Assembly: GCA_031413715.1 (NCBI GenBank)
Contig: JANOFO010000011.1
Span: forward strand, 18,903-82,902
From: Minisyncoccota bacterium
Lineage (GTDB): Bacteria > Patescibacteriota > Minisyncoccia > Phycocordibacterales > UBA9973
Length of the DNA stretch: 64,000 nt
Direction: 5' to 3'
The notes below the pieces were generated by a model, which was not told the origin of the DNA, searched no databases, and was given only the letters and a program-made list of their open reading frames with translations. A program made the position numbers and the translations under genes. The first letter of the stretch is position 1; each line of letters opens with the position of its first letter. Below are positions 1 to 64,000 of this stretch, piece by piece.

Positions 1-493
1 TATAGCGGAATCCTTTGCCCTTGTATGGTTCTGGCTTTTTCATAGAACGGATTGATGCAGCAAAAGAACCTACGAGTTCCTTATCGATGCCTGAAATTGT
101 GATGTTGTTCTTCTCGGCTTTTACTTCTATACCTTCTGGGATAGTTACTTTCACTGGATGAGAGAAGCCAAGAGCAAGATTAAGGATCTTGCCAGCTACA
201 TCAGATTTAAATCCAACACCTTCTAATATTAGATTCTTTGTATAGCCAGTGTTCACACCGTCTACCATGTTTTTGACATGAGAAGCATATGCACCCCAGA
301 GAGCGTTCACTGTACGATCGCCTTCTTTGTTTGGAGTAAATGTTATTTCATTGTTGTTTATATGTATTGTGACATGGCCTGGGAAATCGCGGGTAAGTGT
401 TCCCTTTGGTCCTTTCGCAGAGAAAACTGTACCAGAGAGCTTGACCTCTGTACCGCTTGGAACTATTACTGTTTGTTTTCCTATACGTGACAT
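1..493 (-). CDS. rplF: 50S ribosomal protein L6, 5' portion (runs off window start)
   Basis: Minus-strand ATG at 491-493 gives MSRIGKQTVIVPSGTEV..., a canonical L6 N-terminus; sits downstream of rpsH in spc-operon order. Confidence 0.85.
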   Translation of the reverse strand, partial: MSRIGKQTVIVPSGTEVKLSGTVFSAKGPKGTLTRDFPGHVTIHINNNEITFTPNKEGDRTVNALWGAYASHVKNMVDGVNTGYTKNLILEGVGFKSDVAGKILNLALGFSHPVKVTIPEGIEVKAEKNNITISGIDKELVGSFAASIRSMKKPEPYKGKGFRY

Positions 494-517
494 ATATTTA
501 TTTCTTTATTTATCTTG

Positions 518-904
518 TTACCAAAGTTTGAATAACACTTCACCGCCGACCATTTCTTTGCGGGCTTGTTTGTCAGTTAGAATTCCTTTTGGTGTTGTAA
601 GAACAGTAAGTCCGAAACCGCTTCGAGTCGGCTTGATCTCCTTTACCCCTTTGTACACACGGCGAGAAGATTTGGATACGCGCTCAACTCCTGTAACTTT
701 AGGAGCTCCATCTACATATACGAGGCCGAGCTCAAGCGTAGGGAAACCTTTTTTTGTTTTCTTGGATACGGATTTAAGGAAACCTTCGCGTGCGAGACAT
801 TCTGCGATAGATTCTTTGATTTTTGAATACGGCACGGTAATAAACTCGTGCTCTCTTAGGCTTGCGTTCTTGATCATATTCATCATGTTTGCGATTTGAT
901 CCAT
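518..904 (-). CDS. rpsH: 30S ribosomal protein S8
   Basis: 128 aa; MDQIANMMNMIKNA...VPYSKIKESIAECLAREGF is typical S8; operon position. Confidence 0.9.
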   Translation of the reverse strand: MDQIANMMNMIKNASLREHEFITVPYSKIKESIAECLAREGFLKSVSKKTKKGFPTLELGLVYVDGAPKVTGVERVSKSSRRVYKGVKEIKPTRSGFGLTVLTTPKGILTDKQARKEMVGGEVLFKLW

Positions 905-913
905 ATAATTTGA

Positions 914-1099
914 TTACCAGCTTGATTTGCGAACACCAGGAAGCATGCCGTCGTTAGCGAGCTCGCGGAAGCAGATACGGCAAAGACCGAAGTCTCTCAT
1001 ATACGCATGGCCGCGACCGCAACGAAAACATCGATTTGTCTCTCGTGTTGAAAATTTGGACTTTTTACGATGTCGCGCTAAAACTGATGTTTTTGCCAT
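914..1099 (-). CDS. rpsZ: 30S ribosomal protein S14, zinc-binding type Z
   Basis: 61 aa; [25 protein letters not shown] zinc motif. Confidence 0.9.
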
Positions 1100-1202
1100 A
1101 AATAAAAATAAACGTTCTTAATCGAGCGATATCGTGTGTTATTTCTTAAAGCCTTTTGACCTTAAGGAGAAACACAGATCCTCTCAATACCGAACTCCCC
1201 CT

Positions 1203-1232
1203 ATACTATCAGATGCTAGTGTGAGTGTCAAA
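1203..1232 (-). promoter_or_regulatory. Sigma70-like promoter candidate (TTGACA-N17-TGaTAGTAT) upstream of rpsZ
   Basis: Minus strand reads TTGACActcacactagcatctgaTAGTAT; same -35/-10 pattern recurs upstream of rpsS, tuf, rpsO and nusA. Confidence 0.5.
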
Positions 1233-1400
1233 TGGTAAAGGGATTACTTTTTACAGTAATCCCTTGTCCGGCAAAAGTTTAACTTTTCAGCCGCTTATTA
1301 TTGTTATGGCATTCCTCTATAAATGGAATTATCTATAGAGTCTAAGTCGCCTTATCTCCTTGGAGACTATTTAACTATATTAGGGACTTAATGTCAAGCA

Positions 1401-1422
1401 AAAATCCCCTTTCGGGGATTTT
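1401..1422 (-). terminator. Stem-loop (aaaatcccc-tttc-ggggatttt) immediately after the rplE stop
   Basis: Perfect 9-bp stem in a 330-bp non-coding gap inside the ribosomal cluster; a second hairpin lies at 1238-1265. Confidence 0.45.
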
Positions 1423-1432
1423 ATGGGAAGTC

Positions 1433-1972
1433 TTATTTCTTAAACGGAATTCCGATGAGTTCGAAGAATTCTGTCGCTTCTGGTTTAGTCTTTGCAGTTG
1501 TTACGATCGTAACTGCGAGGCCGAAGAGGTCTTTGATATCTTCATCCCCTGTTTCTGGGAAGATCGTGTGCTCTTTGATGCTCATAGTGAGGTTGCCGAT
1601 ATTATCCACTATTTTTCGTTCAATACCGCGGAAGTCTTTGGTGCGAGGAATAGCTACATTGATAAGTTTGTCGAGGAATCCATACATGCGCGCACCGCGG
1701 AGTGTGACGAGGACGCCAATCGGATCACCAAGACGAACCTTAAAAGATGCGATGGATTTCTTGGCACCGCGAGTCGCAGGCTTCTGGCCAGTAATTTTTG
1801 CCAAGCGCTCCATGATGAACTTGTTGCGATCTTTATCGCGCTTGATCCCTGAGCCTGTTCCAGATGCGACTACTACTTTTACCAAGTGAGGCGCAGCCAT
1901 AGAACCCTTGTAGTGGTGAGCTGCTTTCATCTTGGTATATGCTTTCTTTTCTTTTTGTTTGACTGTTTCCAT
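1433..1972 (-). CDS. rplE: 50S ribosomal protein L5
   Basis: 179 aa; L5-like sequence (…RLGDPIGVLVTLRG…); position between rplX and rpsZ. Confidence 0.9.
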   Translation of the reverse strand: METVKQKEKKAYTKMKAAHHYKGSMAAPHLVKVVVASGTGSGIKRDKDRNKFIMERLAKITGQKPATRGAKKSIASFKVRLGDPIGVLVTLRGARMYGFLDKLINVAIPRTKDFRGIERKIVDNIGNLTMSIKEHTIFPETGDEDIKDLFGLAVTIVTTAKTKPEATEFFELIGIPFKK

Positions 1973-1977
1973 AAAAT

Positions 1978-2196
1978 TTAATTATTCTTCTTGACATTTG
2001 ATACATGGATCGGCATCGCAAGTTCAAGAATCTGGCTTGCTTCTCCGCGCTTCACCGCCTTGCGAGACTTCTTGTGGACATTGACGCCTTCAACAACTAC
2101 CTTGTTTTCACTTGGAATTGCTCGCATGACTTTGCCTTTCTTGCCTTTGTTTGCTCCGGCTATTATTATAACGTTATCACCTTTTTTAATCTTCAT
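1978..2196 (-). CDS. rplX: 50S ribosomal protein L24
   Basis: 72 aa; MKIKKGDNVIIIAGANKGKKGKV KOW motif. Confidence 0.9.
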   Translation of the reverse strand: MKIKKGDNVIIIAGANKGKKGKVMRAIPSENKVVVEGVNVHKKSRKAVKRGEASQILELAMPIHVSNVKKNN

Positions 2197-2271
2197 AAAT
2201 ATTGTTTATATTAATTTCTTTTCATTGCCTGCCCCGTAGCGAGCTTTGCTCTGCTGTGGGGTCTCCGTTAT

Positions 2272-2643
2272 CTATATCACCTCTTGGGCGAGGGATATAA
2301 TCTTCTGATAGCCTTTCTCTGCAAGCTCGCGAGGAATCGGTCCGAAGACGCGACCACCTTTTGGATCCTGCTTGTCTTTTTCAAGTATCACAACAGCATT
2401 ATCATCAAAACGAATGTATGAGCCATCTTTACGGCGCAATGCTGAAACAGTACGTACTACAACAGCTTGATGGACATCCTTTTTCTTCACGCCTTTGCGA
2501 GGCTCGGCAATCTTGACTGAAATGATGACCTTATCACCAATACCAGCATAGCGACGCTTTGATGAGCCAAGTACTTTGAAAACTTTGCCCACTTTACCGC
2601 CGGCGTTGTCTGTGATATTTACTACTGTTCCATCTTGTATCAT
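2272..2643 (-). CDS. rplN: 50S ribosomal protein L14
   Basis: 123 aa; MIQDGTVVNITDNAGGK... canonical L14. Confidence 0.9.
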   Translation of the reverse strand: MIQDGTVVNITDNAGGKVGKVFKVLGSSKRRYAGIGDKVIISVKIAEPRKGVKKKDVHQAVVVRTVSALRRKDGSYIRFDDNAVVILEKDKQDPKGGRVFGPIPRELAEKGYQKIISLAQEVI

Positions 2644-2665
2644 ATAATTTTTATGTAAGCATTAA

Positions 2666-2908
2666 CTACAGCACTTTGAACTTCTTATCTTTTGATATTG
2701 GGCGAGTCTCTTCTATCTCAACGTTGTCACCAATCTTCTTCTCGTTGTTTTCATCATGAGCTTTATATTTCTTGGTCTTCTTTATGCGCTTGCCGTATTT
2801 CGAGTGCTCCACAAAGCGTGTGACTTTCACCACAACTGTCTTGTCCATCTTGTCTGATGTCACTATACCTTTCAATATTTTCTTTGGTTTTGAAATTTTT
2901 GCTTCCAT
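2666..2908 (-). CDS. rpsQ: 30S ribosomal protein S17
   Basis: Start at internal ATG (2906-2908): [29 protein letters not shown]; the longer N-terminal extension of the ORF track would overlap rplP. Confidence 0.85.
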
Positions 2909-2912
2909 ATAA

Positions 2913-3329
2913 TTATCGTGCAACGACACGTGTTGTAACTGGCAATTTTGTACCGGCTTTGCGAAGGGCTTCTTTGGCAACAGCCTCCGTAACGCCATCG
3001 ACTTCAAAAATCACTCGGCCTGGGCGAATATCTAGACAGTACCCCTGAGGATCACCCTTACCCTTTCCCATTCCTACTTCTGCAGGCTTTGCGGTAAATG
3101 GTCTATCAGGGAATATTCTAATCCACATACGGCCAGTCTTGCCGATAGTTCGGGAAGTAACCTTGCGAGCTGATTCTATCTGATTTGATCGGATGCGTCC
3201 ACCAGCTGTAGCTTTTAGTCCGTATGAACCGAAGGCAACAGTAATACCGCGGGTATCAGGAGTGACCTTAGTCATGTCTGTACGACCGGTCTGCCACTTT
3301 CTAAATTTTACTTTTTTGGGTAGTAACAT
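2913..3329 (-). CDS. rplP: 50S ribosomal protein L16
   Basis: 138 aa; [16 protein letters not shown]... canonical L16. Confidence 0.9.
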
Positions 3330-3337
3330 AAAATATT

Positions 3338-4018
3338 TTAACTATTGTTTCTTGAATTATTCTTTACATCATTGAAAACCTCACCTCGGTATATCCATAC
3401 CTTGATACCAATATCGCCGTAACTCATGTGTGCTTTCTCACGGGCAAAGTCTACATCGGCACGGAATGTCTGAAGTGGGATTGATCCGCGCTTGATCTGC
3501 TCGGAGCGTGCGATTTCGGATCCTGCAAGGCGTCCTCCTACATATATACGAGCTCCTTTTACTCCACGAGCAGCCATAATTTTCTCAATAGCTTGCTTGA
3601 TAACACGGCGATATGGAAGACGCTTCTCAAGGCCTTCAGCGATAGCGCAGCCTACGATAGCTGCATCAGCATCAGGGTTAGATACTTCTACGATATCAAA
3701 TTTAAAGTCTTCAGGGATTGCTACGTCTTTCTTTTTCATTGCAGCTACGAGGTCAGCTTTTAGTTTTGCTGCACCTTCACCAGAGCGTCCAATTATCATA
3801 CCCGGTCGTGATGTATGAACCATAATTTTAGTTGCTTTTACATTGCGTTCAATCTCTATGCGAGACACATAGAAACCACGGAGTTTCTTCATAAGGAATT
3901 CACGAATAACAACATCGCTCGCAAGAAGAGTTTTGTATTTCTTATCAGCAAACCAGCGTGACTTCCAGTCACGGATGATTACGAGTCTATGTGCGTATGG
4001 GTGTACTACTTTTGACAT
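3338..4018 (-). CDS. rpsC: 30S ribosomal protein S3
   Basis: 226 aa; KH-domain S3 sequence. Confidence 0.9.
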   Translation of the reverse strand: MSKVVHPYAHRLVIIRDWKSRWFADKKYKTLLASDVVIREFLMKKLRGFYVSRIEIERNVKATKIMVHTSRPGMIIGRSGEGAAKLKADLVAAMKKKDVAIPEDFKFDIVEVSNPDADAAIVGCAIAEGLEKRLPYRRVIKQAIEKIMAARGVKGARIYVGGRLAGSEIARSEQIKRGSIPLQTFRADVDFAREKAHMSYGDIGIKVWIYRGEVFNDVKNNSRNNS

Positions 4019-4031
4019 AATATAATAGAGA

Positions 4032-4460
4032 TTAGCTTTTAGCGGATAGCTTCTTAGGGGTCGACTTTTTTATTTTAGATGCTAGTGTCTTTTTTTCTGC
4101 TTTCTGTATGTTGGTTGCTTTGGTTTTCTGGTCAGGTGTTTTCTCTATAAGGGTAAGCATGACATGGCTGGTGCGCTTGTTGATTCGTGATGCACTACCG
4201 CGGGCGCGGGGCATGGAACGCTTCATAACAATTCCTTTATCTACAGTAAAAGTTGAAATATAAAGATTTTCTTCAGATATGCCTGCTTGTTTTGCATTTG
4301 CTACTGCAGAAGAAAGAAGTTTCTTCATTGGCTCTGTCGCACGCTTTGGAAGCGCGCTCAAATGAACAAAAGCCTCAGCAACCCTTTTGCCTTTGAGGAG
4401 TCCAGCTACAAGGCGAACCTTGCGTGGGGACTGTCTGTAGTTTTTTAAAAATGCTTTCAT
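4032..4460 (-). CDS. rplV: 50S ribosomal protein L22
   Basis: 142 aa L22-like with Lys-rich tail. Confidence 0.85.
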   Translation of the reverse strand: MKAFLKNYRQSPRKVRLVAGLLKGKRVAEAFVHLSALPKRATEPMKKLLSSAVANAKQAGISEENLYISTFTVDKGIVMKRSMPRARGSASRINKRTSHVMLTLIEKTPDQKTKATNIQKAEKKTLASKIKKSTPKKLSAKS

Positions 4461-4472
4461 TACTATTAAAAA

Positions 4473-4817
4473 TTATTTCTTCTTGGTATCAGTGGCTGCT
4501 TTAGCGGATTTTGCTGCAGATATTTCGGCTTCTTTCTTTTTTTCTTCTAGTTCCTTCTGCATTTTGCCTCCGTGTCTGATGAACTTGCGAGTGGGAGAGA
4601 ATTCGCCAAGTCGGTGACCCACCATGTCCTCGCTCACCAAGACTTCTATATGGGTCTTGCCGTTGTGAACTCCAAAGACGAAACCTACCATCTCAGGCGA
4701 GATTACACATGGTCGTGACCATGTTTTAATCATCCCTGTTTCAATCGGTTTCTTACCAGCTATCTTTTTGAGAAGCCGTTCATCTACATATGGTCCTTTC
4801 TTTAGTGATCTGGTCAT
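4473..4817 (-). CDS. rpsS: 30S ribosomal protein S19
   Basis: ATG at 4815-4817 gives [19 protein letters not shown], the canonical S19 N-terminus; the ORF-track start at 4838 is a GTG further upstream. Confidence 0.9.
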
Positions 4818-4855
4818 AGATAATATAAATAAGCTCACAAAGAGCTCGTTCGTCT

Positions 4856-4884
4856 ATACTAGCAAATAGAGAAATAAAGTCAAA
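4856..4884 (-). promoter_or_regulatory. Promoter candidate TTGACT-N16-TGcTAGTAT upstream of rpsS
   Basis: Minus strand TTGACTttatttctctatttgcTAGTAT; a near-identical 35-nt block sits upstream of tuf. Confidence 0.5.
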
Positions 4885-4907
4885 TAGAAGCTCTGCTTGA
4901 TTACAGA

Positions 4908-5366
4908 CTAATTTTTTAATGCAAAACTTTTTTGTAGATTTTCCAAGTCTTGAACATACTGTCTTCTCTTTTCTAGTAGTTTAGTTTTTTGTTGCTCAGT
5001 AAGTTCTCCTCCTCTGTTTTTTAGATTATTTATCTTATTTTTTAAAGAAAAGTAAATTTCTCGCGTCTCATTAATGTCGGTATCAGTTAATTCTTTCATG
5101 TTTTTTATAAAGTGCTCGATAACGACAAAAAGTTGGTTAATTGATACTTCTCTCACTTCATTTTGAAGCCCAATTTGTTCTTCATTTAAAGGTCTACTAT
5201 TAACTAACGCATCAATAAGATCTATTTCTCGTTTCAGGATTAAAATTTTTTCGTTTGAGTCATTTAATTTATCTATGAAGTCTCCTATCTGTTCTAAATT
5301 TTCTCCTTCTTTGAGGATATAGGTGTCTAGACCCTTTTTAACTTGAAAATAATTCTTTTCTTCCAT
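4908..5366 (-). CDS. Hypothetical coiled-coil protein inserted in the ribosomal cluster
   Basis: 152 aa, charged and heptad-rich, no recognizable motif. Confidence 0.6.
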   Translation of the reverse strand: MEEKNYFQVKKGLDTYILKEGENLEQIGDFIDKLNDSNEKILILKREIDLIDALVNSRPLNEEQIGLQNEVREVSINQLFVVIEHFIKNMKELTDTDINETREIYFSLKNKINNLKNRGGELTEQQKTKLLEKRRQYVQDLENLQKSFALKN

Positions 5367-5439
5367 AATGTTTTTATTTTACCATTTTTACATTAAAATC
5401 CAATTGAACATTATGCACTCATATTTTTTATTTCATCTA

Positions 5440-5841
5440 TTAATTAAATTTATAGAGCAGGAGTATTTTCGGCAGGAAAACTATAAGTCCTACGATGCCG
5501 GCCATGGCAGCAGTGATGAGAACTGCGCCTGCGGCGACATCTTTGGTATCGCGAGCATAGGGGTGATAGGTAGGGCTAGTGAGATTGATATCGATCTCGA
5601 TCGCGGTATTGATAGACTCAGCGAGGATCACAAATCCGATTGCAAATATGATGAGCACCCATTCAATGGATGAGATGTGGAGGATGAAGCCAAGATAGAT
5701 CGCAAGTAGTCCAAAGAATATATGGACCCAGGCATTGTGTGTATTTCGAATGAAGATACCAATCCCCCGCCAAGCATTTGTCGTACTTCTGAGTCGAGAG
5801 AGTATAGAGAACCGCTTTTTTTCGGATAGTCTTGTTGCCAT
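5440..5841 (-). CDS. dgkA: Diacylglycerol kinase / undecaprenol kinase family membrane protein
   Basis: Three TM segments; ...AESINTAIEIDINL... and DVAAGAVLITAAMAGIV match the prokaryotic DgkA core (E. coli NSAIE..., SAAVLIAIIVA). Confidence 0.75.
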   Translation of the reverse strand: MATRLSEKKRFSILSRLRSTTNAWRGIGIFIRNTHNAWVHIFFGLLAIYLGFILHISSIEWVLIIFAIGFVILAESINTAIEIDINLTSPTYHPYARDTKDVAAGAVLITAAMAGIVGLIVFLPKILLLYKFN

Positions 5842-5877
5842 AGTGATATTATACACCCCTCAGTCACGATGTGACAG

Positions 5878-5895
5878 CTCCCCTTCGCAGGGGAG
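5878..5895. repeat. GC-rich hairpin repeat CTCCCCTTCGCAGGGGAG
   Basis: Exact reverse complement of the copy at 6264-6283; the two copies bracket the DUF559 gene. Confidence 0.7.
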
Positions 5896-5901
5896 CAAAA
5901 T

Positions 5902-6249
5902 TCACTCAAGTTCTGATTTTATCTTCATAAGCACTCCTTCCATATTTTTATTCACTTCATTATTCCATAAACGAAGAACTTTTATCCCTACAGTCTGTAA
6001 ATAAAAATCTCTTTCTTGATCGTATTCTTTATTTTCTATATGTTGAGAGCCGTCTAATTCGATAATTAGATTTTTCTCTTTGCAATAAAAATCAGCTATA
6101 TACGGTCCAACACCTTGTTGACGTCTGAATTTAACACCAAAGTTTTTACCTTTTAAATAGAACCAGAGTTTATATTCCTCTGGTGTCATTTCTTTGCGCA
6201 ATCGTTTCCTTCGCTCAAGTAATTTTGAATAATTAAATATCTCATACAT
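5902..6249 (-). CDS. DUF559-type endonuclease-domain protein
   Basis: 115 aa; ...KGKNFGVKFRRQQGVGPYIADFYC...IIELDGSQH... typical DUF559 core. Confidence 0.75.
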   Translation of the reverse strand: MYEIFNYSKLLERRKRLRKEMTPEEYKLWFYLKGKNFGVKFRRQQGVGPYIADFYCKEKNLIIELDGSQHIENKEYDQERDFYLQTVGIKVLRLWNNEVNKNMEGVLMKIKSELE

Positions 6250-6263
6250 AGCATTTGTATTTT

Positions 6264-6283
6264 CCTCCCCTGCGAAGGGGAGG
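6264..6283. repeat. GC-rich hairpin repeat CCTCCCCTGCGAAGGGGAGG, inverted copy of 5878-5895
   Basis: Seen directly; a third related hairpin CTCCCCCTTCACAGGGGAG lies at 6342-6360. Confidence 0.7.
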
Positions 6284-6341
6284 TGCCTTTAGGCGGAGGG
6301 GTGAACCCTATTTAGTATACACCCCCTCGCCCTAGCGGGCA

Positions 6342-6360
6342 CTCCCCCTTCACAGGGGAG
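6342..6360. repeat. Third related GC-rich hairpin CTCCCCCTTCACAGGGGAG
   Basis: Same CTCCCC/GGGGAG stem as the two copies flanking the DUF559 gene. Confidence 0.6.
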
Positions 6361-6380
6361 AAGAATCCAAACCCAATACA

Positions 6381-6404
6381 AAAAATACCCTTTCGGGTAT
6401 TTTT
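6381..6404. terminator. Palindromic hairpin aaaaataccc-tttc-gggtattttt just downstream of rplB
   Basis: 10-bp stem with T/A-rich flanks on both strands. Confidence 0.5.
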
Positions 6405-6414
6405 GTTGTATATA

Positions 6415-7260
6415 TTATGCTTTTGCTTTACCGACTTTTCGGCGAGAGACGATCCACATGTTTGAGTATTTTTTCGGTGTACGAGTCTTCTGACCTTTTC
6501 CAGATGGCTTGCCCCACATAGTCTTTGCACGGCGTAGTCCTCTTCCTTGGCGGCCTTCACCTCCACCGTGCGGGTGATCAACTGGATTCATGGCTGTACC
6601 GCGAACAGTTGGGCGGATGCCCTTCCATCGTGAACGTCCTGCTTTACCAAAGTTCTGAAGTTTGTATTCTGAGTTTGAAACTTCACCGATAGATGCATAG
6701 CAGTTCTCGGAAATCTTTCTTACTTCTGTTGATGGCATCTTTATATTCGTGTATCCGTTATCATTTGCCACTACCTGAGCAAATGTTCCTGCTCCGCGCG
6801 CAAGCTTGGCACCATTGCCTGGTTTAATTTCTACATTGTAAACAAATGTACCGATAGGAATGAGTTTAAGCGGAAGACGGTTGCCAGTAGTTAGCGGAGC
6901 TTTTTCGCCAACAGTAAATGTGTCCCCTACTTTCATAGATTTTGGCACAATAACATAGCGTTTCTCACCATCAGCATAAACTACGAGAGAAATAAATGCA
7001 TTGCGGTTTGGATCGTATTCTATTGAAGAAATCTTGGCTGGAATATCGCGCTTGTTGTACATGAAATCTATATCGCGATAAAGACGCTTGTGTCCACCAC
7101 CTTTGTGGCGAGTTGTTATACGGCCTTGATTGTTGCGACCGACAGATCTCTTGAAGCCTTTTGTAAGCGATTTCTCTGGCTTGCTCGTAGTCAAAACATT
7201 GCGGTATGACACAGTCGTTTGATGTCTCTTTGATGGTGTTGTAGGTTTATATGTTTTCAT
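6415..7260 (-). CDS. rplB: 50S ribosomal protein L2
   Basis: 281 aa; ...GRNNQGRITTRHKGGGHKRLYR..., MNPVDHPHGGGEG canonical L2. Confidence 0.95.
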   Translation of the reverse strand: MKTYKPTTPSKRHQTTVSYRNVLTTSKPEKSLTKGFKRSVGRNNQGRITTRHKGGGHKRLYRDIDFMYNKRDIPAKISSIEYDPNRNAFISLVVYADGEKRYVIVPKSMKVGDTFTVGEKAPLTTGNRLPLKLIPIGTFVYNVEIKPGNGAKLARGAGTFAQVVANDNGYTNIKMPSTEVRKISENCYASIGEVSNSEYKLQNFGKAGRSRWKGIRPTVRGTAMNPVDHPHGGGEGRQGRGLRRAKTMWGKPSGKGQKTRTPKKYSNMWIVSRRKVGKAKA

Positions 7261-7261
7261 A

Positions 7262-7591
7262 TTATGTAAATGCTATTTTATCACCTTTTTTCAAGTGAAC
7301 CACTGCCTTTTTACCACCTTGCTTTACGCCCATAATGCCCCCACGCATAACAACCTTTTTTGTTATCTGAGTGATAGAAATTTTTACAGGTGAGACATTG
7401 TATATCATCTTTATAGCTTTCTTTATCTCATTCTTATTAGCAATAGGAGCTACGTTGAAAGTATAGATACCTTTATCAGCTTCTATCGCAGATTTCTCAG
7501 TAATACGAGAACCGAGAATAAGAGGGTGCGTTTTACCTTTCTTGCTGTCATTTTTTTCTTCTTTCTTTAGTTGTGTTTTTTCTTTGGCCAT
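7262..7591 (-). CDS. rplW: 50S ribosomal protein L23
   Basis: 109 aa L23-like with Lys-rich N-terminus. Confidence 0.85.
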   Translation of the reverse strand: MAKEKTQLKKEEKNDSKKGKTHPLILGSRITEKSAIEADKGIYTFNVAPIANKNEIKKAIKMIYNVSPVKISITQITKKVVMRGGIMGVKQGGKKAVVHLKKGDKIAFT

Positions 7592-7597
7592 AAATTA

Positions 7598-8266
7598 TTA
7601 TTTCTTTTCTGTCTTACCACGAAGGAATGCAATACTCTCTGTCGGCTGCGCAATTATCACGTAGCGATGATTGAGCAAATCCACCGGATTAATATTGCGA
7701 ACTTCATCAACTTCTATTGTTGGGATATTAGCAAAACTTTTCTTGACTGTGTCACCCTTGGCAGGAACTGTCAGATATGTATTGCGTTTCTTTCCGCCTG
7801 TTATCTTTTCAAAACCTGAAACAGTGCTCAAGTCCTTCAAGACTGCCACAGCATCTTTCGTTTTTATATTCTTGAGTGCGAGTTCTTCTACGAAAAGGAT
7901 TTGACCCTTACGAAGTTTCTCAGAAAGTACGGTATAAAGTGCTTGAACGCGCATCTTTTTGTTGATTTTCTGTTCATAGCTCTTGTCATTGCGAGGACCG
8001 TGAGTAATACCACCTCCTTTCCAGATTGGGGAGCGTGTAGATCCGTGACGAGCGCGGCCTGTACCCTTCTGGCGCCATGGCTTGCGTCCACCACCCCTGA
8101 CTTCACCTCTACTTTTTGTGTGTGCAACCGGTGTGCGGGCATTAGCCTGCATCGCAGTCACCACTTGGTGAACAAGGTCAGCATTCCACGGAAGACCGAA
8201 AATGTTTTCCGGTACATTGAGCTTGCCGACTGCTTTACCTTTTTGATTGTATACTTGTGTTTCCAT
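7598..8266 (-). CDS. rplD: 50S ribosomal protein L4
   Basis: 222 aa; RGGGRKPWRQKGTGRARHGS motif. Confidence 0.9.
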   Translation of the reverse strand: METQVYNQKGKAVGKLNVPENIFGLPWNADLVHQVVTAMQANARTPVAHTKSRGEVRGGGRKPWRQKGTGRARHGSTRSPIWKGGGITHGPRNDKSYEQKINKKMRVQALYTVLSEKLRKGQILFVEELALKNIKTKDAVAVLKDLSTVSGFEKITGGKKRNTYLTVPAKGDTVKKSFANIPTIEVDEVRNINPVDLLNHRYVIIAQPTESIAFLRGKTEKK

Positions 8267-8275
8267 ACTGTATTT

Positions 8276-8899
8276 TTAGCCTATGATTTCAACCAAGGTT
8301 CCACGTCGTCCGGGAATTGCACCTTTGACTATTAATTGATTATTTTCTTTATCTATAGCAACTATTTCCAAGTTCTTGACTGTTATGCGGTCGCCACCTG
8401 TACGGCCAGCCATGCGCATACCTTTTGGAACTTTGTTACGTAGTCCTCCACCGATAGAACCTGGTTCACGCTCAGAGTGTTTCTGACCGTGAGAACGTGG
8501 GCCACCGTGGAATCCGTGGCGCTTCACGACACCTTGGAAACCTTTACCTTTTGAAAGACCAGTAACTGTAACGATGTCGCCTTTCGCAAACACATCAACA
8601 GTGATCCTGTCTCCAACTGCGATCTCTTCGATATCTCGGAATTCACGTAGATGCTTAAATGCTGTATTACCCTCTGCCCCTTTCTGCGAAGGAAGTGTGT
8701 GTCCGAGATGCGCTTTAGTAGCACGAGATGTTTTTTGTTCATCAAATGCTACTTGGATAGCTGTGTATCCATCTGTGTCAGGGTTTTTGACTTGAGTTAC
8801 TACCAATGGCCCCGCATCTACAACTGTAGCTGGGATCACTGTGCCATCAAGATCAAAGCACTGCATCATATGCTGTTTTTTACCAAGAATAAATTTCAT
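8276..8899 (-). CDS. rplC: 50S ribosomal protein L3
   Basis: 207 aa; MKFILGKKQHMMQCFDLDGTVIPATV canonical L3 N-terminus. Confidence 0.9.
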   Translation of the reverse strand: MKFILGKKQHMMQCFDLDGTVIPATVVDAGPLVVTQVKNPDTDGYTAIQVAFDEQKTSRATKAHLGHTLPSQKGAEGNTAFKHLREFRDIEEIAVGDRITVDVFAKGDIVTVTGLSKGKGFQGVVKRHGFHGGPRSHGQKHSEREPGSIGGGLRNKVPKGMRMAGRTGGDRITVKNLEIVAIDKENNQLIVKGAIPGRRGTLVEIIG

Positions 8900-8903
8900 A
8901 AAT

Positions 8904-8986
8904 GATTAGGTTCTAGTTTCGAGTGGCTAGTTTTTAGGGTCTGGGTCTTCTAGAACCTAGAAACTAATTACTAACAACTAATTAAT
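8904..8986. repeat. CTAG-rich intergenic spacer sharing motifs with 9362-9438
   Basis: Both spacers contain ttaggttctagtttc ... ctagaacctag ... actaacaactaatt(a/t)atttaa. Confidence 0.6.
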
Positions 8987-9361
8987 TTACATCATCTTCA
9001 CATCGATATCGACTCCAGATGGGAGGGATAGGTTTGTGAGAGCTTCGATTGTTTTTGGGTTTGGGTTAAGAATATCTATCACGCGCTTATGGATTCTGAT
9101 TTCAAACTGTTCACGCGCATTCTTGAAAACGAACGACGAGCGGTTGACCGTATACTTTTTAATCTCAGTTGGAAGTGGTATTGGCCCGACTATTTTTGCA
9201 TCATAGCGGAGAGCTGTATCGATAATCTGCTTGACGGATGCATCGAGAATCTTGTTCTCGTATGCGCGCACCCGAATGCGCAATTGGACAGTAGTTGCAT
9301 CTTCTTTCGCTTTTGCTTTCTTAACTACGGTTTTCTTTTTAGTTTTTAATGTTGTGGGCAT
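8987..9361 (-). CDS. rpsJ: 30S ribosomal protein S10 with Lys-rich N-terminal extension
   Basis: 124 aa; TTVQLRIRVRAYENKILD... S10 core. Confidence 0.85.
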   Translation of the reverse strand: MPTTLKTKKKTVVKKAKAKEDATTVQLRIRVRAYENKILDASVKQIIDTALRYDAKIVGPIPLPTEIKKYTVNRSSFVFKNAREQFEIRIHKRVIDILNPNPKTIEALTNLSLPSGVDIDVKMM

Positions 9362-9438
9362 ATCGTTAGGTTCTAGTTTCTAGGTTCTAGGTTCCTGTAT
9401 TTCTACTAGAACCTAGCCACTAGCTACTAACAACTAAT
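9362..9438. repeat. CTAG-rich intergenic spacer (tuf-rpsJ), paralogous to 8904-8986
   Basis: Shared motifs as above; unusual low-complexity CTAG content for an AT-rich genome. Confidence 0.6.
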
Positions 9439-10638
9439 TTATTTAATGATCTTTGTTACGACACCAGCGCCTACGGTCTTGCCACCTTCACGGATTGCGA
9501 AGTGCATAGACTCTTCGAGAGCAACCGGAGTAACAAGTTTGACTGAAAGTTTGACTGTATCACCTGGCATAACCATTTCGACTCCAGTAGGAAGTGTAGA
9601 TTCGCCAGTTACGTCTGTTGTACGTATGTAGAACTGAGGCTTGTATCCAGTAAAGAATGGAGTGTGGCGACCACCTTCCTCCTTTTTCAATATGTATACT
9701 TCACATTCAAATTCTGAATGAGGAGTAACTGTACCTGGCTTTGCAAGAACCTGACCGCGAGTGATGTCTTCTTTCTTGATACCACGGATTAGTATTCCAG
9801 CATTGTCGCCAGCCATACCTTCTTTCAAATTCTTGTTGAACATTTCAATGCCAGTGACTGTAGTCTTTGCAGTGTCCTTGATACCGACGATTTCTACATC
9901 CTCACCAACCTTGACGATTCCGCGTTCAATTTTACCTGTAACGACAGTACCGCGGCCTTCGATTGAGAAAATGTCCTCGATCGGCATAAGGAATGGCTTG
10001 ACGATGTCACGCTCTGGAACAGGGATGTATGTATCGAGTGCGTTTGCGAGTTCAAGTACTTTCATTGCCCATTCATCTGTATTGTCTTTTGCTTCAAGAG
10101 CTTTGAGACCTGAACCACGGATAACTGGAGCATTTGCGCCATCAAAGCCTTGTTTTGTAAGGAGTTCTCGGATTTCTTCTTCGACTAGATCAATCATGTC
10201 TTTATCATCAACCATGTCGCACTTGTTCAGAAATACGATGATTTTTGGTACACCCACTTGCTTAGCAAGGAGGACGTGTTCACGAGTCTGAGGCATCGCG
10301 CCATCAGTTGCAGCAACGACAAGTACCGCGCCGTCCATCTGAGCAGCACCTGTAATCATGTTCTTTATATAGTCCGCGTGACCTGGAGCGTCGATGTGCG
10401 CATAGTGACGAGCTGGAGTCCAGTATTCGTTGTGAGAAAGAGCGATCGTGATACCACGAGCTTTTTCTTCAGGAGCTGAGTCGATTTGATCTACGCCTTT
10501 AATTTTCGCACCGTATCCTTCACCTTGACGTGAGAGGACTTGGAGGATTGCCGCTGTAAGTGTAGTTTTTCCATGGTCAACGTGACCAATAGTTCCCACA
10601 TTTACGTGTGGCTTATCTCTGTTAAATTCTTCTGCCAT
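9439..10638 (-). CDS. tuf: Elongation factor Tu
   Basis: Start at ATG 10636-10638: [27 protein letters not shown]...; full GTPase and domains II/III. Confidence 0.95.
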
Positions 10639-10760
10639 ATATTTTATTGGTTGAGAGCGATAACGGAGCTTTTTTTGATGCTCTATTACAACTGCCAACA
10701 TAAATTAATAATAAATTAAAGGTGCTCCAACAAAAGTCAGAGTAAATCCCAATGACTCTC

Positions 10761-10788
10761 ATACTAGCAAATCTAAAAATAAAGTCAA
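10761..10788 (-). promoter_or_regulatory. Promoter candidate TTGACT-N16-TGcTAGTAT upstream of tuf
   Basis: Minus strand TTGACTttatttttagatttgcTAGTAT, near-identical to the rpsS copy. Confidence 0.5.
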
Positions 10789-10800
10789 ATCGATAGCCTG

Positions 10801-10840
10801 AACAACAAAACACCCCGAGATCTCGAGGTGTTTTGTTGTT
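10801..10840. terminator. Long perfect hairpin (14-bp arms aacaacaaaacacc / ggtgttttgttgtt) downstream of the 10842-11894 gene
   Basis: Seen directly; T-rich flank on plus strand. Confidence 0.6.
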
Positions 10841-10841
10841 T

Positions 10842-11894
10842 TTATACTTCTATTTCTTTTATCTTCACATCTTTCTCACTATCATCAAGAGGATCATACG
10901 TAGCGTTATTGTCTGGGTCTTTATCGCTGTGACATCCTGGGTCTTGAGTATCTTTTAATTCATCTTCAACATCATTATTATCAACATCATCACTACACTC
11001 TGGATCATCTCCGCCTCCACCACCTAGAGGTTCAGAACAGGATGCAGTGGTACCACCACCAGAACCAACACAACTCCATGTCCATGGGCCAGATCCTGCA
11101 TTATTTGCAGATGATCCTGCATTACAATTAAAGTGTGTAGAAGCACAGATACCATTGACGACAGTAACGGCGCAGACACTTCCATTCCACCAACTGCCCG
11201 ATGCACATATTGCGGTTGCTGTTTTACTACTCAACACTGTTGCCCCATCTTTGAGATTAAATACGGTGGATGGATTAGCAACCCACACTTGAAGAGGGGT
11301 AGCTTTATTGGCAAGTGTGGAAAGGACGCTACTAGTGTTTGCATCTACAAGTTGCGGATTTGTTGCACCAGTTGTATTCCATGTCGCGCCTGTAACCGTA
11401 CAAGTACTTGCGCCGATTGATATCGTACACGTATTCGGCGATACAGTAAGTGAACCAGAAGAAGATGAACCTCCTTCATCAGTTACAACGATGTCTACTG
11501 CATCAAATGCAGAACCTCCCTGATTATCACTTGCACTAAAACGCACTGTATATGTTCCTGGGACCGTCATTCCTGTGATACTTGTTGTAGATGCATTCGG
11601 AGAGGATATAATGGGTGTTACGGGACCAGTCCTGAAATACCAAAGCTGACTCGCGATCGTGCCGTCTGGGTCCGTTGCAGTACCAGTAAGTGTGACAGAA
11701 CTCGTAGGCAGTGTTATCGCTTGGTCAGGACCGGCATTTACTATTGGAGGAAGATTAGGAACTTCAACAGTATACGGGATAGAATAATCGTATTGAGTCC
11801 AACCGGCAGATGTGAGTTTTGGAGAAATCAAGATCGCTAGTACGAAAACAAATCCTAAGGTAATATATTTTTTATTTTTTGAGATTTTTTTCAT
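10842..11894 (-). CDS. Secreted/surface protein with PKD/Ig-like repeat and Cys-rich, acidic C-terminus
   Basis: Signal peptide MKKISKNKKYITLGFVFVLAILISP; NAGPDQAITLPTSSVTLTGTATDPDG PKD-like motif; 14 Cys in the C-terminal third; poly-D/E tail. Confidence 0.7.
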   Translation of the reverse strand: MKKISKNKKYITLGFVFVLAILISPKLTSAGWTQYDYSIPYTVEVPNLPPIVNAGPDQAITLPTSSVTLTGTATDPDGTIASQLWYFRTGPVTPIISSPNASTTSITGMTVPGTYTVRFSASDNQGGSAFDAVDIVVTDEGGSSSSGSLTVSPNTCTISIGASTCTVTGATWNTTGATNPQLVDANTSSVLSTLANKATPLQVWVANPSTVFNLKDGATVLSSKTATAICASGSWWNGSVCAVTVVNGICASTHFNCNAGSSANNAGSGPWTWSCVGSGGGTTASCSEPLGGGGGDDPECSDDVDNNDVEDELKDTQDPGCHSDKDPDNNATYDPLDDSEKDVKIKEIEV

Positions 11895-11898
11895 ATAT

Positions 11899-14229
11899 TT
11901 AGTTACATTTTTTCAAACTATTTGTAGAACAATACATCCCACCTCCAATAGTACATGTACCCGGGAGAGTAGTCGGATTACCCGAACATGTAAGTGCACA
12001 AACTCCTGTGTCACCCCCAAGTACAGGCTGTCCGTACGCAGGATTTTGTATATCGTCGTAGACACAAGGCTGCGTCTCCCCACAAGCAGGGAGAGAACCT
12101 CCACATTGCTGTTTGTTGTGAACAAGATAATCGTCGGCATAGTATGTATGATCGCCATCGAGAATGAAGTTATACAGATCGGTATTTTCTTTTGCTTCAT
12201 AACTAGCATCGACGGACTCAAGTTTTACAACCCCTTCCGATGTGATAAGTGTGTCTCCAACTGCGAGTTCTGTAACTTCAATACCAATATTTTCTTTTTC
12301 AGTTTTCTTTGGATCGATAGACTTCCATCCATCCATCGTTTTGAATGGGTGCTCTGCAGTTACGAAGTGTTTGCCCCCATTGAATGAATAGAGTGCTCCT
12401 CCTTCTAGCTTTGGTCTATGAAATGCAAGAACCGTATTGTTGCTAGTCTCTCCTTTCAATACATCTCCAATTTTGATGTCTTGAATATTTTTCTTTGTTC
12501 CATTAGCAAGCGTCACAAGCGTGTCGGCGATAAAACAATGGGCATAGTATCCAGGATCACCGCCAGGTGGTGTATCAAGAATAACAATGTCATTTTCAAA
12601 GACGCCAGTTGAGAAATCGACGAGGTATGAACCAGGGGTAGAAGGGGCACCAGGGTTAACAAATGCGTCATATACAGTTAGAATTGTGTCTCCTCCTCCA
12701 ATAGTTTGATCTGGAATTAATGTAAGTGTTGAATTTCCTGTTGTAGTTGCTTTTAGGTTAACCAGATTAGAATAAGTTGCGTTTGATACCATTGATGCTG
12801 AGACAGTTATTGGAGTCCCTGGTAAATAATTTGAACTATCTGTAGTTACTGTAGATAGTAAATCCCCGGTAGCACCAGCTGGGTATGTGGTAGCACTTAC
12901 TTTGTGAGCTGGTAACGCTCCTCCTAGCACTGTGAGTATAAAGAATAATACCCCAAGATGGACAGAGTTACCTTTTTTCTTTTTCATCATATATATTGCA
13001 ATGATTATAAGTACAATAACGAGAATTAGCGTAGCACGTGAGTTAAGTGGTTTTGATCCAGAAGATTGAACGCTTTTAAATGCAAAGTCTTTCTGATCAA
13101 GCACAGTCCCTAGACTATCGGCAAGTGCAAGAGAGACTTGCGGGTTGCGACAGAGCCCAGTCACTAAAATAGGAACGTCGGTCACTGGCCGGCTAGGGTC
13201 TTTGGTGATAACCTGGTTGAAAGTTTCACCGCATGACATACCATTTCCATTACTCAAATGTGCAGAGAGGGAGATGACAGCCTTTTCTGGGGATATTGCA
13301 TGAACATCGGTTCTCAAGAACTGATCTCCGAATTTTGTCCATATGAGTGAAAGATGCGCGGTATCGCCTCTCTGATACAAATCTTTATCAAGAGAAAGAT
13401 TTTGGATTGTAGCGCTTGTTCCGCGGATAAAATAATGAAGATCAATCGGATTGGAATTAACTTGCTCACTTGTAAGCGCTACCTTTAGGTCATAGAGCTG
13501 AGGGATTGTTCCCTTTGGCAATAGTATTGAAAAATTTTCGCTCTTTGATGCGACAAATGAAATAGAGCTCGCGTCGCCTCCTGTAGATGGAGCAATGTCT
13601 CCATAAGTAGATCGATATCTTGTTTCAAACGATGGGGTAAGAGAGAGGGCATTATTTGTATGGTTAATTGTATTACATGTGAGGCGAAGGGTTTCATCTG
13701 GTGAAATATCTACACCTTGTAAAAGTCCATAATGTTTGTTGCTCTTTTCGCCTTCAACTTTCAAATAACATGAACTGGTAACTACTTCAAAACCTTTTAT
13801 CGTGGAGTTGAGTGTGACCTTACCTGTGAATGCGACACTGAACGGAAATCCATTCTTGTTATTACTTACCAAGAATAAATTATAGGTGCCATTTAATTCC
13901 TTAGGCGCGGTATAAGTGATTTCCTTGGGGATACTGCTATGTTCTTGCAGGGTAAGTGACTCATCATACGCTTTCTCATCAACGATAGCGTTCCCCGATA
14001 TAAGCTGGACTCCGTATTTGACCCCAGTCTGCTGTCCTTCACGATTTGTGAGATCAAACGAGATATCAAAAACGTTATCCTTCTGAGAAATAATTTTTGC
14101 ATGTTGAATATCTACTGTGGCAATAGGAGTACTTGGTGAGGTAGTACTAGCCGCAAAAGCATTCTGTGAGAAAAAGGCTGAGGAAAAAACGAAAGCGCTG
14201 AAAATTAAAAACGTAGAGATATTCTTCAT
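11899..14229 (-). CDS. Large secreted/membrane protein with C-terminal Hint (pretoxin-HINT / bacterial intein-like) domain and 71-aa Cys-rich tail
   Basis: N-terminal signal peptide; internal TM (aa 399-413) followed by a signal-peptide-like segment (MMKKKKGNSVHLGVLFFILTVLGGALPAHKVSA); Hint blocks CFIADTLVTLANG (aa 565), VTAEHP, and ...DGDHTYYADDYLVHN (aa 705); tail with 8 Cys. Confidence 0.75.
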   Translation of the reverse strand: MKNISTFLIFSAFVFSSAFFSQNAFAASTTSPSTPIATVDIQHAKIISQKDNVFDISFDLTNREGQQTGVKYGVQLISGNAIVDEKAYDESLTLQEHSSIPKEITYTAPKELNGTYNLFLVSNNKNGFPFSVAFTGKVTLNSTIKGFEVVTSSCYLKVEGEKSNKHYGLLQGVDISPDETLRLTCNTINHTNNALSLTPSFETRYRSTYGDIAPSTGGDASSISFVASKSENFSILLPKGTIPQLYDLKVALTSEQVNSNPIDLHYFIRGTSATIQNLSLDKDLYQRGDTAHLSLIWTKFGDQFLRTDVHAISPEKAVISLSAHLSNGNGMSCGETFNQVITKDPSRPVTDVPILVTGLCRNPQVSLALADSLGTVLDQKDFAFKSVQSSGSKPLNSRATLILVIVLIIIAIYMMKKKKGNSVHLGVLFFILTVLGGALPAHKVSATTYPAGATGDLLSTVTTDSSNYLPGTPITVSASMVSNATYSNLVNLKATTTGNSTLTLIPDQTIGGGDTILTVYDAFVNPGAPSTPGSYLVDFSTGVFENDIVILDTPPGGDPGYYAHCFIADTLVTLANGTKKNIQDIKIGDVLKGETSNNTVLAFHRPKLEGGALYSFNGGKHFVTAEHPFKTMDGWKSIDPKKTEKENIGIEVTELAVGDTLITSEGVVKLESVDASYEAKENTDLYNFILDGDHTYYADDYLVHNKQQCGGSLPACGETQPCVYDDIQNPAYGQPVLGGDTGVCALTCSGNPTTLPGTCTIGGGMYCSTNSLKKCN

Positions 14230-14302
14230 AAATTAGAAATATATTGATTTAATATTACTCACTAAGTATACCATTTTCTCTTTGTAAAAGTTATCCACAA
14301 AT

Positions 14303-14330
14303 AAAAAAGTCGCTCCTGAATTGGAGCGAC
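14303..14330 (-). terminator. Rho-independent terminator after the lipoprotein gene
   Basis: Minus strand gtcgctcc-aattca-ggagcgac followed by TTTTTTATTTG. Confidence 0.6.
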
Positions 14331-14365
14331 GTTGATGTATTCGAACATACAATCTACGAAAAGCA

Positions 14366-15097
14366 CTAATTACTGACACGGATAAACTCCTGTGTATGGA
14401 TAACCATAAGATAAGGAGGGTTTAACGCTGGTTTTTGCATATGCCTCTTAAATCCACTTTCGTTAATCCAGTCCATAATCCAGTCGTCTCCCGCAATCAA
14501 ATGTACGTTTGAGGTCCACTCATTGGCTAAGGAGTACTTAGCTCGGTATTCAAAACCAGTTCCATTGTATAAAGATACATACACAGAATCATTGGTCTTA
14601 AAACGTAAAGTGTCCTTGTTAAGGGGGGCCGGAAATACCTGTGTAGAATCAACAATCTGTGTTGTGTAACTCGACATTGTAAACCGGCCTGTTTGGCATA
14701 GCCCTGTTCTGGGCGGTGAAAAGGCATAAACTACGACAGATTTTTCAAGGTAACCCCCGGTACTGTTTTTTGCATAGATTTTAATCTCCAATTCTGGCTG
14801 TTGCAGGTTTTCGGTCTGGACTATCAGCACCCCATTTGAGAACGTATAGGGCCGATTAGACCAGATGGAATCAACATCCGCTACTATAGTAGCAGTAACA
14901 TTTCCGCTTCCTGCGAACCAAAAAGTTGGTGGCACAGTAACGGTAAAGTTTGGTGTTTTCACCACTGGTTTTGGGTCAGGCTCTCCTCCTCCAGGAGGCT
15001 TGGGTAATGATTTGTTGTCGGGTGTGCAGCTGTTGAAAGTCAACAGCGCAATAAAGACAAAAGCTGTAGCCAAAAGGCTGTTGAAATTCTTTTTCAT
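14366..15097 (-). CDS. Putative lipoprotein / secreted protein
   Basis: MKKNFNSLLATAFVFIALLTFNSC signal peptide with Cys at end of h-region; no recognizable domain. Confidence 0.6.
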   Translation of the reverse strand: MKKNFNSLLATAFVFIALLTFNSCTPDNKSLPKPPGGGEPDPKPVVKTPNFTVTVPPTFWFAGSGNVTATIVADVDSIWSNRPYTFSNGVLIVQTENLQQPELEIKIYAKNSTGGYLEKSVVVYAFSPPRTGLCQTGRFTMSSYTTQIVDSTQVFPAPLNKDTLRFKTNDSVYVSLYNGTGFEYRAKYSLANEWTSNVHLIAGDDWIMDWINESGFKRHMQKPALNPPYLMVIHTQEFIRVSN

Positions 15098-15337
15098 AAT
15101 AACTGCTGTTTTATTTTGTTTTAGAAAATTATTGTTTCTTCGAAGGCGATTCTAGCCTTAGAAATTAAGACGAAGATTGCCTTCGAACAAACCTAAAACC
15201 TATTTTCAAAGGGCGCTTTTACGCTTTAGACAGCATAATTAGCTTCATGTCAAGTATACCCCCAATATAGCCTTTTGTCAACCCCCACACCCCCTGTTTT
15301 TCCACATTTTATCCACAGGTAAAAGACAGAAATGAAA

Positions 15338-15372
15338 ATAGACAATATTTGATTTAATAAAATATTGTCTAT
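15338..15372 (-). terminator. Hairpin terminator after the RNHCP gene
   Basis: 11-bp stem atagacaatat / atattgtctat followed by T-rich tract on minus strand. Confidence 0.5.
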
Positions 15373-15385
15373 TTTTAAGGCAATT

Positions 15386-15901
15386 TTAATGATTCCTCAA
15401 TTTTCCATAAAGAAGTGTAAGTAAAATCTTTTCATCATCAACCAAAATTAAACCATTATCTCTTATCTTCTTAAATAGTTTGGTGTCTAATTTTCGACTC
15501 TGAAAGAAAAGATTCATGATAGTCCGCTCATCATCCTCAGCTGATATACGGTTTATATTTAACTTTCCGCATTTTTGACAATCATGAATAATCATAACCT
15601 CACCACCATCTTTCTTTAAAGAAATACCTAATGGCTTCATAGAAGCATGACATTCTGACTTACGATCTCCCGGACTGACATCAACATGAAGAGAATATAA
15701 ACAGTATGGGCAATGGTTACGATGCTTAGTAGAAGTTGAATCCGACGGAATCTCTCTTCTGCAATGTTTACAGCGGAAACTTTCTGCTCGTAGCTGTAAT
15801 ATCATCTTTTTACCCATCTTTGAAATTTTCTTTGGATCTTTTTTTATTAAGGACGAGTCGTCATCAAAAGTCTTTTTTTTACTGAATTTTTGATATCCCA
15901 T
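15386..15901 (-). CDS. RNHCP-domain zinc-ribbon protein
   Basis: Literal RNHCP motif in KHRNHCPYCLYSLHVD plus CKHCRRE and HDCQKCGK Cys pairs. Confidence 0.7.
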   Translation of the reverse strand: MGYQKFSKKKTFDDDSSLIKKDPKKISKMGKKMILQLRAESFRCKHCRREIPSDSTSTKHRNHCPYCLYSLHVDVSPGDRKSECHASMKPLGISLKKDGGEVMIIHDCQKCGKLNINRISAEDDERTIMNLFFQSRKLDTKLFKKIRDNGLILVDDEKILLTLLYGKLRNH

Positions 15902-15994
15902 GATCTTATATTTTGTTGTATTGTACTACAATTCTTGTATAAGTCAAATTGACATATGTTGAAAATTATTTTATAGTAAATAAAAATAATTAAC

Positions 15995-16849
15995 ATGAAA
16001 ATAGAAATACTTGGCAGTGGCGGTTCAATCGTAACTCCGCGCCCAGGGTGTTATTGCGAGTCTTGCGTTAAAGCACGGACGTATGGTGCACCTTTCGTCA
16101 GAACAGGACCTTCAGTTTTCATTCATGATTATTCAATCTTGATAGATACGCCAGAAGATATCAGTGTTCAGTTGAATCGTTCTAAAATAGATACCATTGA
16201 CCATTGTTTATATTCGCACTGGCATGGCGATCATGTTTTAGGAAGAAGGATCTGGTACACACTTAATTATGATTTTGTAAACAAGAATCCCGTTCACAGA
16301 AAAACTATTGTTCATTTAACAGAAACTGAAGAGATTGATTTTCGAAACCACCTTGGACATCTCGACCATTTCAAAAAACTTGAGAATGAAGAGCTTATTC
16401 AGCTTTCTATCGAAAAGAATAATAAGCCTTTCTTTATCGAAGATTTGAAAATACAGCCCTATCCTCTGGCAGACAAGAGTGTTTTTGCTTTCTTATTTAA
16501 AGAAGGAGGTAAACAGATAGGTATCGCTATGGATGATTTATACAGATGGAAGCCGTCTGTCGCTTTTAATAACTTAGATCTATTAATCTTGCCAATTGGA
16601 ATCTTTGATTCGCACCCTATGACTGGAAAGCAATTGATGGATCCTGAGCATCACCTTCTAAAAGGCGAACTTACATTTAAAAGCACCTTGGCTTTACTTA
16701 AAAAGTTAAATCCTAAGCGAGTTGTGTTCATGCACATAGAAGAACATGATCAGATCAGTTTTGAGTCTTTAGGGTGTATTGGGAAAAAATTCAGTTCTAA
16801 GAGATGCCAAATTCTTTGTTCTTATGACGGAATGACAATAACAATCTGA
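15995..16849 (+). CDS. MBL-fold metallo-hydrolase (PhnP/PqqB-like subgroup)
   Basis: N-terminal ILGSGGS...PGCYCESC Cys cluster and SHWHGDH metal-binding motif. Confidence 0.7.
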   Translation: MKIEILGSGGSIVTPRPGCYCESCVKARTYGAPFVRTGPSVFIHDYSILIDTPEDISVQLNRSKIDTIDHCLYSHWHGDHVLGRRIWYTLNYDFVNKNPVHRKTIVHLTETEEIDFRNHLGHLDHFKKLENEELIQLSIEKNNKPFFIEDLKIQPYPLADKSVFAFLFKEGGKQIGIAMDDLYRWKPSVAFNNLDLLILPIGIFDSHPMTGKQLMDPEHHLLKGELTFKSTLALLKKLNPKRVVFMHIEEHDQISFESLGCIGKKFSSKRCQILCSYDGMTITI

Positions 16850-16877
16850 GTATGAAATCTTAAACAGGAGGGACTAA

Positions 16878-17888
16878 ATGTCCCTTTTTTGCTATAATTT
16901 TAGAATGAAGAAACGAATATATCCTGAATTACCTGGTTATTTAGGTCCAATCATATCTATATTTCCACAAGAGGTAAAAACAATGAAGCGCTTCTCATCA
17001 GGGATTATAAATGAATCCTATTTGATAACATTCACTGATAAAAGCCAAAAAGTATTAAGAATATATGCTCTGGGAAGAAAACTGGCAGAAGCAGTTCGGG
17101 AGATAAAGATTATGGAGAAACTGCGCAAAAAAGGTATCCCTATTCCAGAAATTTATACTATAAAAAGCAAAAAATACTTATTCTTTACAGACAAGAACTC
17201 AAAAAAAAGAATTGCATTGGTTATGGAGTTTGTGCCTGGTTCTGAACTAAAGTCATCAGACCATATTCTGATCGCAAGCTGTGCAAGGACTCAAGCAAAG
17301 ATGCATACTTTGCTTTTAAAAAAACGACCCTCTTTAAAAGAAGGCATACAGAGCACTACAAAGATTAAGAGGTGGATGGACAAAGAAATTACCGCTGCAT
17401 TAAGCAATACCAATCTTGAAAAAGGGATCAGGAAAGAAATATCAGAACGATATCAAAATATCAGAAGAGAATGGAATAAAAATCAGGATGTCTTTCTTAA
17501 AATTCCTTTTGGAGTCGTACATTTTGACTACGACAGCAGTAACATATTAATAAAGGATAATACTATCAGGGGTATAATTGATTTTGATGATATCACTGAA
17601 GCACCACTTGCAGTCGATCTTGGATTCTCACTTTGGTGGTGGATTTTTTTCAATCTCAAGAAAAACAGCTCAGAAATTGCAAAGAGTTACATAAAATCTT
17701 ATTCGTATACAAGAAGATTAACTCAACAAGAGATAGATCTACTCCCTCTTATTATAAGAGTGAGAAATATGATTTTATTATGTCTTCTTTTTATCAACAA
17801 CTCACCAAAGAAGATCCAGAGAAATAAAATCAATCAAGCACTTAGATTGGACGAACTACTTATTAATAAGCCTGCATATCTAAAATAA
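16878..17888 (+). CDS. Phosphotransferase-fold kinase (APH / choline-ethanolamine kinase family)
   Basis: VVHFDYDSSNILIKDNTIRGIIDFDDI matches the H-x-D-x4-N catalytic loop and IDFxD Mg site of APH/ChoK-like kinases. Confidence 0.65.
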   Translation: MSLFCYNFRMKKRIYPELPGYLGPIISIFPQEVKTMKRFSSGIINESYLITFTDKSQKVLRIYALGRKLAEAVREIKIMEKLRKKGIPIPEIYTIKSKKYLFFTDKNSKKRIALVMEFVPGSELKSSDHILIASCARTQAKMHTLLLKKRPSLKEGIQSTTKIKRWMDKEITAALSNTNLEKGIRKEISERYQNIRREWNKNQDVFLKIPFGVVHFDYDSSNILIKDNTIRGIIDFDDITEAPLAVDLGFSLWWWIFFNLKKNSSEIAKSYIKSYSYTRRLTQQEIDLLPLIIRVRNMILLCLLFINNSPKKIQRNKINQALRLDELLINKPAYLK

Positions 17889-17889
17889 A

Positions 17890-19047
17890 ATGAAACAAAT
17901 AAAGTACATTCCTTTTCACAAACCGACAATACCGAAAGAAGTTATAAAATCAATAACGGACTCCTTGGATTCTGGTTGGATAACTACCGGGCCGAAAGTG
18001 AAGCAATTCGAAAATGAACTCTCGACAATAATAGGGAAAAAAGATATCGTTGCAACTTCTTCTTGCACTGCTGCACTCCATACGGCATATGCGATGCTTA
18101 ATCTCCATAAAGGAGATGAAGTTATAGTGCCCAGCTTTACTTTTTGCTCAACGATAAATATGCTCGTTAACCTTGGTGTGGCTGCCGTTTTTGCTGATAT
18201 CAATGAAAACTCCTACTGTATAGATCCTAAAGATATCGAACATCGTATAACAAAAAAGACAAAAGCGATTGTTGTTGTTCATTATGCTGGTATGCCGGCA
18301 GATATGTCTTACATCAATAAAATCGCAAAGAAGCATAAGCTTTTTGTTATAGAAGATGCGGCTCATGCATTTTCTACTATTTATAAAGGACGCCCTATTG
18401 GAGCAGGTAAAAATATTACATGCTTCAGTTTCTATGCTACAAAAAACTTTACCACTGCCGAAGGTGGAGCTCTCGTATGTCAAAACAAAAAACAAGAGAA
18501 TCAAGCTCGTTTATTTATAAATCATGGTATCTCAAAAAATGCCACCACAAGATATACCCAAGGAGGAACATACAAGTATGATGTAATCTTCCCAGGGTAT
18601 AAATATAATCTGTCTGACATTCATGCATCAATTGGACTCTGTCAGCTTCCTTATAAAGGAATATTCCAACAAAAGAGATTAAGAGTTGTGAAAAAATATA
18701 GAAAGGGTCTGGGAATAAACAAAGATTTGATTCTTCCGATTGATCCTCCGTATAAAGATTCAGTGCATGCATGGCACTTGTTTACCATAGAGGTTCTTTC
18801 GACTTCAAAATGTACAAGGGATGAATTATTCTCTTTCCTTATGAGTAACAAGGTGGGTGCCAGTGTGCATTATATTCCTAACCATTTACAGTCATTTTAT
18901 CGGAATCAAAAAGTAGTCTTACCGGTTACCGAGAAAATTGCCGCCCGTATTATTTCCTTACCTTTATATGAATCGCTGAAGGATGAGGATATAAATCGAA
19001 TTATTAAATTAGTAAATTATGCTACGAAATATGGAATCAAGCAATAA
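17890..19047 (+). CDS. DegT/DnrJ/EryC1/StrS-family PLP-dependent sugar aminotransferase
   Basis: 385 aa; YIPFHKPTIPKEVIKSITDSLDSGWITTGPKVKQFE N-terminus; SFYATKNFTTAEGGALV PLP-lysine region. Confidence 0.85.
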   Translation: MKQIKYIPFHKPTIPKEVIKSITDSLDSGWITTGPKVKQFENELSTIIGKKDIVATSSCTAALHTAYAMLNLHKGDEVIVPSFTFCSTINMLVNLGVAAVFADINENSYCIDPKDIEHRITKKTKAIVVVHYAGMPADMSYINKIAKKHKLFVIEDAAHAFSTIYKGRPIGAGKNITCFSFYATKNFTTAEGGALVCQNKKQENQARLFINHGISKNATTRYTQGGTYKYDVIFPGYKYNLSDIHASIGLCQLPYKGIFQQKRLRVVKKYRKGLGINKDLILPIDPPYKDSVHAWHLFTIEVLSTSKCTRDELFSFLMSNKVGASVHYIPNHLQSFYRNQKVVLPVTEKIAARIISLPLYESLKDEDINRIIKLVNYATKYGIKQ

Positions 19048-19948
19048 GAAGATTGTAATCACAGGGGTTTCAGGATTTATTGGCAAGAATCTAGCAAAGC
19101 ATCTCAAACTTAGAGGTTATGAGATAATAGGGATAGACATTGCAGGTACGGGCGAGAGCTGTAGTACATTTTATCTAGGTAGTTTTAATGATGAGAGTAT
19201 CACTAGTATCGCCTTAAAAGAGGCTCATGCCGTATTTCATTTAGGAGCTATTGTAGGTGTTGATAGATGTCAGGATAATCCAGATTTAGTAAGACAAGTA
19301 AATTTTACACAAACGGTATTATTTTTAGACAGATGCGTAGAGCTAGGGATAAAAAAACTGATATTTTCTTCCTCATCTGAAGTATATGGTAACTCTAAAG
19401 ATCTCCCGTACAGAGAAGATACCGCTGTTTCTCCTATTTCTTTATATGCAAAATGCAAAAGAGATACTGAAATACACCTAGAAGTCTTGTCAAAATCTAG
19501 AGGTATGCAAGTATGTATTCCACGCTTCTTTAACGTATATGGACCTGGCCAAAGGTCCGACTTTGTAGTAACAAAATTCATCAATCTGGTAAAGACTAAT
19601 AAAAATATTGAAATATACGGGAATGGCCTTCAGACAAGAAGTCATACATTCATTGACGATGTGGTCAATGCTTTAGAAAAAATGATTACTTACAATGAAA
19701 CCCCATATGAAATTTTCAATGTAGGAAGTACTTTCGAATATACAATGAATGATGTAGCGAAAATAATCTTAGAATTTTTCCCCGATTCAAAATCAGAGGT
19801 TTTACATGTGGAGTATGGTTCAAATGGAACACGTGATATCTCTCTTGAAATTGACAGGAGAGTTCCCTCCATTCAAAAGACAGAAAATAAATTTTCTTTT
19901 AAAGCAAAAATTGATTTAAAAGAAGGAATTCAAAAGATGATTAGATAA
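19031..19948 (+). CDS. NAD-dependent epimerase/dehydratase (SDR family, UDP-sugar 4-epimerase-like)
   Basis: KIVITGVSGFIGKNL Rossmann motif; YAKCK catalytic YxxxK. Confidence 0.8.
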   Translation: MESSNKKIVITGVSGFIGKNLAKHLKLRGYEIIGIDIAGTGESCSTFYLGSFNDESITSIALKEAHAVFHLGAIVGVDRCQDNPDLVRQVNFTQTVLFLDRCVELGIKKLIFSSSSEVYGNSKDLPYREDTAVSPISLYAKCKRDTEIHLEVLSKSRGMQVCIPRFFNVYGPGQRSDFVVTKFINLVKTNKNIEIYGNGLQTRSHTFIDDVVNALEKMITYNETPYEIFNVGSTFEYTMNDVAKIILEFFPDSKSEVLHVEYGSNGTRDISLEIDRRVPSIQKTENKFSFKAKIDLKEGIQKMIR

Positions 19949-19960
19949 AAAAGTAAATAT

Positions 19961-22045
19961 ATGGAGAATGACTACAGATATATACCCATAAAAAGAGGTT
20001 TAATTACTCAACTTTATCCTTGGAACTTCTGGTACATTGATTTTTTGACACTTTTTCCTTTTCTATATATTAATAAATCTAAAAAAGACAAAATCCTCCA
20101 AGATTTAAAATATTTTTATCACACTGACAATATCTTTTTTCTTGATTCTGGTAAAAGTGCTCTCGTTACCTCAATGAAAGCTCTAGGTATAAAGGAAGGA
20201 AATGAAGTATACATCCAATCTTTTGTGTGTACTGATGTTGTGGATGCAATAATAATGACAGGAGCTCAACCTGTATTGATAGATTGTACTGATAACTTAT
20301 TGATTAATGCTAGTGATTTCGAGAAAAAAATTACTAGCAAAGGAAAATGTCTAGTGATTACAAATACTTATGGCTACGTTGAAAAAAGCGAGATATACCA
20401 AATAGCACGTAAGTATAATTTAAAAGTTATAGATGATTGTGCACAATTAGCAGAAATTAAGAAAGATTTCTCGACACAGAAAAAAGCTGATTTCTCAGTA
20501 TACAGCGTCGGCACTCAAAAACTATTCGCTACTACAGGAGGAGGAATTATAACTACAAATCAAAAAGAGCTTGCCGAGAGTGTCAATTTTACGATGCCGA
20601 ATCAGATTATTTCATATACTTCGCTTGTACGTAAATTGATATTGCGCTTAAGCTATTCATTTAAATTCTTATTACTACGGATCCAGGATTATATCAAGAT
20701 AAAAGTAATACATATCGCAAAAGAAAAAACGCCTTACGATCATCAAGATCCAGAATCTATACGGCCAAAAAAAATGAATATCCGAACGATATACTCCTTA
20801 TACTTGAAAAGTGTACGAAGTAATTCTCACCGCGACAAAACCAGACAAAACATTAAAACTCTAAATGATTATCTTAAGAAATTTGAGTGGATAAAACTAC
20901 CTCAAAGGGAGCATAATGATACTGTCCTATATTACACGATAACTGTTGCTAATGAAATCAGATACAAGCTTGGCGAATATCTAAGTAAGTACGGATTCCA
21001 ATCAACATGGAATTACATGCCGGTAAATTGGTATATGGCATATAAGAAGTATAGAGGTGAAACACCTAATTCTTTTTATCTATCGGGGAAAGTGCTTTCC
21101 CTTCCATTTAGAGATTTGTCAGACTTAAATATAAAAGAGATGATTTCTGTAATAGATAAATTTGAAAAGACAATCCTAAATTCAAAAGAGATAAAAGAAT
21201 TAACCATTAAGGACTGGTACTCAAGAACAGTAGGTTTATCAGGATATACATTTTTTTCTTCTATGGAATGGGTTTCTCTCACTGCAGAAATATTCAATCT
21301 TACCAATCATTTCCTTGTTATATCAGATAGTGGGGCTCTTATTTACACTATCGTCCAAGTTGATAAAAACGGTTTAGGTTATTCAACTTTTATTGGATAT
21401 GGAGGATTAATTACCGACAATATTATTTCTGATACTTTGACCAAGCGGATTTATCGCCTGATTGAGGATTATTTGCGGTTAAAGATAATTAGAATAAAGG
21501 ACTCTCCATTTATAGAAAAAACATCATGTGATGCAAATACAAAAAATACATCTGCAATAAAAATAGATACGGGATACGTACCTAATAAGAATATTAGGTA
21601 CTTCCTAAAAAAAGTAAATTATAATGTAGTCAGTATAAGAAAACTGGAGAGTAATGAGATTGATTCAATGTATGATTTATATCTAGATACCTCACTGCGC
21701 GTAAAAAGTGCTTACACAACACCAAAAGAGCTTTTTAAGTCTATGTTTACAATGAAAGACGTTTACATCCTTGGAGGATTTGATGAGAAGCAGAAACTTC
21801 ATGCCGCAAGCATTTTTATGTACGATAATCAGACGATGTATTATTGGTGGAATATGTCAGATGATATTGCCAAGAAAGAATACTATAATTATGCACTCAT
21901 ATATCATGCTATCGAACTAGCTGTTCAACAAAAACTAAATTGGTTTGACATGGCAACTTCACATTCTGAAACTTTAAAAGTATTTAAAAAATCTTGGGGA
22001 GCTATTGATGTACCGTTTCTTAGTCTTGAGGCCGAGGAGAAATAA
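19961..22045 (+). CDS. Fusion protein: DegT-like aminotransferase-fold N-domain plus FemAB/GNAT-like acyltransferase-like C-domain
   Basis: N-terminal 230 aa resemble DegT (SVYSVGTQKLFATTGGGIITT with conserved Lys); C-terminal ~250 aa (…YYWWNMSDD…YNYALIYHAIELAVQQKLNWFDMATS…) resemble FemAB/BioF2-like GNAT fold; middle ~170 aa unassigned. Confidence 0.5.
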   Translation: MENDYRYIPIKRGLITQLYPWNFWYIDFLTLFPFLYINKSKKDKILQDLKYFYHTDNIFFLDSGKSALVTSMKALGIKEGNEVYIQSFVCTDVVDAIIMTGAQPVLIDCTDNLLINASDFEKKITSKGKCLVITNTYGYVEKSEIYQIARKYNLKVIDDCAQLAEIKKDFSTQKKADFSVYSVGTQKLFATTGGGIITTNQKELAESVNFTMPNQIISYTSLVRKLILRLSYSFKFLLLRIQDYIKIKVIHIAKEKTPYDHQDPESIRPKKMNIRTIYSLYLKSVRSNSHRDKTRQNIKTLNDYLKKFEWIKLPQREHNDTVLYYTITVANEIRYKLGEYLSKYGFQSTWNYMPVNWYMAYKKYRGETPNSFYLSGKVLSLPFRDLSDLNIKEMISVIDKFEKTILNSKEIKELTIKDWYSRTVGLSGYTFFSSMEWVSLTAEIFNLTNHFLVISDSGALIYTIVQVDKNGLGYSTFIGYGGLITDNIISDTLTKRIYRLIEDYLRLKIIRIKDSPFIEKTSCDANTKNTSAIKIDTGYVPNKNIRYFLKKVNYNVVSIRKLESNEIDSMYDLYLDTSLRVKSAYTTPKELFKSMFTMKDVYILGGFDEKQKLHAASIFMYDNQTMYYWWNMSDDIAKKEYYNYALIYHAIELAVQQKLNWFDMATSHSETLKVFKKSWGAIDVPFLSLEAEEK

Positions 22046-22946
22046 TATAATTTTTATTGAGCCAATCTACAGTTTTATTAAAGTTTATACGCTTACTATA
22101 ATCCTCTTCTCTTATTTCGAGAGTCAAGAGTCTATCTTTATCATCGTTTTTCATGATATGAAGAAATTCTACGAGTTCTTCTTCAAGAAGGAGCCCTTGA
22201 TTAGGAACAACACCTTCATAACAATCAATATACGTATGAGGAAAAGTTAATACCTTAAAAGAACTCAGATGTAAGTGCTGAATCAAATTCTTAATTTGAT
22301 TCATATCGTTAAAATTGACATTTTTAGTTGTAGAAATATAAGGATGTATGTTACTGACAGCTTTTATAAATTCACAAGTAAAACCCCAGTGACAAAGATC
22401 TAATGTTACAGCAATATTCTTTAAATCCTTAATAAAAGTAAAGTCTTCTGGAAAGATAAATATGGAATCAAAATCGGAACCATCATTGCCGATGATGGGC
22501 ATATTTTCAAGGCAGATTTTAACATTCAAATTTTTATCACTTATATAGTTGTCTAAATCTTTTATTAAAGAGATATATTTATTCCTCATGTCAGAAATCT
22601 GAGCCTTCAAATGAAGATTGAGTGGAATAATCGCATTCGAATGAAGAACAAGTATAGGAATACCAGCCTCCGAACAAATGTTTATCGCCCTGAGCAATCC
22701 ATTGTAGTTGTCTTTATTTTCAAGATAACTTGCATTGTCTGTTGGAAAATGCAGAGAATTAACTATCCCTTTTTTGATAGTTTGAAGTCCCACTATTTCT
22801 TGAGTAAGTTTCTTAAGGGACTCATCTGTAAGGAGTTGGTTGATATCAAATACATTAGCCTCTATTTTAAAATCATTCAGGAGTATATATTTTAAAGGAA
22901 TTTGCTCAAGTGAACCTGTTTTATATGGGATAGAAATAGTAAGCAT
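22020..22946 (-). CDS. Xylose-isomerase-like TIM-barrel sugar phosphate isomerase/epimerase family protein
   Basis: 308 aa; KICLENMP and LVLHSN motifs characteristic of AP-endonuclease-2/IolE-like TIM barrels. Confidence 0.55.
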   Translation of the reverse strand: MLTISIPYKTGSLEQIPLKYILLNDFKIEANVFDINQLLTDESLKKLTQEIVGLQTIKKGIVNSLHFPTDNASYLENKDNYNGLLRAINICSEAGIPILVLHSNAIIPLNLHLKAQISDMRNKYISLIKDLDNYISDKNLNVKICLENMPIIGNDGSDFDSIFIFPEDFTFIKDLKNIAVTLDLCHWGFTCEFIKAVSNIHPYISTTKNVNFNDMNQIKNLIQHLHLSSFKVLTFPHTYIDCYEGVVPNQGLLLEEELVEFLHIMKNDDKDRLLTLEIREEDYSKRINFNKTVDWLNKNYIISPRPQD

Positions 22947-22947
22947 C

Positions 22948-23631
22948 TTAAGTTATTTTTCTAAAACAATAAAAAGCTTCGCGCGCAGAAGTATTATTTT
23001 TTGCTCCCCAAAGAAGAGCATTATATCGTATGGCTTCAATAGAGCGAGGATGAGGAAAATCTCTGACCTCAGACACATATGCGCTCATTGCCTTAAGTTT
23101 AGTTTCAAGATGATGACTAATGTCAATAAATACATTCGGAATAAAGAACCTTTGCGGAACAGGTCCAGACATTTCAGTCGAAGATAGTGTTTCGAATAGA
23201 TATATTTCCTTAACAAAAGGAGCTTCGATCGTTCGGGTGGCAGTAATCACCGCCTCGAAGGTTAATCGATGATCAATATTTAAATCACCAAAATGATGTG
23301 TGTACACTACCTCTGGGGTATTTAGTTTTATATATTCACTTATATTTTTTATAATATCCAGTAACGGAATAGTGTCAAATCTATTATCAGGTAGCGCTAA
23401 ATACTTATAATCTTTTATACCGATAATAGAAAGCGCTTTTGCAGTTTCAGTGGTGACTAGAGCCTCCATCTCATCAGTAAGTTTAGAATACTCTTTTTGT
23501 TGAGAACTCTTACCATCTCCCAGGATTAAGACCGACACAAAATCTCCGTTTGCCACATGTCTTGCCAAAGTTCCACCTACACCTATAATTTCATCATCTG
23601 GATGAGCTACGATAGCCATAATCTTTCTCAT
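22948..23631 (-). CDS. PIG-L/LmbE-family N-acetylglucosaminyl deacetylase
   Basis: MRKIMAIVAHPDDEIIGVGGTLARH with the AHPDDE zinc motif; start placed at internal ATG 23629-23631. Confidence 0.8.
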   Translation of the reverse strand: MRKIMAIVAHPDDEIIGVGGTLARHVANGDFVSVLILGDGKSSQQKEYSKLTDEMEALVTTETAKALSIIGIKDYKYLALPDNRFDTIPLLDIIKNISEYIKLNTPEVVYTHHFGDLNIDHRLTFEAVITATRTIEAPFVKEIYLFETLSSTEMSGPVPQRFFIPNVFIDISHHLETKLKAMSAYVSEVRDFPHPRSIEAIRYNALLWGAKNNTSAREAFYCFRKIT

Positions 23632-23758
23632 ATGGAGGATGATATCATCTTTTAACAAAACGAGGTAGTCAGTAAAAGTAGCTCTTATAGACCAGTAAGA
23701 TGAATGAAAATTCAATCATTTATAAAGATAACTACGCAAAATTTAATTTTGATATCGT

Positions 23759-24157
23759 TTATATAGTTAACACTTTGTCTCTTATTGTTAAAGGGAGTAG
23801 ATTAATATTTTTAATGTTATCTTTTTTTGTAAGAAAAATGGAGTAGCCAAAACTTTCTTTTGTTCCTTCCATAAACTTCTTATCCTCACCACCCCCAAGT
23901 CTTCCAGATAACAAAGTACACGTATAGAAGAATTCCTTTATATTATTAACATAATCATAAAATTCAAATAAAAGCTTGTCTACAGATACTTCTATCCCCA
24001 ATTCTTCTTGAAGTTCCCGAGCACAAGCTTCTTCACTGGTCTCCCCAAGCTCAATAGAACCCCCGGGGAAAACATAATAAACTTGGTTATCCTTTTCGCG
24101 TTTAATAAGTACTATTTGATTATCTATAAAAAGAATCGCCCGTGATTTATTTTTCAT
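23759..24157 (-). CDS. NUDIX hydrolase
   Basis: GGSIELGETSEEACARELQEELGIEV Nudix box. Confidence 0.8.
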   Translation of the reverse strand: MKNKSRAILFIDNQIVLIKREKDNQVYYVFPGGSIELGETSEEACARELQEELGIEVSVDKLLFEFYDYVNNIKEFFYTCTLLSGRLGGGEDKKFMEGTKESFGYSIFLTKKDNIKNINLLPLTIRDKVLTI

Positions 24158-24225
24158 ATATTTCTTTTAATTTCAATAACCGCTTTGAAGAAAAAGAACA
24201 GTATTATGAGTATACCAAAAATCCA

Positions 24226-24254
24226 TTGACGAGACAGCTCCTATATAGTAGTAT
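24226..24254 (+). promoter_or_regulatory. Promoter candidate TTGACG-N17-TAGTAT upstream of nusA
   Basis: Seen directly; followed by a ~100-nt leader containing hairpin ccttcg-cataaagcta-cggaagg. Confidence 0.45.
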
Positions 24255-24358
24255 TCATATATTAGTCCGTTCTGTCCGAACAGGGCTTTTATTTTACCCT
24301 CCTTCGCATAAAGCTACGGAAGGGCGAAGAAAATTTAATAATAAGTAAAATTAAATAT

Positions 24359-25591
24359 ATGTTAGACCTCAAAACAATGAAATCTGCCCTCGAGCAGCTT
24401 GAGACAGAAAGAAAAATACCTCGTGCCAAGATTATCGATGCTATTGAGCAGGCACTTGCTGCCGCCTACAAGAAAGATTACGGCAAAAAAGGCCAGATCG
24501 TCCGCGCCACTATCGATATCGAATCTGGAAAAATGGAATTCTGGCAAGTGAAGATCGTCGTAGACGATAGCCTCGTCCGCATGACGACTGATGATGAAGA
24601 TGCCGAAGAAGAAATCGCCGAAGATGATGAACGAGTGCGATTTAATGAAGAACATCACATTCTTCTTACCGATGCCAAGAAAATAAAAAGCGATGCCAAA
24701 CTTGAAGAAGAAATAATTTTCCCACTTGAAGCAAAAGACGATTACGGCCGTATTGCTGCCCAGACAGCCAAGCAAGTTATCATCCAGAAAATCCGCGAAG
24801 CGGAACGCGGTGCTATTATCGATGAGTACGGTAGCAAAGAAGGCGAGATCGTCAACGGCTTCGTCCAGAAAATGGAACGTGGCATTGTCTATATAGACTT
24901 CAACCGCGCAACGGGCATCATCTTGCCTGAAGAGCAAATCCCAGGAGAGTTTTATAAAAGGGGTGAACGTATTCGCGCATACCTTTACTCCGTCGAAGAA
25001 ACTCCGCGTGGAGTCAATCTTAAACTTTCTCGTACTCATCCTCAGCTTATCGAAGGACTCTTTGCCATGGAAGCTCCAGAAATTGCATCAGGTGTCGTAG
25101 AGATCAAAGCCATTGCCCGCGAAGCAGGATCACGATCCAAGATCGCAGTCTACTCAAATGATGAACATGTCGATCCAGTCGGATCGTGTGTCGGACAGAA
25201 AGGTATCCGCGTCACGACAGTCATGAGCGAGCTCAACGGAGAAAAAATCGATATCATTCCATGGTCTGCCGACATCTCTCACTTTATCTCAAGCGCTCTC
25301 TCCCCTGCGCATGCGCTCGACATCCAAGTCAATGAAGAAGAGCATAAAGCTATTGTCGAAGTAGCTGCAGATCAGCTTTCACTCGCGATCGGCAAGGGTG
25401 GGCAGAATGTCCGCCTTGCCGCAAAGCTCACAGGCTGGAGAATCGACATCAAAGGCATCGAAGGTGAAGTAATATCGAGCGATGATGCGGATGGAGACAA
25501 GAAGAGTGATATAATAAAAGAAGATGCTGATGAAGTTTCTCTCGACGAAGGTTTAGTCGACGATGGGACAGGAACAGCAACTAGTGCCTAG
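24359..25591 (+). CDS. nusA: Transcription termination/antitermination factor NusA with acidic insertion
   Basis: 410 aa; NusA N-domain, S1 and two KH regions recognizable; ~60-aa acidic insert (DDEDAEEEIAEDDERV...) and acidic C-terminus. Confidence 0.85.
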   Translation: MLDLKTMKSALEQLETERKIPRAKIIDAIEQALAAAYKKDYGKKGQIVRATIDIESGKMEFWQVKIVVDDSLVRMTTDDEDAEEEIAEDDERVRFNEEHHILLTDAKKIKSDAKLEEEIIFPLEAKDDYGRIAAQTAKQVIIQKIREAERGAIIDEYGSKEGEIVNGFVQKMERGIVYIDFNRATGIILPEEQIPGEFYKRGERIRAYLYSVEETPRGVNLKLSRTHPQLIEGLFAMEAPEIASGVVEIKAIAREAGSRSKIAVYSNDEHVDPVGSCVGQKGIRVTTVMSELNGEKIDIIPWSADISHFISSALSPAHALDIQVNEEEHKAIVEVAADQLSLAIGKGGQNVRLAAKLTGWRIDIKGIEGEVISSDDADGDKKSDIIKEDADEVSLDEGLVDDGTGTATSA

Positions 25592-25670
25592 CTTCTAGGG
25601 ACTAGTGTTGAAAAATTACAAAAATTAATTTCACTAGTTGCTAGCTCCTAGCTCCTAGTACCTAAAACTT
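25592..25670. repeat. CTAG-rich low-complexity intergenic spacer (nusA-ppa)
   Basis: tgcctagcttctagggactagtg...cactagttgctagctcctagctcctagtacctaa; same style as the r-protein spacers. Confidence 0.5.
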
Positions 25671-26216
25671 ATGAATCTATGGCACGACGTTTCAATTGGT
25701 AAAAATGTTCCGAATGAATTCAATTGTATAGTTGAAATCTCAAAGGGATCACACAATAAATACGAGATAGATAAAGAGACTGGTATGATTGCTCTTGATC
25801 GCGCAAATTATAATTCTGCTCCCTATCCTTTTGACTATGCGTTTGTTCCACAAACTCTCTGGGAAGACGGTGACGCGCTTGATGTAGTTATTCTTTCTAC
25901 GTTTCCACTTAACATCGGAATACTTGTAGCTGTTCGACCTGTAGCAATAATGGATATGAATGATTCTGGAGATTCTGATGCAAAGATAATTGCAGTTCCA
26001 ATTAACGATAAGCGCTTTGAGGATATCCAAGATATAACTGATCTCAATAAACACATGCTAAAGGAATACGCACATTTCTTTGAAACGTATAAAATACTCA
26101 AGGGTAAAACTCCTGAACAATATCCTGTAACTGTTTCAGGATATAAAGGAAAGAAAGAAGCAATGGAAGCTATTGCAAAATCCCAAGAACTTTATAAAGA
26201 AAAGTTCAGTAAGTAA
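25671..26216 (+). CDS. ppa: Inorganic pyrophosphatase
   Basis: 181 aa; family I PPase motifs (EISKGSHNKYEIDKETG, DGDALDVV). Confidence 0.9.
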   Translation: MNLWHDVSIGKNVPNEFNCIVEISKGSHNKYEIDKETGMIALDRANYNSAPYPFDYAFVPQTLWEDGDALDVVILSTFPLNIGILVAVRPVAIMDMNDSGDSDAKIIAVPINDKRFEDIQDITDLNKHMLKEYAHFFETYKILKGKTPEQYPVTVSGYKGKKEAMEAIAKSQELYKEKFSK

Positions 26217-26217
26217 T

Positions 26218-26802
26218 ATGCGTAAGATGATTCAAAATGGCGAACCTCATATAATCTCCGAGGGTAAGCTTGGAGCTATCGTTGGATTCCCAATGCTCGT
26301 TGACTCCGGTAATGGTCATATAGAAAAAACATTTGAAAGATTTGTGAGACCACCAGGCACTAGAATTATCGCGATTAGAGATAAAAAAATATTCCTTCAG
26401 AAAGAACATCGTTTAGAAACAAAAAATGAATTCGATTGGAGGTTGCCAGGAGGTAAAGTTGTAGATAGTTTTATAGAATATAAAAATTATCTCGGCAAGG
26501 AAATGCCTGAAAGTATGATCATAGAAGCAGGAAGACGAGAACTCCGAGAAGAAGCGAAACTTGACTCAAATTCAATAAAAGTTCTAAAGAAATCTTCTTG
26601 TGGCGCATCGGTTGAATGGGATCTTTATTATCTGATCGCTGAAAATATTACAGAACACGTGAATGACCATAACGAAGGAGAGGAAATCATAGATGGAAAA
26701 TGGTTCTCTTATGACAAAATAATAAAAATGTGTTTATCTGGGGAAATAGATGAAGATAGAACAGTAGCAACATTATATCAATATATAGAATCAAATAAGT
26801 AA
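26218..26802 (+). CDS. NUDIX hydrolase
   Basis: LPGGKVVDS...EAGRRELREEAKL Nudix box; start at ATG 26218 right after the ppa stop. Confidence 0.7.
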   Translation: MRKMIQNGEPHIISEGKLGAIVGFPMLVDSGNGHIEKTFERFVRPPGTRIIAIRDKKIFLQKEHRLETKNEFDWRLPGGKVVDSFIEYKNYLGKEMPESMIIEAGRRELREEAKLDSNSIKVLKKSSCGASVEWDLYYLIAENITEHVNDHNEGEEIIDGKWFSYDKIIKMCLSGEIDEDRTVATLYQYIESNK

Positions 26803-26803
26803 T

Positions 26804-27907
26804 ATGAAAACGACAATCAAAAAACTTGATAGAAGCGAGGTTGAGATATTGGGCGTTCTAAGTTGGGATGATTTTTCTAAATATGAAGATAAAGCTCTAA
26901 ATAAAATTAGCGAGCGATTAGAGCTACCTGGATTCCGCAAGGGCAAAGCGCCAGCAAACATTGTGAAGGAGAAAGTTACCGACATGATGATCCTAGAAGA
27001 AATGGCGGAGCTTGCACTTCATGATAAATATCAGAGTATCATTGAAGACAACGAGCTTGATGCAATCGGCCGACCACAGATAGCAATCACAAAGATTGCC
27101 AGAGGTTCTGATTTGGAATTCAAAATCGTAACGGCAGTGCTTCCAGAAATGAAACTCCCTGATTATAAAAAACTTGCAAAGACTAGTAGGGAGAAAAATC
27201 CAATCAAAGAAATCACTGTTGATGAAGCTGAAGTAGAGAAGACAATTCTTGAACTTCGTAAAATGAGAGCTTCCGCCGACACTAAAAAAGTTATGGCGGA
27301 CGAGCATCAAGCTATGCACGATAAAGGAATAGAGCATGACCACGATGTCAATAAAGACCTACTCGCCGAATCGCAAGCGGAGGAGGGACAATTGCCAGAA
27401 GCAGACGACGAATTTGCAAAAACATTTGGCGATTTTGCATCTATGGAAGCTTTCAAGGATAAAATTCGCAACAATATGAAAATAGAAAAGGAAACAGTAG
27501 AGAAGGATAAACTGCGCCTTTCTATTGTAGAAGAACTTTTAAAAGAAACTTCAGGCGATATTCCCGAGATATTGATTGAGAGTGAGACAGATAAAATTCT
27601 ATATCGCTTGCAAGCTGATATTACGAATGCAGGATTAAAATTTGAAGATTATTTGGTGCAGATAAGTAAAACAGAAGAAGATCTGCGAAAAGAATGGCGC
27701 ACTGATGCAGAAAAGAGAGCGAAACTTCAGATGATCATCCATACTATCTCAGTAAAGGAAAGTTTGAAGCCAAGTGAAGAAGAAATTGAAAAAGAAGTAA
27801 ACAATATAGTCACTATGTACAAAGATGCCGATCCCATGCGCGCTCGTGCCTATGTCGAGAACATGCTCGAGAATGAGAAAGTGTTTACATTTTTAGAAGC
27901 TCAATAA
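26804..27907 (+). CDS. tig: Trigger factor (short form)
   Basis: 367 aa; [16 protein letters not shown] signature. Confidence 0.85.
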
Positions 27908-27961
27908 TTCTTGCCCCGTTGAAAGTTTCATGAGCATTCGTTATAAAACTTTCCTATGGGG

Positions 27962-27970
27962 TGCTATAAT
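27962..27970 (+). promoter_or_regulatory. Extended -10 element TGcTATAAT 7 nt upstream of the clpP ATG (leaderless start candidate)
   Basis: gggGTGCTATAATaaacaatATG. Confidence 0.4.
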
Positions 27971-27977
27971 AAACAAT

Positions 27978-28568
27978 ATGTTAATTCCAACAGTTATCGA
28001 AAAGACAATGAACGGCGAGCGAGCATACGACATATACTCTCGCCTGTTAAATGATCGTATTATATTCCTCGGCGGCCCGATAGATGACCATGTCGCAAAC
28101 CTGGTCATCGCCCAGCTACTTTACCTTGACCACAGTGATTCAAAAAAAGACATCCAGCTATATATAAACTCCCCTGGCGGCTCAGTTACCGCAGGTCTCG
28201 CGATTGCCGATACCATGAATTTTGTAAAAGCTGATGTTTCTACTATATGTGTAGGCATCGCCGCATCAATGGGTGCGCTTCTACTGTCTGCAGGAACAAA
28301 GGGCAAAAGATTCTCTCTACCCAACTCTGAAGTCATGATCCACCAAGTCATGGGCGGTGCCGAAGGCCAAGCATCAGATATCGAGATCAATGCCAAGCAT
28401 ATCCTCCGTACCAAGGAAACGCTTACCAAGATACTCGCCAAAAATACTGGCAAACCGTTTGCGCAAGTAGACAAAGATTCCGATCGTGATTACTACATGA
28501 CCGCCGACGAGGCCAAGAAGTACGGCATCATCGACGACATTGTTTCCAAGCCGAAAACTGGAAAATAA
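27978..28568 (+). CDS. clpP: ATP-dependent Clp protease proteolytic subunit
   Basis: [25 protein letters not shown]...[14 protein letters not shown]...MIHQ... Ser-His catalytic context. Confidence 0.9.
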
Positions 28569-28588
28569 GAACTACAAAAAAATAATCG

Positions 28589-29629
28589 TTAAATACCGTT
28601 ATAATTCCTGCAAGAAAAAAGATACTGCTCGATGAATATATTTTTTATACTGAAAATTGAATTAGTCTCGTAAAATGTGAGCATCGCTTCTTTGTAAAGG
28701 GCTTCATTTACATTCCTATAGGAAAGTGGAGCCAAATTATGAGCGAGCAATACTGCATTTGTCACAAGACGAGCAGTTCTTTTGTTGCCATCTTCGAATG
28801 GTTGTATATAGCTGAGCCCTATCAGCATGAGTAGGGCTTTTTCGTATCTATTCGGCATTGCGTTCGTGGTTTTACAAAGTTTTTCAACCGCTTCTGTGAT
28901 CTGATGCACGTTATCAAGGGGGCGATAGTTAGAGCCGGTAATCCCCACCAAGCTCTTTCGCAACCCGTATGAAACATTCAAATCTTTAACCAAAATTTTG
29001 TGTACCTCTTCTATAAAAGCACTATTGATCTTTTCTGCTTTTTGTATATTGTCCAACACAAAATTAAAAGCATCTTTATGGTTGAGTATCATTGTAGCCT
29101 CTTCCATTGTATTGGTTTTCGATGCTATGCCGTCTTTCAATAATTTTTCAGTATTGAGCAACGTATACGTATTGCCTTCGATTTGTGAAGATTTCCAAGA
29201 AAGTTCAATAATAAAGCGCTCCAATTCTTTTTTGTGTATTATATCTGTTGCCGATTGCTTATTTTTTACATACTGTTTTGTCGATTCTTCTAAAGTTTCA
29301 GTTTCTTCATTTGTAAGTAGTGCAAATTTCGCCCCGTTGAACAGATCAAAATTGTAGCCCACTTCTCCTGACCTTTTATCTTGCTCAATACTGCAGTAGT
29401 CCTTCGCATCAAGAGGATTATGAATCTTGCCCAAAAGTGTGATCTCGTAGCCTAGGGAGCGGCCCTTGCCCACAGCAGATATAAACCCTGATTTTACCAG
29501 ATTTTGCAGATCTCTTTTTACCGTAATCAAAGATACTTCTTCCTTTAATTCTTTTCTAAGCAAGGAAGAAGGCATGCTTCTATTTTTACGGATAACTCCC
29601 AATAGCTGTTTTTGCCTGTTATTCATCAT
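28589..29629 (-). CDS. Fic-family protein with N-terminal wHTH domain
   Basis: HPFEDGNKRTARL Fic motif (GNG->GNK variant); N-terminal ~60 aa HTH-like. Confidence 0.8.
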   Translation of the reverse strand: MMNNRQKQLLGVIRKNRSMPSSLLRKELKEEVSLITVKRDLQNLVKSGFISAVGKGRSLGYEITLLGKIHNPLDAKDYCSIEQDKRSGEVGYNFDLFNGAKFALLTNEETETLEESTKQYVKNKQSATDIIHKKELERFIIELSWKSSQIEGNTYTLLNTEKLLKDGIASKTNTMEEATMILNHKDAFNFVLDNIQKAEKINSAFIEEVHKILVKDLNVSYGLRKSLVGITGSNYRPLDNVHQITEAVEKLCKTTNAMPNRYEKALLMLIGLSYIQPFEDGNKRTARLVTNAVLLAHNLAPLSYRNVNEALYKEAMLTFYETNSIFSIKNIFIEQYLFSCRNYNGI

Positions 29630-29637
29630 ATTTTATT

Positions 29638-29683
29638 CGTATCATTTCTATACCCTAATCGTATCATTTTGATACGATTAGGG
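29638..29683. promoter_or_regulatory. Putative operator: 14-bp perfect inverted repeat CCCTAATCGTATCA-ttt-TGATACGATTAGGG plus an extra half-site TCGTATCATTT, immediately upstream of fic
   Basis: Seen directly at 29653-29683 and 29638-29648. Confidence 0.55.
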
Positions 29684-29926
29684 CAACAGTTTGGTAAAGT
29701 AGATATTTTCCTCACATTTACACCAAAGAGAATACTATGGAAGTATCGGGCGACGCCAAGGAGAGAGATTTTGTAAGAATAACTAGATGTAAATACTTAC
29801 AAGCACTGCCCATTCCTCCACCGCAAAAACTCTCTTTGATGCAAGTGTGAAAAGCAAATTTGTCATACAATAAATAAGGAGGTGCGAGAGTTTCTGGCAT
29901 AACGTAAAAATGATATAGTAGTAATT

Positions 29927-30682
29927 ATGGATGCACTGTTTTTAATCGCCATTTTAATAATTTTCTCCTTATTATTTTTTTTGGGGAACCGAAGAAAAAA
30001 TCTTACCGAAGAATCTTTTATTTCGATTGTTAACCATACCTTCCGAACCCCGCTAACAAGGATCAAGTGGATGAGTGAAACGTTGGCTCAAGATATACCC
30101 CGCAGGGAACAGTTAGAGATTGCCCGCGATGTATCGAACTCTGTAAATAGACTTCTGGAAATTATTGACACTCTCTCTGGGATCAGAGACATAAATAGTA
30201 GTGCTTCATATCAACTGCGTGCAGTTTCTTTGCGCGAGATATTAGAACAAGCTGTCGCTAAATTCGGAATTCCACTGACTGAGAAGAAACTCACCATACA
30301 GATGCCCTCACTTCAAGACATGCCGCTTTTGTCAGTTGATACAAAAAAAATTACTTTCGTCATCGAGTCAATACTTGAAAATGCTATTTTGTATTCAAAT
30401 AAAGGCGGTAGTATAAAAATAGAATCCGAACTAAAGGATGGGTATATCAAACTTGCAATTACTGATAACGGAATCGGACTCACGGGTAAAGATAAGAGAA
30501 ATATATTTGATCGCTTTTATCGAGGTGAACGTGCAAAGAAAATGAATATACACGGTATGGGTCTTGGCCTCTACATTTCCCGCGTGATTATAAAGCGTCA
30601 TGGAGGCAAAATACATGCAAAATCAAAAGGCAAGGACAAAGGCACAGTATTTTATATCAAACTCCCAAGTAAAAAGGGTTGA
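29927..30682 (+). CDS. Compact membrane sensor histidine kinase (HisKA plus HATPase_c), no adjacent response regulator
   Basis: N-terminal TM; H-box NHTFRTPLTRI; N, G1 (DNGIGL) and G2 (GMGLGL) boxes. Confidence 0.8.
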   Translation: MDALFLIAILIIFSLLFFLGNRRKNLTEESFISIVNHTFRTPLTRIKWMSETLAQDIPRREQLEIARDVSNSVNRLLEIIDTLSGIRDINSSASYQLRAVSLREILEQAVAKFGIPLTEKKLTIQMPSLQDMPLLSVDTKKITFVIESILENAILYSNKGGSIKIESELKDGYIKLAITDNGIGLTGKDKRNIFDRFYRGERAKKMNIHGMGLGLYISRVIIKRHGGKIHAKSKGKDKGTVFYIKLPSKKG

Positions 30683-30896
30683 TCTCGACAAAAGTCCGAC
30701 TTTGCGGTATTATGAGAGTATCGAATTTTAACAGTTTAGTTGGTGTCCACTTTTAAGATACGGTTTATCTTTTACTGCGATTGATTATTTTATTCTATGA
30801 ACAAACATTTCTCTTTAATTCTGTGTGGATCTAAGAATATCAAAGATATAACTCGCCCATAAGCGTGCGTATTTTCCGAGTGACACTGTCACTTTT

Positions 30897-32423
30897 ATGA
30901 GTTTAACTGGAATTATAATTAGTGTTCTTGCACTTTTGGTAGGAGTCGGTGTCGGGTACTATTTGCGCCTGATTATTTCGCTTGGTCGCAAGGGTTCTAT
31001 GGAACTTGAGATCAAGCAGGTCATGCTCGGCGCAAAAGAAGAAGCACAGAAGGTCGTAGACGAAGCTAAAAAGAAAGCCGAGGAGAAGCTTGAGGAATCA
31101 CAAGCAACTGCCATCAAAAAAGAAGGTGAGTGGAAAGAGACAGAGCACCGTTTAATAAAAAAAGAAGAACTCCTTGATGCTAGGCAAGTAGAAATAGATC
31201 GCGAAGTTGAGAATATAAAAATCAAGGTTGAAGAAGTAAAGAAAGTCAAAGACCGTGTCGACAATATGCAATCTGAAAAGGAAGCTGAGCTACAAAAGAT
31301 CGCTCACCTATCTACAGAAGATGCTCGTGAGACACTATTTAAGAATATTGAGAATAAATACGAAGAAGATCTACTTGTGCGTATGCAGAAAATGGAGACG
31401 ACAAATACTGAGAAGCTTGATCGTCGTGCCAAAGACATACTTGCTGCATCTATAAACCGTCTTGCCTCTTCTACTGCAAGCGAGATGATGACTACATCGG
31501 TCAATATTCCGAATGATGAGATCAAAGGTAAAATCATTGGTAAAGAAGGCCGTAATATCCGTGCATTTGAACGTGCCTCAGGTGTCGAACTCATTATAGA
31601 CGAGACTCCGGGAGCAATTGTTATATCATCATTTGATCCAGTACGAAGACAGGTAGCCCGCCTTGCGCTTGAGAATCTTATTCTCGACGGCAGAATTCAG
31701 CCTGCAAAGATTGAAGAAGTTGTAGTGAAAGCTCAAGAGGATATAAATAAAATTATCAAAGACAAAGGCGACCAAGCAGTATACGAATGTGGCATATTCA
31801 ACCTCGACCCTCGCATCGTAGCTATAGTCGGACGCTTGTACTTCCGTACATCTTATGGGCAGAATGTTCTCCAGCACTCTATAGAGATGGCACATATCGC
31901 TGGAATGCTTGCTGAAGAGCTCGGTGGAGATTTGCAAATTGCTAAAGCCGGCGCACTCGTCCACGATATCGGTAAAGCGCTCGACCATGAAGTCCAAGGC
32001 ACGCACATAGACATTGGTATCCGCATCCTTCAGAAATTTGGCGCTGATCCACGTATCATTGTAGCCATGAAAAGCCATCACGACGATTGTCCTCATGAAT
32101 CTATCGAGGCAGTCATCGTGCAAACAGCCGATATGATCTCGGGTGGACGTCCTGGTGCTCGCCGTGACAGTGTTGAGAACTACATCAAACGCTTGCAAGA
32201 CCTCGAAGCTATAACCAAGACATTCGAAGGCGTCGAGAAGTCTTATGCTCTCGCTGCTGGACGTGAAATCCGCATCTTTGTCACTCCAGAGAAAGTAAAC
32301 GACATCGAAGCCAAGAATATGGCCCGCGACATTGCCAAAAAGATCGAACAAGAACTCAAATATCCGGGTGAAATCAAAGTCACCATGATTCGCGAGAATA
32401 GGATTATAGAATACGCAAGATAA
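30897..32423 (+). CDS. rny: Ribonuclease Y
   Basis: N-terminal TM, coiled coil, KH (GKEGRNIRAFE) and HD (ALVHDIGKA) domains. Confidence 0.9.
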   Translation: MSLTGIIISVLALLVGVGVGYYLRLIISLGRKGSMELEIKQVMLGAKEEAQKVVDEAKKKAEEKLEESQATAIKKEGEWKETEHRLIKKEELLDARQVEIDREVENIKIKVEEVKKVKDRVDNMQSEKEAELQKIAHLSTEDARETLFKNIENKYEEDLLVRMQKMETTNTEKLDRRAKDILAASINRLASSTASEMMTTSVNIPNDEIKGKIIGKEGRNIRAFERASGVELIIDETPGAIVISSFDPVRRQVARLALENLILDGRIQPAKIEEVVVKAQEDINKIIKDKGDQAVYECGIFNLDPRIVAIVGRLYFRTSYGQNVLQHSIEMAHIAGMLAEELGGDLQIAKAGALVHDIGKALDHEVQGTHIDIGIRILQKFGADPRIIVAMKSHHDDCPHESIEAVIVQTADMISGGRPGARRDSVENYIKRLQDLEAITKTFEGVEKSYALAAGREIRIFVTPEKVNDIEAKNMARDIAKKIEQELKYPGEIKVTMIRENRIIEYAR

Positions 32424-32454
32424 GAATTATTAAATAATAGTAATCTAAAGATAT

Positions 32455-32808
32455 ATGACAAATTTCACAGGTAAACCAAATTTTGATAGATTTATTCAAA
32501 ATAATCCAAAATCAGAGCAGGTAATAAATAAGTATAAGGAGGAATACTTAAAAGAATGGGGAGATCAGAACAATACCTCAGCAGATAACAATTTCATGAG
32601 AGCTGAAGCGTGGAAAGTTGCAGTTGGTTCTCCAGAAATGTTAGAAGCATTTCATCAAGCACGAGAAGAATACATAAAAGATCTTGAAAATAAACTAAAA
32701 AAGTTGAGCTCAGCAAAAGCAGGTGGCGAAAAAAGTGATTTATATGTCGAAGAAGGTGCTCTTCTTTCTAGAAAAGAAGATGTGTTCAGTGGAGAGCAAG
32801 CAGCTTAG
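32455..32808 (+). CDS. Hypothetical protein
   Basis: 117 aa ORF, charged, no motif. Confidence 0.5.
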   Translation: MTNFTGKPNFDRFIQNNPKSEQVINKYKEEYLKEWGDQNNTSADNNFMRAEAWKVAVGSPEMLEAFHQAREEYIKDLENKLKKLSSAKAGGEKSDLYVEEGALLSRKEDVFSGEQAA

Positions 32809-32823
32809 ATTAGATAACAAACT

Positions 32824-32848
32824 AAAAATCCCCTTATAGGGGATTTTT
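32824..32848. terminator. Bidirectional hairpin aaaaatcccct-tat-aggggattttt between convergent genes
   Basis: 11-bp stem with A/T runs on both sides. Confidence 0.65.
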
Positions 32849-32850
32849 AG

Positions 32851-33243
32851 TTACACCTCTTCTCTTTTAAGTACCAAAAGATTTAAATGGAAATGCCCAG
32901 GTACAGTCTGTCCTTTTGGAAGATTTTCCCAGATTACATCATAATGCTCAGATAAATAATCTTTCTTTATTGCATTGAATTCATCCAACTCTTCTGGTGT
33001 CAGCAGGTCCCAGTTGAAGGCGACTTCCCTCTTGGTAGATATTATATGGCTAGTAGTAGCGATAGCATCATAGGGGTATTTGTTCTCGATTATCACCCAA
33101 TGTTCGAATTCTTTTACTAAACATGATTTCCAGTCCAAGAACGGGTTAGTTCGAGTCCCTTTCTCTTCAAGCTCTCTCATATCAGACATGTATTTCGTCA
33201 TCATTTCATCTGATCGCAAAAATGTTCGGGTTATATTTAACAT
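32851..33243 (-). CDS. Hypothetical protein, possibly HIT-like fold
   Basis: 130 aa; C-terminal PGHFHLNLLVL resembles a degenerate HIT His motif; weak. Confidence 0.4.
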   Translation of the reverse strand: MLNITRTFLRSDEMMTKYMSDMRELEEKGTRTNPFLDWKSCLVKEFEHWVIIENKYPYDAIATTSHIISTKREVAFNWDLLTPEELDEFNAIKKDYLSEHYDVIWENLPKGQTVPGHFHLNLLVLKREEV

Positions 33244-33358
33244 ACTACAATTTATTATATCATGATATCTATTACTTAGAATAAATCCACCCCATAGGCA
33301 AGACCTATGGGGTGGAGGAATGTTCGTGTATTTCGCATATGGAGGATTATATCATATA

Positions 33359-33391
33359 AAAAGACAGCACTTGGTGCTGTCTTTTTGTTTT
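33359..33391. terminator. Hairpin gacagcac-ttgg-gtgctgtc with T-runs on both strands
   Basis: Downstream of the 33391-33714 minus-strand gene; a second GC hairpin ccaccccatagg / cctatggggtgg lies at 33287-33316. Confidence 0.55.
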
Positions 33392-33714
33392 TACTCAAGC
33401 TTTAATTCATAGCAAACTTTTTTACCTTTCATAGAAACACAGTGTATCCAATAAACATTAGTTACATAATTAACTTGGAAACCATTTTGCTTTAAAAACT
33501 CAGTGGCTTTGTCACGGAAACAACAGACTAATGATTCCTCTTCTTTAATTTCCATAAAAGATGAAGAGTTATTAATCTTGGTAAATACTCTTACTGCAAG
33601 TAAATTTTCTTCATTAGTTAGTGGAATATTATACGTATCAGTATTTTTATTACAACTAACCAATTTTAAACTGATCTTTTTCATTTTAGTTGGTTTTAGA
33701 TTTTTGAAGAGCAA
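33391..33714 (-). CDS. Hypothetical protein
   Basis: 107 aa ORF. Confidence 0.45.
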   Translation of the reverse strand: MLFKNLKPTKMKKISLKLVSCNKNTDTYNIPLTNEENLLAVRVFTKINNSSSFMEIKEEESLVCCFRDKATEFLKQNGFQVNYVTNVYWIHCVSMKGKKVCYELKLE

Positions 33715-33723
33715 TAAAATTAT

Positions 33724-33996
33724 TTAATCAAAGAAATAGGTTAGACTGCCGAGATAACACCACTCAAACCAACCATCAATTTTCTTTAAAATCAGCTTCT
33801 TGTATTTAGGTATTGAAATTATTACCCCAAAGTATAGTAGCCATAAAATTAATATTGGATTCAAATAGCAAGCGATCAAGACAAGCAAAAGGATTAACCC
33901 ACCAGCAAATAATCCTATGAACAACAACGACATTGTTGTAATACAAGATAGTATTCGCAGTGTGCTAATACCAATTTCAAATAATTTATTTTTCAT
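33724..33996 (-). CDS. Small integral membrane protein (2-3 TM)
   Basis: 90 aa, strongly hydrophobic. Confidence 0.5.
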   Translation of the reverse strand: MKNKLFEIGISTLRILSCITTMSLLFIGLFAGGLILLLVLIACYLNPILILWLLYFGVIISIPKYKKLILKKIDGWFEWCYLGSLTYFFD

Positions 33997-34132
33997 ATGC
34001 GTTAAGTTTTAATTTACACAAATTATCACATGAATTTCATATTCTGTCATATATGTCGACACTATCTATAATATTGCTATTATATTCATGTAGTGTATGA
34101 TGATAATGTTGTCTAATTAATCTGACAGAATT

Positions 34133-34882
34133 ATGAAAAATGAACAATTAGTGAGTATTTTAAATGATACAGGTCTCACAGAAAATGAGGCGCAGGTGTA
34201 TTTGACTTCCCTCTCTTTAGGCCCAACTACTATATTAAGAATTGCAAAATCGTCAGGGATTCGTCGAACCACTGTTTACTCGGTGGTAGAAACACTCAAG
34301 AACAAGGGTTTGATGCATATCAAGCCTGTAGGACTCAAGCAACTCTATGTAGCCGAGCATCCGGATCGACTTGAGAGCATAATTGAGAGTAAGAAGCGTT
34401 CTTTGCAGAAATTATTGCCTGAATTTACTGCACTTTATAATCTAAAAGGTGGAGAAAGCACTGTTAAGTACTATGAAGGACTAAATGCCGTAAAAAATAT
34501 TTACGAAACGATCCTTGATCCATTAAAACCTAATGATGACTATCTTGTAATCTCAGATCTTGAAAAATTTTTTGTAAAGATAGATAAGAAATATTTCGAA
34601 GAATTCCTAGAAAAGCGTATAAAATCAAGGGTAAAAGCGAGATTGATAGCCACAGATTCAGAAAAGTCTCGATATATGAAGCAGTATGCCAAAAATATGA
34701 ATCATGAAGTGAGAATTCTCCCTGAGGGTTCGAAACTTTCAGTAGATACCATGATAACTCCTCAGAAGGTCACAATTTTCAACATGGACGAGCCTGTTTC
34801 AGCCATAAGCTTGGAAAATAAGGCTATGATAGAGATGCATAAAGAGCTTTTCGAGATTATTTGGCGGTCATTACCCGAATAA
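34133..34882 (+). CDS. TrmB-family transcriptional regulator (paralog 1 of 4)
   Basis: N-terminal LGLTENEAQVYLTSLSLGPTTILRIAKSSGIRRTTVYSVVETLKNKGL HTH typical of TrmB; ~170-aa C-terminal domain. Confidence 0.75.
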   Translation: MKNEQLVSILNDTGLTENEAQVYLTSLSLGPTTILRIAKSSGIRRTTVYSVVETLKNKGLMHIKPVGLKQLYVAEHPDRLESIIESKKRSLQKLLPEFTALYNLKGGESTVKYYEGLNAVKNIYETILDPLKPNDDYLVISDLEKFFVKIDKKYFEEFLEKRIKSRVKARLIATDSEKSRYMKQYAKNMNHEVRILPEGSKLSVDTMITPQKVTIFNMDEPVSAISLENKAMIEMHKELFEIIWRSLPE

Positions 34883-35039
34883 ATTGCCTTTATATATCAA
34901 CACCTTTTGAGCTTGCGTCAAAATCCCCTTGGTATATAATAAGATTATCCTGTTTAAAGGACCACGTGTGCACAGGGTCGAATATTATTCAGATAGTATT
35001 CTCACATTTTTCACAAAGATTGGTGTGGGCAAAGAAATA

Positions 35040-35312
35040 ATGAATAAACAAGCATTAGTTGAATGGGTTCATGGCAAAATCGGCGGTACAAAAGTACAGG
35101 CTGAAGAAGTTGTGAACGGTATGTTTGATGCTATTGTCGCTACTTTGAAAAAAGGCGACGAAGTATCAATTGCAGGAATCGGAATCTTTTCAGTCAAGCA
35201 ACGCGCAGCTCGTATGGCTCGCAATCCAAAGACTGGAGCAGCAGTAAAAGTGGCTGCAACAAAGGTTCCAAAGTTCAGAGCTGCAAAGGCTTTGAAAGAT
35301 GCTGTAAAATAA
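35040..35312 (+). CDS. hup: DNA-binding protein HU
   Basis: MNKQALVEWV...GFGTFSV-like core (GIGIFSVKQRAARMARNPKTG); start at internal ATG 35040. Confidence 0.85.
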   Translation: MNKQALVEWVHGKIGGTKVQAEEVVNGMFDAIVATLKKGDEVSIAGIGIFSVKQRAARMARNPKTGAAVKVAATKVPKFRAAKALKDAVK

Positions 35313-35333
35313 TTTTTTTATACATATTAAAAT

Positions 35334-35364
35334 ACCACTCTATTCTATCCATGAGTGGTTTTTT
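35334..35364 (+). terminator. Rho-independent terminator after hup
   Basis: accactc-(12 nt)-gagtggt followed by TTTTT. Confidence 0.55.
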
Positions 35365-35398
35365 AATGCCTGGTCATTTACATAGTGGTATAATATAA

Positions 35399-35575
35399 AT
35401 GACATTCGATATTTGGCTATATAAAAAACTGCTTATGATAAATATACTTTTGTATCATTTAGATCAAGCTGTTAGGTTTGCTAGGGGGTTTGGAATTTGG
35501 ATTTTATTTCTTGCAGTATTTTTTACTTTTCAAAATATTATAGGAAAACGCAAACTTAAAAAGAAACAACAATAG
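35399..35575 (+). CDS. Candidate small membrane protein (58 aa), possibly leaderless
   Basis: ORF MTFDIWLYKKLLMINILLYHLDQAVRFARGFGIWILFLAVFFTFQNIIGKRKLKKKQQ preceded by tgGTATAAT; one TM; not in the ORF track (<60 aa). Confidence 0.25.
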   Translation: MTFDIWLYKKLLMINILLYHLDQAVRFARGFGIWILFLAVFFTFQNIIGKRKLKKKQQ

Positions 35576-35660
35576 TAAGTTATTTCTTGCAAGCATTCGT
35601 CAGTTGGATCGTGGGTTGCTCTCGGGCAGCCCACTTTTTATATTCTAAAAGAAAAAGCTG

Positions 35661-36467
35661 CTATTTTTTAATTTCCTTAAGGAAACTCTCACCATCTTTT
35701 TCTTGTCCGACAAGCCTTTTAGACGATTTCCACACAAGCTCAAATTGCGAAGACAACATTTCCACGAATTCATTACTTTCAACTATAAATCCAAATGACT
35801 CCTTTTTTGAGGAAATAAATGCTACTTTATTTCCATATATCCAATAACCCATCGAAAAGGCAATTTCTGGGGGTGCAATGCGGATTTCTCTAAAAAATTT
35901 ATCTCCTCCTCCCATAAAAGTAAGCTTTTTTATATCTACTACCTGTGTTTCTGGCCATATTGCCCGTACGTATATTCTTTGCCTAACACGTTCTATATTG
36001 AGGTTTTTAAAATACTCTTCAGAGATGTTTTCAATGATAGACTTAATCGGCCAGTATGACATTGTTTGAATATCTCTATACAGAAGTACATCTTTTAAGA
36101 TATTTCTGAGCCCTTCCTTACCTTCAAAGAGTTGAAATTTTGGGCTTGTTGTCACTCCCCCTAATTTAATATGATCAAAGGTTTTTATAATATCATCCTT
36201 CCCTTTCTCTAATTCATTTATACGTTCTTCCAAGATTGAAACTAGCATATCTTTTGAATTTGCAATAAAAGTTTTCACTCCATTTTTTTGAGATTCGGTT
36301 ACAATACCAAGTTTTTGCAACTTACGCACAAACCCATATAAAGAAGGACGAGAAAGTCCGGTTTTCTTTGCTAAATTGCCAGCAGTTTGTTCACCGTTTT
36401 CCAAAAGAAAAAGAAATACTTTTATCTCTTGATTCTTGAGTCCAAGCTTGGATAGAATCTTTTCCAT
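35661..36467 (-). CDS. TrmB-family transcriptional regulator (paralog 2 of 4)
   Basis: LGLKNQEIKVFLFLLENGEQTAGNLAKKTGLSRPSLYGFVRKLQKLGIV HTH. Confidence 0.75.
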   Translation of the reverse strand: MEKILSKLGLKNQEIKVFLFLLENGEQTAGNLAKKTGLSRPSLYGFVRKLQKLGIVTESQKNGVKTFIANSKDMLVSILEERINELEKGKDDIIKTFDHIKLGGVTTSPKFQLFEGKEGLRNILKDVLLYRDIQTMSYWPIKSIIENISEEYFKNLNIERVRQRIYVRAIWPETQVVDIKKLTFMGGGDKFFREIRIAPPEIAFSMGYWIYGNKVAFISSKKESFGFIVESNEFVEMLSSQFELVWKSSKRLVGQEKDGESFLKEIKK

Positions 36468-36590
36468 ATTTGAATTTTAACAAAATGTGGTATGTTGTCA
36501 AATTTGTACAACAGTATTTACATGTATTGACAACTTGTATATACTATGTCTGAAATAAATTCATTCCAATCAAATAAAAAATAAATAATT

Positions 36591-37073
36591 ATGAAAAAAT
36601 TATTTTTCTTGCTGACTTCTCTACTCATAGTAGGATTTAGTTTTTCTCAAAACTCTAAAAAAGGATTGCAGAAAATAACCTTCGGCGTCGTGTTTCCAGT
36701 CGCCGCTAACACATCGTTCGAAGGAACAGAAAAGCCATTTACGGTAGGATTTAATTTACTTCCAAACATATGCTTTGTAACGTCCAGTACATATCACAAC
36801 TTTTTATATAGTATGGGAGACAATGCATTAAGAATGATAAACGGAGGTAAAATAAAGGAAGATCTGGGGTTATATATTGCTCTTGCTAAAAATTTAAGCT
36901 CATCTGGCGGATATGCAGGTGTTGGTATTGAAAAATTCATCCCTGCTGCTCCAGGTGTAACATTCTTTCTTTTTGTAGAGGGAGGAAGAAATATTGTTCC
37001 CACAAATTCCAAAAACGTTCTAAAAATTGGATTTCATTTAAATATCCAATCTATTCTTTGGAAAAAGAAATGA
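36591..37073 (+). CDS. Secreted hypothetical protein
   Basis: Signal peptide MKKLFFLLTSLLIVGFSFSQ; strong AGGA-less start but clear ORF. Confidence 0.5.
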   Translation: MKKLFFLLTSLLIVGFSFSQNSKKGLQKITFGVVFPVAANTSFEGTEKPFTVGFNLLPNICFVTSSTYHNFLYSMGDNALRMINGGKIKEDLGLYIALAKNLSSSGGYAGVGIEKFIPAAPGVTFFLFVEGGRNIVPTNSKNVLKIGFHLNIQSILWKKK

Positions 37074-37095
37074 TGTAATCAGAAATTCCTTACCG

Positions 37096-37123
37096 CAGGA
37101 TGCCATTGGCATCCTGTTTTTTT
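37096..37123 (+). terminator. Rho-independent terminator
   Basis: caggatgcc-attg-gcatcctg followed by TTTTTTT. Confidence 0.65.
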
Positions 37124-37137
37124 ATTTACAAAATCTG

Positions 37138-37208
37138 TGCGGGATAAGAGAATCGAACTCTTGCCAGCAGTTTGGAAAACTGCAGTTCTACCACTAAACT
37201 AATCCCGC
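37138..37208 (-). tRNA. tRNA-Gly (anticodon UCC), no encoded CCA
   Basis: Hand-folded cloverleaf: acceptor GCGGGAT/ATCCCGC, anticodon stem GCAGT/ACTGC with loop TTTCCAA, T-arm AAGAG-TTCGATT-CTCTT. Confidence 0.8.
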
Positions 37209-37359
37209 AAATTGAGTGCTGGGAATTTCGACTCTTACAGAGTCAGTGTGCCTTTTCAATTTGCTAACGCAAATAATGAAAAGGTTTTCGAATCCCGGAC
37301 ATACGCAAAGTAGTTTGCGTATCACCCCTACAATACCACGCCAAAGCGCGGTCTTGTTG

Positions 37360-37432
37360 TCGGGGTGCCGGGATTCGAACCCGGAGTCGCCTGTTCCCAA
37401 AACAGGAATGTTAGCCGTTACACCACACCCCG
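37360..37432 (-). tRNA. tRNA-Pro (anticodon UGG), no encoded CCA
   Basis: Acceptor CGGGGTG/CACCCCG, anticodon stem CCTGT/ACAGG loop TTTGGGA, T-arm CCGGG-TTCGAAT-CCCGG. Confidence 0.8.
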
Positions 37433-37490
37433 AAAAATAAACTTCCGCAAAAATACTCACCTATAGTAGCATACTTTTACTTAAAAACAA

Positions 37491-37895
37491 TTATAAAATC
37501 ACATTTTCTATAGTTCTGACTCGTGCTGTTTTATTCTTAATATCCAAATAAACGAGGATAACATCGAACTGCCAAGAGGTGTTCCCTATTCTTTTATGTA
37601 TCAAATATGTCTGGATTGTCCTTGAGAGACGTTTCATCTTCCAGGGATGCATGTTCTCTTCTGGTCTTTTGATAAATGGGTTTTCATCTTTAAAATCAGG
37701 AAGTGCAACACAAGAAACAGATTTGACCTCTACGAAGTACAACTTCCCTTCTTTTTCTGCAATTATATCTATTTCACCCCATTTTTTCGTGTAATTTCTC
37801 TCTAATATGGTGAAATTATGTTTCATGAGAAACTTACAGGCTATATCTTCGCCTAACTGTCCTACTTTTTGAGAATTTGAAGTAAAATTCTTCAT
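37491..37895 (-). CDS. yraN: YraN/UPF0102-family endonuclease
   Basis: GQLGEDIACKFLMKHNFTILERNYTKKWGEIDIIAEKEGKLYFVEVKS matches the UPF0102 signature. Confidence 0.75.
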   Translation of the reverse strand: MKNFTSNSQKVGQLGEDIACKFLMKHNFTILERNYTKKWGEIDIIAEKEGKLYFVEVKSVSCVALPDFKDENPFIKRPEENMHPWKMKRLSRTIQTYLIHKRIGNTSWQFDVILVYLDIKNKTARVRTIENVIL

Positions 37896-38156
37896 AAGTG
37901 TTTCACGTGAAACAGTTAATTATTTATCGGACATATATTTGAATAGTAAATTCTGTCCTTCAAAAATTACCATTATATTGTAAGTCTATTTTTAATAAAA
38001 ATCAATATGCCTGTATTTTGTAGCTTTAGTAAAGAAGTGTCTTTTATCAACAATGCACACATAGTTATCCACAAAAATCTTAATTTAAAAGGTTTTTAGT
38101 AGGGGATAAAAGACGAATAACGGTCACATTGAGATTGAGTATCAGAGACAAAATTG

Positions 38157-38227
38157 TGCGGCGTAGGAGAATCGAACTCCTGTCTCATCCTTGGCAAGGA
38201 CGTGTTCTACCACTAAACCAACACCGC
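38157..38227 (-). tRNA. tRNA-Gly (anticodon GCC), no encoded CCA
   Basis: Acceptor GCGGTGT/ACGCCGC, anticodon loop TTGCCAA, T-arm AGGAG-TTCGATT-CTCCT. Confidence 0.8.
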
Positions 38228-38327
38228 ATTAAAACATGCCAATTATAATATTTTTATTTAAATAAAGCAATTATTTCTTCGGAATTTAGTTGTTTTTCGA
38301 AGAATTTTGTGGTAAGATAGTTTTGCA

Positions 38328-38771
38328 GTGAAAAAGTGCACTAGATGTAAAAAAGAAAAGCCTGTAGAGGAATTCAATTTTAAAATCAAGAAAACAGGAT
38401 TACGGCAATTACAATGCCGAGAATGTACTCGCTTATTAATTAAAAACCATTATAATACAAACAAGCAGTATTATTTATTAAAAGCAAGAAAGCGTAATAA
38501 AATTTTGCGCGATGAAATTAACCTTTATATATATGAGTATTTATCAAGAAATCCTTGTGTAGATTGCGGGGAATCAGATGTTGTCGTTCTAGAGTTTGAT
38601 CACATGGGAATAGTCCCAAAATTAAATACAGTCTCCTTCTTAGCAAGAGTACATCGTCCGATAAATGAGATACAAGCAGAAATGGATAAATGCGAAGTTA
38701 GATGTGCTAACTGTCATAAAAGAAAAACCGCAAGAGATTTTAAATGGTTTAAAAATAATATGCGCCCGTAG
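38328..38771 (+). CDS. HNH endonuclease with N-terminal zinc ribbon; 3' end overlaps tRNA-Arg
   Basis: CTRCKK...CRECTR ribbon; CVDCGESDVVVLEFDH...CANCH HNH core; stop codon TAG at 38769-38771 lies inside the tRNA acceptor stem. Confidence 0.7.
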   Translation: MKKCTRCKKEKPVEEFNFKIKKTGLRQLQCRECTRLLIKNHYNTNKQYYLLKARKRNKILRDEINLYIYEYLSRNPCVDCGESDVVVLEFDHMGIVPKLNTVSFLARVHRPINEIQAEMDKCEVRCANCHKRKTARDFKWFKNNMRP

Positions 38772-38834
38772 CTCAACGGATAGAGCATTTGTCTTCGGAA
38801 CAAAAGGTTGGGGGTTCGATTCCCTCCGGGCGCA
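38762..38834 (+). tRNA. tRNA-Arg (anticodon UCG)
   Basis: Acceptor GCGCCCG/CGGGCGC, D-arm GCTCAACGGATAGAGC, anticodon stem TTTGT/ACAAA with loop CTTCGGA, T-arm GGGGG-TTCGATT-CCCTC. Confidence 0.85.
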
Positions 38835-38846
38835 CCCAAGTTTCCT

Positions 38847-40418
38847 ATGAAACTATCTATAGACAACAATCTAATACCCTCATATGTTACACATGTAACA
38901 GAAACGCTTGAAAAGGGCGGTTTTGAGGCTTTTCTTGTAGGTGGTTGTGTTCGCGATCTTATTATGAGTAAAGTACCAAAGGATTGGGATATAACTACTA
39001 ACGCCACTCCAAATCAGATAATAGCCTTATTTGAAAAGACAGTGTATGAAAATACTTATGGAACAGTAGGGGTAGTAGTGGACGTTCCACCCGCCGACGG
39101 AGTACCTGTGTCGGACAGGCATGAAACAGAAGAAACTGTTATTCGTGAAACGTTTCTAGGGGCTAGTAGTAAAGAGTTTAAAGCTATTGTTGAAGTTACT
39201 CCATATAGAATTGAGGCAAAATATAGCGATTTTAGACACCCCGACGAAGTCAGGTTTAGTGATAGCATCGAGGACGACCTTAAAAGACGTGATTTTACTA
39301 TGAATGCCTTGGCATACAACCCCTCTAAAACGTCCATTATTGACCTCTATAAAGGACAAACAGACATAAAGGACAAAGTGGTCAGAGCAGTGGGCAACGC
39401 CTCAGATAGATTCAATGAGGATGCATTGCGTATGCTTCGAGCAGTCAGATTTGCAACACAACTTGGCTTTGCGATTGAGTACGATACCATGCAAGCAATT
39501 GTTGATAATTCTGAACTTCTAAAGAATATTTCAGGAGAAAGAATCCGAGATGAATTCGTAAAAATTATTGAATCTAAAAACCCAGCAATGGGAATTGGTA
39601 TGCTTTCAAAACTTGGATTATTGAAATACATAATTCCGGAGCTTGAAGAAGGAATTGGTAATGAGCAAGGCGGGGCACATATATACGATGTTTTCGAGCA
39701 CTGTCTCCAGGCACTTGATCATTCTGCCAACAAAGGATTCTCAACAGAAATCCGTCTGTCAGCGCTCTTTCATGATATCGGCAAACCCCGCACCAAAAGG
39801 CTGCCGCCTTTGGTACGGGGCAAGCCTCTTAAACCAACATTTTATGGCCATGAAGTCGTGGGAGCAAGGATGGCAGGCAAAATAATGGAGCGACTGAAGT
39901 TCTCAAAGAAAACTACGGATCTAGTCGTTTCTCTTGTTCGCAACCACATGTTTTTCTCTGATACGGAACAAATCACGCTATCTGCAGTTCGACGCATTGT
40001 ACAGAAAGTAAGAAAGGAGCATATCTGGGAACTTATGCAGATACGCGAATGCGATCGCGTCGGCATGAAGAAAAAAGAAGCGCCATATCGTCTGCGTAAA
40101 TATCATGCCATGATCGAAGAAGTACTCCGCGATCCGATCTCCGTCGGCCAGCTCGCAATCGACGGGGAAGTGATGATCAAAGAACTCGAAATGAAACCAT
40201 CTCGCCGGATGGGATGGATCTTGCATGCGCTTTTAGAAGTTGTACTCGATGATCCGAAAAAAAATACAGTAGGATATCTAAAAGAAAAAGCGCTTGAGCT
40301 CGATAAACTTACTGAGAAAGAATTAGAAAAACTTGGTGAGGCTGGAAAAGAGAAGAAGGAAGAACTTGAAGAGGAAGAAGTGGCAAAAGTCCATGCCAAG
40401 CATGGGGTAAAAAAATAA
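38847..40418 (+). CDS. cca: CCA-adding tRNA nucleotidyltransferase with HD domain
   Basis: FLVGGCVRDLIMSKVPKDWDITT polymerase-beta head; LFHDIGKP HD motif; start at ATG 38847 just after the tRNA. Confidence 0.85.
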   Translation: MKLSIDNNLIPSYVTHVTETLEKGGFEAFLVGGCVRDLIMSKVPKDWDITTNATPNQIIALFEKTVYENTYGTVGVVVDVPPADGVPVSDRHETEETVIRETFLGASSKEFKAIVEVTPYRIEAKYSDFRHPDEVRFSDSIEDDLKRRDFTMNALAYNPSKTSIIDLYKGQTDIKDKVVRAVGNASDRFNEDALRMLRAVRFATQLGFAIEYDTMQAIVDNSELLKNISGERIRDEFVKIIESKNPAMGIGMLSKLGLLKYIIPELEEGIGNEQGGAHIYDVFEHCLQALDHSANKGFSTEIRLSALFHDIGKPRTKRLPPLVRGKPLKPTFYGHEVVGARMAGKIMERLKFSKKTTDLVVSLVRNHMFFSDTEQITLSAVRRIVQKVRKEHIWELMQIRECDRVGMKKKEAPYRLRKYHAMIEEVLRDPISVGQLAIDGEVMIKELEMKPSRRMGWILHALLEVVLDDPKKNTVGYLKEKALELDKLTEKELEKLGEAGKEKKEELEEEEVAKVHAKHGVKK

Positions 40419-40445
40419 CCCGCGCGTTGTACACGGGTTATTTTA
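40417..40445. terminator. Hairpin aacccg-(11 nt)-cgggtt followed by ATTTT after cca
   Basis: Seen directly. Confidence 0.5.
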
Positions 40446-40876
40446 GTAAAGAAAAGTCTACTCTTCTTCAGACTGATCAGCGTGGATAGATTCATCCCCC
40501 AACTTCTCTCCTGTCTTTTCTGCTACAACTTTTTCGTTGTTGCGAATTTCAGAATCATCTAATGGAAGTAATAAAACTTTTTCCTTCTTTGGCTTTTTTT
40601 TCTTGTTTCTGGGCATGGGCAGTAAATTTAAATGAAAAATATATTGAGAAAGAATTTCCTAATAAAAGGATCTGTCAAAGACTTAGATATATTTTGACTA
40701 ATCCTTCTTTTTTTCTTTTTGGAGCTTACATAAATACATGAAGATTGAACCTGCAATAATAAAGCAGATAACAGCTCCGATAGGTTTCCAGTCCATTTCA
40801 ATAAGATTTGAATCGATCATATCATATTTATTGTCTATGGTATACTGATAAATATTAAGAATAAGAATTTGAAATT

Positions 40877-41368
40877 ATGATCACAAAAGAACAATACATA
40901 GAAGCGCTCGTGAATGAATTTCGCATTATAAAGCACTTGGCCGAAAAAGTGAAGCCAGAGCAACTCTCGCATAAGCCGACGGAGAAGCAGCGGACAACCA
41001 ACGAACTGCTTCATTATTTGACTCATATATTTAGCGCTGGAGTCGATGGGGTAGTAAGCGGGGACGCGGATGCATGGAAAAAGCATTTCGGGAGTCCAGC
41101 ACCAACGCTCGAAAATTTCGCGGAGCTCATAGACAAAGAAGAAAAAGAAATAAGAGACATGCTTGCACCACTTACAGAAGATGATCTTGCAAAGGAAATC
41201 GCCATGTGGGGTATGACTCAGAGCCGGGCACTTCACCTCCTTGGACTCCTCAAGATTGCATCAGCATACAAAATGCAGTTATTCCTTTATATGAAACAAT
41301 CGGGTACCGAGAATATCGGCACGATGAATCTCTGGGCTGGTATGGATCAACCACCAAAAGCAAATTAA
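40877..41368 (+). CDS. Hypothetical helical protein (possibly DinB/YfiT-like four-helix bundle)
   Basis: 163 aa; family assignment weak. Confidence 0.5.
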   Translation: MITKEQYIEALVNEFRIIKHLAEKVKPEQLSHKPTEKQRTTNELLHYLTHIFSAGVDGVVSGDADAWKKHFGSPAPTLENFAELIDKEEKEIRDMLAPLTEDDLAKEIAMWGMTQSRALHLLGLLKIASAYKMQLFLYMKQSGTENIGTMNLWAGMDQPPKAN

Positions 41369-41371
41369 ATT

Positions 41372-41403
41372 AAAATCCCTCCGACCTAGGTCGGAGGGAT
41401 TTT
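41372..41403. terminator. Perfect 32-bp palindrome aaaatccctccgacc-ta-ggtcggagggatttt between convergent genes (bidirectional terminator)
   Basis: Seen directly. Confidence 0.7.
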
Positions 41404-41406
41404 AAT

Positions 41407-43104
41407 TTATACAAATTCCTGTTGGTAGCATTTTTCGCAGTAGACAGTCTCGGGTCGATCAGGAGCAAACGCTGTTGTGATATCGGCATTGCACTTTGCG
41501 CAGTTTCTTTTCCAGAGGTGTGGGGGATTGAGTCTATCGAAACGAGCCTTCTGTCTGCACTGTGGACAAAAATGGGGAATGGGTAAAGAAAGCTTAATCA
41601 AGAGATTCAATTCATCAGGAATTATTTTGTAAGCTCGTGAACAATGTGAACACGAGATCACTTCATTAGTGATAGAGGAGGTTGTGTTCTCTATGATATC
41701 AGGAAGAGAGGATGCATCTATAGTGGTTGTGGTTGTAGGATTTTCTGTCTCACTCCATCTATATCCTTGCGCCAATATATCTTCTTTGGCTTTCGGAAAG
41801 AACCTCATAGCATTAGATTTATTATATGGAAATTTACTTATCTCAGGTGGGAAGAACTCTCCGTAAGGAAAATTTCGTCCTTGTGCATCTATATATGTAT
41901 TCTTCTTCATATCCTCGATAATCTGAGCTTTTAGTTTCTCAAATTCCTCTTTAAAATATTCTTTATTTAAAATACAATATGATTTTCTTTTTAAATTAAC
42001 ACAGCCAAAATTATTTTTCCCAGAAATATTCCAGATGCAGTACTGCAGATTAAATACATCTGGCCAACATTCCAAAGAAAAGTAAACAGAGTCAGTATTT
42101 TCACCAACAGTCACACTTTCATATATACTAGTTGCATTATTGCCCCAACCCGAATAATCTACGCAGTCTTTTGCAGGCTTCACCGTGATAAACTCACATC
42201 TTCTACAATCTTCCGCGCCACTGCAAATATACATATTTTCTGAATTTTTGGACTCGTATGTGTATTCTCCTGTGACATTTAAATTCAAGGAGTTGCCGCT
42301 ATACTCTCGATTTGGTTTTGTGAGCCAAAACGCCCTTGAAGTCTTTTTTAATTCTTGCAATTTTTCCCAAGAATCAAGACCCAATTCCTTGAGCTTTTCT
42401 GCGTATTCTTCTTTAGAATATTTCACATTGAAGATAGAATAAGATTCTCCGCGTAGATTTACACATCCGACACAATTAGTGCAGTTGTAGCAATTACGTG
42501 AGAACCATACATCGACACAAGTATCACATTCCTCGGAGAAGAAAGTCTGGTAGCATTTATTAATTCCGATTGATTCATAGCAGAGTTCGCAATCCAGTGC
42601 GCGCAAACAATCAGCACTATATTTTACAGTATTTAAAAGTGAAGAATAATAAACATTGTCACAAAAATCAGCCCAAAATATCAAGTAACAATCTTTAGAC
42701 CATGCGAGGGCATTGGCGTAATTACAATTTTTATTACTTATATAAAGACTCGTCAGAGCAGAGTAGGGAGTCTTGTTGGTAAGTTCTTTTACCTGTTCTA
42801 GGAATGGACGTGTTGGGTCATAGTCCATGCCGTATTCAGTGCCATCCCAATCATCTTTCCACCAACATGGTTGGCAGTAGATGCTCATTTTTTCTTCTGG
42901 TGAATACACAGAGAGGGTTTTATCGCCGCATTTATCACAATTGCGCCAACTTAAATTCCAGGTATTTTGAAATGCGAAGCGTCTGACAAGTCGGCACTCC
43001 GGACACCATGTCGGGTAGGGAACATTGATCTTCTTATAGTAAAGCTGATCGCGTTCATCAATACCGAAATCTTTTTTACAATTCTGACAGCTTCTTGTTT
43101 CCAT
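41407..43104 (-). CDS. Large Cys-rich protein with paired zinc-ribbon (CxxC...CxxC) modules at both termini
   Basis: 565 aa, ~50 Cys; N-terminal CQNCKK...CPECR, CDKCGDK...CQPCW; C-terminal CSHCSR...CPQCRQ, CAKCNAD...CEKCYQ; internal duplicated Cys-spaced segments; paralog begins at 63887. Confidence 0.7.
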   Translation of the reverse strand: METRSCQNCKKDFGIDERDQLYYKKINVPYPTWCPECRLVRRFAFQNTWNLSWRNCDKCGDKTLSVYSPEEKMSIYCQPCWWKDDWDGTEYGMDYDPTRPFLEQVKELTNKTPYSALTSLYISNKNCNYANALAWSKDCYLIFWADFCDNVYYSSLLNTVKYSADCLRALDCELCYESIGINKCYQTFFSEECDTCVDVWFSRNCYNCTNCVGCVNLRGESYSIFNVKYSKEEYAEKLKELGLDSWEKLQELKKTSRAFWLTKPNREYSGNSLNLNVTGEYTYESKNSENMYICSGAEDCRRCEFITVKPAKDCVDYSGWGNNATSIYESVTVGENTDSVYFSLECWPDVFNLQYCIWNISGKNNFGCVNLKRKSYCILNKEYFKEEFEKLKAQIIEDMKKNTYIDAQGRNFPYGEFFPPEISKFPYNKSNAMRFFPKAKEDILAQGYRWSETENPTTTTTIDASSLPDIIENTTSSITNEVISCSHCSRAYKIIPDELNLLIKLSLPIPHFCPQCRQKARFDRLNPPHLWKRNCAKCNADITTAFAPDRPETVYCEKCYQQEFV

Positions 43105-43107
43105 ATA

Positions 43108-43704
43108 TTAATTCATCTTTACTTTAATTATTCCAGTATTATTTTCGCTCGATAAATATCCTGTCCACTTTTCTAATTCTGGTACCTCTATAGAAAGCGG
43201 TATCTCTGGTTTAGTAAAAACGACAATACTTTCAAAAGATTTTTGTAGTATCTCTGCCTTTGCTACACACATATCAATATTGCCCGAAAGGACAAGCTTG
43301 TTTAGATCAAGGCATACCTTAAACACATCCTGGCCAAATGCTTCGATATTCTTAACAAGAATCACTCTTTCATCTATATCTTCCAGCTCTTTAATCGCCT
43401 CGATAAATAAATTCTCATTGCCGCTATCGAGAATCAAGACCTCGCTATCCTTGTTATATTTTAAATCTTCGATTGTGCTAGCAAAAGTTATTTTAGAATG
43501 ATCAGGTCCAATCTGTTCGAGAAAGTTATCCTTGGCCATAGGAAATGCAGTAAAAAATAATATCTTGGAACCTGCTCGAAAAAGCTCTGCTATGAGGCTT
43601 ACAGTAAAATGAGAACCTCCAGACTTCTCTCCATAGATAACTAAGTATGGCAGATCTTGTTCGGTTATTTTATAAGCCCCATTATTGAGTATAATTTCAT
43701 TCAT
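43108..43704 (-). CDS. RecA/KaiC-like P-loop-fold protein with degenerate Walker A, translationally coupled to the Cys-rich gene
   Basis: LVIYGEKSGGSHFTVSLIAELFRAGSKILFFT resembles KaiC/RadA-type ATPase core but GEKSGGS lacks the GK[ST]; 3-nt gap to upstream gene. Confidence 0.5.
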   Translation of the reverse strand: MNEIILNNGAYKITEQDLPYLVIYGEKSGGSHFTVSLIAELFRAGSKILFFTAFPMAKDNFLEQIGPDHSKITFASTIEDLKYNKDSEVLILDSGNENLFIEAIKELEDIDERVILVKNIEAFGQDVFKVCLDLNKLVLSGNIDMCVAKAEILQKSFESIVVFTKPEIPLSIEVPELEKWTGYLSSENNTGIIKVKMN

Positions 43705-43757
43705 AAGTTTATCTTAACAAAAAACTAAAGAAAAGACTTGTAAATATCTATTAAATA

Positions 43758-44510
43758 TTAACCCAGTTCAAGCTCCTGTTCAACTTGGTTTACAAATTCG
43801 AAAAAAGATTTATCTTTTTTTAACTGGTGGCTCCGTGGTCTTGAAAAAGGGACATCAAATATCTTTTTTATTTGGGCGGGTCGCTTAGACAAAACAACAA
43901 TCTTATCAGATAGGAAAGCTGCTTCAGCAACATCATGAGTAACAAATAAAACGGTCATTTTCTCTTTCTCCCAAATTCGAGTCAAGAGCTCTTGCATTTG
44001 AGATCGAGTTTGTGAATCAAGAGAACCAAATGGTTCATCCATAAGTAGGATTTTGGGTGTATTGGCTAGAGCGCGCGCAATGGCTACTCTTTGCTGCATA
44101 CCTCCGGAAAGATTCTTTGGGTGCGCAGTGCTGAAGTCTTTCAATCCTGTCATTTCAAGATAATGATCAAGAAGTTCTTTTTTATTCGCTTCTGAAAAAT
44201 CTTCCTTTAGATTAAGGCCAAATAATATATTATCTTCTACTGAGAGCCAGGGGAAAAGAGAGAAGTTTTGAAACACCATGCCTTTTTCTTGACTAGCACC
44301 TATCGTTTCTTTTTCATCAATAAGAATCGACCCGCTATTTTTTTCGACAAGACCGGAAACAAGACGCAAGATTGTGCTCTTGCCACAGCCGCTCGGTCCG
44401 ACGATTGAAATAAACTCCGAATCTCCAATTACCAAATCAAGGTTCTCAACAGCAAGAATTTGTGATTTTAAATTCGTATATTGTTTTGTAAGATTTTTAA
44501 TTTTAAGCAT
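43758..44510 (-). CDS. ABC transporter ATP-binding protein (NitT/TauT family)
   Basis: Walker [10 protein letters not shown], signature LSGGMQQRV, Walker B LLMDEPF. Confidence 0.9.
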
Positions 44511-45279
44511 ACGATTTGTCTGTCCAAGGGAATAATATTCTTGAGCTAATCTTAAAAAGATAATCTGTTAGGATCCCAAGAAAACCGATAACGACGATTC
44601 CCGCGAAAATATTATCTACTCTTAAAAATCTTTGGGACTCGATCATGAGATGCCCCAGACCAGAGGATGAACCAACTATTTCTGCGATAATGACGAATGT
44701 CCAAGCAGCCCCGAACATGATCCGGAAGGAATTCCAAATTGCAGGCATGGAGTAGGGAAGAATGACTTTCCATACAATATCGCTTTTTGTAGCACCAAGT
44801 GTCAGAGCCGCTTCCACAAGCTCTTTTCGGGTAGAGTGGACCGTATCCGCAATGAGAAGGGTCAAATATGGCGCGACGGCTAGTAAAATCAGGGTAATCT
44901 TTCCCATCTCCCCAATTCCACACCAGATAATGATAAGTGGAATAAAAGCAGAAGGTGGAACATAGCGAACAAATCCAATGATCGGTTCAATTGCCGATTC
45001 AGATTTTCGTGATATACCAAAGAGCATGCCGAGCGGCAACGCAATGAAAACAGAGAGGGTAAAACCTATGACAATTCTAAAGAGACTTGCCCCTATATCT
45101 CCAAGTAAATTTCCTTGCGCGAACAACGTTACGATGGAAGTAAGGACAGAGGCCGGTGATGGTAGAAAAAATGACGGGACAATATTGAGGGAGTAGATAA
45201 TCTGCCAAACAATTACAAAAGCGAGTCCTCCGGCAAAGGATAAAAGTAGATATTTGAGTTTTTCTCGTTTTGTTTCCAT
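44503..45279 (-). CDS. ABC transporter permease (NitT/TauT family)
   Basis: 6 TM; EAA-like loop ...AALTLGATKSDIVWKVILP. Confidence 0.85.
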   Translation of the reverse strand: METKREKLKYLLLSFAGGLAFVIVWQIIYSLNIVPSFFLPSPASVLTSIVTLFAQGNLLGDIGASLFRIVIGFTLSVFIALPLGMLFGISRKSESAIEPIIGFVRYVPPSAFIPLIIIWCGIGEMGKITLILLAVAPYLTLLIADTVHSTRKELVEAALTLGATKSDIVWKVILPYSMPAIWNSFRIMFGAAWTFVIIAEIVGSSSGLGHLMIESQRFLRVDNIFAGIVVIGFLGILTDYLFKISSRILFPWTDKSYA

Positions 45280-45286
45280 ACATTAA

Positions 45287-46279
45287 CTACTTGTTTAAAG
45301 ATTTCAATAGTGAATCATCAATAATAGAATTCGCGGCAGTAGATTTTCTAATCAATCCAAGTCTCTGCCACAGTGCACCTGCCTGATCAATCACATGATA
45401 AATGGAAGTATCACCTTTAGAGAAATATTTCATATTATCCTCATACGTTGTCCATTTAAATGTTGTCATCTGATCGACAACATCTTGCTTATTTAAATTA
45501 AAACCTTTCGCTATTATTTCGTATGATTCGTCAGGATGTGAAACTACGTAATCCATAGCAGTAAATACTCCTCGCATAAACGCTTTTACATCTTCAGGGC
45601 GATTTTCTACAACCTCTGCTCTCCAAATAGGACCACCAGGTAGTATTGGTAAATTCTTTGAAGACACAAGAAGGTGGCCACCTTCTTGATCAGTTGATTT
45701 CGAGAGCCATGGTTCCCACGTAACAGCTGCATCGACTTTTCCGGCTACAAAAGAAGCTCCTGCGTCAGCTGCACTTTGATTAATCGTTTTTATCTCAGAA
45801 GCATCAATGTGGTTTTGATCAAGTAAATATGAAAGGAGTAGGTGAGAAGGTGAGCCGGTTTCATATGCTATTGTTTTGCCTTTCAAATCTTCGAGGGTAT
45901 TGATCCCTTTTTTGACAACGATTCCGTCCGCTCCATCAGAGACATCATTAAGAGAAACAATTTTTATTGGAACTCCCGCATCAGCTAAAATCTGGACAGT
46001 TTCAGGCGTCCAACTTGTTATTGCATCGACTTTCCCCGAGGCAAGAAGCTGTTTTGCAATAGTATTTTCATCAGTTTGCTCAAGTTCAACGATGACTCCT
46101 TCTTTTTCCCAGAAACCCTTTTCTTCCGCGATAAAATATATACCACTACCAATCCAGGTGTTAAAGCTAATGCGCAACGGTTCTTGAGTTATTCTTTCTT
46201 CCGGCCGATTAAATATAAAAATTCCTACTCCGAGAAGAACAATAATACTAACTATGATCAAAATATATTTATTATTCAT
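45287..46279 (-). CDS. ABC transporter substrate-binding protein (NMT1/SsuA/TauA-like)
   Basis: Signal anchor plus periplasmic-binding-fold sequence; operon with permease/ATPase. Confidence 0.75.
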   Translation of the reverse strand: MNNKYILIIVSIIVLLGVGIFIFNRPEERITQEPLRISFNTWIGSGIYFIAEEKGFWEKEGVIVELEQTDENTIAKQLLASGKVDAITSWTPETVQILADAGVPIKIVSLNDVSDGADGIVVKKGINTLEDLKGKTIAYETGSPSHLLLSYLLDQNHIDASEIKTINQSAADAGASFVAGKVDAAVTWEPWLSKSTDQEGGHLLVSSKNLPILPGGPIWRAEVVENRPEDVKAFMRGVFTAMDYVVSHPDESYEIIAKGFNLNKQDVVDQMTTFKWTTYEDNMKYFSKGDTSIYHVIDQAGALWQRLGLIRKSTAANSIIDDSLLKSLNK

Positions 46280-46477
46280 TTATTTTAGGCTGTTTTAAGT
46301 AATGCTCGACATTTTGCTATTTATATGAAGAACATTATGCACTGAATTTTATAAATAGTCAATAAATACTACATAAGAAATAGTAAAAATACTTATATTT
46401 TAAAGAGTTTTTTGCGTAATTAGAATATTTTCGTCAGAAATATTGACATTTATGAGAATTAAAGATAGCATAGGAGA

Positions 46478-47224
46478 GTGGATAATATAAAAACTCTTAT
46501 AAAACTCGGGCTCACTGGAAAACAAGCACAAGTATACTTGGCTTTGCTTGAGCTTGGTGAATCAACTATGACTCGGATTGCCAGAAAGGCGAACTTGAAG
46601 CGCCCAACAGTTTACTTGGTCATAGATGAATTAAATATGCTTGGCCTCATAAGTGAAGTAGTGAAGGGTAAGAAAAAGTTCTACTCTGCCGTACACCCGA
46701 AGCGACTCGTAGAGATTGCGAAGTTTCGTGCAGGTCAAGCGGAAAAAATATTGCCTGAACTTGTAGCAATTCAAAAAAGTGACATGAAACCAAAAATCAG
46801 AATGCTCGAGGGAGTATCAGGTGCACGGATTGCGTATCAAGAGGCATTTGCATCGCTCAACAACAAAGAGGAAGGCTTATGGCTCGGCAATATAACATTT
46901 ATGGTAGAAAATTTCCCTGAATTACTCCAAGAGTACAATGTCTTGATTAAGAAGATTCGAGATCCGCACATCCGCGAACTCATTTACGGAGGTGAAAAGA
47001 GCAGAGAGTGGGTTCAAAATATGCAAGATAAGATTCCAAAGAATCATTTCATAAAATATTTTGGCGAAGGAAAAGGTTTCGGTATAACTGATCAATTTAT
47101 AATAGGGAACCAAATTATTAATTTTTCTCTAGGGAAAGAAATCTTTGTTCTCATTATTGAAAGCAAAGAAATAGCTCAAAGCCAACGGGCGCTCTTTGAA
47201 ATACTCTGGGAGAAAACAAAATAA
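46478..47224 (+). CDS. TrmB-family transcriptional regulator (paralog 3 of 4), divergent from the ABC transporter operon
   Basis: LGLTGKQAQVYLALLELGESTMTRIARKANLKRPTVYLVIDELNMLGLI HTH; apparent GTG start. Confidence 0.7.
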   Translation: MDNIKTLIKLGLTGKQAQVYLALLELGESTMTRIARKANLKRPTVYLVIDELNMLGLISEVVKGKKKFYSAVHPKRLVEIAKFRAGQAEKILPELVAIQKSDMKPKIRMLEGVSGARIAYQEAFASLNNKEEGLWLGNITFMVENFPELLQEYNVLIKKIRDPHIRELIYGGEKSREWVQNMQDKIPKNHFIKYFGEGKGFGITDQFIIGNQIINFSLGKEIFVLIIESKEIAQSQRALFEILWEKTK

Positions 47225-47252
47225 AAACACACTCGAATTCGAGTGTGTTTTT
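47223..47252. terminator. Perfect palindrome aaaaacacactcgaattcgagtgtgttttt between convergent genes
   Basis: Seen directly. Confidence 0.7.
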
Positions 47253-47267
47253 ATAAAAGCCCACAAA

Positions 47268-47882
47268 CTATTTCACCAACACAGTAACTGTGACTTCTAC
47301 TACCTCATTGGCAAATTTTTGATCGATTCCGAATTCTTTCATGTCTATATTGAATTTAGCAACGTATCTTTCTGGGTATGTCTGCTCAATAATTGCATCG
47401 AAGCTAACATTCTTGGACACGCCATGAATCGTCATGACACCAGAGATTTTGCCATCTTTAGACGGAGTTAATTTAAATGTTGCAGTTGGGTACTTGGCCA
47501 CATCAAAGAATGCATCTGTCTTTAGATGTTTCGTGACTGCTTCAGTGTCAGTTGTTAGGGAGTTCATATCTACTGTGACTTCACCCTTCAAATCATTGCC
47601 ACTAAAAGAAAGTTTAGAATCTATCTTGCTGAAAGATCCACTGTGAACCTTGCCCGGACCAAAACCCTTGAATGCTATTTTCACACTAGCGTTATCAACT
47701 TCCTTGTTTGAGACAATGTTATTTGTGGTGACTTCGCTCACTTTAGGATCAGCTGAACTGGTCGCACTGTTTACCTCGGTTACATTTGCTACTGGTACTA
47801 AAGCATCTGGTTTTGTCTGAATCGCAAACCATACAACTACAACAAGAATGATTATAATTAAAACAATTGCAATTTTTTTCAT
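47268..47882 (-). CDS. YceI-like polyisoprenoid-binding domain protein with N-terminal membrane anchor
   Basis: TM anchor; KIAFKGFGPGKVHSGSF... and MTIHGVSKNVSF motifs typical of YceI. Confidence 0.75.
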   Translation of the reverse strand: MKKIAIVLIIIILVVVVWFAIQTKPDALVPVANVTEVNSATSSADPKVSEVTTNNIVSNKEVDNASVKIAFKGFGPGKVHSGSFSKIDSKLSFSGNDLKGEVTVDMNSLTTDTEAVTKHLKTDAFFDVAKYPTATFKLTPSKDGKISGVMTIHGVSKNVSFDAIIEQTYPERYVAKFNIDMKEFGIDQKFANEVVEVTVTVLVK

Positions 47883-47994
47883 ATATTTAAAATAAATATT
47901 ACTAATAGATTGATATTATACACGAATGGTGTAAAAATAAAAAAGATCTGTTTATAACAGATCTACCATCAATCAGGATGGGGCTGGTTTAGTT

Positions 47995-48114
47995 TTATAC
48001 AGGTGACCCTTTAGAAGGGTCAAATACAAATAATATGTATGCTATCGCTATGATAGCAACATAGAAAATTACTTCCTGCCATAATGGCAGGCCCTGTTTA
48101 GTTTCTCTTGTCAT
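47995..48114 (-). CDS. Candidate small membrane protein (39 aa) with its own promoter and terminator
   Basis: MTRETKQGLPLWQEVIFYVAIIAIAYILFVFDPSKGSPV; upstream TTGCTT-N16-TGcTATAAT (48125-48152); downstream hairpin agatctgtt-ata-aacagatct then TTTTTTATTTTT. Confidence 0.35.
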   Translation of the reverse strand: MTRETKQGLPLWQEVIFYVAIIAIAYILFVFDPSKGSPV

Positions 48115-48154
48115 ATTCTTTTGTATTATAGCACGAAATCAACAAAAAGCAAAA

Positions 48155-48952
48155 TTATTTTATTTCGAGCACGATAGGGCAGTGGTCAGAACCCATAGCT
48201 TCAGAAAGTATGGATGCAGATTTTACTTTAGATTTTAATTTTGCAGATACGAGGAAGTAGTCGATCCGCCAGCCGACGTTGCGCTCGCGAGCTCCGGCAA
48301 AGTGACTCCACCAAGTGTAGTGACCATTGCCTTTCGTAAACATTCGGAATGTATCTATGAATCCTGCATCGACGAAATTCTGAAATCCTTCGCGCTCCTC
48401 GTCTGTAAATCCTTTATTGCCTTCATTTTCCTTCGGACGGGCAAGATCATCCGGTGTGTGAGCAACATTGAGGTCCCCACAGAAAATTACTGGTTTATGT
48501 TTCTCAAGTTCCTTCATATATGCGAGGAATGCTTTATCCCAAACTTTGTGGCGGAGGGGAATACGAGAGAGGTCATCCTTGGCATTCGGAGTATAAACCG
48601 TGACGACAAAAAATTTTTCAAATTCGGCTGCTATCACTCTGCCTTCGGCATTCGCATCGCCATATTTATCTGCAACCAGTTTAAATTTCTTGGCGATCTT
48701 TGCGGGAATATCAAGCATAACTGAAATAGGTACTGCTCGCGTAAATATAGCCGTACCGCTGTAGCCTTTCTTTCCACTCGATGAGTTCCAGTATTCCTCG
48801 TACTCGGGGAGATCAACTTCGGATTGATGCTGTTCAGCTTTTGTCTCTTGCAAACAAATAATGTCGGGCTTGTATTTCTTCACAAAAGGAACAAATAGAC
48901 CTTTCTTATGAACTGCGCGGATACCATTTACGTTCCAAGAGATGATTTTCAT
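48155..48952 (-). CDS. xth: Exodeoxyribonuclease III
   Basis: MKIISWNVNGIRAVHKK..., ...DHCPIVLEI ExoIII/APE motifs. Confidence 0.9.
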   Translation of the reverse strand: MKIISWNVNGIRAVHKKGLFVPFVKKYKPDIICLQETKAEQHQSEVDLPEYEEYWNSSSGKKGYSGTAIFTRAVPISVMLDIPAKIAKKFKLVADKYGDANAEGRVIAAEFEKFFVVTVYTPNAKDDLSRIPLRHKVWDKAFLAYMKELEKHKPVIFCGDLNVAHTPDDLARPKENEGNKGFTDEEREGFQNFVDAGFIDTFRMFTKGNGHYTWWSHFAGARERNVGWRIDYFLVSAKLKSKVKSASILSEAMGSDHCPIVLEIK

Positions 48953-49105
48953 AAATACAGTGTATCAGATATTTTACCTTTGACTCAGTAACCCCGCTGT
49001 GTTAGATTGTCTGAGTAATGAGTAAATTAGTTTAACCCCCCAGTCCTAATTTACTTTTGTTCTCAATGGGGAAGTACAACCGCTCTTTTTACAGGAGCGG
49101 TCCTT

Positions 49106-50032
49106 TTATTTCCCCTTGCTGTGAAACTTTTTATGCACGTCTCGCAGTTGTGCATCAGTGACGTGCGTATATATCTGAGTAGTAGCGATATTGGCATGAC
49201 CTAGCATTATCTGCACCGAGCGGATGTCGGCGCCGTTTGATAGTAAATCAGTGGCAAAGCAATGGCGAATGACGTGCGGAGTAACTTTTTTCGAAATACC
49301 TGCTTTGATGGCACACTGTTTTACAATCCGCTCGATTGAACGGCGAGCGAGGGGCTTTATGTCACTAGTGTTTTTTATTTCACTACCAATCTGAACAAAC
49401 AGAGCATCAGACATGTCCTTCCTTAGGGATAAATACTTTTTCAAAGTAGCTCGGGCTTCTTCTGAGATGAATACAACTCTTATCTTGCCACCCTTGCCAC
49501 GGATAGAGAACTCGCCTTGAGTAAAATCAATATCATTTGTAAGTGAACAAAGCTCAGACACGCGTAAGCCAGTAGAAAATAAAAGTTCAAGAATAGATCT
49601 ATCTCGTAGAGATTTTATATCATCACCTGGAGATGCCGCAAGGAGGCGAGTAAGCTCGCTGTTTGAGATGAGATCAAGGTGGCGCTCGGGAACTTTGGCC
49701 AAGTCTATCTCTTCTGCTGACATTGATTTTATATTTTTACGAGTGAGGTATTTCAAAAAAACTCTAAGCGCGATCATATAGTAATTCTGTGTTTTCCTTG
49801 AGACTGTTTTCCCTGTTGCTCTGTTATTGCCCATAGACTGACGATTGAGCCACAAGCGAAACTCCCGTACCGATGTGCTGTTTATGTCTTCTGGATTTTT
49901 AGCTTTTGAAAATGTCAGGAATCGAGTAATGTAATGGTCATAATTCTCCACTGTCTTTAAACTCCTTCCTTTTTCAATCTCTATATGCTCAAGGAATTCT
50001 CTCTTTAGTTGTTCTAATTTTGTAGTAGCCAT
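49106..50032 (-). CDS. xerC: Tyrosine site-specific recombinase XerC/XerD family
   Basis: R...HxxR...Y active-site residues (IRHCFATDLLSNGADIRSVQIMLGHANIATTQIYTHV); start placed at internal ATG 50032 (MATTKLEQL...); C versus D not distinguishable. Confidence 0.8.
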   Translation of the reverse strand: MATTKLEQLKREFLEHIEIEKGRSLKTVENYDHYITRFLTFSKAKNPEDINSTSVREFRLWLNRQSMGNNRATGKTVSRKTQNYYMIALRVFLKYLTRKNIKSMSAEEIDLAKVPERHLDLISNSELTRLLAASPGDDIKSLRDRSILELLFSTGLRVSELCSLTNDIDFTQGEFSIRGKGGKIRVVFISEEARATLKKYLSLRKDMSDALFVQIGSEIKNTSDIKPLARRSIERIVKQCAIKAGISKKVTPHVIRHCFATDLLSNGADIRSVQIMLGHANIATTQIYTHVTDAQLRDVHKKFHSKGK

Positions 50033-50114
50033 TGTAGTGCCTGCACTGCGTAGCCAAGGCGAAGTAGTGTCGCACAATAATTGTAGCATATATAAACTTT
50101 GTATATAACAAGAA

Positions 50115-50882
50115 TTAATTATATAAATCAATTCTCCTGTCTTTGAACAAATCATTATATTGATTCCATTTTTTATTGCGCGACCTTTCTATATCAACAT
50201 CAATTACTACCACTGCTTCAGCAGTATCAGCTTTTGAAAGAGTAGCTCCTCGATTATCAATAATCTCACTTCCCCCTTGAAATATTTGTCCCCGTTCTTT
50301 TCCAATTCGATTGACAATAATCGAGAAAACTCCATTTTCGATACTTCGTGCCCGCATCATAGTAAATCCATAATCAAAAACAAAATTAGCAGTGTTACAG
50401 AAAATATCAGCTCCTTCTAATGCGAGCGATCTCCAGTATTCAGGAAACATATAATCGTAACAAACGCCGAGGCCAATACGAACACCTCTCCACTCGAACA
50501 GTGTCGGCTTAGTCATACCTATATCGAACAAAAGTTTTTCTTTTAGAAACAAATGTGATTTTTGGTGCCGCGTGATCACCCCTTCAGGTCCGACGGCAAT
50601 TGCACTACTAAATACTTTTCCATCTCTCAATTCAGGCATACCAAAAATAAGACAAGCGTTATTGTCTTTTGCAATACAAATAAGTTCTTTGACGCTATTG
50701 CCGTTAAGCGGTTCTGCTAGCGATAAAAGTTCTTCTCTACTTGAAACCATATATCCAGTAATACACATTTCAGGAAGAACCAGCAGGTCAGCTTTTGCAT
50801 TCTCAACAAGTTCTTTAATTTTGGCAATATTTTTTGACTTCTCGCCAAATTGCGGATCAAATTGTACATATCCTATTTTCAT
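50115..50882 (-). CDS. Carbon-nitrogen hydrolase (nitrilase superfamily)
   Basis: LLVLPEMCITGY and GVCYDYMFPE motifs (Glu-Lys-Cys triad context). Confidence 0.8.
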   Translation of the reverse strand: MKIGYVQFDPQFGEKSKNIAKIKELVENAKADLLVLPEMCITGYMVSSREELLSLAEPLNGNSVKELICIAKDNNACLIFGMPELRDGKVFSSAIAVGPEGVITRHQKSHLFLKEKLLFDIGMTKPTLFEWRGVRIGLGVCYDYMFPEYWRSLALEGADIFCNTANFVFDYGFTMMRARSIENGVFSIIVNRIGKERGQIFQGGSEIIDNRGATLSKADTAEAVVVIDVDIERSRNKKWNQYNDLFKDRRIDLYN

Positions 50883-50885
50883 ATT

Positions 50886-52442
50886 TTATTTCAAAACACC
50901 AACTGTTTCTTCGACAGCTGCGATAATAGTATATTCAACAACAAGCTTTCTCATTTGTTCGATATCTCGATAATATTCTCTATCTTCGGTAATCGGAGGA
51001 ACTACACCTCTTATTATTTTGAGTGCAGTCGCACCTGCAAGCGAAGGAGAAAGCGGGCTTCTAACTTGATAAGCTTGAGCGGCGGCCATTAACTCAATAG
51101 CGACAACATACTGAGCATTTTTAATTATTTGCATGCATTTTTGCGCAGCAATTGAGCCCATCGAAACGTGGTCTTCCTGATTAGCAGAAACTGGGATACT
51201 ATCTACTGAAGCCGGGTGGGCAAGGATCTTGTTCTCTGACACAAGTGCCGCCTGTGAATATTGAGCGACCATAAGCCCGCTGTTTAACCCTCTGTCTTCG
51301 TCTTTACCTTGCACTAGAAATGCTGGCATTCCACCGTTTAATGCAGGATCGAGTAGGTTATTGGTACGACGCTCGGAAATATTGGCAATTTCACTCATTG
51401 CTATACCTAGAGCATCCATGGCAATACCAACGGGTTCACCGTGAAAGTTACCACCTGTCAGACATATTTCCTCTTTAGTAAAGTAAAGTGGATTATCTGC
51501 ACATGAATTTATCTCAATTTCAACTTGCTGTTTCGCAAAGTCGAGAGTGTCCCGGCATGCACCGACTACTTGCGGTGTACACCGCAAACTATATGCGTTC
51601 TGGACGCTTTGTTTCGGTTGCTTGAGAATCTCACTACCCGCAATAAGTGTTCGTATATTTTCAGCACTTTCATTTTGGCCTTTGAAAGGACGGAGTGCAT
51701 GATAGCGGGCATCGTAGGCAAGCTCGACACAGTTAAGTGCATCGATAGTCATAGCGGCCGATATTTCAGAAGTACGAATAAGCCGTTCACTTTCATATAC
51801 ATCAAAACAAGCATATGAAGTGGTGAATTGCGTACCATTAATAAGTGCAAGTCCTTCACGATACATAAGCTTGACTGGTTCAATGCCAGCTTTCTCCATT
51901 GCTAGAGCTCCTTCATACAGAGTTCCTTCATAGAAAGCCTGACCTTCACCAAAGACAACCAACCCCATTTGCGAAAGCGGAGCAAGATCTCCACTGGTAC
52001 CAACAGAACCTTTCTCGCAAATAAAAGGAGTTACACCCTTGTTAAGCATATCTCTCATTGTTTCAAGAATAATAGGTCGAACTCCAGAGTAACCTTTAGC
52101 TAAAACATTCATGCGAAGCAATATGCAAGCACGCGATATCTCTTCTCGAACTGGATCACCAACGCCCGAAGCATGAGCGCGGACCATTCTATAAGAGAGC
52201 TCGATGGTTTTCTCTTTTGGTAAAATTGAATTACCAAAAGCTCCAACACCAGTGTTGGTACCATACATGACTTTGCCATCGGCCATCATTTTCTCAAGTG
52301 TGTTCCAGTTTTTTTGAACAGATTCAATAATATCAATCGGAATAGTGACTTTCGCTTTATATCGAGCAACCGCTACGACATCTTCTACTGATAAACCCTC
52401 TCCGACAATTCTAACCTCTCTTATTTTTAATGCATCTTTCAT
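50886..52442 (-). CDS. Histidine/aromatic amino-acid ammonia-lyase family (MIO-dependent); TSG in place of the canonical ASG triad
   Basis: 518 aa; GSVGTSGDLAPLSQ MIO region; overall HAL/PAL architecture. Confidence 0.8.
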   Translation of the reverse strand: MKDALKIREVRIVGEGLSVEDVVAVARYKAKVTIPIDIIESVQKNWNTLEKMMADGKVMYGTNTGVGAFGNSILPKEKTIELSYRMVRAHASGVGDPVREEISRACILLRMNVLAKGYSGVRPIILETMRDMLNKGVTPFICEKGSVGTSGDLAPLSQMGLVVFGEGQAFYEGTLYEGALAMEKAGIEPVKLMYREGLALINGTQFTTSYACFDVYESERLIRTSEISAAMTIDALNCVELAYDARYHALRPFKGQNESAENIRTLIAGSEILKQPKQSVQNAYSLRCTPQVVGACRDTLDFAKQQVEIEINSCADNPLYFTKEEICLTGGNFHGEPVGIAMDALGIAMSEIANISERRTNNLLDPALNGGMPAFLVQGKDEDRGLNSGLMVAQYSQAALVSENKILAHPASVDSIPVSANQEDHVSMGSIAAQKCMQIIKNAQYVVAIELMAAAQAYQVRSPLSPSLAGATALKIIRGVVPPITEDREYYRDIEQMRKLVVEYTIIAAVEETVGVLK

Positions 52443-52531
52443 ATATTTATTTTTTAATTAATAATCTTCCTTGATTATGAGGAAGAAAAGATATTGGAGA
52501 GAATCACAGGAAACCCTCCAATATTAATTTT

Positions 52532-52723
52532 TCATCGTAATCTCTCCCCAACAAAAGGAACTATTTTCTTTGCTGTATCTTCCTCTGTTTGAAAATCAAT
52601 TCTTTCAAAGCACAGAGAGCAATAAGGCTTAGAAACTGCCCTATCTTTATCGAGACTTTCTTCGTATCTTGGATAAATTAATTTGTGTTTACCATCTGGT
52701 GATTTTTCACATTTTTTCTCCAT
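52532..52723 (-). CDS. Small Cys-containing hypothetical protein
   Basis: 63 aa from internal ATG (MEKKCEKSPDGKHKLIYPRYEE...CSLCFERIDFQ); start uncertain. Confidence 0.35.
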   Translation of the reverse strand: MEKKCEKSPDGKHKLIYPRYEESLDKDRAVSKPYCSLCFERIDFQTEEDTAKKIVPFVGERLR

Positions 52724-52742
52724 GTTTAAGATATTTAAGTTG

Positions 52743-53348
52743 TTATCTAAAATTTGAATTAAAAGAATTTGGTTCATTACGATAATTGCGAAATCCCTTT
52801 TCATAATTTTCGGCTAACTTTAAGTTTTTAATTTTAAGATAATTAAGAATCATCAAAAAATCACGTTTATTATTATCATTAACCCCAGTACTATGTCCGT
52901 TTCTCCAATATACTTCATCATCTAAGTTAATTTTTTCTAAAAGTTGAATAAGTTGTTGTTCACTCAACTTTCTACAATTTAAATCAATTGTCTGCTTATA
53001 CAAATCAAGTAATTTAAATAAAACCTGAAGCAATCCAACAAAATCATTTGTACTAAAATGTGTTGCCTTTAGGTTTTCAAAATCAGACGAATCAAATTCA
53101 TTTTTTTGAAACTTTGTAATAATTCTGAAGAAATCTTCTAATTTTATAAAGTTAAATTTTTCATCTAACTCTTGTTCAATATCGTCAAGAACTCTTAAGC
53201 AAAATGGTCCTTTTTCAGGGTTGGAATTTGCTTCTGGCAACCATACATCAATTTCTGCTGATATAGTTGTTAGCAATGTTTGATTTTGGCGTAACGCATA
53301 AGCTCCTCCAAACCTTTCTTTTTCAAATTGATCTCTTAATTTTCTCAT
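52743..53348 (-). CDS. Hypothetical protein
   Basis: 201 aa ORF, no motif recognized. Confidence 0.5.
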   Translation of the reverse strand: MRKLRDQFEKERFGGAYALRQNQTLLTTISAEIDVWLPEANSNPEKGPFCLRVLDDIEQELDEKFNFIKLEDFFRIITKFQKNEFDSSDFENLKATHFSTNDFVGLLQVLFKLLDLYKQTIDLNCRKLSEQQLIQLLEKINLDDEVYWRNGHSTGVNDNNKRDFLMILNYLKIKNLKLAENYEKGFRNYRNEPNSFNSNFR

Positions 53349-53425
53349 TTGAATAATTTTTAATGTACAGAGCAGTTATTTATGGTAGGTGACAAACCTC
53401 TTTGTTGATCAGGGACAACACGAGA

Positions 53426-53455
53426 AACCCCTTCTTAAAAACTTAAGAAGGGGTT
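53426..53455. terminator. Hairpin aaccccttcttaa-aaac-ttaagaaggggtt
   Basis: 13-bp stem downstream of the yerC-like gene. Confidence 0.6.
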
Positions 53456-53481
53456 GGTTTCTAATCGCTTTGCGCTTTTGC

Positions 53482-53823
53482 CTATGTACTAGAATACAAT
53501 CCTTTCCCAAGTTTGGTAGGATTGTGATGATGAGCGATTCTATCGAGTATAAGACGGTAGCCACCTAAACTGCCTTTGAGCCACTTGGAAATGCGGGCGA
53601 TAGTGGTAGAAGAAAGGCCGGTCTGCTCGATAATAGCGGCATACTGAGTATCACGAGAGAGGAGGCGAGCGGCTTCTAGGCGCTTGCCGAATTCCTCGAT
53701 CTCGCCTTCGGTCATGAGATCACGAAGAAAACGCTTTGCCTCATCAGCAGTTTCTAAAGAGAGGATTGCCTGTAGTAATTGATTATTCACTTTTTTGTTC
53801 CAATTTATTTCCATATATTCCAC
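53482..53823 (-). CDS. YerC/YecD-family (TrpR-like) protein
   Basis: ...AKRFLRDLMTEGEIEEFGKRLEAARLL...TGLSSTTIARISKWLK... matches the TrpR-like YerC family. Confidence 0.7.
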   Translation of the reverse strand: MEYMEINWNKKVNNQLLQAILSLETADEAKRFLRDLMTEGEIEEFGKRLEAARLLSRDTQYAAIIEQTGLSSTTIARISKWLKGSLGGYRLILDRIAHHHNPTKLGKGLYSST

Positions 53824-53910
53824 TTTAGCAAACTAAAGTACTTTAGTCAAGTAAAGTTACCCACATTATTCTCAGTCAGGAAGGGGTTATAAGGAAAGGC
53901 CATGTGAAAC

Positions 53911-53939
53911 TTGCATTTTTGGGCAATATGTGCTAGTAT
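53911..53939 (+). promoter_or_regulatory. Promoter TTGCAT-N17-TGcTAGTAT placed so that rpsO would be leaderless
   Basis: -10 ends 8 nt before ATG 53948. Confidence 0.5.
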
Positions 53940-53947
53940 ATACGGAC

Positions 53948-54208
53948 ATGTTAACAGTAAAGAAAAAGCAGAATATTATAAAGAAAAGCCAGCTTCATGA
54001 CAAAGACACTGGTTCACCTGAAGTGCAGATAGCCATTCTAAGCAAAAGGATTGATGAGCTTGCAAGCCACCTAAAGGAGCATAAGAAAGACAACCACTCC
54101 CGGCGCGGACTTATCAAGATGGTTGCAGATCGCAGAGGTCATCTGAAACACCTAGAGAAGACAGACAAGACTCGCTTTATGACTCAGACTAAAAAACTAA
54201 AAGTTTAA
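53948..54208 (+). CDS. rpsO: 30S ribosomal protein S15
   Basis: MLTVKKKQNIIKKSQLHDKDTGSPEVQIAILSKRIDELASHLKEHKKDNHSRRGL canonical S15. Confidence 0.9.
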   Translation: MLTVKKKQNIIKKSQLHDKDTGSPEVQIAILSKRIDELASHLKEHKKDNHSRRGLIKMVADRRGHLKHLEKTDKTRFMTQTKKLKV

Positions 54209-54212
54209 CAAG

Positions 54213-54238
54213 ATGTCTCGCAAGAGGCATTTTGTTTT
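54213..54238 (+). terminator. rpsO terminator hairpin atgtctc-gcaa-gaggcat plus TTTGTTTT
   Basis: Seen directly. Confidence 0.6.
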
Positions 54239-54332
54239 GCTACACCCCGTAGTAGATTTTAATAATGTTCTGATTTATCAGAACGTCTCAAAGACTTTAT
54301 TAAAATTCACTATCGGGGTACAATAGATATAC

Positions 54333-54833
54333 ATGATAATTAAACATAAGGAGCAAAGGGTGGGGGTTTTCATAGACACATCGAATCTCTACCACAGCGC
54401 AAAAAATTTATATAAAAGGAAAGTGAACTTCGGAGCTGTACTTAAGGATGCAGTCGCTGGGAGGAAGCTAGTACGCGCCACAGCTTATGTCATAACAAGC
54501 GAGGGAGGAAGTGAAAAAAGCTTCTTCGACGCGCTGACCAAGCTCGGAATTGAAACTAAGACAAAAGAACTCCAGATATTCTCGGGTGGCGCTAAAAAGG
54601 GCGACTGGGATGTAGGTATTACTGTAGATGCTATGAAAATGGCGCCTAGGCTTGATGCTGTGATTCTAGTGGCGGGAGACGGAGATTTCATTCCTCTTGT
54701 TGAGTACCTCCAAGGACTATTGGTCCAGGTGGAAGTAGTATCTTTCGGCAAATCAACATCCATGAAGCTCAAAGACATCGCCGACGACTTCCTCGACCTC
54801 TCCGAGAACCCTAGAAAATATTTAATACATTAA
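54333..54833 (+). CDS. NYN-domain (LabA/YacP-like) protein
   Basis: VFIDTSNLY...DWDVGITVDAM...ILVAGDGDFIPLV Asp residues of the NYN nuclease fold. Confidence 0.75.
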   Translation: MIIKHKEQRVGVFIDTSNLYHSAKNLYKRKVNFGAVLKDAVAGRKLVRATAYVITSEGGSEKSFFDALTKLGIETKTKELQIFSGGAKKGDWDVGITVDAMKMAPRLDAVILVAGDGDFIPLVEYLQGLLVQVEVVSFGKSTSMKLKDIADDFLDLSENPRKYLIH

Positions 54834-54899
54834 GATAAAAAATAACCGCCATTCAAATCTGAATAACGGTTGTTTTAATACTTCTTTAATTAGTTTAAA

Positions 54900-55625
54900 T
54901 TAAGCTGCTGTCTCTATTAAAAAAGGCCAGCATTTTTCTTCTCCAAAAACTTCACCGTCGTCATGTAAATTACTTGAATTTAACAATGAATTAGAAACTG
55001 AAAAAAGATATCCCTTTTCAGAAATAAATCGGTGATTTTTTTCCCTTTTAACAAAGACATCAACTCTCAAAGATTTATTGTCTTTTACAAGAACCTCGCG
55101 GAAATCTTCCATAAGGATATTACCCTTGTTAACTTCTTTGATGATTCCATCAATGACAGAAAACGTTTCGTCGTCATTCTTGTAACAAAGCTGAACGAAA
55201 TTCCCAATTTCTTTCGACAAAGCGCTTCTTATTTCTCCAATAAAAGTTTTATAAAGTTCTAAACCTTCACCGATATCAAAAAACTTTTTTGTTTGTTCAT
55301 AGCCTGGCAAAATTGGTATTTCGCCAAAGGCGTTGTCCAATCTTATGATTTTTTTCTGAGGCAACTTTTGGTCATTCGCATCATGGAAATCCCCATAATA
55401 ATCAGCTTGCAATGTATTTTCATTAATGAAAACAACATTAAAAAAATTGACGGCTTCTTCAATTGACAATCCAATGTCACTAATCCTGCCTAAGCAAAGA
55501 CTGATGATATTTTTACCTTTCAATCTCCCTTTTATTTCTTCTACCATAATGTTGTAAAGAGCAGAAAAAGTCACAATGTTTGTTCTCTGTGTGTTAGGGT
55601 AGCCCCTAAAAACTATACTTTTCAT
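54900..55625 (-). CDS. Hypothetical protein
   Basis: 241 aa ORF, no motif recognized. Confidence 0.5.
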   Translation of the reverse strand: MKSIVFRGYPNTQRTNIVTFSALYNIMVEEIKGRLKGKNIISLCLGRISDIGLSIEEAVNFFNVVFINENTLQADYYGDFHDANDQKLPQKKIIRLDNAFGEIPILPGYEQTKKFFDIGEGLELYKTFIGEIRSALSKEIGNFVQLCYKNDDETFSVIDGIIKEVNKGNILMEDFREVLVKDNKSLRVDVFVKREKNHRFISEKGYLFSVSNSLLNSSNLHDDGEVFGEEKCWPFLIETAA

Positions 55626-55835
55626 AACTGTATTTTATTTGATGATTTGAATATTCGATCGGAGTATAACCCTATTTATAAAAAAAGTAAATGTGGAATA
55701 AAGAATAGTTTTCTGCTATGCTAATAACATTAATAGGGATAATCAGTTATTCTCCAGACAAATAGAATTGAAACCATATGAGGAAAGCGTTTCAAGCCTA
55801 GAGTCTGTAGAATAGCTCACCCGGTAGTGAATTTT

Positions 55836-55870
55836 GGCGAAGTGCAAAGCACGCTCTTGAGAGCATCGCC
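55836..55870 (+). promoter_or_regulatory. Structured element in the pnp 5' leader (nested hairpins ggcga...tcgcc)
   Basis: ggcgaagtgcaaagcacgctcttgagagcatcgcc ~30 nt upstream of the pnp ATG. Confidence 0.35.
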
Positions 55871-55898
55871 GAAATCTACTATCCGGGTCACAATATAT

Positions 55899-58022
55899 AT
55901 GCAAAGTAAAGAATACGAGGTAGAAATTGGCGGTAAGAAGATTACCGCGGTTTTCAGTGATTTAGCAGAGCAGGCAAATGGGTCAGTAATGCTCAAGTGC
56001 GAGGGGACAGTGATCATGGCTACAGCTGTCATTTCAAAGAGTGGAGACAATAATCCAGGATTTTTTAATTTAACAGTTGAATACTTGGAAAAGTTTTACG
56101 CGGCGGGGAAAATTTTAGGCAGTCAATTCATGCGTCGCGAAGGACGCCCTTCAGACCAAGCCATACTTGCAGCACGCATGACTGACCGTACAATCCGACC
56201 GCTGTTTGATCATCACATTAAAAATGCCGTGCAGGTTATCATCACAGTCATCGCGATCGGCAAGGCCGACCCAAAGACTCTAGCAGTAAATGCTGCATCG
56301 ATCGCGCTTCATGTATCAGACATACCATGGAAAGGCCCAGTCGGCGCAGTGCATGTAAGCAAAACCAAGGAAGATCCTACAATTAAAATAAACGATTATA
56401 TTCCAAACTCCGACGAACCTGTATACGATCTTGACTTGCTAGTCTGCGGAAAAGACAAGACTATAAATATGATCGAGGCGATGGCATTTGAACTTGGTGA
56501 AGATGAAATGGGTAATTGTTTTGACATGGCAGTGGCAGAGATAACAAAGTGGGAAGAATTCCAAGAGAAACTAAGAAAGGAATTGGGCAAGGAAAAACTT
56601 TCTTTCCCGAAAACAGAAGCCCCACAAGATGTGATCGAGCTATTTGATAAAAACGTAAAATCTATACTCGATGCGGGATTATTTAGCAAAGAAAGCAAGA
56701 AAGTAACTGCAGAGGCTGAATCTATCTGGAAAAATTTGATAAATGAGACATATCCAGTTTATGACGACAAAGATAAATATATCGCTCATGACTATATGCA
56801 TCACTATCTTGATCATGCATTTCATAATGCAGCACTAGAGAAAGGTGTGCGTGCTGACGGACGAGCCCTCGATGAAGTGCGCGGCCTTTATGCGAAAGCA
56901 GGCGAAATATCAGATGTACTGCACGGCTCAGGGATATTCTATAGAGGAGAGACTCATGTACTCTCAATACTCACGCTTGCTGGGCCTGAGAGCATGCATA
57001 CGATTGATGGCATAGAATTCTCAGCCAAGAAAAGATTTATGCATCACTACAATTTCCCTCCATACTCAAGCGGAGAGACTGGCCGCGTGGGCGGGATGAA
57101 CAGGAGAGAAATGGGTCATGGCTTTCTCGTAGAAAAAGCACTGACAGCAGTCATGCCAGATAAAATTTTGTTCCCTTACACTGTTCGCGTTGTTTCAGAA
57201 TCCGTGGCTTCAAACGGATCGACATCTCAGGCCTCAATATGTGCTTCGACTGTCGCTCTTATGGATGGAGGAGTTCCTATCAAAACTCCAGTTGCTGGTA
57301 TATCAATAGGTGCAATGATTGACCTAAAAGATAAAAATAAATATGTACTGCTCACCGATATTCAAGGACCAGAAGATCATTATGGAGATATGGACTTCAA
57401 GGTCGCGGGAACCAAAGATGGCATAACCGCCATACAGCTTGATGTAAAAGTCGACGGAATATCTGTAACTATTTTAAAAGAAGCTCTCGTTCGCGCAAAA
57501 ACAGCACGGCTTAAAATTTTGGAAACCATCACAGCTGAGCTTGCTGTACCTCGAGTAAGCATTTCGCCAAATGCTCCAATGATTCTTACCGTTAAAATCA
57601 AGAAGGATCAAATCGGCATGATTATCGGCCCAGGGGGCAAGAACGTAAACGCAATACGCGAAGAGACTGGAGCAGAGATTACAATAGAGGAAGATGGCAC
57701 AGTCTTCATCACTGGCAAAAATGGCGGGGCAGAAAAAGCAAAAAAAATTATTGAAGATATGACTCATGAGTACAAGCCAGGTGATACTGCAGAAGGTGAA
57801 GTGGTCAAACTCATGGACTTCGGTGCATTCGTACGAATCGCAGCCGGAACCGAAGGCTTGGTTCATGTATCTGAGATCGCACCATTCCGCGTAGAGAAGG
57901 TAGCTGATATACTTAAAGAGGGCGATAAAGTTCCCGTAAAAATAATAAAAGTGGATGAAAAAGGCCGCTTGAATCTATCGATCAAAGATGCTGATCCAAA
58001 CTTTTTCAAACCGAAATCGTAA
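55899..58022 (+). CDS. pnp: Polyribonucleotide nucleotidyltransferase (PNPase)
   Basis: MQSKEYEVEIGGKKITA... two RNase PH domains, KH (GPGGKNVNAIREETG) and S1 tail. Confidence 0.95.
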   Translation: MQSKEYEVEIGGKKITAVFSDLAEQANGSVMLKCEGTVIMATAVISKSGDNNPGFFNLTVEYLEKFYAAGKILGSQFMRREGRPSDQAILAARMTDRTIRPLFDHHIKNAVQVIITVIAIGKADPKTLAVNAASIALHVSDIPWKGPVGAVHVSKTKEDPTIKINDYIPNSDEPVYDLDLLVCGKDKTINMIEAMAFELGEDEMGNCFDMAVAEITKWEEFQEKLRKELGKEKLSFPKTEAPQDVIELFDKNVKSILDAGLFSKESKKVTAEAESIWKNLINETYPVYDDKDKYIAHDYMHHYLDHAFHNAALEKGVRADGRALDEVRGLYAKAGEISDVLHGSGIFYRGETHVLSILTLAGPESMHTIDGIEFSAKKRFMHHYNFPPYSSGETGRVGGMNRREMGHGFLVEKALTAVMPDKILFPYTVRVVSESVASNGSTSQASICASTVALMDGGVPIKTPVAGISIGAMIDLKDKNKYVLLTDIQGPEDHYGDMDFKVAGTKDGITAIQLDVKVDGISVTILKEALVRAKTARLKILETITAELAVPRVSISPNAPMILTVKIKKDQIGMIIGPGGKNVNAIREETGAEITIEEDGTVFITGKNGGAEKAKKIIEDMTHEYKPGDTAEGEVVKLMDFGAFVRIAAGTEGLVHVSEIAPFRVEKVADILKEGDKVPVKIIKVDEKGRLNLSIKDADPNFFKPKS

Positions 58023-58044
58023 ATGGGTACAAAAATCTAATAGA

Positions 58045-58944
58045 ATGGAAGAAAATAAATCCCAACAAAATAGTACCGGAGAGAATTTGAAGACGATTCA
58101 TACATATACGTCCGATATGGCTGATGCTGTTCGTGAAAACGAAGCGACGGTTATAAAGATAGCTCTCGCTGAAAAAGATAAGCGTGAACAGGAAGATATG
58201 TATAAAAAAGCACAGGGAACAGGAATTTCAAAATTCTTTTTAACTCTGGGAGGAATTATTCTTTTAGTTGGCGCTAGTATCCTCGTCTATTTCTTGATGC
58301 AAAGGAATGGGGCTATAAATGCACCCGTGAAAGCTCCAACAGCTGTTCCGGCAATTATATCGTACGATGATCAATCTTTCGTTGACCTTTCAAATGCCAC
58401 AAGTGCAAGCGACGTGACAGAAGCGATCAATCTCGAAGTGGAAAAGGGTGGAGCGCTCGGATCCATAAAGTCGCTATTATTAACAAAATTCGCGGAAGGA
58501 AAAGCGCAACTCTTTCCATTTGACGATTTTTTATCTTTGACTAAGATTGCGCCACCTCAAACACTCGTGCGTACGCTGAGCGGTGAGTACATGGTGGGAA
58601 TATATACATCAGAATCATCTAGAGCCCATTTATTCATGGTAGTACAGGTAAAAGATTTCAATCAAGCGTATGCCGCTCTCTTGGAATGGGAAAAAACAAT
58701 GCTCGATGACTTGTTTATCCTTTTCCATATTGACGTTTCAGGTGATCACAGTTCACTTTTCGAAAAACCTTGGAACGACATCATCATAAACAACAAGGAT
58801 GCACGTATTTTGTATGATGAGAGTGGAGATGATGTTCTCTATTATGTGTTTGCCGATAAAAACAATCTAATCATTGCTGATAATCAGGATGCTATTGAGG
58901 AAATTACTGCTCGCCTTCTCGTAAAAAATACGAAACCGCTTTAA
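58045..58944 (+). CDS. Hypothetical membrane-anchored protein
   Basis: One TM (FFLTLGGIILLVGASILVYFLM) then ~230-aa soluble domain. Confidence 0.5.
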   Translation: MEENKSQQNSTGENLKTIHTYTSDMADAVRENEATVIKIALAEKDKREQEDMYKKAQGTGISKFFLTLGGIILLVGASILVYFLMQRNGAINAPVKAPTAVPAIISYDDQSFVDLSNATSASDVTEAINLEVEKGGALGSIKSLLLTKFAEGKAQLFPFDDFLSLTKIAPPQTLVRTLSGEYMVGIYTSESSRAHLFMVVQVKDFNQAYAALLEWEKTMLDDLFILFHIDVSGDHSSLFEKPWNDIIINNKDARILYDESGDDVLYYVFADKNNLIIADNQDAIEEITARLLVKNTKPL

Positions 58945-59051
58945 GATTGCCATTTATAATAATAATGCTACTATTAAAAATACCTGTCCCGTTAAAAAAT
59001 CCACGAACAGGGATATACACGAAAAGATTATTATTTAAATTTTTTAATGAG

Positions 59052-59411
59052 ATGAATAAAGATATATACAAGAAAAAATTGGAAGAGGAGAAAAAACTGC
59101 TTGAAGAAGAGCTTGGTGCTTTGGGCCGTATTGATAAAACTACCGGCGAGTGGGAAGCTACTCCAGAAGCCCAAACTGCGCCAGAAGCTGATGAAAATGA
59201 CTTGGCTGACCGCAACGAAGATTATGAAGAGAGAACAGCTACGATGTCGGCCCTTATGGCAAGACTCGAAGATATAGACAAGGCTCTTATGAAGATAGAT
59301 GGTGAGGAATATGGCATATGTGAGTCTTGCGGTAAAAAAATAGAAGACGATCGCTTGGAAGCAAATCCTAGTGCACGCACATGTAAAGAGTGCATGGACA
59401 AGGCGCTATAG
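59052..59411 (+). CDS. DksA/TraR-family C4 zinc-finger protein
   Basis: Coiled-coil then CESCGKKIEDDRLEANPSARTCKEC. Confidence 0.75.
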   Translation: MNKDIYKKKLEEEKKLLEEELGALGRIDKTTGEWEATPEAQTAPEADENDLADRNEDYEERTATMSALMARLEDIDKALMKIDGEEYGICESCGKKIEDDRLEANPSARTCKECMDKAL

Positions 59412-59470
59412 TTAATCCTCCTGTTTAGAAAAACTTTAAAATAGAATCTATATGATAAAAAAGGGAACAT

Positions 59471-61075
59471 ATGTTCTCTTTTTTATTTATGTCATTCTCA
59501 CGCGTTTATTCTGCACAGACACATTTATTGAAAGGAAGAGTTGTCACTGTAGAAGTAGATATTACAAAAAATACACTTCATGCATTTACTCTGGTCGGCT
59601 TGCCTGATAAAGCAGTCGATGAATCAAAAGATCGCATGAGTTCTGCCCTCAAGAATTCTGGCTTTGCTTCGCCTAAAAATCAGAATCAGAAAATAGTTAT
59701 CTCTCTTTCACCAGCGGATTTAAAAAAAGAAGGTCCGTATTTTGATTTGGCTATCGCTTTAGCATATCTTCTGTCCGCCGAAGAGATAGATTTCGATCCA
59801 GAGAGTAGACTGTTCCTCGGTGAATTATCTCTCAACGGCGAACTCCAATCTATAAAAGGCGCTCTACCACTAACCCAAGAGGCTAAGCGTTTAGGCTATA
59901 GAGAAATATTTCTGCCGAAACAAAATGCGAGAGAAGCTGCACTTGTAGAAGGTATAATTGTATATGGAGCCGAAACATTAAAAGAGGTCATAGATCACAT
60001 TTATAAAATAAAGAGAGATAAAAAAGGGAATCCTCTCGAGCAAGAGCGAACAAAACTTTTACCTACTCCGAAAACAGAAATTATTCACGAACAAAGGGAA
60101 CCTGCTATCGACTTTGCAGATATTCGTGGACAGGAAGGTGCGAAACGAGGAATCGAAATTGCTGCAGCCGGAGGACACAACATTGCCATGTCAGGCCCGC
60201 CTGGCACTGGTAAGACAATGCTTGCACGAGTATTTTCATATATATTGCCAGACCTTAAAAATGAAGAAATTTTAGAAATTACTGGCATACACTCAGTTGT
60301 GGGTTTACTTGAAAATGATCTAGTTACAGAGTCGCCATTTCGCGCTCCACATCATACCGCAAGCTATGTATCAATGATCGGCGGAGGAGCAAATCCAAAA
60401 CCAGGAGAGGTAACACTAGCTCATAGAGGCGTTCTTTTTCTAGACGAATTTACTGAATTTGAAAAAAGAGTACTAGAATCTCTGCGCCAACCGCTTGAGG
60501 ATAACGTCGTGTCGATTTCGCGTGCTCGCGGGTCTGCAATATTCCCATCAAACTTTATTCTCGTCGCGGCCATGAATCCATGTCCATGCGGAAACAAAGG
60601 CAACAAACAGAAAAAATGCATCTGCAAACCTCACGATCTAGATAGATACAATAGGAAATTATCAGGTCCCATTATGGACCGCATTGATATCTGGGTAACT
60701 GTGGGTGTTGTTGATTATGAAAAGCTATCAAGCTCTGAGCAATTAGGAGAGAGAACTATTTCAATCAAAGAAAGAGTGAGAAAAGCTCGGGATATACAAA
60801 CAAAAAGGTTCAAATCTATACAAGAAGAAAATTCTGCACGGAAAATAAACACTAACAGCGATATGAATGTAAAAGATTTGGCAATATATGCACCCCTTAC
60901 GCCAGATATAAAAAAGCTACTCAATGATTCGGCTGAACGCTTGCAACTCTCTGCTCGAGCATACCATCGCACCATCAAACTCGCCCGTACAATCGCCGAC
61001 CTTGAAGGAAGTGAATCCATCACTTCCGCCCATATCCTCGAAGCTTTACAGTATAGACCCCGTACACAAAATTAG
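59471..61075 (+). CDS. comM: Mg-chelatase-like AAA+ protein YifB/ComM
   Basis: Lon-like N-domain; Walker A SGPPGTGKT, Walker B LFLDEF; C-terminal ChlI-like region. Confidence 0.85.
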   Translation: MFSFLFMSFSRVYSAQTHLLKGRVVTVEVDITKNTLHAFTLVGLPDKAVDESKDRMSSALKNSGFASPKNQNQKIVISLSPADLKKEGPYFDLAIALAYLLSAEEIDFDPESRLFLGELSLNGELQSIKGALPLTQEAKRLGYREIFLPKQNAREAALVEGIIVYGAETLKEVIDHIYKIKRDKKGNPLEQERTKLLPTPKTEIIHEQREPAIDFADIRGQEGAKRGIEIAAAGGHNIAMSGPPGTGKTMLARVFSYILPDLKNEEILEITGIHSVVGLLENDLVTESPFRAPHHTASYVSMIGGGANPKPGEVTLAHRGVLFLDEFTEFEKRVLESLRQPLEDNVVSISRARGSAIFPSNFILVAAMNPCPCGNKGNKQKKCICKPHDLDRYNRKLSGPIMDRIDIWVTVGVVDYEKLSSSEQLGERTISIKERVRKARDIQTKRFKSIQEENSARKINTNSDMNVKDLAIYAPLTPDIKKLLNDSAERLQLSARAYHRTIKLARTIADLEGSESITSAHILEALQYRPRTQN

Positions 61076-61116
61076 CATTAAGATTATCCTATAATCAACA
61101 CAAGCGATAGCACGAC

Positions 61117-61596
61117 ATGATTATTGCTGAAAAAATATTAACACTTCTTAATACCCAAACATCTCGATACAAGGGAGTCCCGTTAAACATATTCGGACTG
61201 CCAGTATTTAAGGAACACCATCCGCAATCAATACGAAATACCGTTTCTAAACTCCACTCTCAAAATCTTATTTTGTACTCAGGATCTTCAATGAAAATAA
61301 CAAAAAATGGTAAAAATTATTTAAAAAGAAGAAGCGTACTCCTGCAAACATTCGAATCTCCATTTAATGATATTCAACCAAAAAACTTACTAGTTTTATT
61401 TGATATTCCTGAAAATCGAAAAGCTGAGCGAGAATGGCTTAGAAGACATCTACGGAGATTCGGATACCATATGATCCAAAAGAGCGTTTGGGTTGGACCT
61501 TCGCCGCTACCTCAAGAATTTATCACTTATATAAAGAAGATACAGCTTAAGGATTCGATAAAAACCTTCAAACTCGCAAAACCATACCTAGGATGA
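61117..61596 (+). CDS. Putative PaaX-like regulator (wHTH plus Cas2-fold-like C-terminal domain)
   Basis: C-terminal LLVLFDIPENRKAEREWLRRHLRRFGYHMIQKSVWV resembles PaaX_C / Cas2-like fold; weak. Confidence 0.4.
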   Translation: MIIAEKILTLLNTQTSRYKGVPLNIFGLPVFKEHHPQSIRNTVSKLHSQNLILYSGSSMKITKNGKNYLKRRSVLLQTFESPFNDIQPKNLLVLFDIPENRKAEREWLRRHLRRFGYHMIQKSVWVGPSPLPQEFITYIKKIQLKDSIKTFKLAKPYLG

Positions 61597-61654
61597 GATA
61601 AACCTCATAATCACAGCAAGCGATCGCTTGTCGTGATTATGAACAAATATAAAA

Positions 61655-62431
61655 TTAGATTTCTTTATTTAATCTTTTTGCTTCTACCCAAGCGAGCTCG
61701 TAGATTTTCTTCATTGCATCAGCAATTTCAGCTGACTCGATAATGATACCGAGCTTCTCTCGCCAGGATGCGATCATAACTTTGTTGTCGTATATATTAA
61801 TTTCCGGTGAGAAATAAAATTTATCAGCTGGAACAAACGCTGTTTCTCTTGATTCTTCTTTATCTTTCGACCTTCTTTCGACACCAACTTCAGTTTTTGG
61901 AATAATAGCGCGGATTGAGATACCGTTACTAGCACGACGCTTATAATACTTAGGAAAATAGTTCGGCAATGCTGCATGCATATCATCAACTGTTGCATAC
62001 GCACGGATCGGCTCATGGGATGTCAGAGTATCCTCGTATACTTCTATCAACCCTTCGACGCCTTCGTAAAATCTGACACGCGAACGATCGGAAACATTGT
62101 GAATCGATTTGAGTTCAGGAATAATGTCTTCACTTTTTTTTAGTGCTTCATGCTTCTGTTTGATATCTTCAGTGATGAATCTACTCAAATTCTCTGGCGA
62201 CTCAGCGCTGTATTCTTGCTTAGGTTCTTTGCCTGAGATACTGACGAGACCCTTGGCGGATAGGGAATCGAGGATATCATAGCCAGTAGTGCGATTTATA
62301 TTAGCCCTACGCGAGATAGCTGAAACCGTCCCACGCCCAAGCTCAAGAAGCGAGATATACACACCCGCTTCCTTATCGGAAAGACCTACTTCTACTAACT
62401 TGTTCCGAAGTTGTACTTGCTCTTTTTTCAC
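61655..62431 (-). CDS. TrmB-family transcriptional regulator (paralog 4 of 4)
   Basis: VGLSDKEAGVYISLLELGRGTVSAISRRANINRTTGYDILDSLSAKGLV HTH. Confidence 0.75.
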   Translation of the reverse strand: MKKEQVQLRNKLVEVGLSDKEAGVYISLLELGRGTVSAISRRANINRTTGYDILDSLSAKGLVSISGKEPKQEYSAESPENLSRFITEDIKQKHEALKKSEDIIPELKSIHNVSDRSRVRFYEGVEGLIEVYEDTLTSHEPIRAYATVDDMHAALPNYFPKYYKRRASNGISIRAIIPKTEVGVERRSKDKEESRETAFVPADKFYFSPEINIYDNKVMIASWREKLGIIIESAEIADAMKKIYELAWVEAKRLNKEI

Positions 62432-62620
62432 ACTTTAATTATATATTATGGTCTACATTTGTGTCAATTTATTTCCACGATTTTCCTTTTTCTAATTTTT
62501 AACCCTATTTATATGCTATTTTATATATCATTTTTGACGATACTGCTTGACAAATAATATATTTTGTTTATTCTTAACTAGAAAACAAAATTTCGCTCAT
62601 CAAAAACTAAAGGAGGGACT

Positions 62621-63790
62621 ATGAATATAATGTTGCAAATTTGGGGAGGATTATTTTATCTTCTTGCAAAAATTTTTCTCGCAAAAACTGCTGATAAAAA
62701 AGAGTCTCCGCTTAGGCGGCTAGGATGGCTAACATATCTTTTTGGGGCACCCGCATGGATTATTTTGCTTGCCTTAGATAAAAATTGGATAGCTATGGGA
62801 GTAGAAGCGGGTGGCATTCCATCAATGATAGTTGGTCTGGTAAATTCGAAATCAAAAAGAATAAAAAGGATTATACACTGGTTATTATTTTTCCTTATTA
62901 GTTCAAGCATTGTTTATAGTGTTTATGATAAAAATGGTTTTAACACTACTTCTCAATACCTTGAATTGGGAGTGACTCTAGGATTTTTGATTGGAACTTA
63001 CCTACTATCCCAAGAAAATATTTATGGGTGGCTATGGTTCATGTTGATGAACGCAAGTATGGCAATACTAATGTCTATAAATGAAAAGTGGATACTTGTA
63101 ACACTCCAGTTAGTATCTTTATGCATTGTTACCTATGGGTTCTGGAAATCACTCAAAAAGTCTCGACGAAACGAGGGTAATATGGATATAAGCCATTTTT
63201 ATGACATCTTTGTTAATTTTTTCAGCAAAAGGAAATTAATTAAAGTTCAGAAAAAGAGACTGAAAAAATTCCTCCAAGACAATTATTGGGATTTAAAGGA
63301 TCGTAATCCTATGGGTTATATCTGTAAATATTTCAACTGGGAATTCACTGAGCCTAAAGAAAAAGGCTGCATGATTGAGCTGGGAACAATGCCTGATTGC
63401 GATTTTAAATTTACTATTTGGCATAACAAACCATGTATGGAGGAAGACGGACCAAACCCTGGAGAAGGATCCCCACATTGTTTGAATCAGCTAAAAGGCG
63501 ATGAGAAATATTTTACGGTAGAATTATTTGAATTGAACAGCGGTTGGAAAACATACGACACCGGCAGGCCAAGCGGTTATTCAGATACATTCATTTGTAC
63601 AATCCACATTTTGAGGGAAAATTTCACCTTTAAAGAAATGAATATAGGGGAATGGTATCTAGGAACATGCGAAATACCTTTCTTGTTCAATTTTAAGGGT
63701 ACAGGGCGTTCAGGTAGCTTAGTTCTGAAATTTGATCACAAGAATAAAGCTCGTGGAGAATGCACATTGTTTTTTCCAAACTTATTATAA
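62621..63790 (+). CDS. Membrane protein (5 TM) with ~200-aa Cys-containing soluble C-terminal domain
   Basis: Strong SD aaaGGAGGgact before ATG (rare in this window); hydrophobic N-half. Confidence 0.55.
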   Translation: MNIMLQIWGGLFYLLAKIFLAKTADKKESPLRRLGWLTYLFGAPAWIILLALDKNWIAMGVEAGGIPSMIVGLVNSKSKRIKRIIHWLLFFLISSSIVYSVYDKNGFNTTSQYLELGVTLGFLIGTYLLSQENIYGWLWFMLMNASMAILMSINEKWILVTLQLVSLCIVTYGFWKSLKKSRRNEGNMDISHFYDIFVNFFSKRKLIKVQKKRLKKFLQDNYWDLKDRNPMGYICKYFNWEFTEPKEKGCMIELGTMPDCDFKFTIWHNKPCMEEDGPNPGEGSPHCLNQLKGDEKYFTVELFELNSGWKTYDTGRPSGYSDTFICTIHILRENFTFKEMNIGEWYLGTCEIPFLFNFKGTGRSGSLVLKFDHKNKARGECTLFFPNLL

Positions 63791-63886
63791 AACAGTTAAT
63801 TTTTAAACCAGAGAAGAATCCGCCAAAAGTTTTCTTCTCTGCTTTATAAAGTTAATTTAGTGCTATTATTAATTAGTAATATAAAT

Positions 63887-64000
63887 ATGACCAAGCAAAA
63901 TTGTAAAACATGTGAAAAAGAGATTGAGATCCGCAATGAAGACATCGTATTTTACGAGCAAATGAAGGTAGATATTTCAAATTTTTGTCCCGAATGCAGA
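63887..64000 (+). CDS. Cys-rich zinc-ribbon protein, N-terminal fragment; paralog of the 41407-43104 gene (runs off window)
   Basis: MTKQNCKTCEKEIEIRNEDIVFYEQMKVDISNFCPECR aligns with METRSCQNCKKDFGIDERDQLYYKKINVPYPTWCPECR. Confidence 0.6.
   Translation, partial: MTKQNCKTCEKEIEIRNEDIVFYEQMKVDISNFCPECR

Follow-up and report, generated by a model that had tools for sequence, protein, structure and literature searches.

TrmBL2 of the Thermococcales is a largely non-specific chromatin protein that is not known to bind a ligand. It is known from Pyrococcus furiosus (PF0496) and Thermococcus kodakarensis (TK0471; PDB 5bpd, 5box, 5bqt), and is the nearest described relative, and the nearest one with a solved structure, of the proteins considered here, with which it shares its size (about 260 residues) and domain order: a TrmB-type winged helix-turn-helix (wHTH), then a long helix and, at the C-terminus, one domain that lacks a sugar-binding subdomain. 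In archaea, this abundant protein is a global repressor and binds both coding and intergenic DNA (PMC4158304, PMC4877046). TrmB and TrmBL1 of the Thermococcales (PDB 3qph) are longer, at about 340 residues, and their extra C-terminal subdomain, which TrmBL2 lacks, binds effector sugars (PMC4877046). The tyrosine of the recognition helix that contacts DNA is Y50 in P. furiosus TrmB and TrmBL2 and Y49 in TrmBL1 (PMC4158304). Both TrmB and TrmBL1 bind palindromic operators at promoters. The MarR family is comprised of dimeric winged-helix repressors acting on a dyad that overlaps the -35/-10 region of both their own promoter and a divergent one, and its members sense their ligand inside the wHTH dimer.

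To our knowledge, hardly anything is known of how transcription is controlled in bacteria of the Candidate Phyla Radiation (CPR), and a literature search found no paper connecting TrmB with CPR, Patescibacteria or Parcubacteria. The window (the whole stretch of 64 kb that was analysed) comes from a CPR bacterium with a small genome and encodes four TrmB-like proteins, A to D. Four such open reading frames (ORFs) had been reported in an earlier note on this DNA, with exact coordinates and strands (Table 1) and an HTH motif that is roughly correct for all four. When every six-frame ORF of the window was searched with phmmer, exactly these four were returned, with none in the first 34 kb. Each matches the Pfam family of the TrmB HTH, PF01978, with 48.7-59.4 bits against a gathering cut-off of 25.6 bits (E 7e-13 to 3e-16). 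The proteins can be aligned end to end, including the C-terminal ~170 residues; they are 25-29% identical, and 22 columns of the alignment are invariant. PF01978 is also matched in 64/64 aligned relatives and is always the top-scoring Pfam family; weak secondary matches to MarR occur in B and in 44 of the 64 family members. The tyrosine Y49 (A numbering) is invariant across A-D and the 64 relatives, and is followed in D by an aspartate (Y-D), like in TrmB. A CRISPR-associated Csa3/CasR or other defence regulator was considered and rejected: PADLOC matches are weak (E 1e-6 to 1e-2), the stronger ones are confined to the wHTH, two weak Csa3 matches extend slightly beyond it, and PADLOC found no CARF or other defence-specific domain in A-D.

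The AF2 model of A (pLDDT 91.5) consists of a wHTH (residues 1-74), a long helix (78-105) and an alpha/beta domain (110-246). In Foldseek, TrmBL2 ranks first (7e-14) and TrmB next (4.5e-10), followed by phospholipase D (PLD)-fold proteins for the C-terminal domain, and an HMM profile of A-D matches TrmB 3qph over residues 8-180. The assignment to the TrmB family made in the note thus agrees with Pfam, profile and structural matches. With HMMER, no similarity to TrmBL2 is detectable outside the HTH. The likeness to PLD is one of fold only; the catalytic HxK(x)4D (HKD) motif is absent from A-D, and the conserved columns of alignment A2 contain no invariant His, Lys or Asp.

Table 1. Features of the four TrmB-like loci (positions in the window; empty strand cells where none is given).
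Feature	Position	Strand	Remarks
Second A-upstream dyad, TGTCA...TGTCGACA	34045-34061		conserved in A orthologs
Candidate A promoter, TTGCTA-16-TATGAT	34074-34101		
A-proximal dyad, TGTTGTC-N10-GACA	34107-34128		just 5' of ATG, at predicted transcription start
Paralog A, 249 aa	34133-34882	+	PF01978 E 4.7e-15
HU-type DNA-binding protein	34929-35312	+	PF00216 E 6e-29; directly 3' of A, same strand
Terminator-like hairpin	35611-35634		3' of HU gene
Paralog B, 268 aa	35661-36467	-	PF01978 E 7e-13
B promoter, TTGACA-16-TAAAAT	36474-36501	-	ends 6 nt before ATG (leaderless signature)
B dyad, TGTTGT-N9-ACAACA	36493-36513		overlaps B -35; 3 nt from divergent promoter's -35
Divergent promoter, TTTACA-17-TATACT	36517-36545	+	for gene at 36591; conserved at B-ortholog loci
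160-aa protein	36591-37073	+	N-terminal signal-peptide-like segment
Operon divergent from C	41407-46279	-	promoter-like site 46334-46362
Cys-rich 565-aa protein (zf565)	41407-43104	-	C-divergent operon
198-aa protein	43108-43704	-	C-divergent operon
ATPase	43758-44510	-	C-divergent operon
Permease	44503-45279	-	C-divergent operon
SsuA/NMT1-type binding protein	45287-46279	-	C-divergent operon
Conserved C-upstream block, ATATTTnnGTCAnAAATATTGACnTTT	46425-46451		contains C dyad
C dyad, GTCA-N7-TGAC	46433-46447		over C's -35
C promoter, TTGACA-17-TAGCAT	46443-46471	+	ends 6 nt before GTG (leaderless signature)
Paralog C, 248 aa	46478-47224	+	GTG start; PF01978 E 1.3e-15
Paralog D, 258 aa	61655-62431	-	GTG start; PF01978 E 3e-16
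D promoter, TTGACA-18-TATAAT	62438-62467	-	12/12 consensus; ends 6 nt before GTG (leaderless signature)
D dyad, TTGTG-N12-CACAA	62459-62480		one mismatch in window; overlaps D's -35
Direct repeat, TTGACG-N7-TTGACA	62534-62553	+	two -35-like boxes toward divergent gene; promoter-like matches
389-aa membrane protein, weakly PnuC-like	62621-63790	+	divergent from D; PF04973 E 6e-5, below cut-off
Second zf565-family gene	63888-64000	+	N-terminus only (window end)

Best-to-second-best bit-score ratios (medians 2.1-4.5) place A-D in separate orthogroups. Orthologs are 45-90% identical for A, 43-84% for B, 73-84% for C and 65-89% for D, which is the most conserved of the four and has orthologs in at least 320 species genomes. 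Judged from these comparisons, A-D are ancient, diverged and subfunctionalised paralogs. Each has a set of orthologs of its own spread across Paceibacteria, and the four copies did not originate in a recent local burst. Close relatives keep the positions of A and D but vary in the presence of B and C, and in one relative B and C are missing between them. Around D in other species, additional TrmB-like genes have a density of about 1.8 per 100 kb, and as many as four lie within about 16 kb; given this frequency, the three extra TrmB-like genes in the window are unexceptional (Poisson P ~0.1). The special local expansion suggested earlier is therefore not upheld, and the number of paralogs is largely what is typical for the lineage.

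The near-palindromes noticed upstream of these genes have proved more durable. Conservation at orthologous loci is far above chance, both for the cited palindrome and for comparable dyads of the other three genes. These sites do not, however, form a single shared motif: each paralog has its own dyad sequence at its own promoter, whereas the promoter consensus is common to all. The cited palindrome, TGTTGTcaaatttgtACAACA, does exist and occurs only once in the window (chance expectation 0.15), but had been placed at 36503-36523, 10 nt to the right of its position. Of 27 B upstream regions, one from the window and 26 from orthologs, 23 have a dyad of the B type, compared with 0.86 in shuffles. 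Distant B orthologs have a symmetric variant, TGTCG...CGACA, with shorter spacing; since half-sites and spacing change together, this is not clean covariation. The 160-aa protein encoded divergently from B has no match in Pfam or NCBIfam, and a homolog is divergent from B at two other loci. This gene is a probable co-regulated target of B.

At C, the layout of block and dyad is identical in the window and in four orthologs, and the right half-site TGAC lies within the -35 hexamer TTGACA. Since dyad and -35 hexamer overlap, the conservation of the dyads partly reflects that of the promoter, chiefly at C. The 198-aa and zf565 genes recur at C-ortholog loci, with the transporter replaced or missing. 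Upstream of A, the core of the proximal dyad (TTGTC-N10-GACA, at 34109-34128 in the window) is kept in five distinct regions, those of the window and four orthologs, and the block TGTCATATnTGTC(T)GACA of the second dyad is conserved among A orthologs. The order of A and the HU gene is retained in a relative with 82% identity and lost at 65-68%. The B and D dyads are each confined to their own intergenic region within the window. The leaderless-promoter signature is found at only 3 of the 73 window genes, which are B, C and D (hypergeometric P about 6e-5).

Of 80 orthologous regions upstream of D, 39 contain the perfect D dyad (0.01 in shuffles), and TGT is invariant. The sole intergenic match to this dyad in the window lies at D. 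The leaderless signature is present in 69/81 D orthologs. A search within 10 kb of D in 80 species gave no additional D-type site, and any D regulon wider than autoregulation would therefore be conjectural. The direct repeat is found at 45 of 76 D loci (0.045 in shuffles), irrespective of the divergent gene. Homologs of the 389-aa membrane protein occupy the same place at two other loci. The second zf565 gene has an N-terminus, MTKQNCKTCEKEIEI...FCPECR, that parallels, as read from the sequence, that of the zf565 gene near C, and 18 of 61 loci have a zf565 homolog on the strand opposite to D, at most 850 bp 5' of it.

We propose, with a probability of roughly 0.6, that A-D are sequence-specific, dimeric, autoregulated TrmB-family repressors of short, TrmBL2-like build, located within a conserved housekeeping gene neighbourhood. 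Each would consist of a winged helix, a helix for dimerisation and a single PLD-like domain without catalytic activity, and would bind its own dyad in the sigma-70-type promoter of its own gene, over the -35 box for B, C and D and over the transcription start for A. The assignment of dyads to proteins follows position and co-conservation. Given that each dyad is placed over its own gene's -35 or start, each paralog may repress its own synthesis, and B probably co-represses the adjacent secreted-protein gene at 36591, since its site abuts the -35 of the divergent promoter. B, C and D would be translated from leaderless mRNAs. The PLD-like domain is a likely effector or oligomerisation module that would release the repressor, and its putative ligand would be sensed otherwise than sugar is by TrmB. 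A-D would thus work similarly to MarR-type repressors; they are not members of that family, PF01978 being always the top match, and they carry a separate PLD-like domain.

The upstream elements might instead be mere strong promoter elements (-35 boxes, UP-like A-tracts) or the sites of another factor, with the TrmB-like proteins acting elsewhere. Each dyad does contain or abut a TTGACA box, and the other conserved element 5' of D is not a dyad but a direct repeat. We nevertheless regard this as improbable: the TGT(G) arm of the D dyad, which is invariant and mirrors CACA after TTGA, lies 9-12 nt 5' of the -35 and outside any sigma-70 element, the conserved left arm of B (TGTTGT) is partly beyond the -35 hexamer, and dyads that differ among paralogs accompany one and the same promoter consensus. 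These differences also bear on a role as TrmBL2-like nucleoid or chromatin proteins, which would coat DNA with little sequence preference as ligand-free global silencers, with D universal and A coupled to HU. TrmBL2 is the top full-length structural match and of equal size, the HU gene directly follows A, D-type sites are confined to D's own promoter, and D is near-universal and extremely conserved in its lineage, as TrmBL2, the most conserved and widespread family member, is in Thermococcales (PMC4877046, PMC4158304). However, four diverged bacterial paralogs at sigma-70-type promoters, with a different conserved dyad each, are unlike TrmBL2 and show the pattern of specific autoregulated factors, and in NCBIfam only C and D match TrmBL2 (NF041141), at 19.0 and 20.3 bits against an equivalog cut-off of 530 bits; A and B have no match. 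A chromatin role is thus quite unlikely. The paralog-specific dyads argue for specific binding, with which DNA coating would still be compatible.

The earlier idea, that the TrmB family has expanded here into sugar-responsive sensors, each for a different sugar and controlling adjacent transporters, draws on the TrmB HTH and on database names ('sugar-specific transcriptional regulator TrmB'). A-D share with TrmB/TrmBL1 the homologous DNA-binding domain with its tyrosine, the dimerisation helix and the first, PLD-like part of the effector domain. The suggested tie to transporter genes holds to some extent: C in the window and B orthologs elsewhere are divergent from an ABC transporter. This is of the SsuA/NMT1 (sulfonate-like) type and no sugar system, C orthologs adjoin other cargo, and no sugar transporter or glycolytic gene is found among the neighbours of A-D. 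Structure prediction gave a PLD-like alpha/beta C-terminal domain, and the extra sugar-binding subdomain is missing: A-D have 248-268 residues compared with ~340, and the effector-binding domain PF11495 was found in 0/64 family members at E<=1. The family scores 17-42 bits against the TrmB, TrmBL1 and halobacterial TrmB equivalogs, whose cut-offs are 500-650. Sugar sensing is unsupported because the best fold match, TrmBL2, itself has no sugar-binding subdomain (PMC4877046). The architecture largely refutes this idea, which is very improbable.

Repression by A-D would not constitute a new type of system; this is the TrmB/TrmBL2-type winged-helix repressor family employed in an understudied lineage. 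For these four orthogroups, the database label 'sugar-specific regulator' misleads. The dyads provide concrete predictions of operators for all four orthogroups, of which one (D) is present in at least 320 species. The analysis also links the four regulators to zf565, a large family of conserved hypothetical proteins. It is tempting to speculate, unlikely as it may be, that transcription in these symbiont-like bacteria is wired mainly through A-D, with D as a master regulator of Paceibacteria. D, 65-89% identical across candidate-phylum-level groups, would travel with a ~130-bp regulatory cassette made of the dyad over a leaderless promoter and the conserved TTGAC direct repeat facing the opposite way. 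The PLD-like domain of D, which is nearly invariant, would respond to a single conserved signal from within the cell, and the cargo behind the cassette would include the Cys-rich zf565 family, radical-SAM-like enzymes, Liv-type transporters and PnuC-like membrane proteins. If this is true, the recurrent pairing with zf565 paralogs would point to a first function of a large orphan family.

The four TrmB-like genes of the window, named A to D here, are present exactly as claimed in the earlier note. The TrmB-type HTH that it read in them is borne out, since each protein matches PF01978 well above the curated Pfam cut-off, and the profiles do not point to unrelated HTH families. When each protein was queried against all six-frame ORFs of the window, only these four were recovered. 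They align over their full length (25-29% identity), and columns are conserved both in the HTH and in the C-terminal part; they are therefore true full-length paralogs, not unrelated proteins with a common HTH. The family assignment itself is not new, because public records already carry the TrmB annotation.

This is a large family, with 2,990 clusters at 50% identity (E<=1e-30), and its named homologs come from Candidatus Paceibacterota or Parcubacteria-group MAGs. Database matches fall into four clean groups, one per paralog. Because no stretch in an alignment of all four was sufficiently conserved for a locus search, the loci were found with a separate alignment for each orthogroup. Ortholog identity is 45-90% for A, 43-84% for B and 73-84% for C. 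For D it is 65-89%, even between Nomura-, Giovannoni-, Jackson-, Taylor-, Kerfeld-, Falkow- and Doudnabacteria, with long invariant stretches in the C-terminal domain; invariant residues of D include E123/G124, R165/R166, E232 and W248. In a scan of species-representative genomes, at least 320 carry D, and a D ortholog is also present in the closed Paceibacteria genome OY969557.1 (876 kb).

The AlphaFold2 model of A, with 64 relatives in the input, is confident (pLDDT 91.5) and comprises a winged helix (residues 1-74), a long helix (78-105) and an alpha/beta domain (110-246). In a Foldseek search of the PDB, the archaeal protein TrmBL2 is the top match over the whole length (E 7e-14) and TrmB is second (4.5e-10). 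Proteins of the phospholipase D (PLD) fold rank after these two and match the C-terminal domain only. A profile of the four sequences matches P. furiosus TrmB (3qph) up to residue 180, the first part of the effector domain, and the DNA-contacting tyrosine of TrmB proteins (PMC4158304) is invariant in A-D and their relatives. PF11495, the Pfam effector domain of TrmB, had no match in any family member searched, and A-D score an order of magnitude under the cut-offs of the NCBIfam TrmB, TrmBL1 and TrmBL2 models.

TrmB and TrmBL1 have an extra C-terminal domain that binds effector sugars, while TrmBL2 is without it (PMC4877046; PMC4158304). On the strength of the model, the ~250-aa proteins A-D are best described as having a TrmBL2-type build: they share its short form, and the sugar-binding additional domain of TrmB and TrmBL1 is missing. 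The sugar-responsive sensing proposed earlier fails on this architecture, which includes the lack of PF11495, and on context; the predicted structure finds its best full-length match in a protein that has no sugar-binding domain. An active PLD enzyme was also rejected, because the HKD motif is absent and no catalytic His, Lys or Asp is conserved; the PLD-like domain is thus non-enzymatic. A defence-system reading was rejected too, as the PADLOC similarity is weak and centred on the HTH. Many longer relatives (P0123-P0128, P0140 and others; 510-1079 aa) have one N-terminal TrmB HTH and helix followed by about 2 to 7 tandem PLD-like copies of ~130 aa, each with a terminal ...F..LW.Q motif, so that the domain acts as a module that can be repeated.

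Candidate operators were predicted by phylogenetic footprinting of orthologous upstream regions. For D, a perfect TTGTG-N12-CACAA inverted repeat (dyad) occurs in 39 of 80 such regions, compared to 0.01 expected. All orthologs share the TGT of the left arm and the TTGACA box within the right arm; a subgroup has TTTTGT-N12-ACAAAA instead, with the symmetry retained. Upstream of B, the palindrome TGTTGT-N9-ACAACA reported in the earlier note is real and unique in the window, although it lies ten bases to the left of the position reported there. It is kept in closer orthologs, while distant ones have a TGTCG...CGACA type with shorter spacing, and a B-type element is found in 23 of 27 upstream regions (0.86 by chance). 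This dyad covers the -35 box of B and ends 3 nt short of the divergent -35, which belongs to the promoter of a 160-aa secreted-type protein. In C, the block ATATTTnnGTCAnAAATATTGACnTTT lies over the -35 and is common to the window and four orthologs, and A has two conserved upstream dyads. Conserved dyads with a TGT/ACA flavour are found at all four genes, but their sequence and spacing are paralog-specific, as would fit diverged paralogs that each have their own specificity.

In front of B, C and D lies a near-consensus -35/-10 pair in which the -10 ends 6 nt ahead of the start codon, a layout that implies leaderless mRNAs. This strict signature is found in three of 73 window genes, which are B, C and D, and in 69 of 81 D orthologs, whereas the leader of A is short. 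In C and D, the leaderless setting is combined with GTG start codons. A Shine-Dalgarno-like motif precedes only four of 73 window genes (long ORFs), for example AAGGAGG before 62621, and SD-led initiation seems to be of little importance in this genome.

The best-supported reading is that A-D are dimeric, autoregulated winged-helix repressors. Each would block its own promoter by occupying a private dyad, B would also control the divergent gene for the secreted-type protein, and the PLD-like domain may receive the signal or mediate oligomerisation. Homology, fold, orthology, conservation of the dyads and promoter layout are results of the analysis; binding, repression and control by a ligand are inferred. 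The chief alternative is a chromatin role like that of TrmBL2, above all for D; it is less likely, as it fits poorly with dyads that are specific to each paralog. A wider regulon of D was looked for and not found: across 80 D loci, the dyad occurs just at the promoter of D itself and before a tandem D-like paralog (L052), and other matches are at chance level. A dedicated role for C in regulating an ABC transporter is weakened by the presence of C orthologs beside other cargo. The SsuA/NMT1-type transporter of the window adjoins C, while B orthologs elsewhere are often divergent from a transporter of this type.

The genes consistently divergent from C orthologs encode a 198-aa protein and a member of zf565, a Cys-rich ~565-aa family, with variable cargo inserted between the two. 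The gene divergent from D encodes a ~415-aa radical-SAM-like protein with a CxxxCxxC motif in 12 species, and in 9 others a Liv-type substrate-binding protein followed by two ABC ATPases (loci include L024, L034, L040, L047, L050, L061, L063, L077 and L078). Thus, the D promoter cassette is reused with different cargo. Whatever the divergent gene, the TTGAC-N8-TTGAC direct repeat of the window has a counterpart in the corresponding place in 45 of 76 D loci; it may represent tandem -35 boxes or be bound by another factor.

Of 61 D loci, 18 have a zf565 homolog within 850 bp upstream of D and on the other strand, where about one is expected by chance (an estimate). In the window, the second zf565 gene follows a PnuC-like gene that is divergent from D. 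The family is large and well conserved (62-83% identity across Paceibacteria; L004, L006-L015, L140, L141, L143, L146 and the window), often has several copies, is repeatedly divergent from TrmB-like genes, and is always annotated as hypothetical. Its members have N- and C-terminal zinc-ribbon-like CxxC...CPxCR motifs and a CxxC-x17-CxxC C-terminus. The AlphaFold2 model is of moderate confidence (pLDDT 72), and no PDB fold match was found with it.

Coordinates of the TrmB-like genes, predicted sites and neighbouring features in the window
Feature	Position	Strand	Remarks
A	34133-34882	+	249 aa
B	35661-36467	-	268 aa
C	46478-47224	+	248 aa
D	61655-62431	-	258 aa
A dyad, TGTTGTC-N10-GACA	34107-34128		at predicted transcription start, immediately before ATG
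B dyad	36493-36513		
D dyad	62459-62480		one mismatch; sole intergenic match in window
Direct repeat, TTGACG-N7-TTGACA	62534-62553		~70 bp upstream of D dyad
zf565	41407-43104	-	
zf565	63888-64000	+	cut by window end
tRNA genes (four)	37137-38838		Gly-TCC, Pro-TGG, Gly-GCC, Arg-TCG
88-aa ORF	37194-37460		probably spurious; overlaps two tRNA genes
YerC/TrpR-like	53482-53823		same stretch as PaaX-like
DksA-like	58947-59411		same stretch as PaaX-like
PaaX-like	61117-61596	+	159 aa; winged helix and Cas2-like middle domain; adjoins D

The four regulators lie in a housekeeping neighbourhood with HU, a tRNA cluster, CCA-adding enzyme, ExoIII, Xer recombinase, histidine ammonia-lyase, a YerC/TrpR-like protein, S15, an NYN-domain protein, PNPase, a DksA-like protein, ComM and a PaaX-like protein. 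The PaaX-like gene adds to the small regulator-like genes of this stretch, alongside the YerC/TrpR-like and DksA-like ones; its homologs also adjoin D orthologs in L010, L041 and L064, and a B ortholog in L097. The CCA-adding enzyme probably starts later than listed, because the TTG at 38808 overlaps tRNA-Arg. Positions 1-14000 are higher in G+C (0.38-0.44) than the rest (about 0.32-0.43) and are densely packed with minus-strand ORFs.

No paper that connects TrmB with CPR, Patescibacteria or Parcubacteria turned up in the library searched, nor did anything relevant on CPR transcription factors. New here are the TrmBL2-like architecture, the operators predicted for A-D, the leaderless promoter layout, the zf565 link and the extreme degree to which D is conserved.

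In GCA_040384245.1, the gene order is as in the window, with A (followed by HU) and D (beside ComM, DksA-like and PNPase genes) ~19 kb apart, and B and C are missing from the stretch between them. Another relative has C at the equivalent place, beside an aminotransferase/DHDPS pair instead of the ABC transporter. Thus, the neighbourhood of the cluster is conserved, but two of its four regulators are variably present. The density of paralogs was gauged from 1.12 Mb of D-flanking DNA in 80 species, where another 20 full-length TrmB-like genes were found, a rate of 1.8 per 100 kb; up to four lie within about 16 kb in some of the 20-kb D loci. Against this rate, the three extras in the 63 kb of the window give a Poisson P of about 0.1, and a special local expansion is not borne out. 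By extrapolation, genomes of 0.6-1 Mb would have roughly ten or more copies if the D-flank rate held genome-wide. The expansion characterises the lineage as a whole, not this locus in particular.
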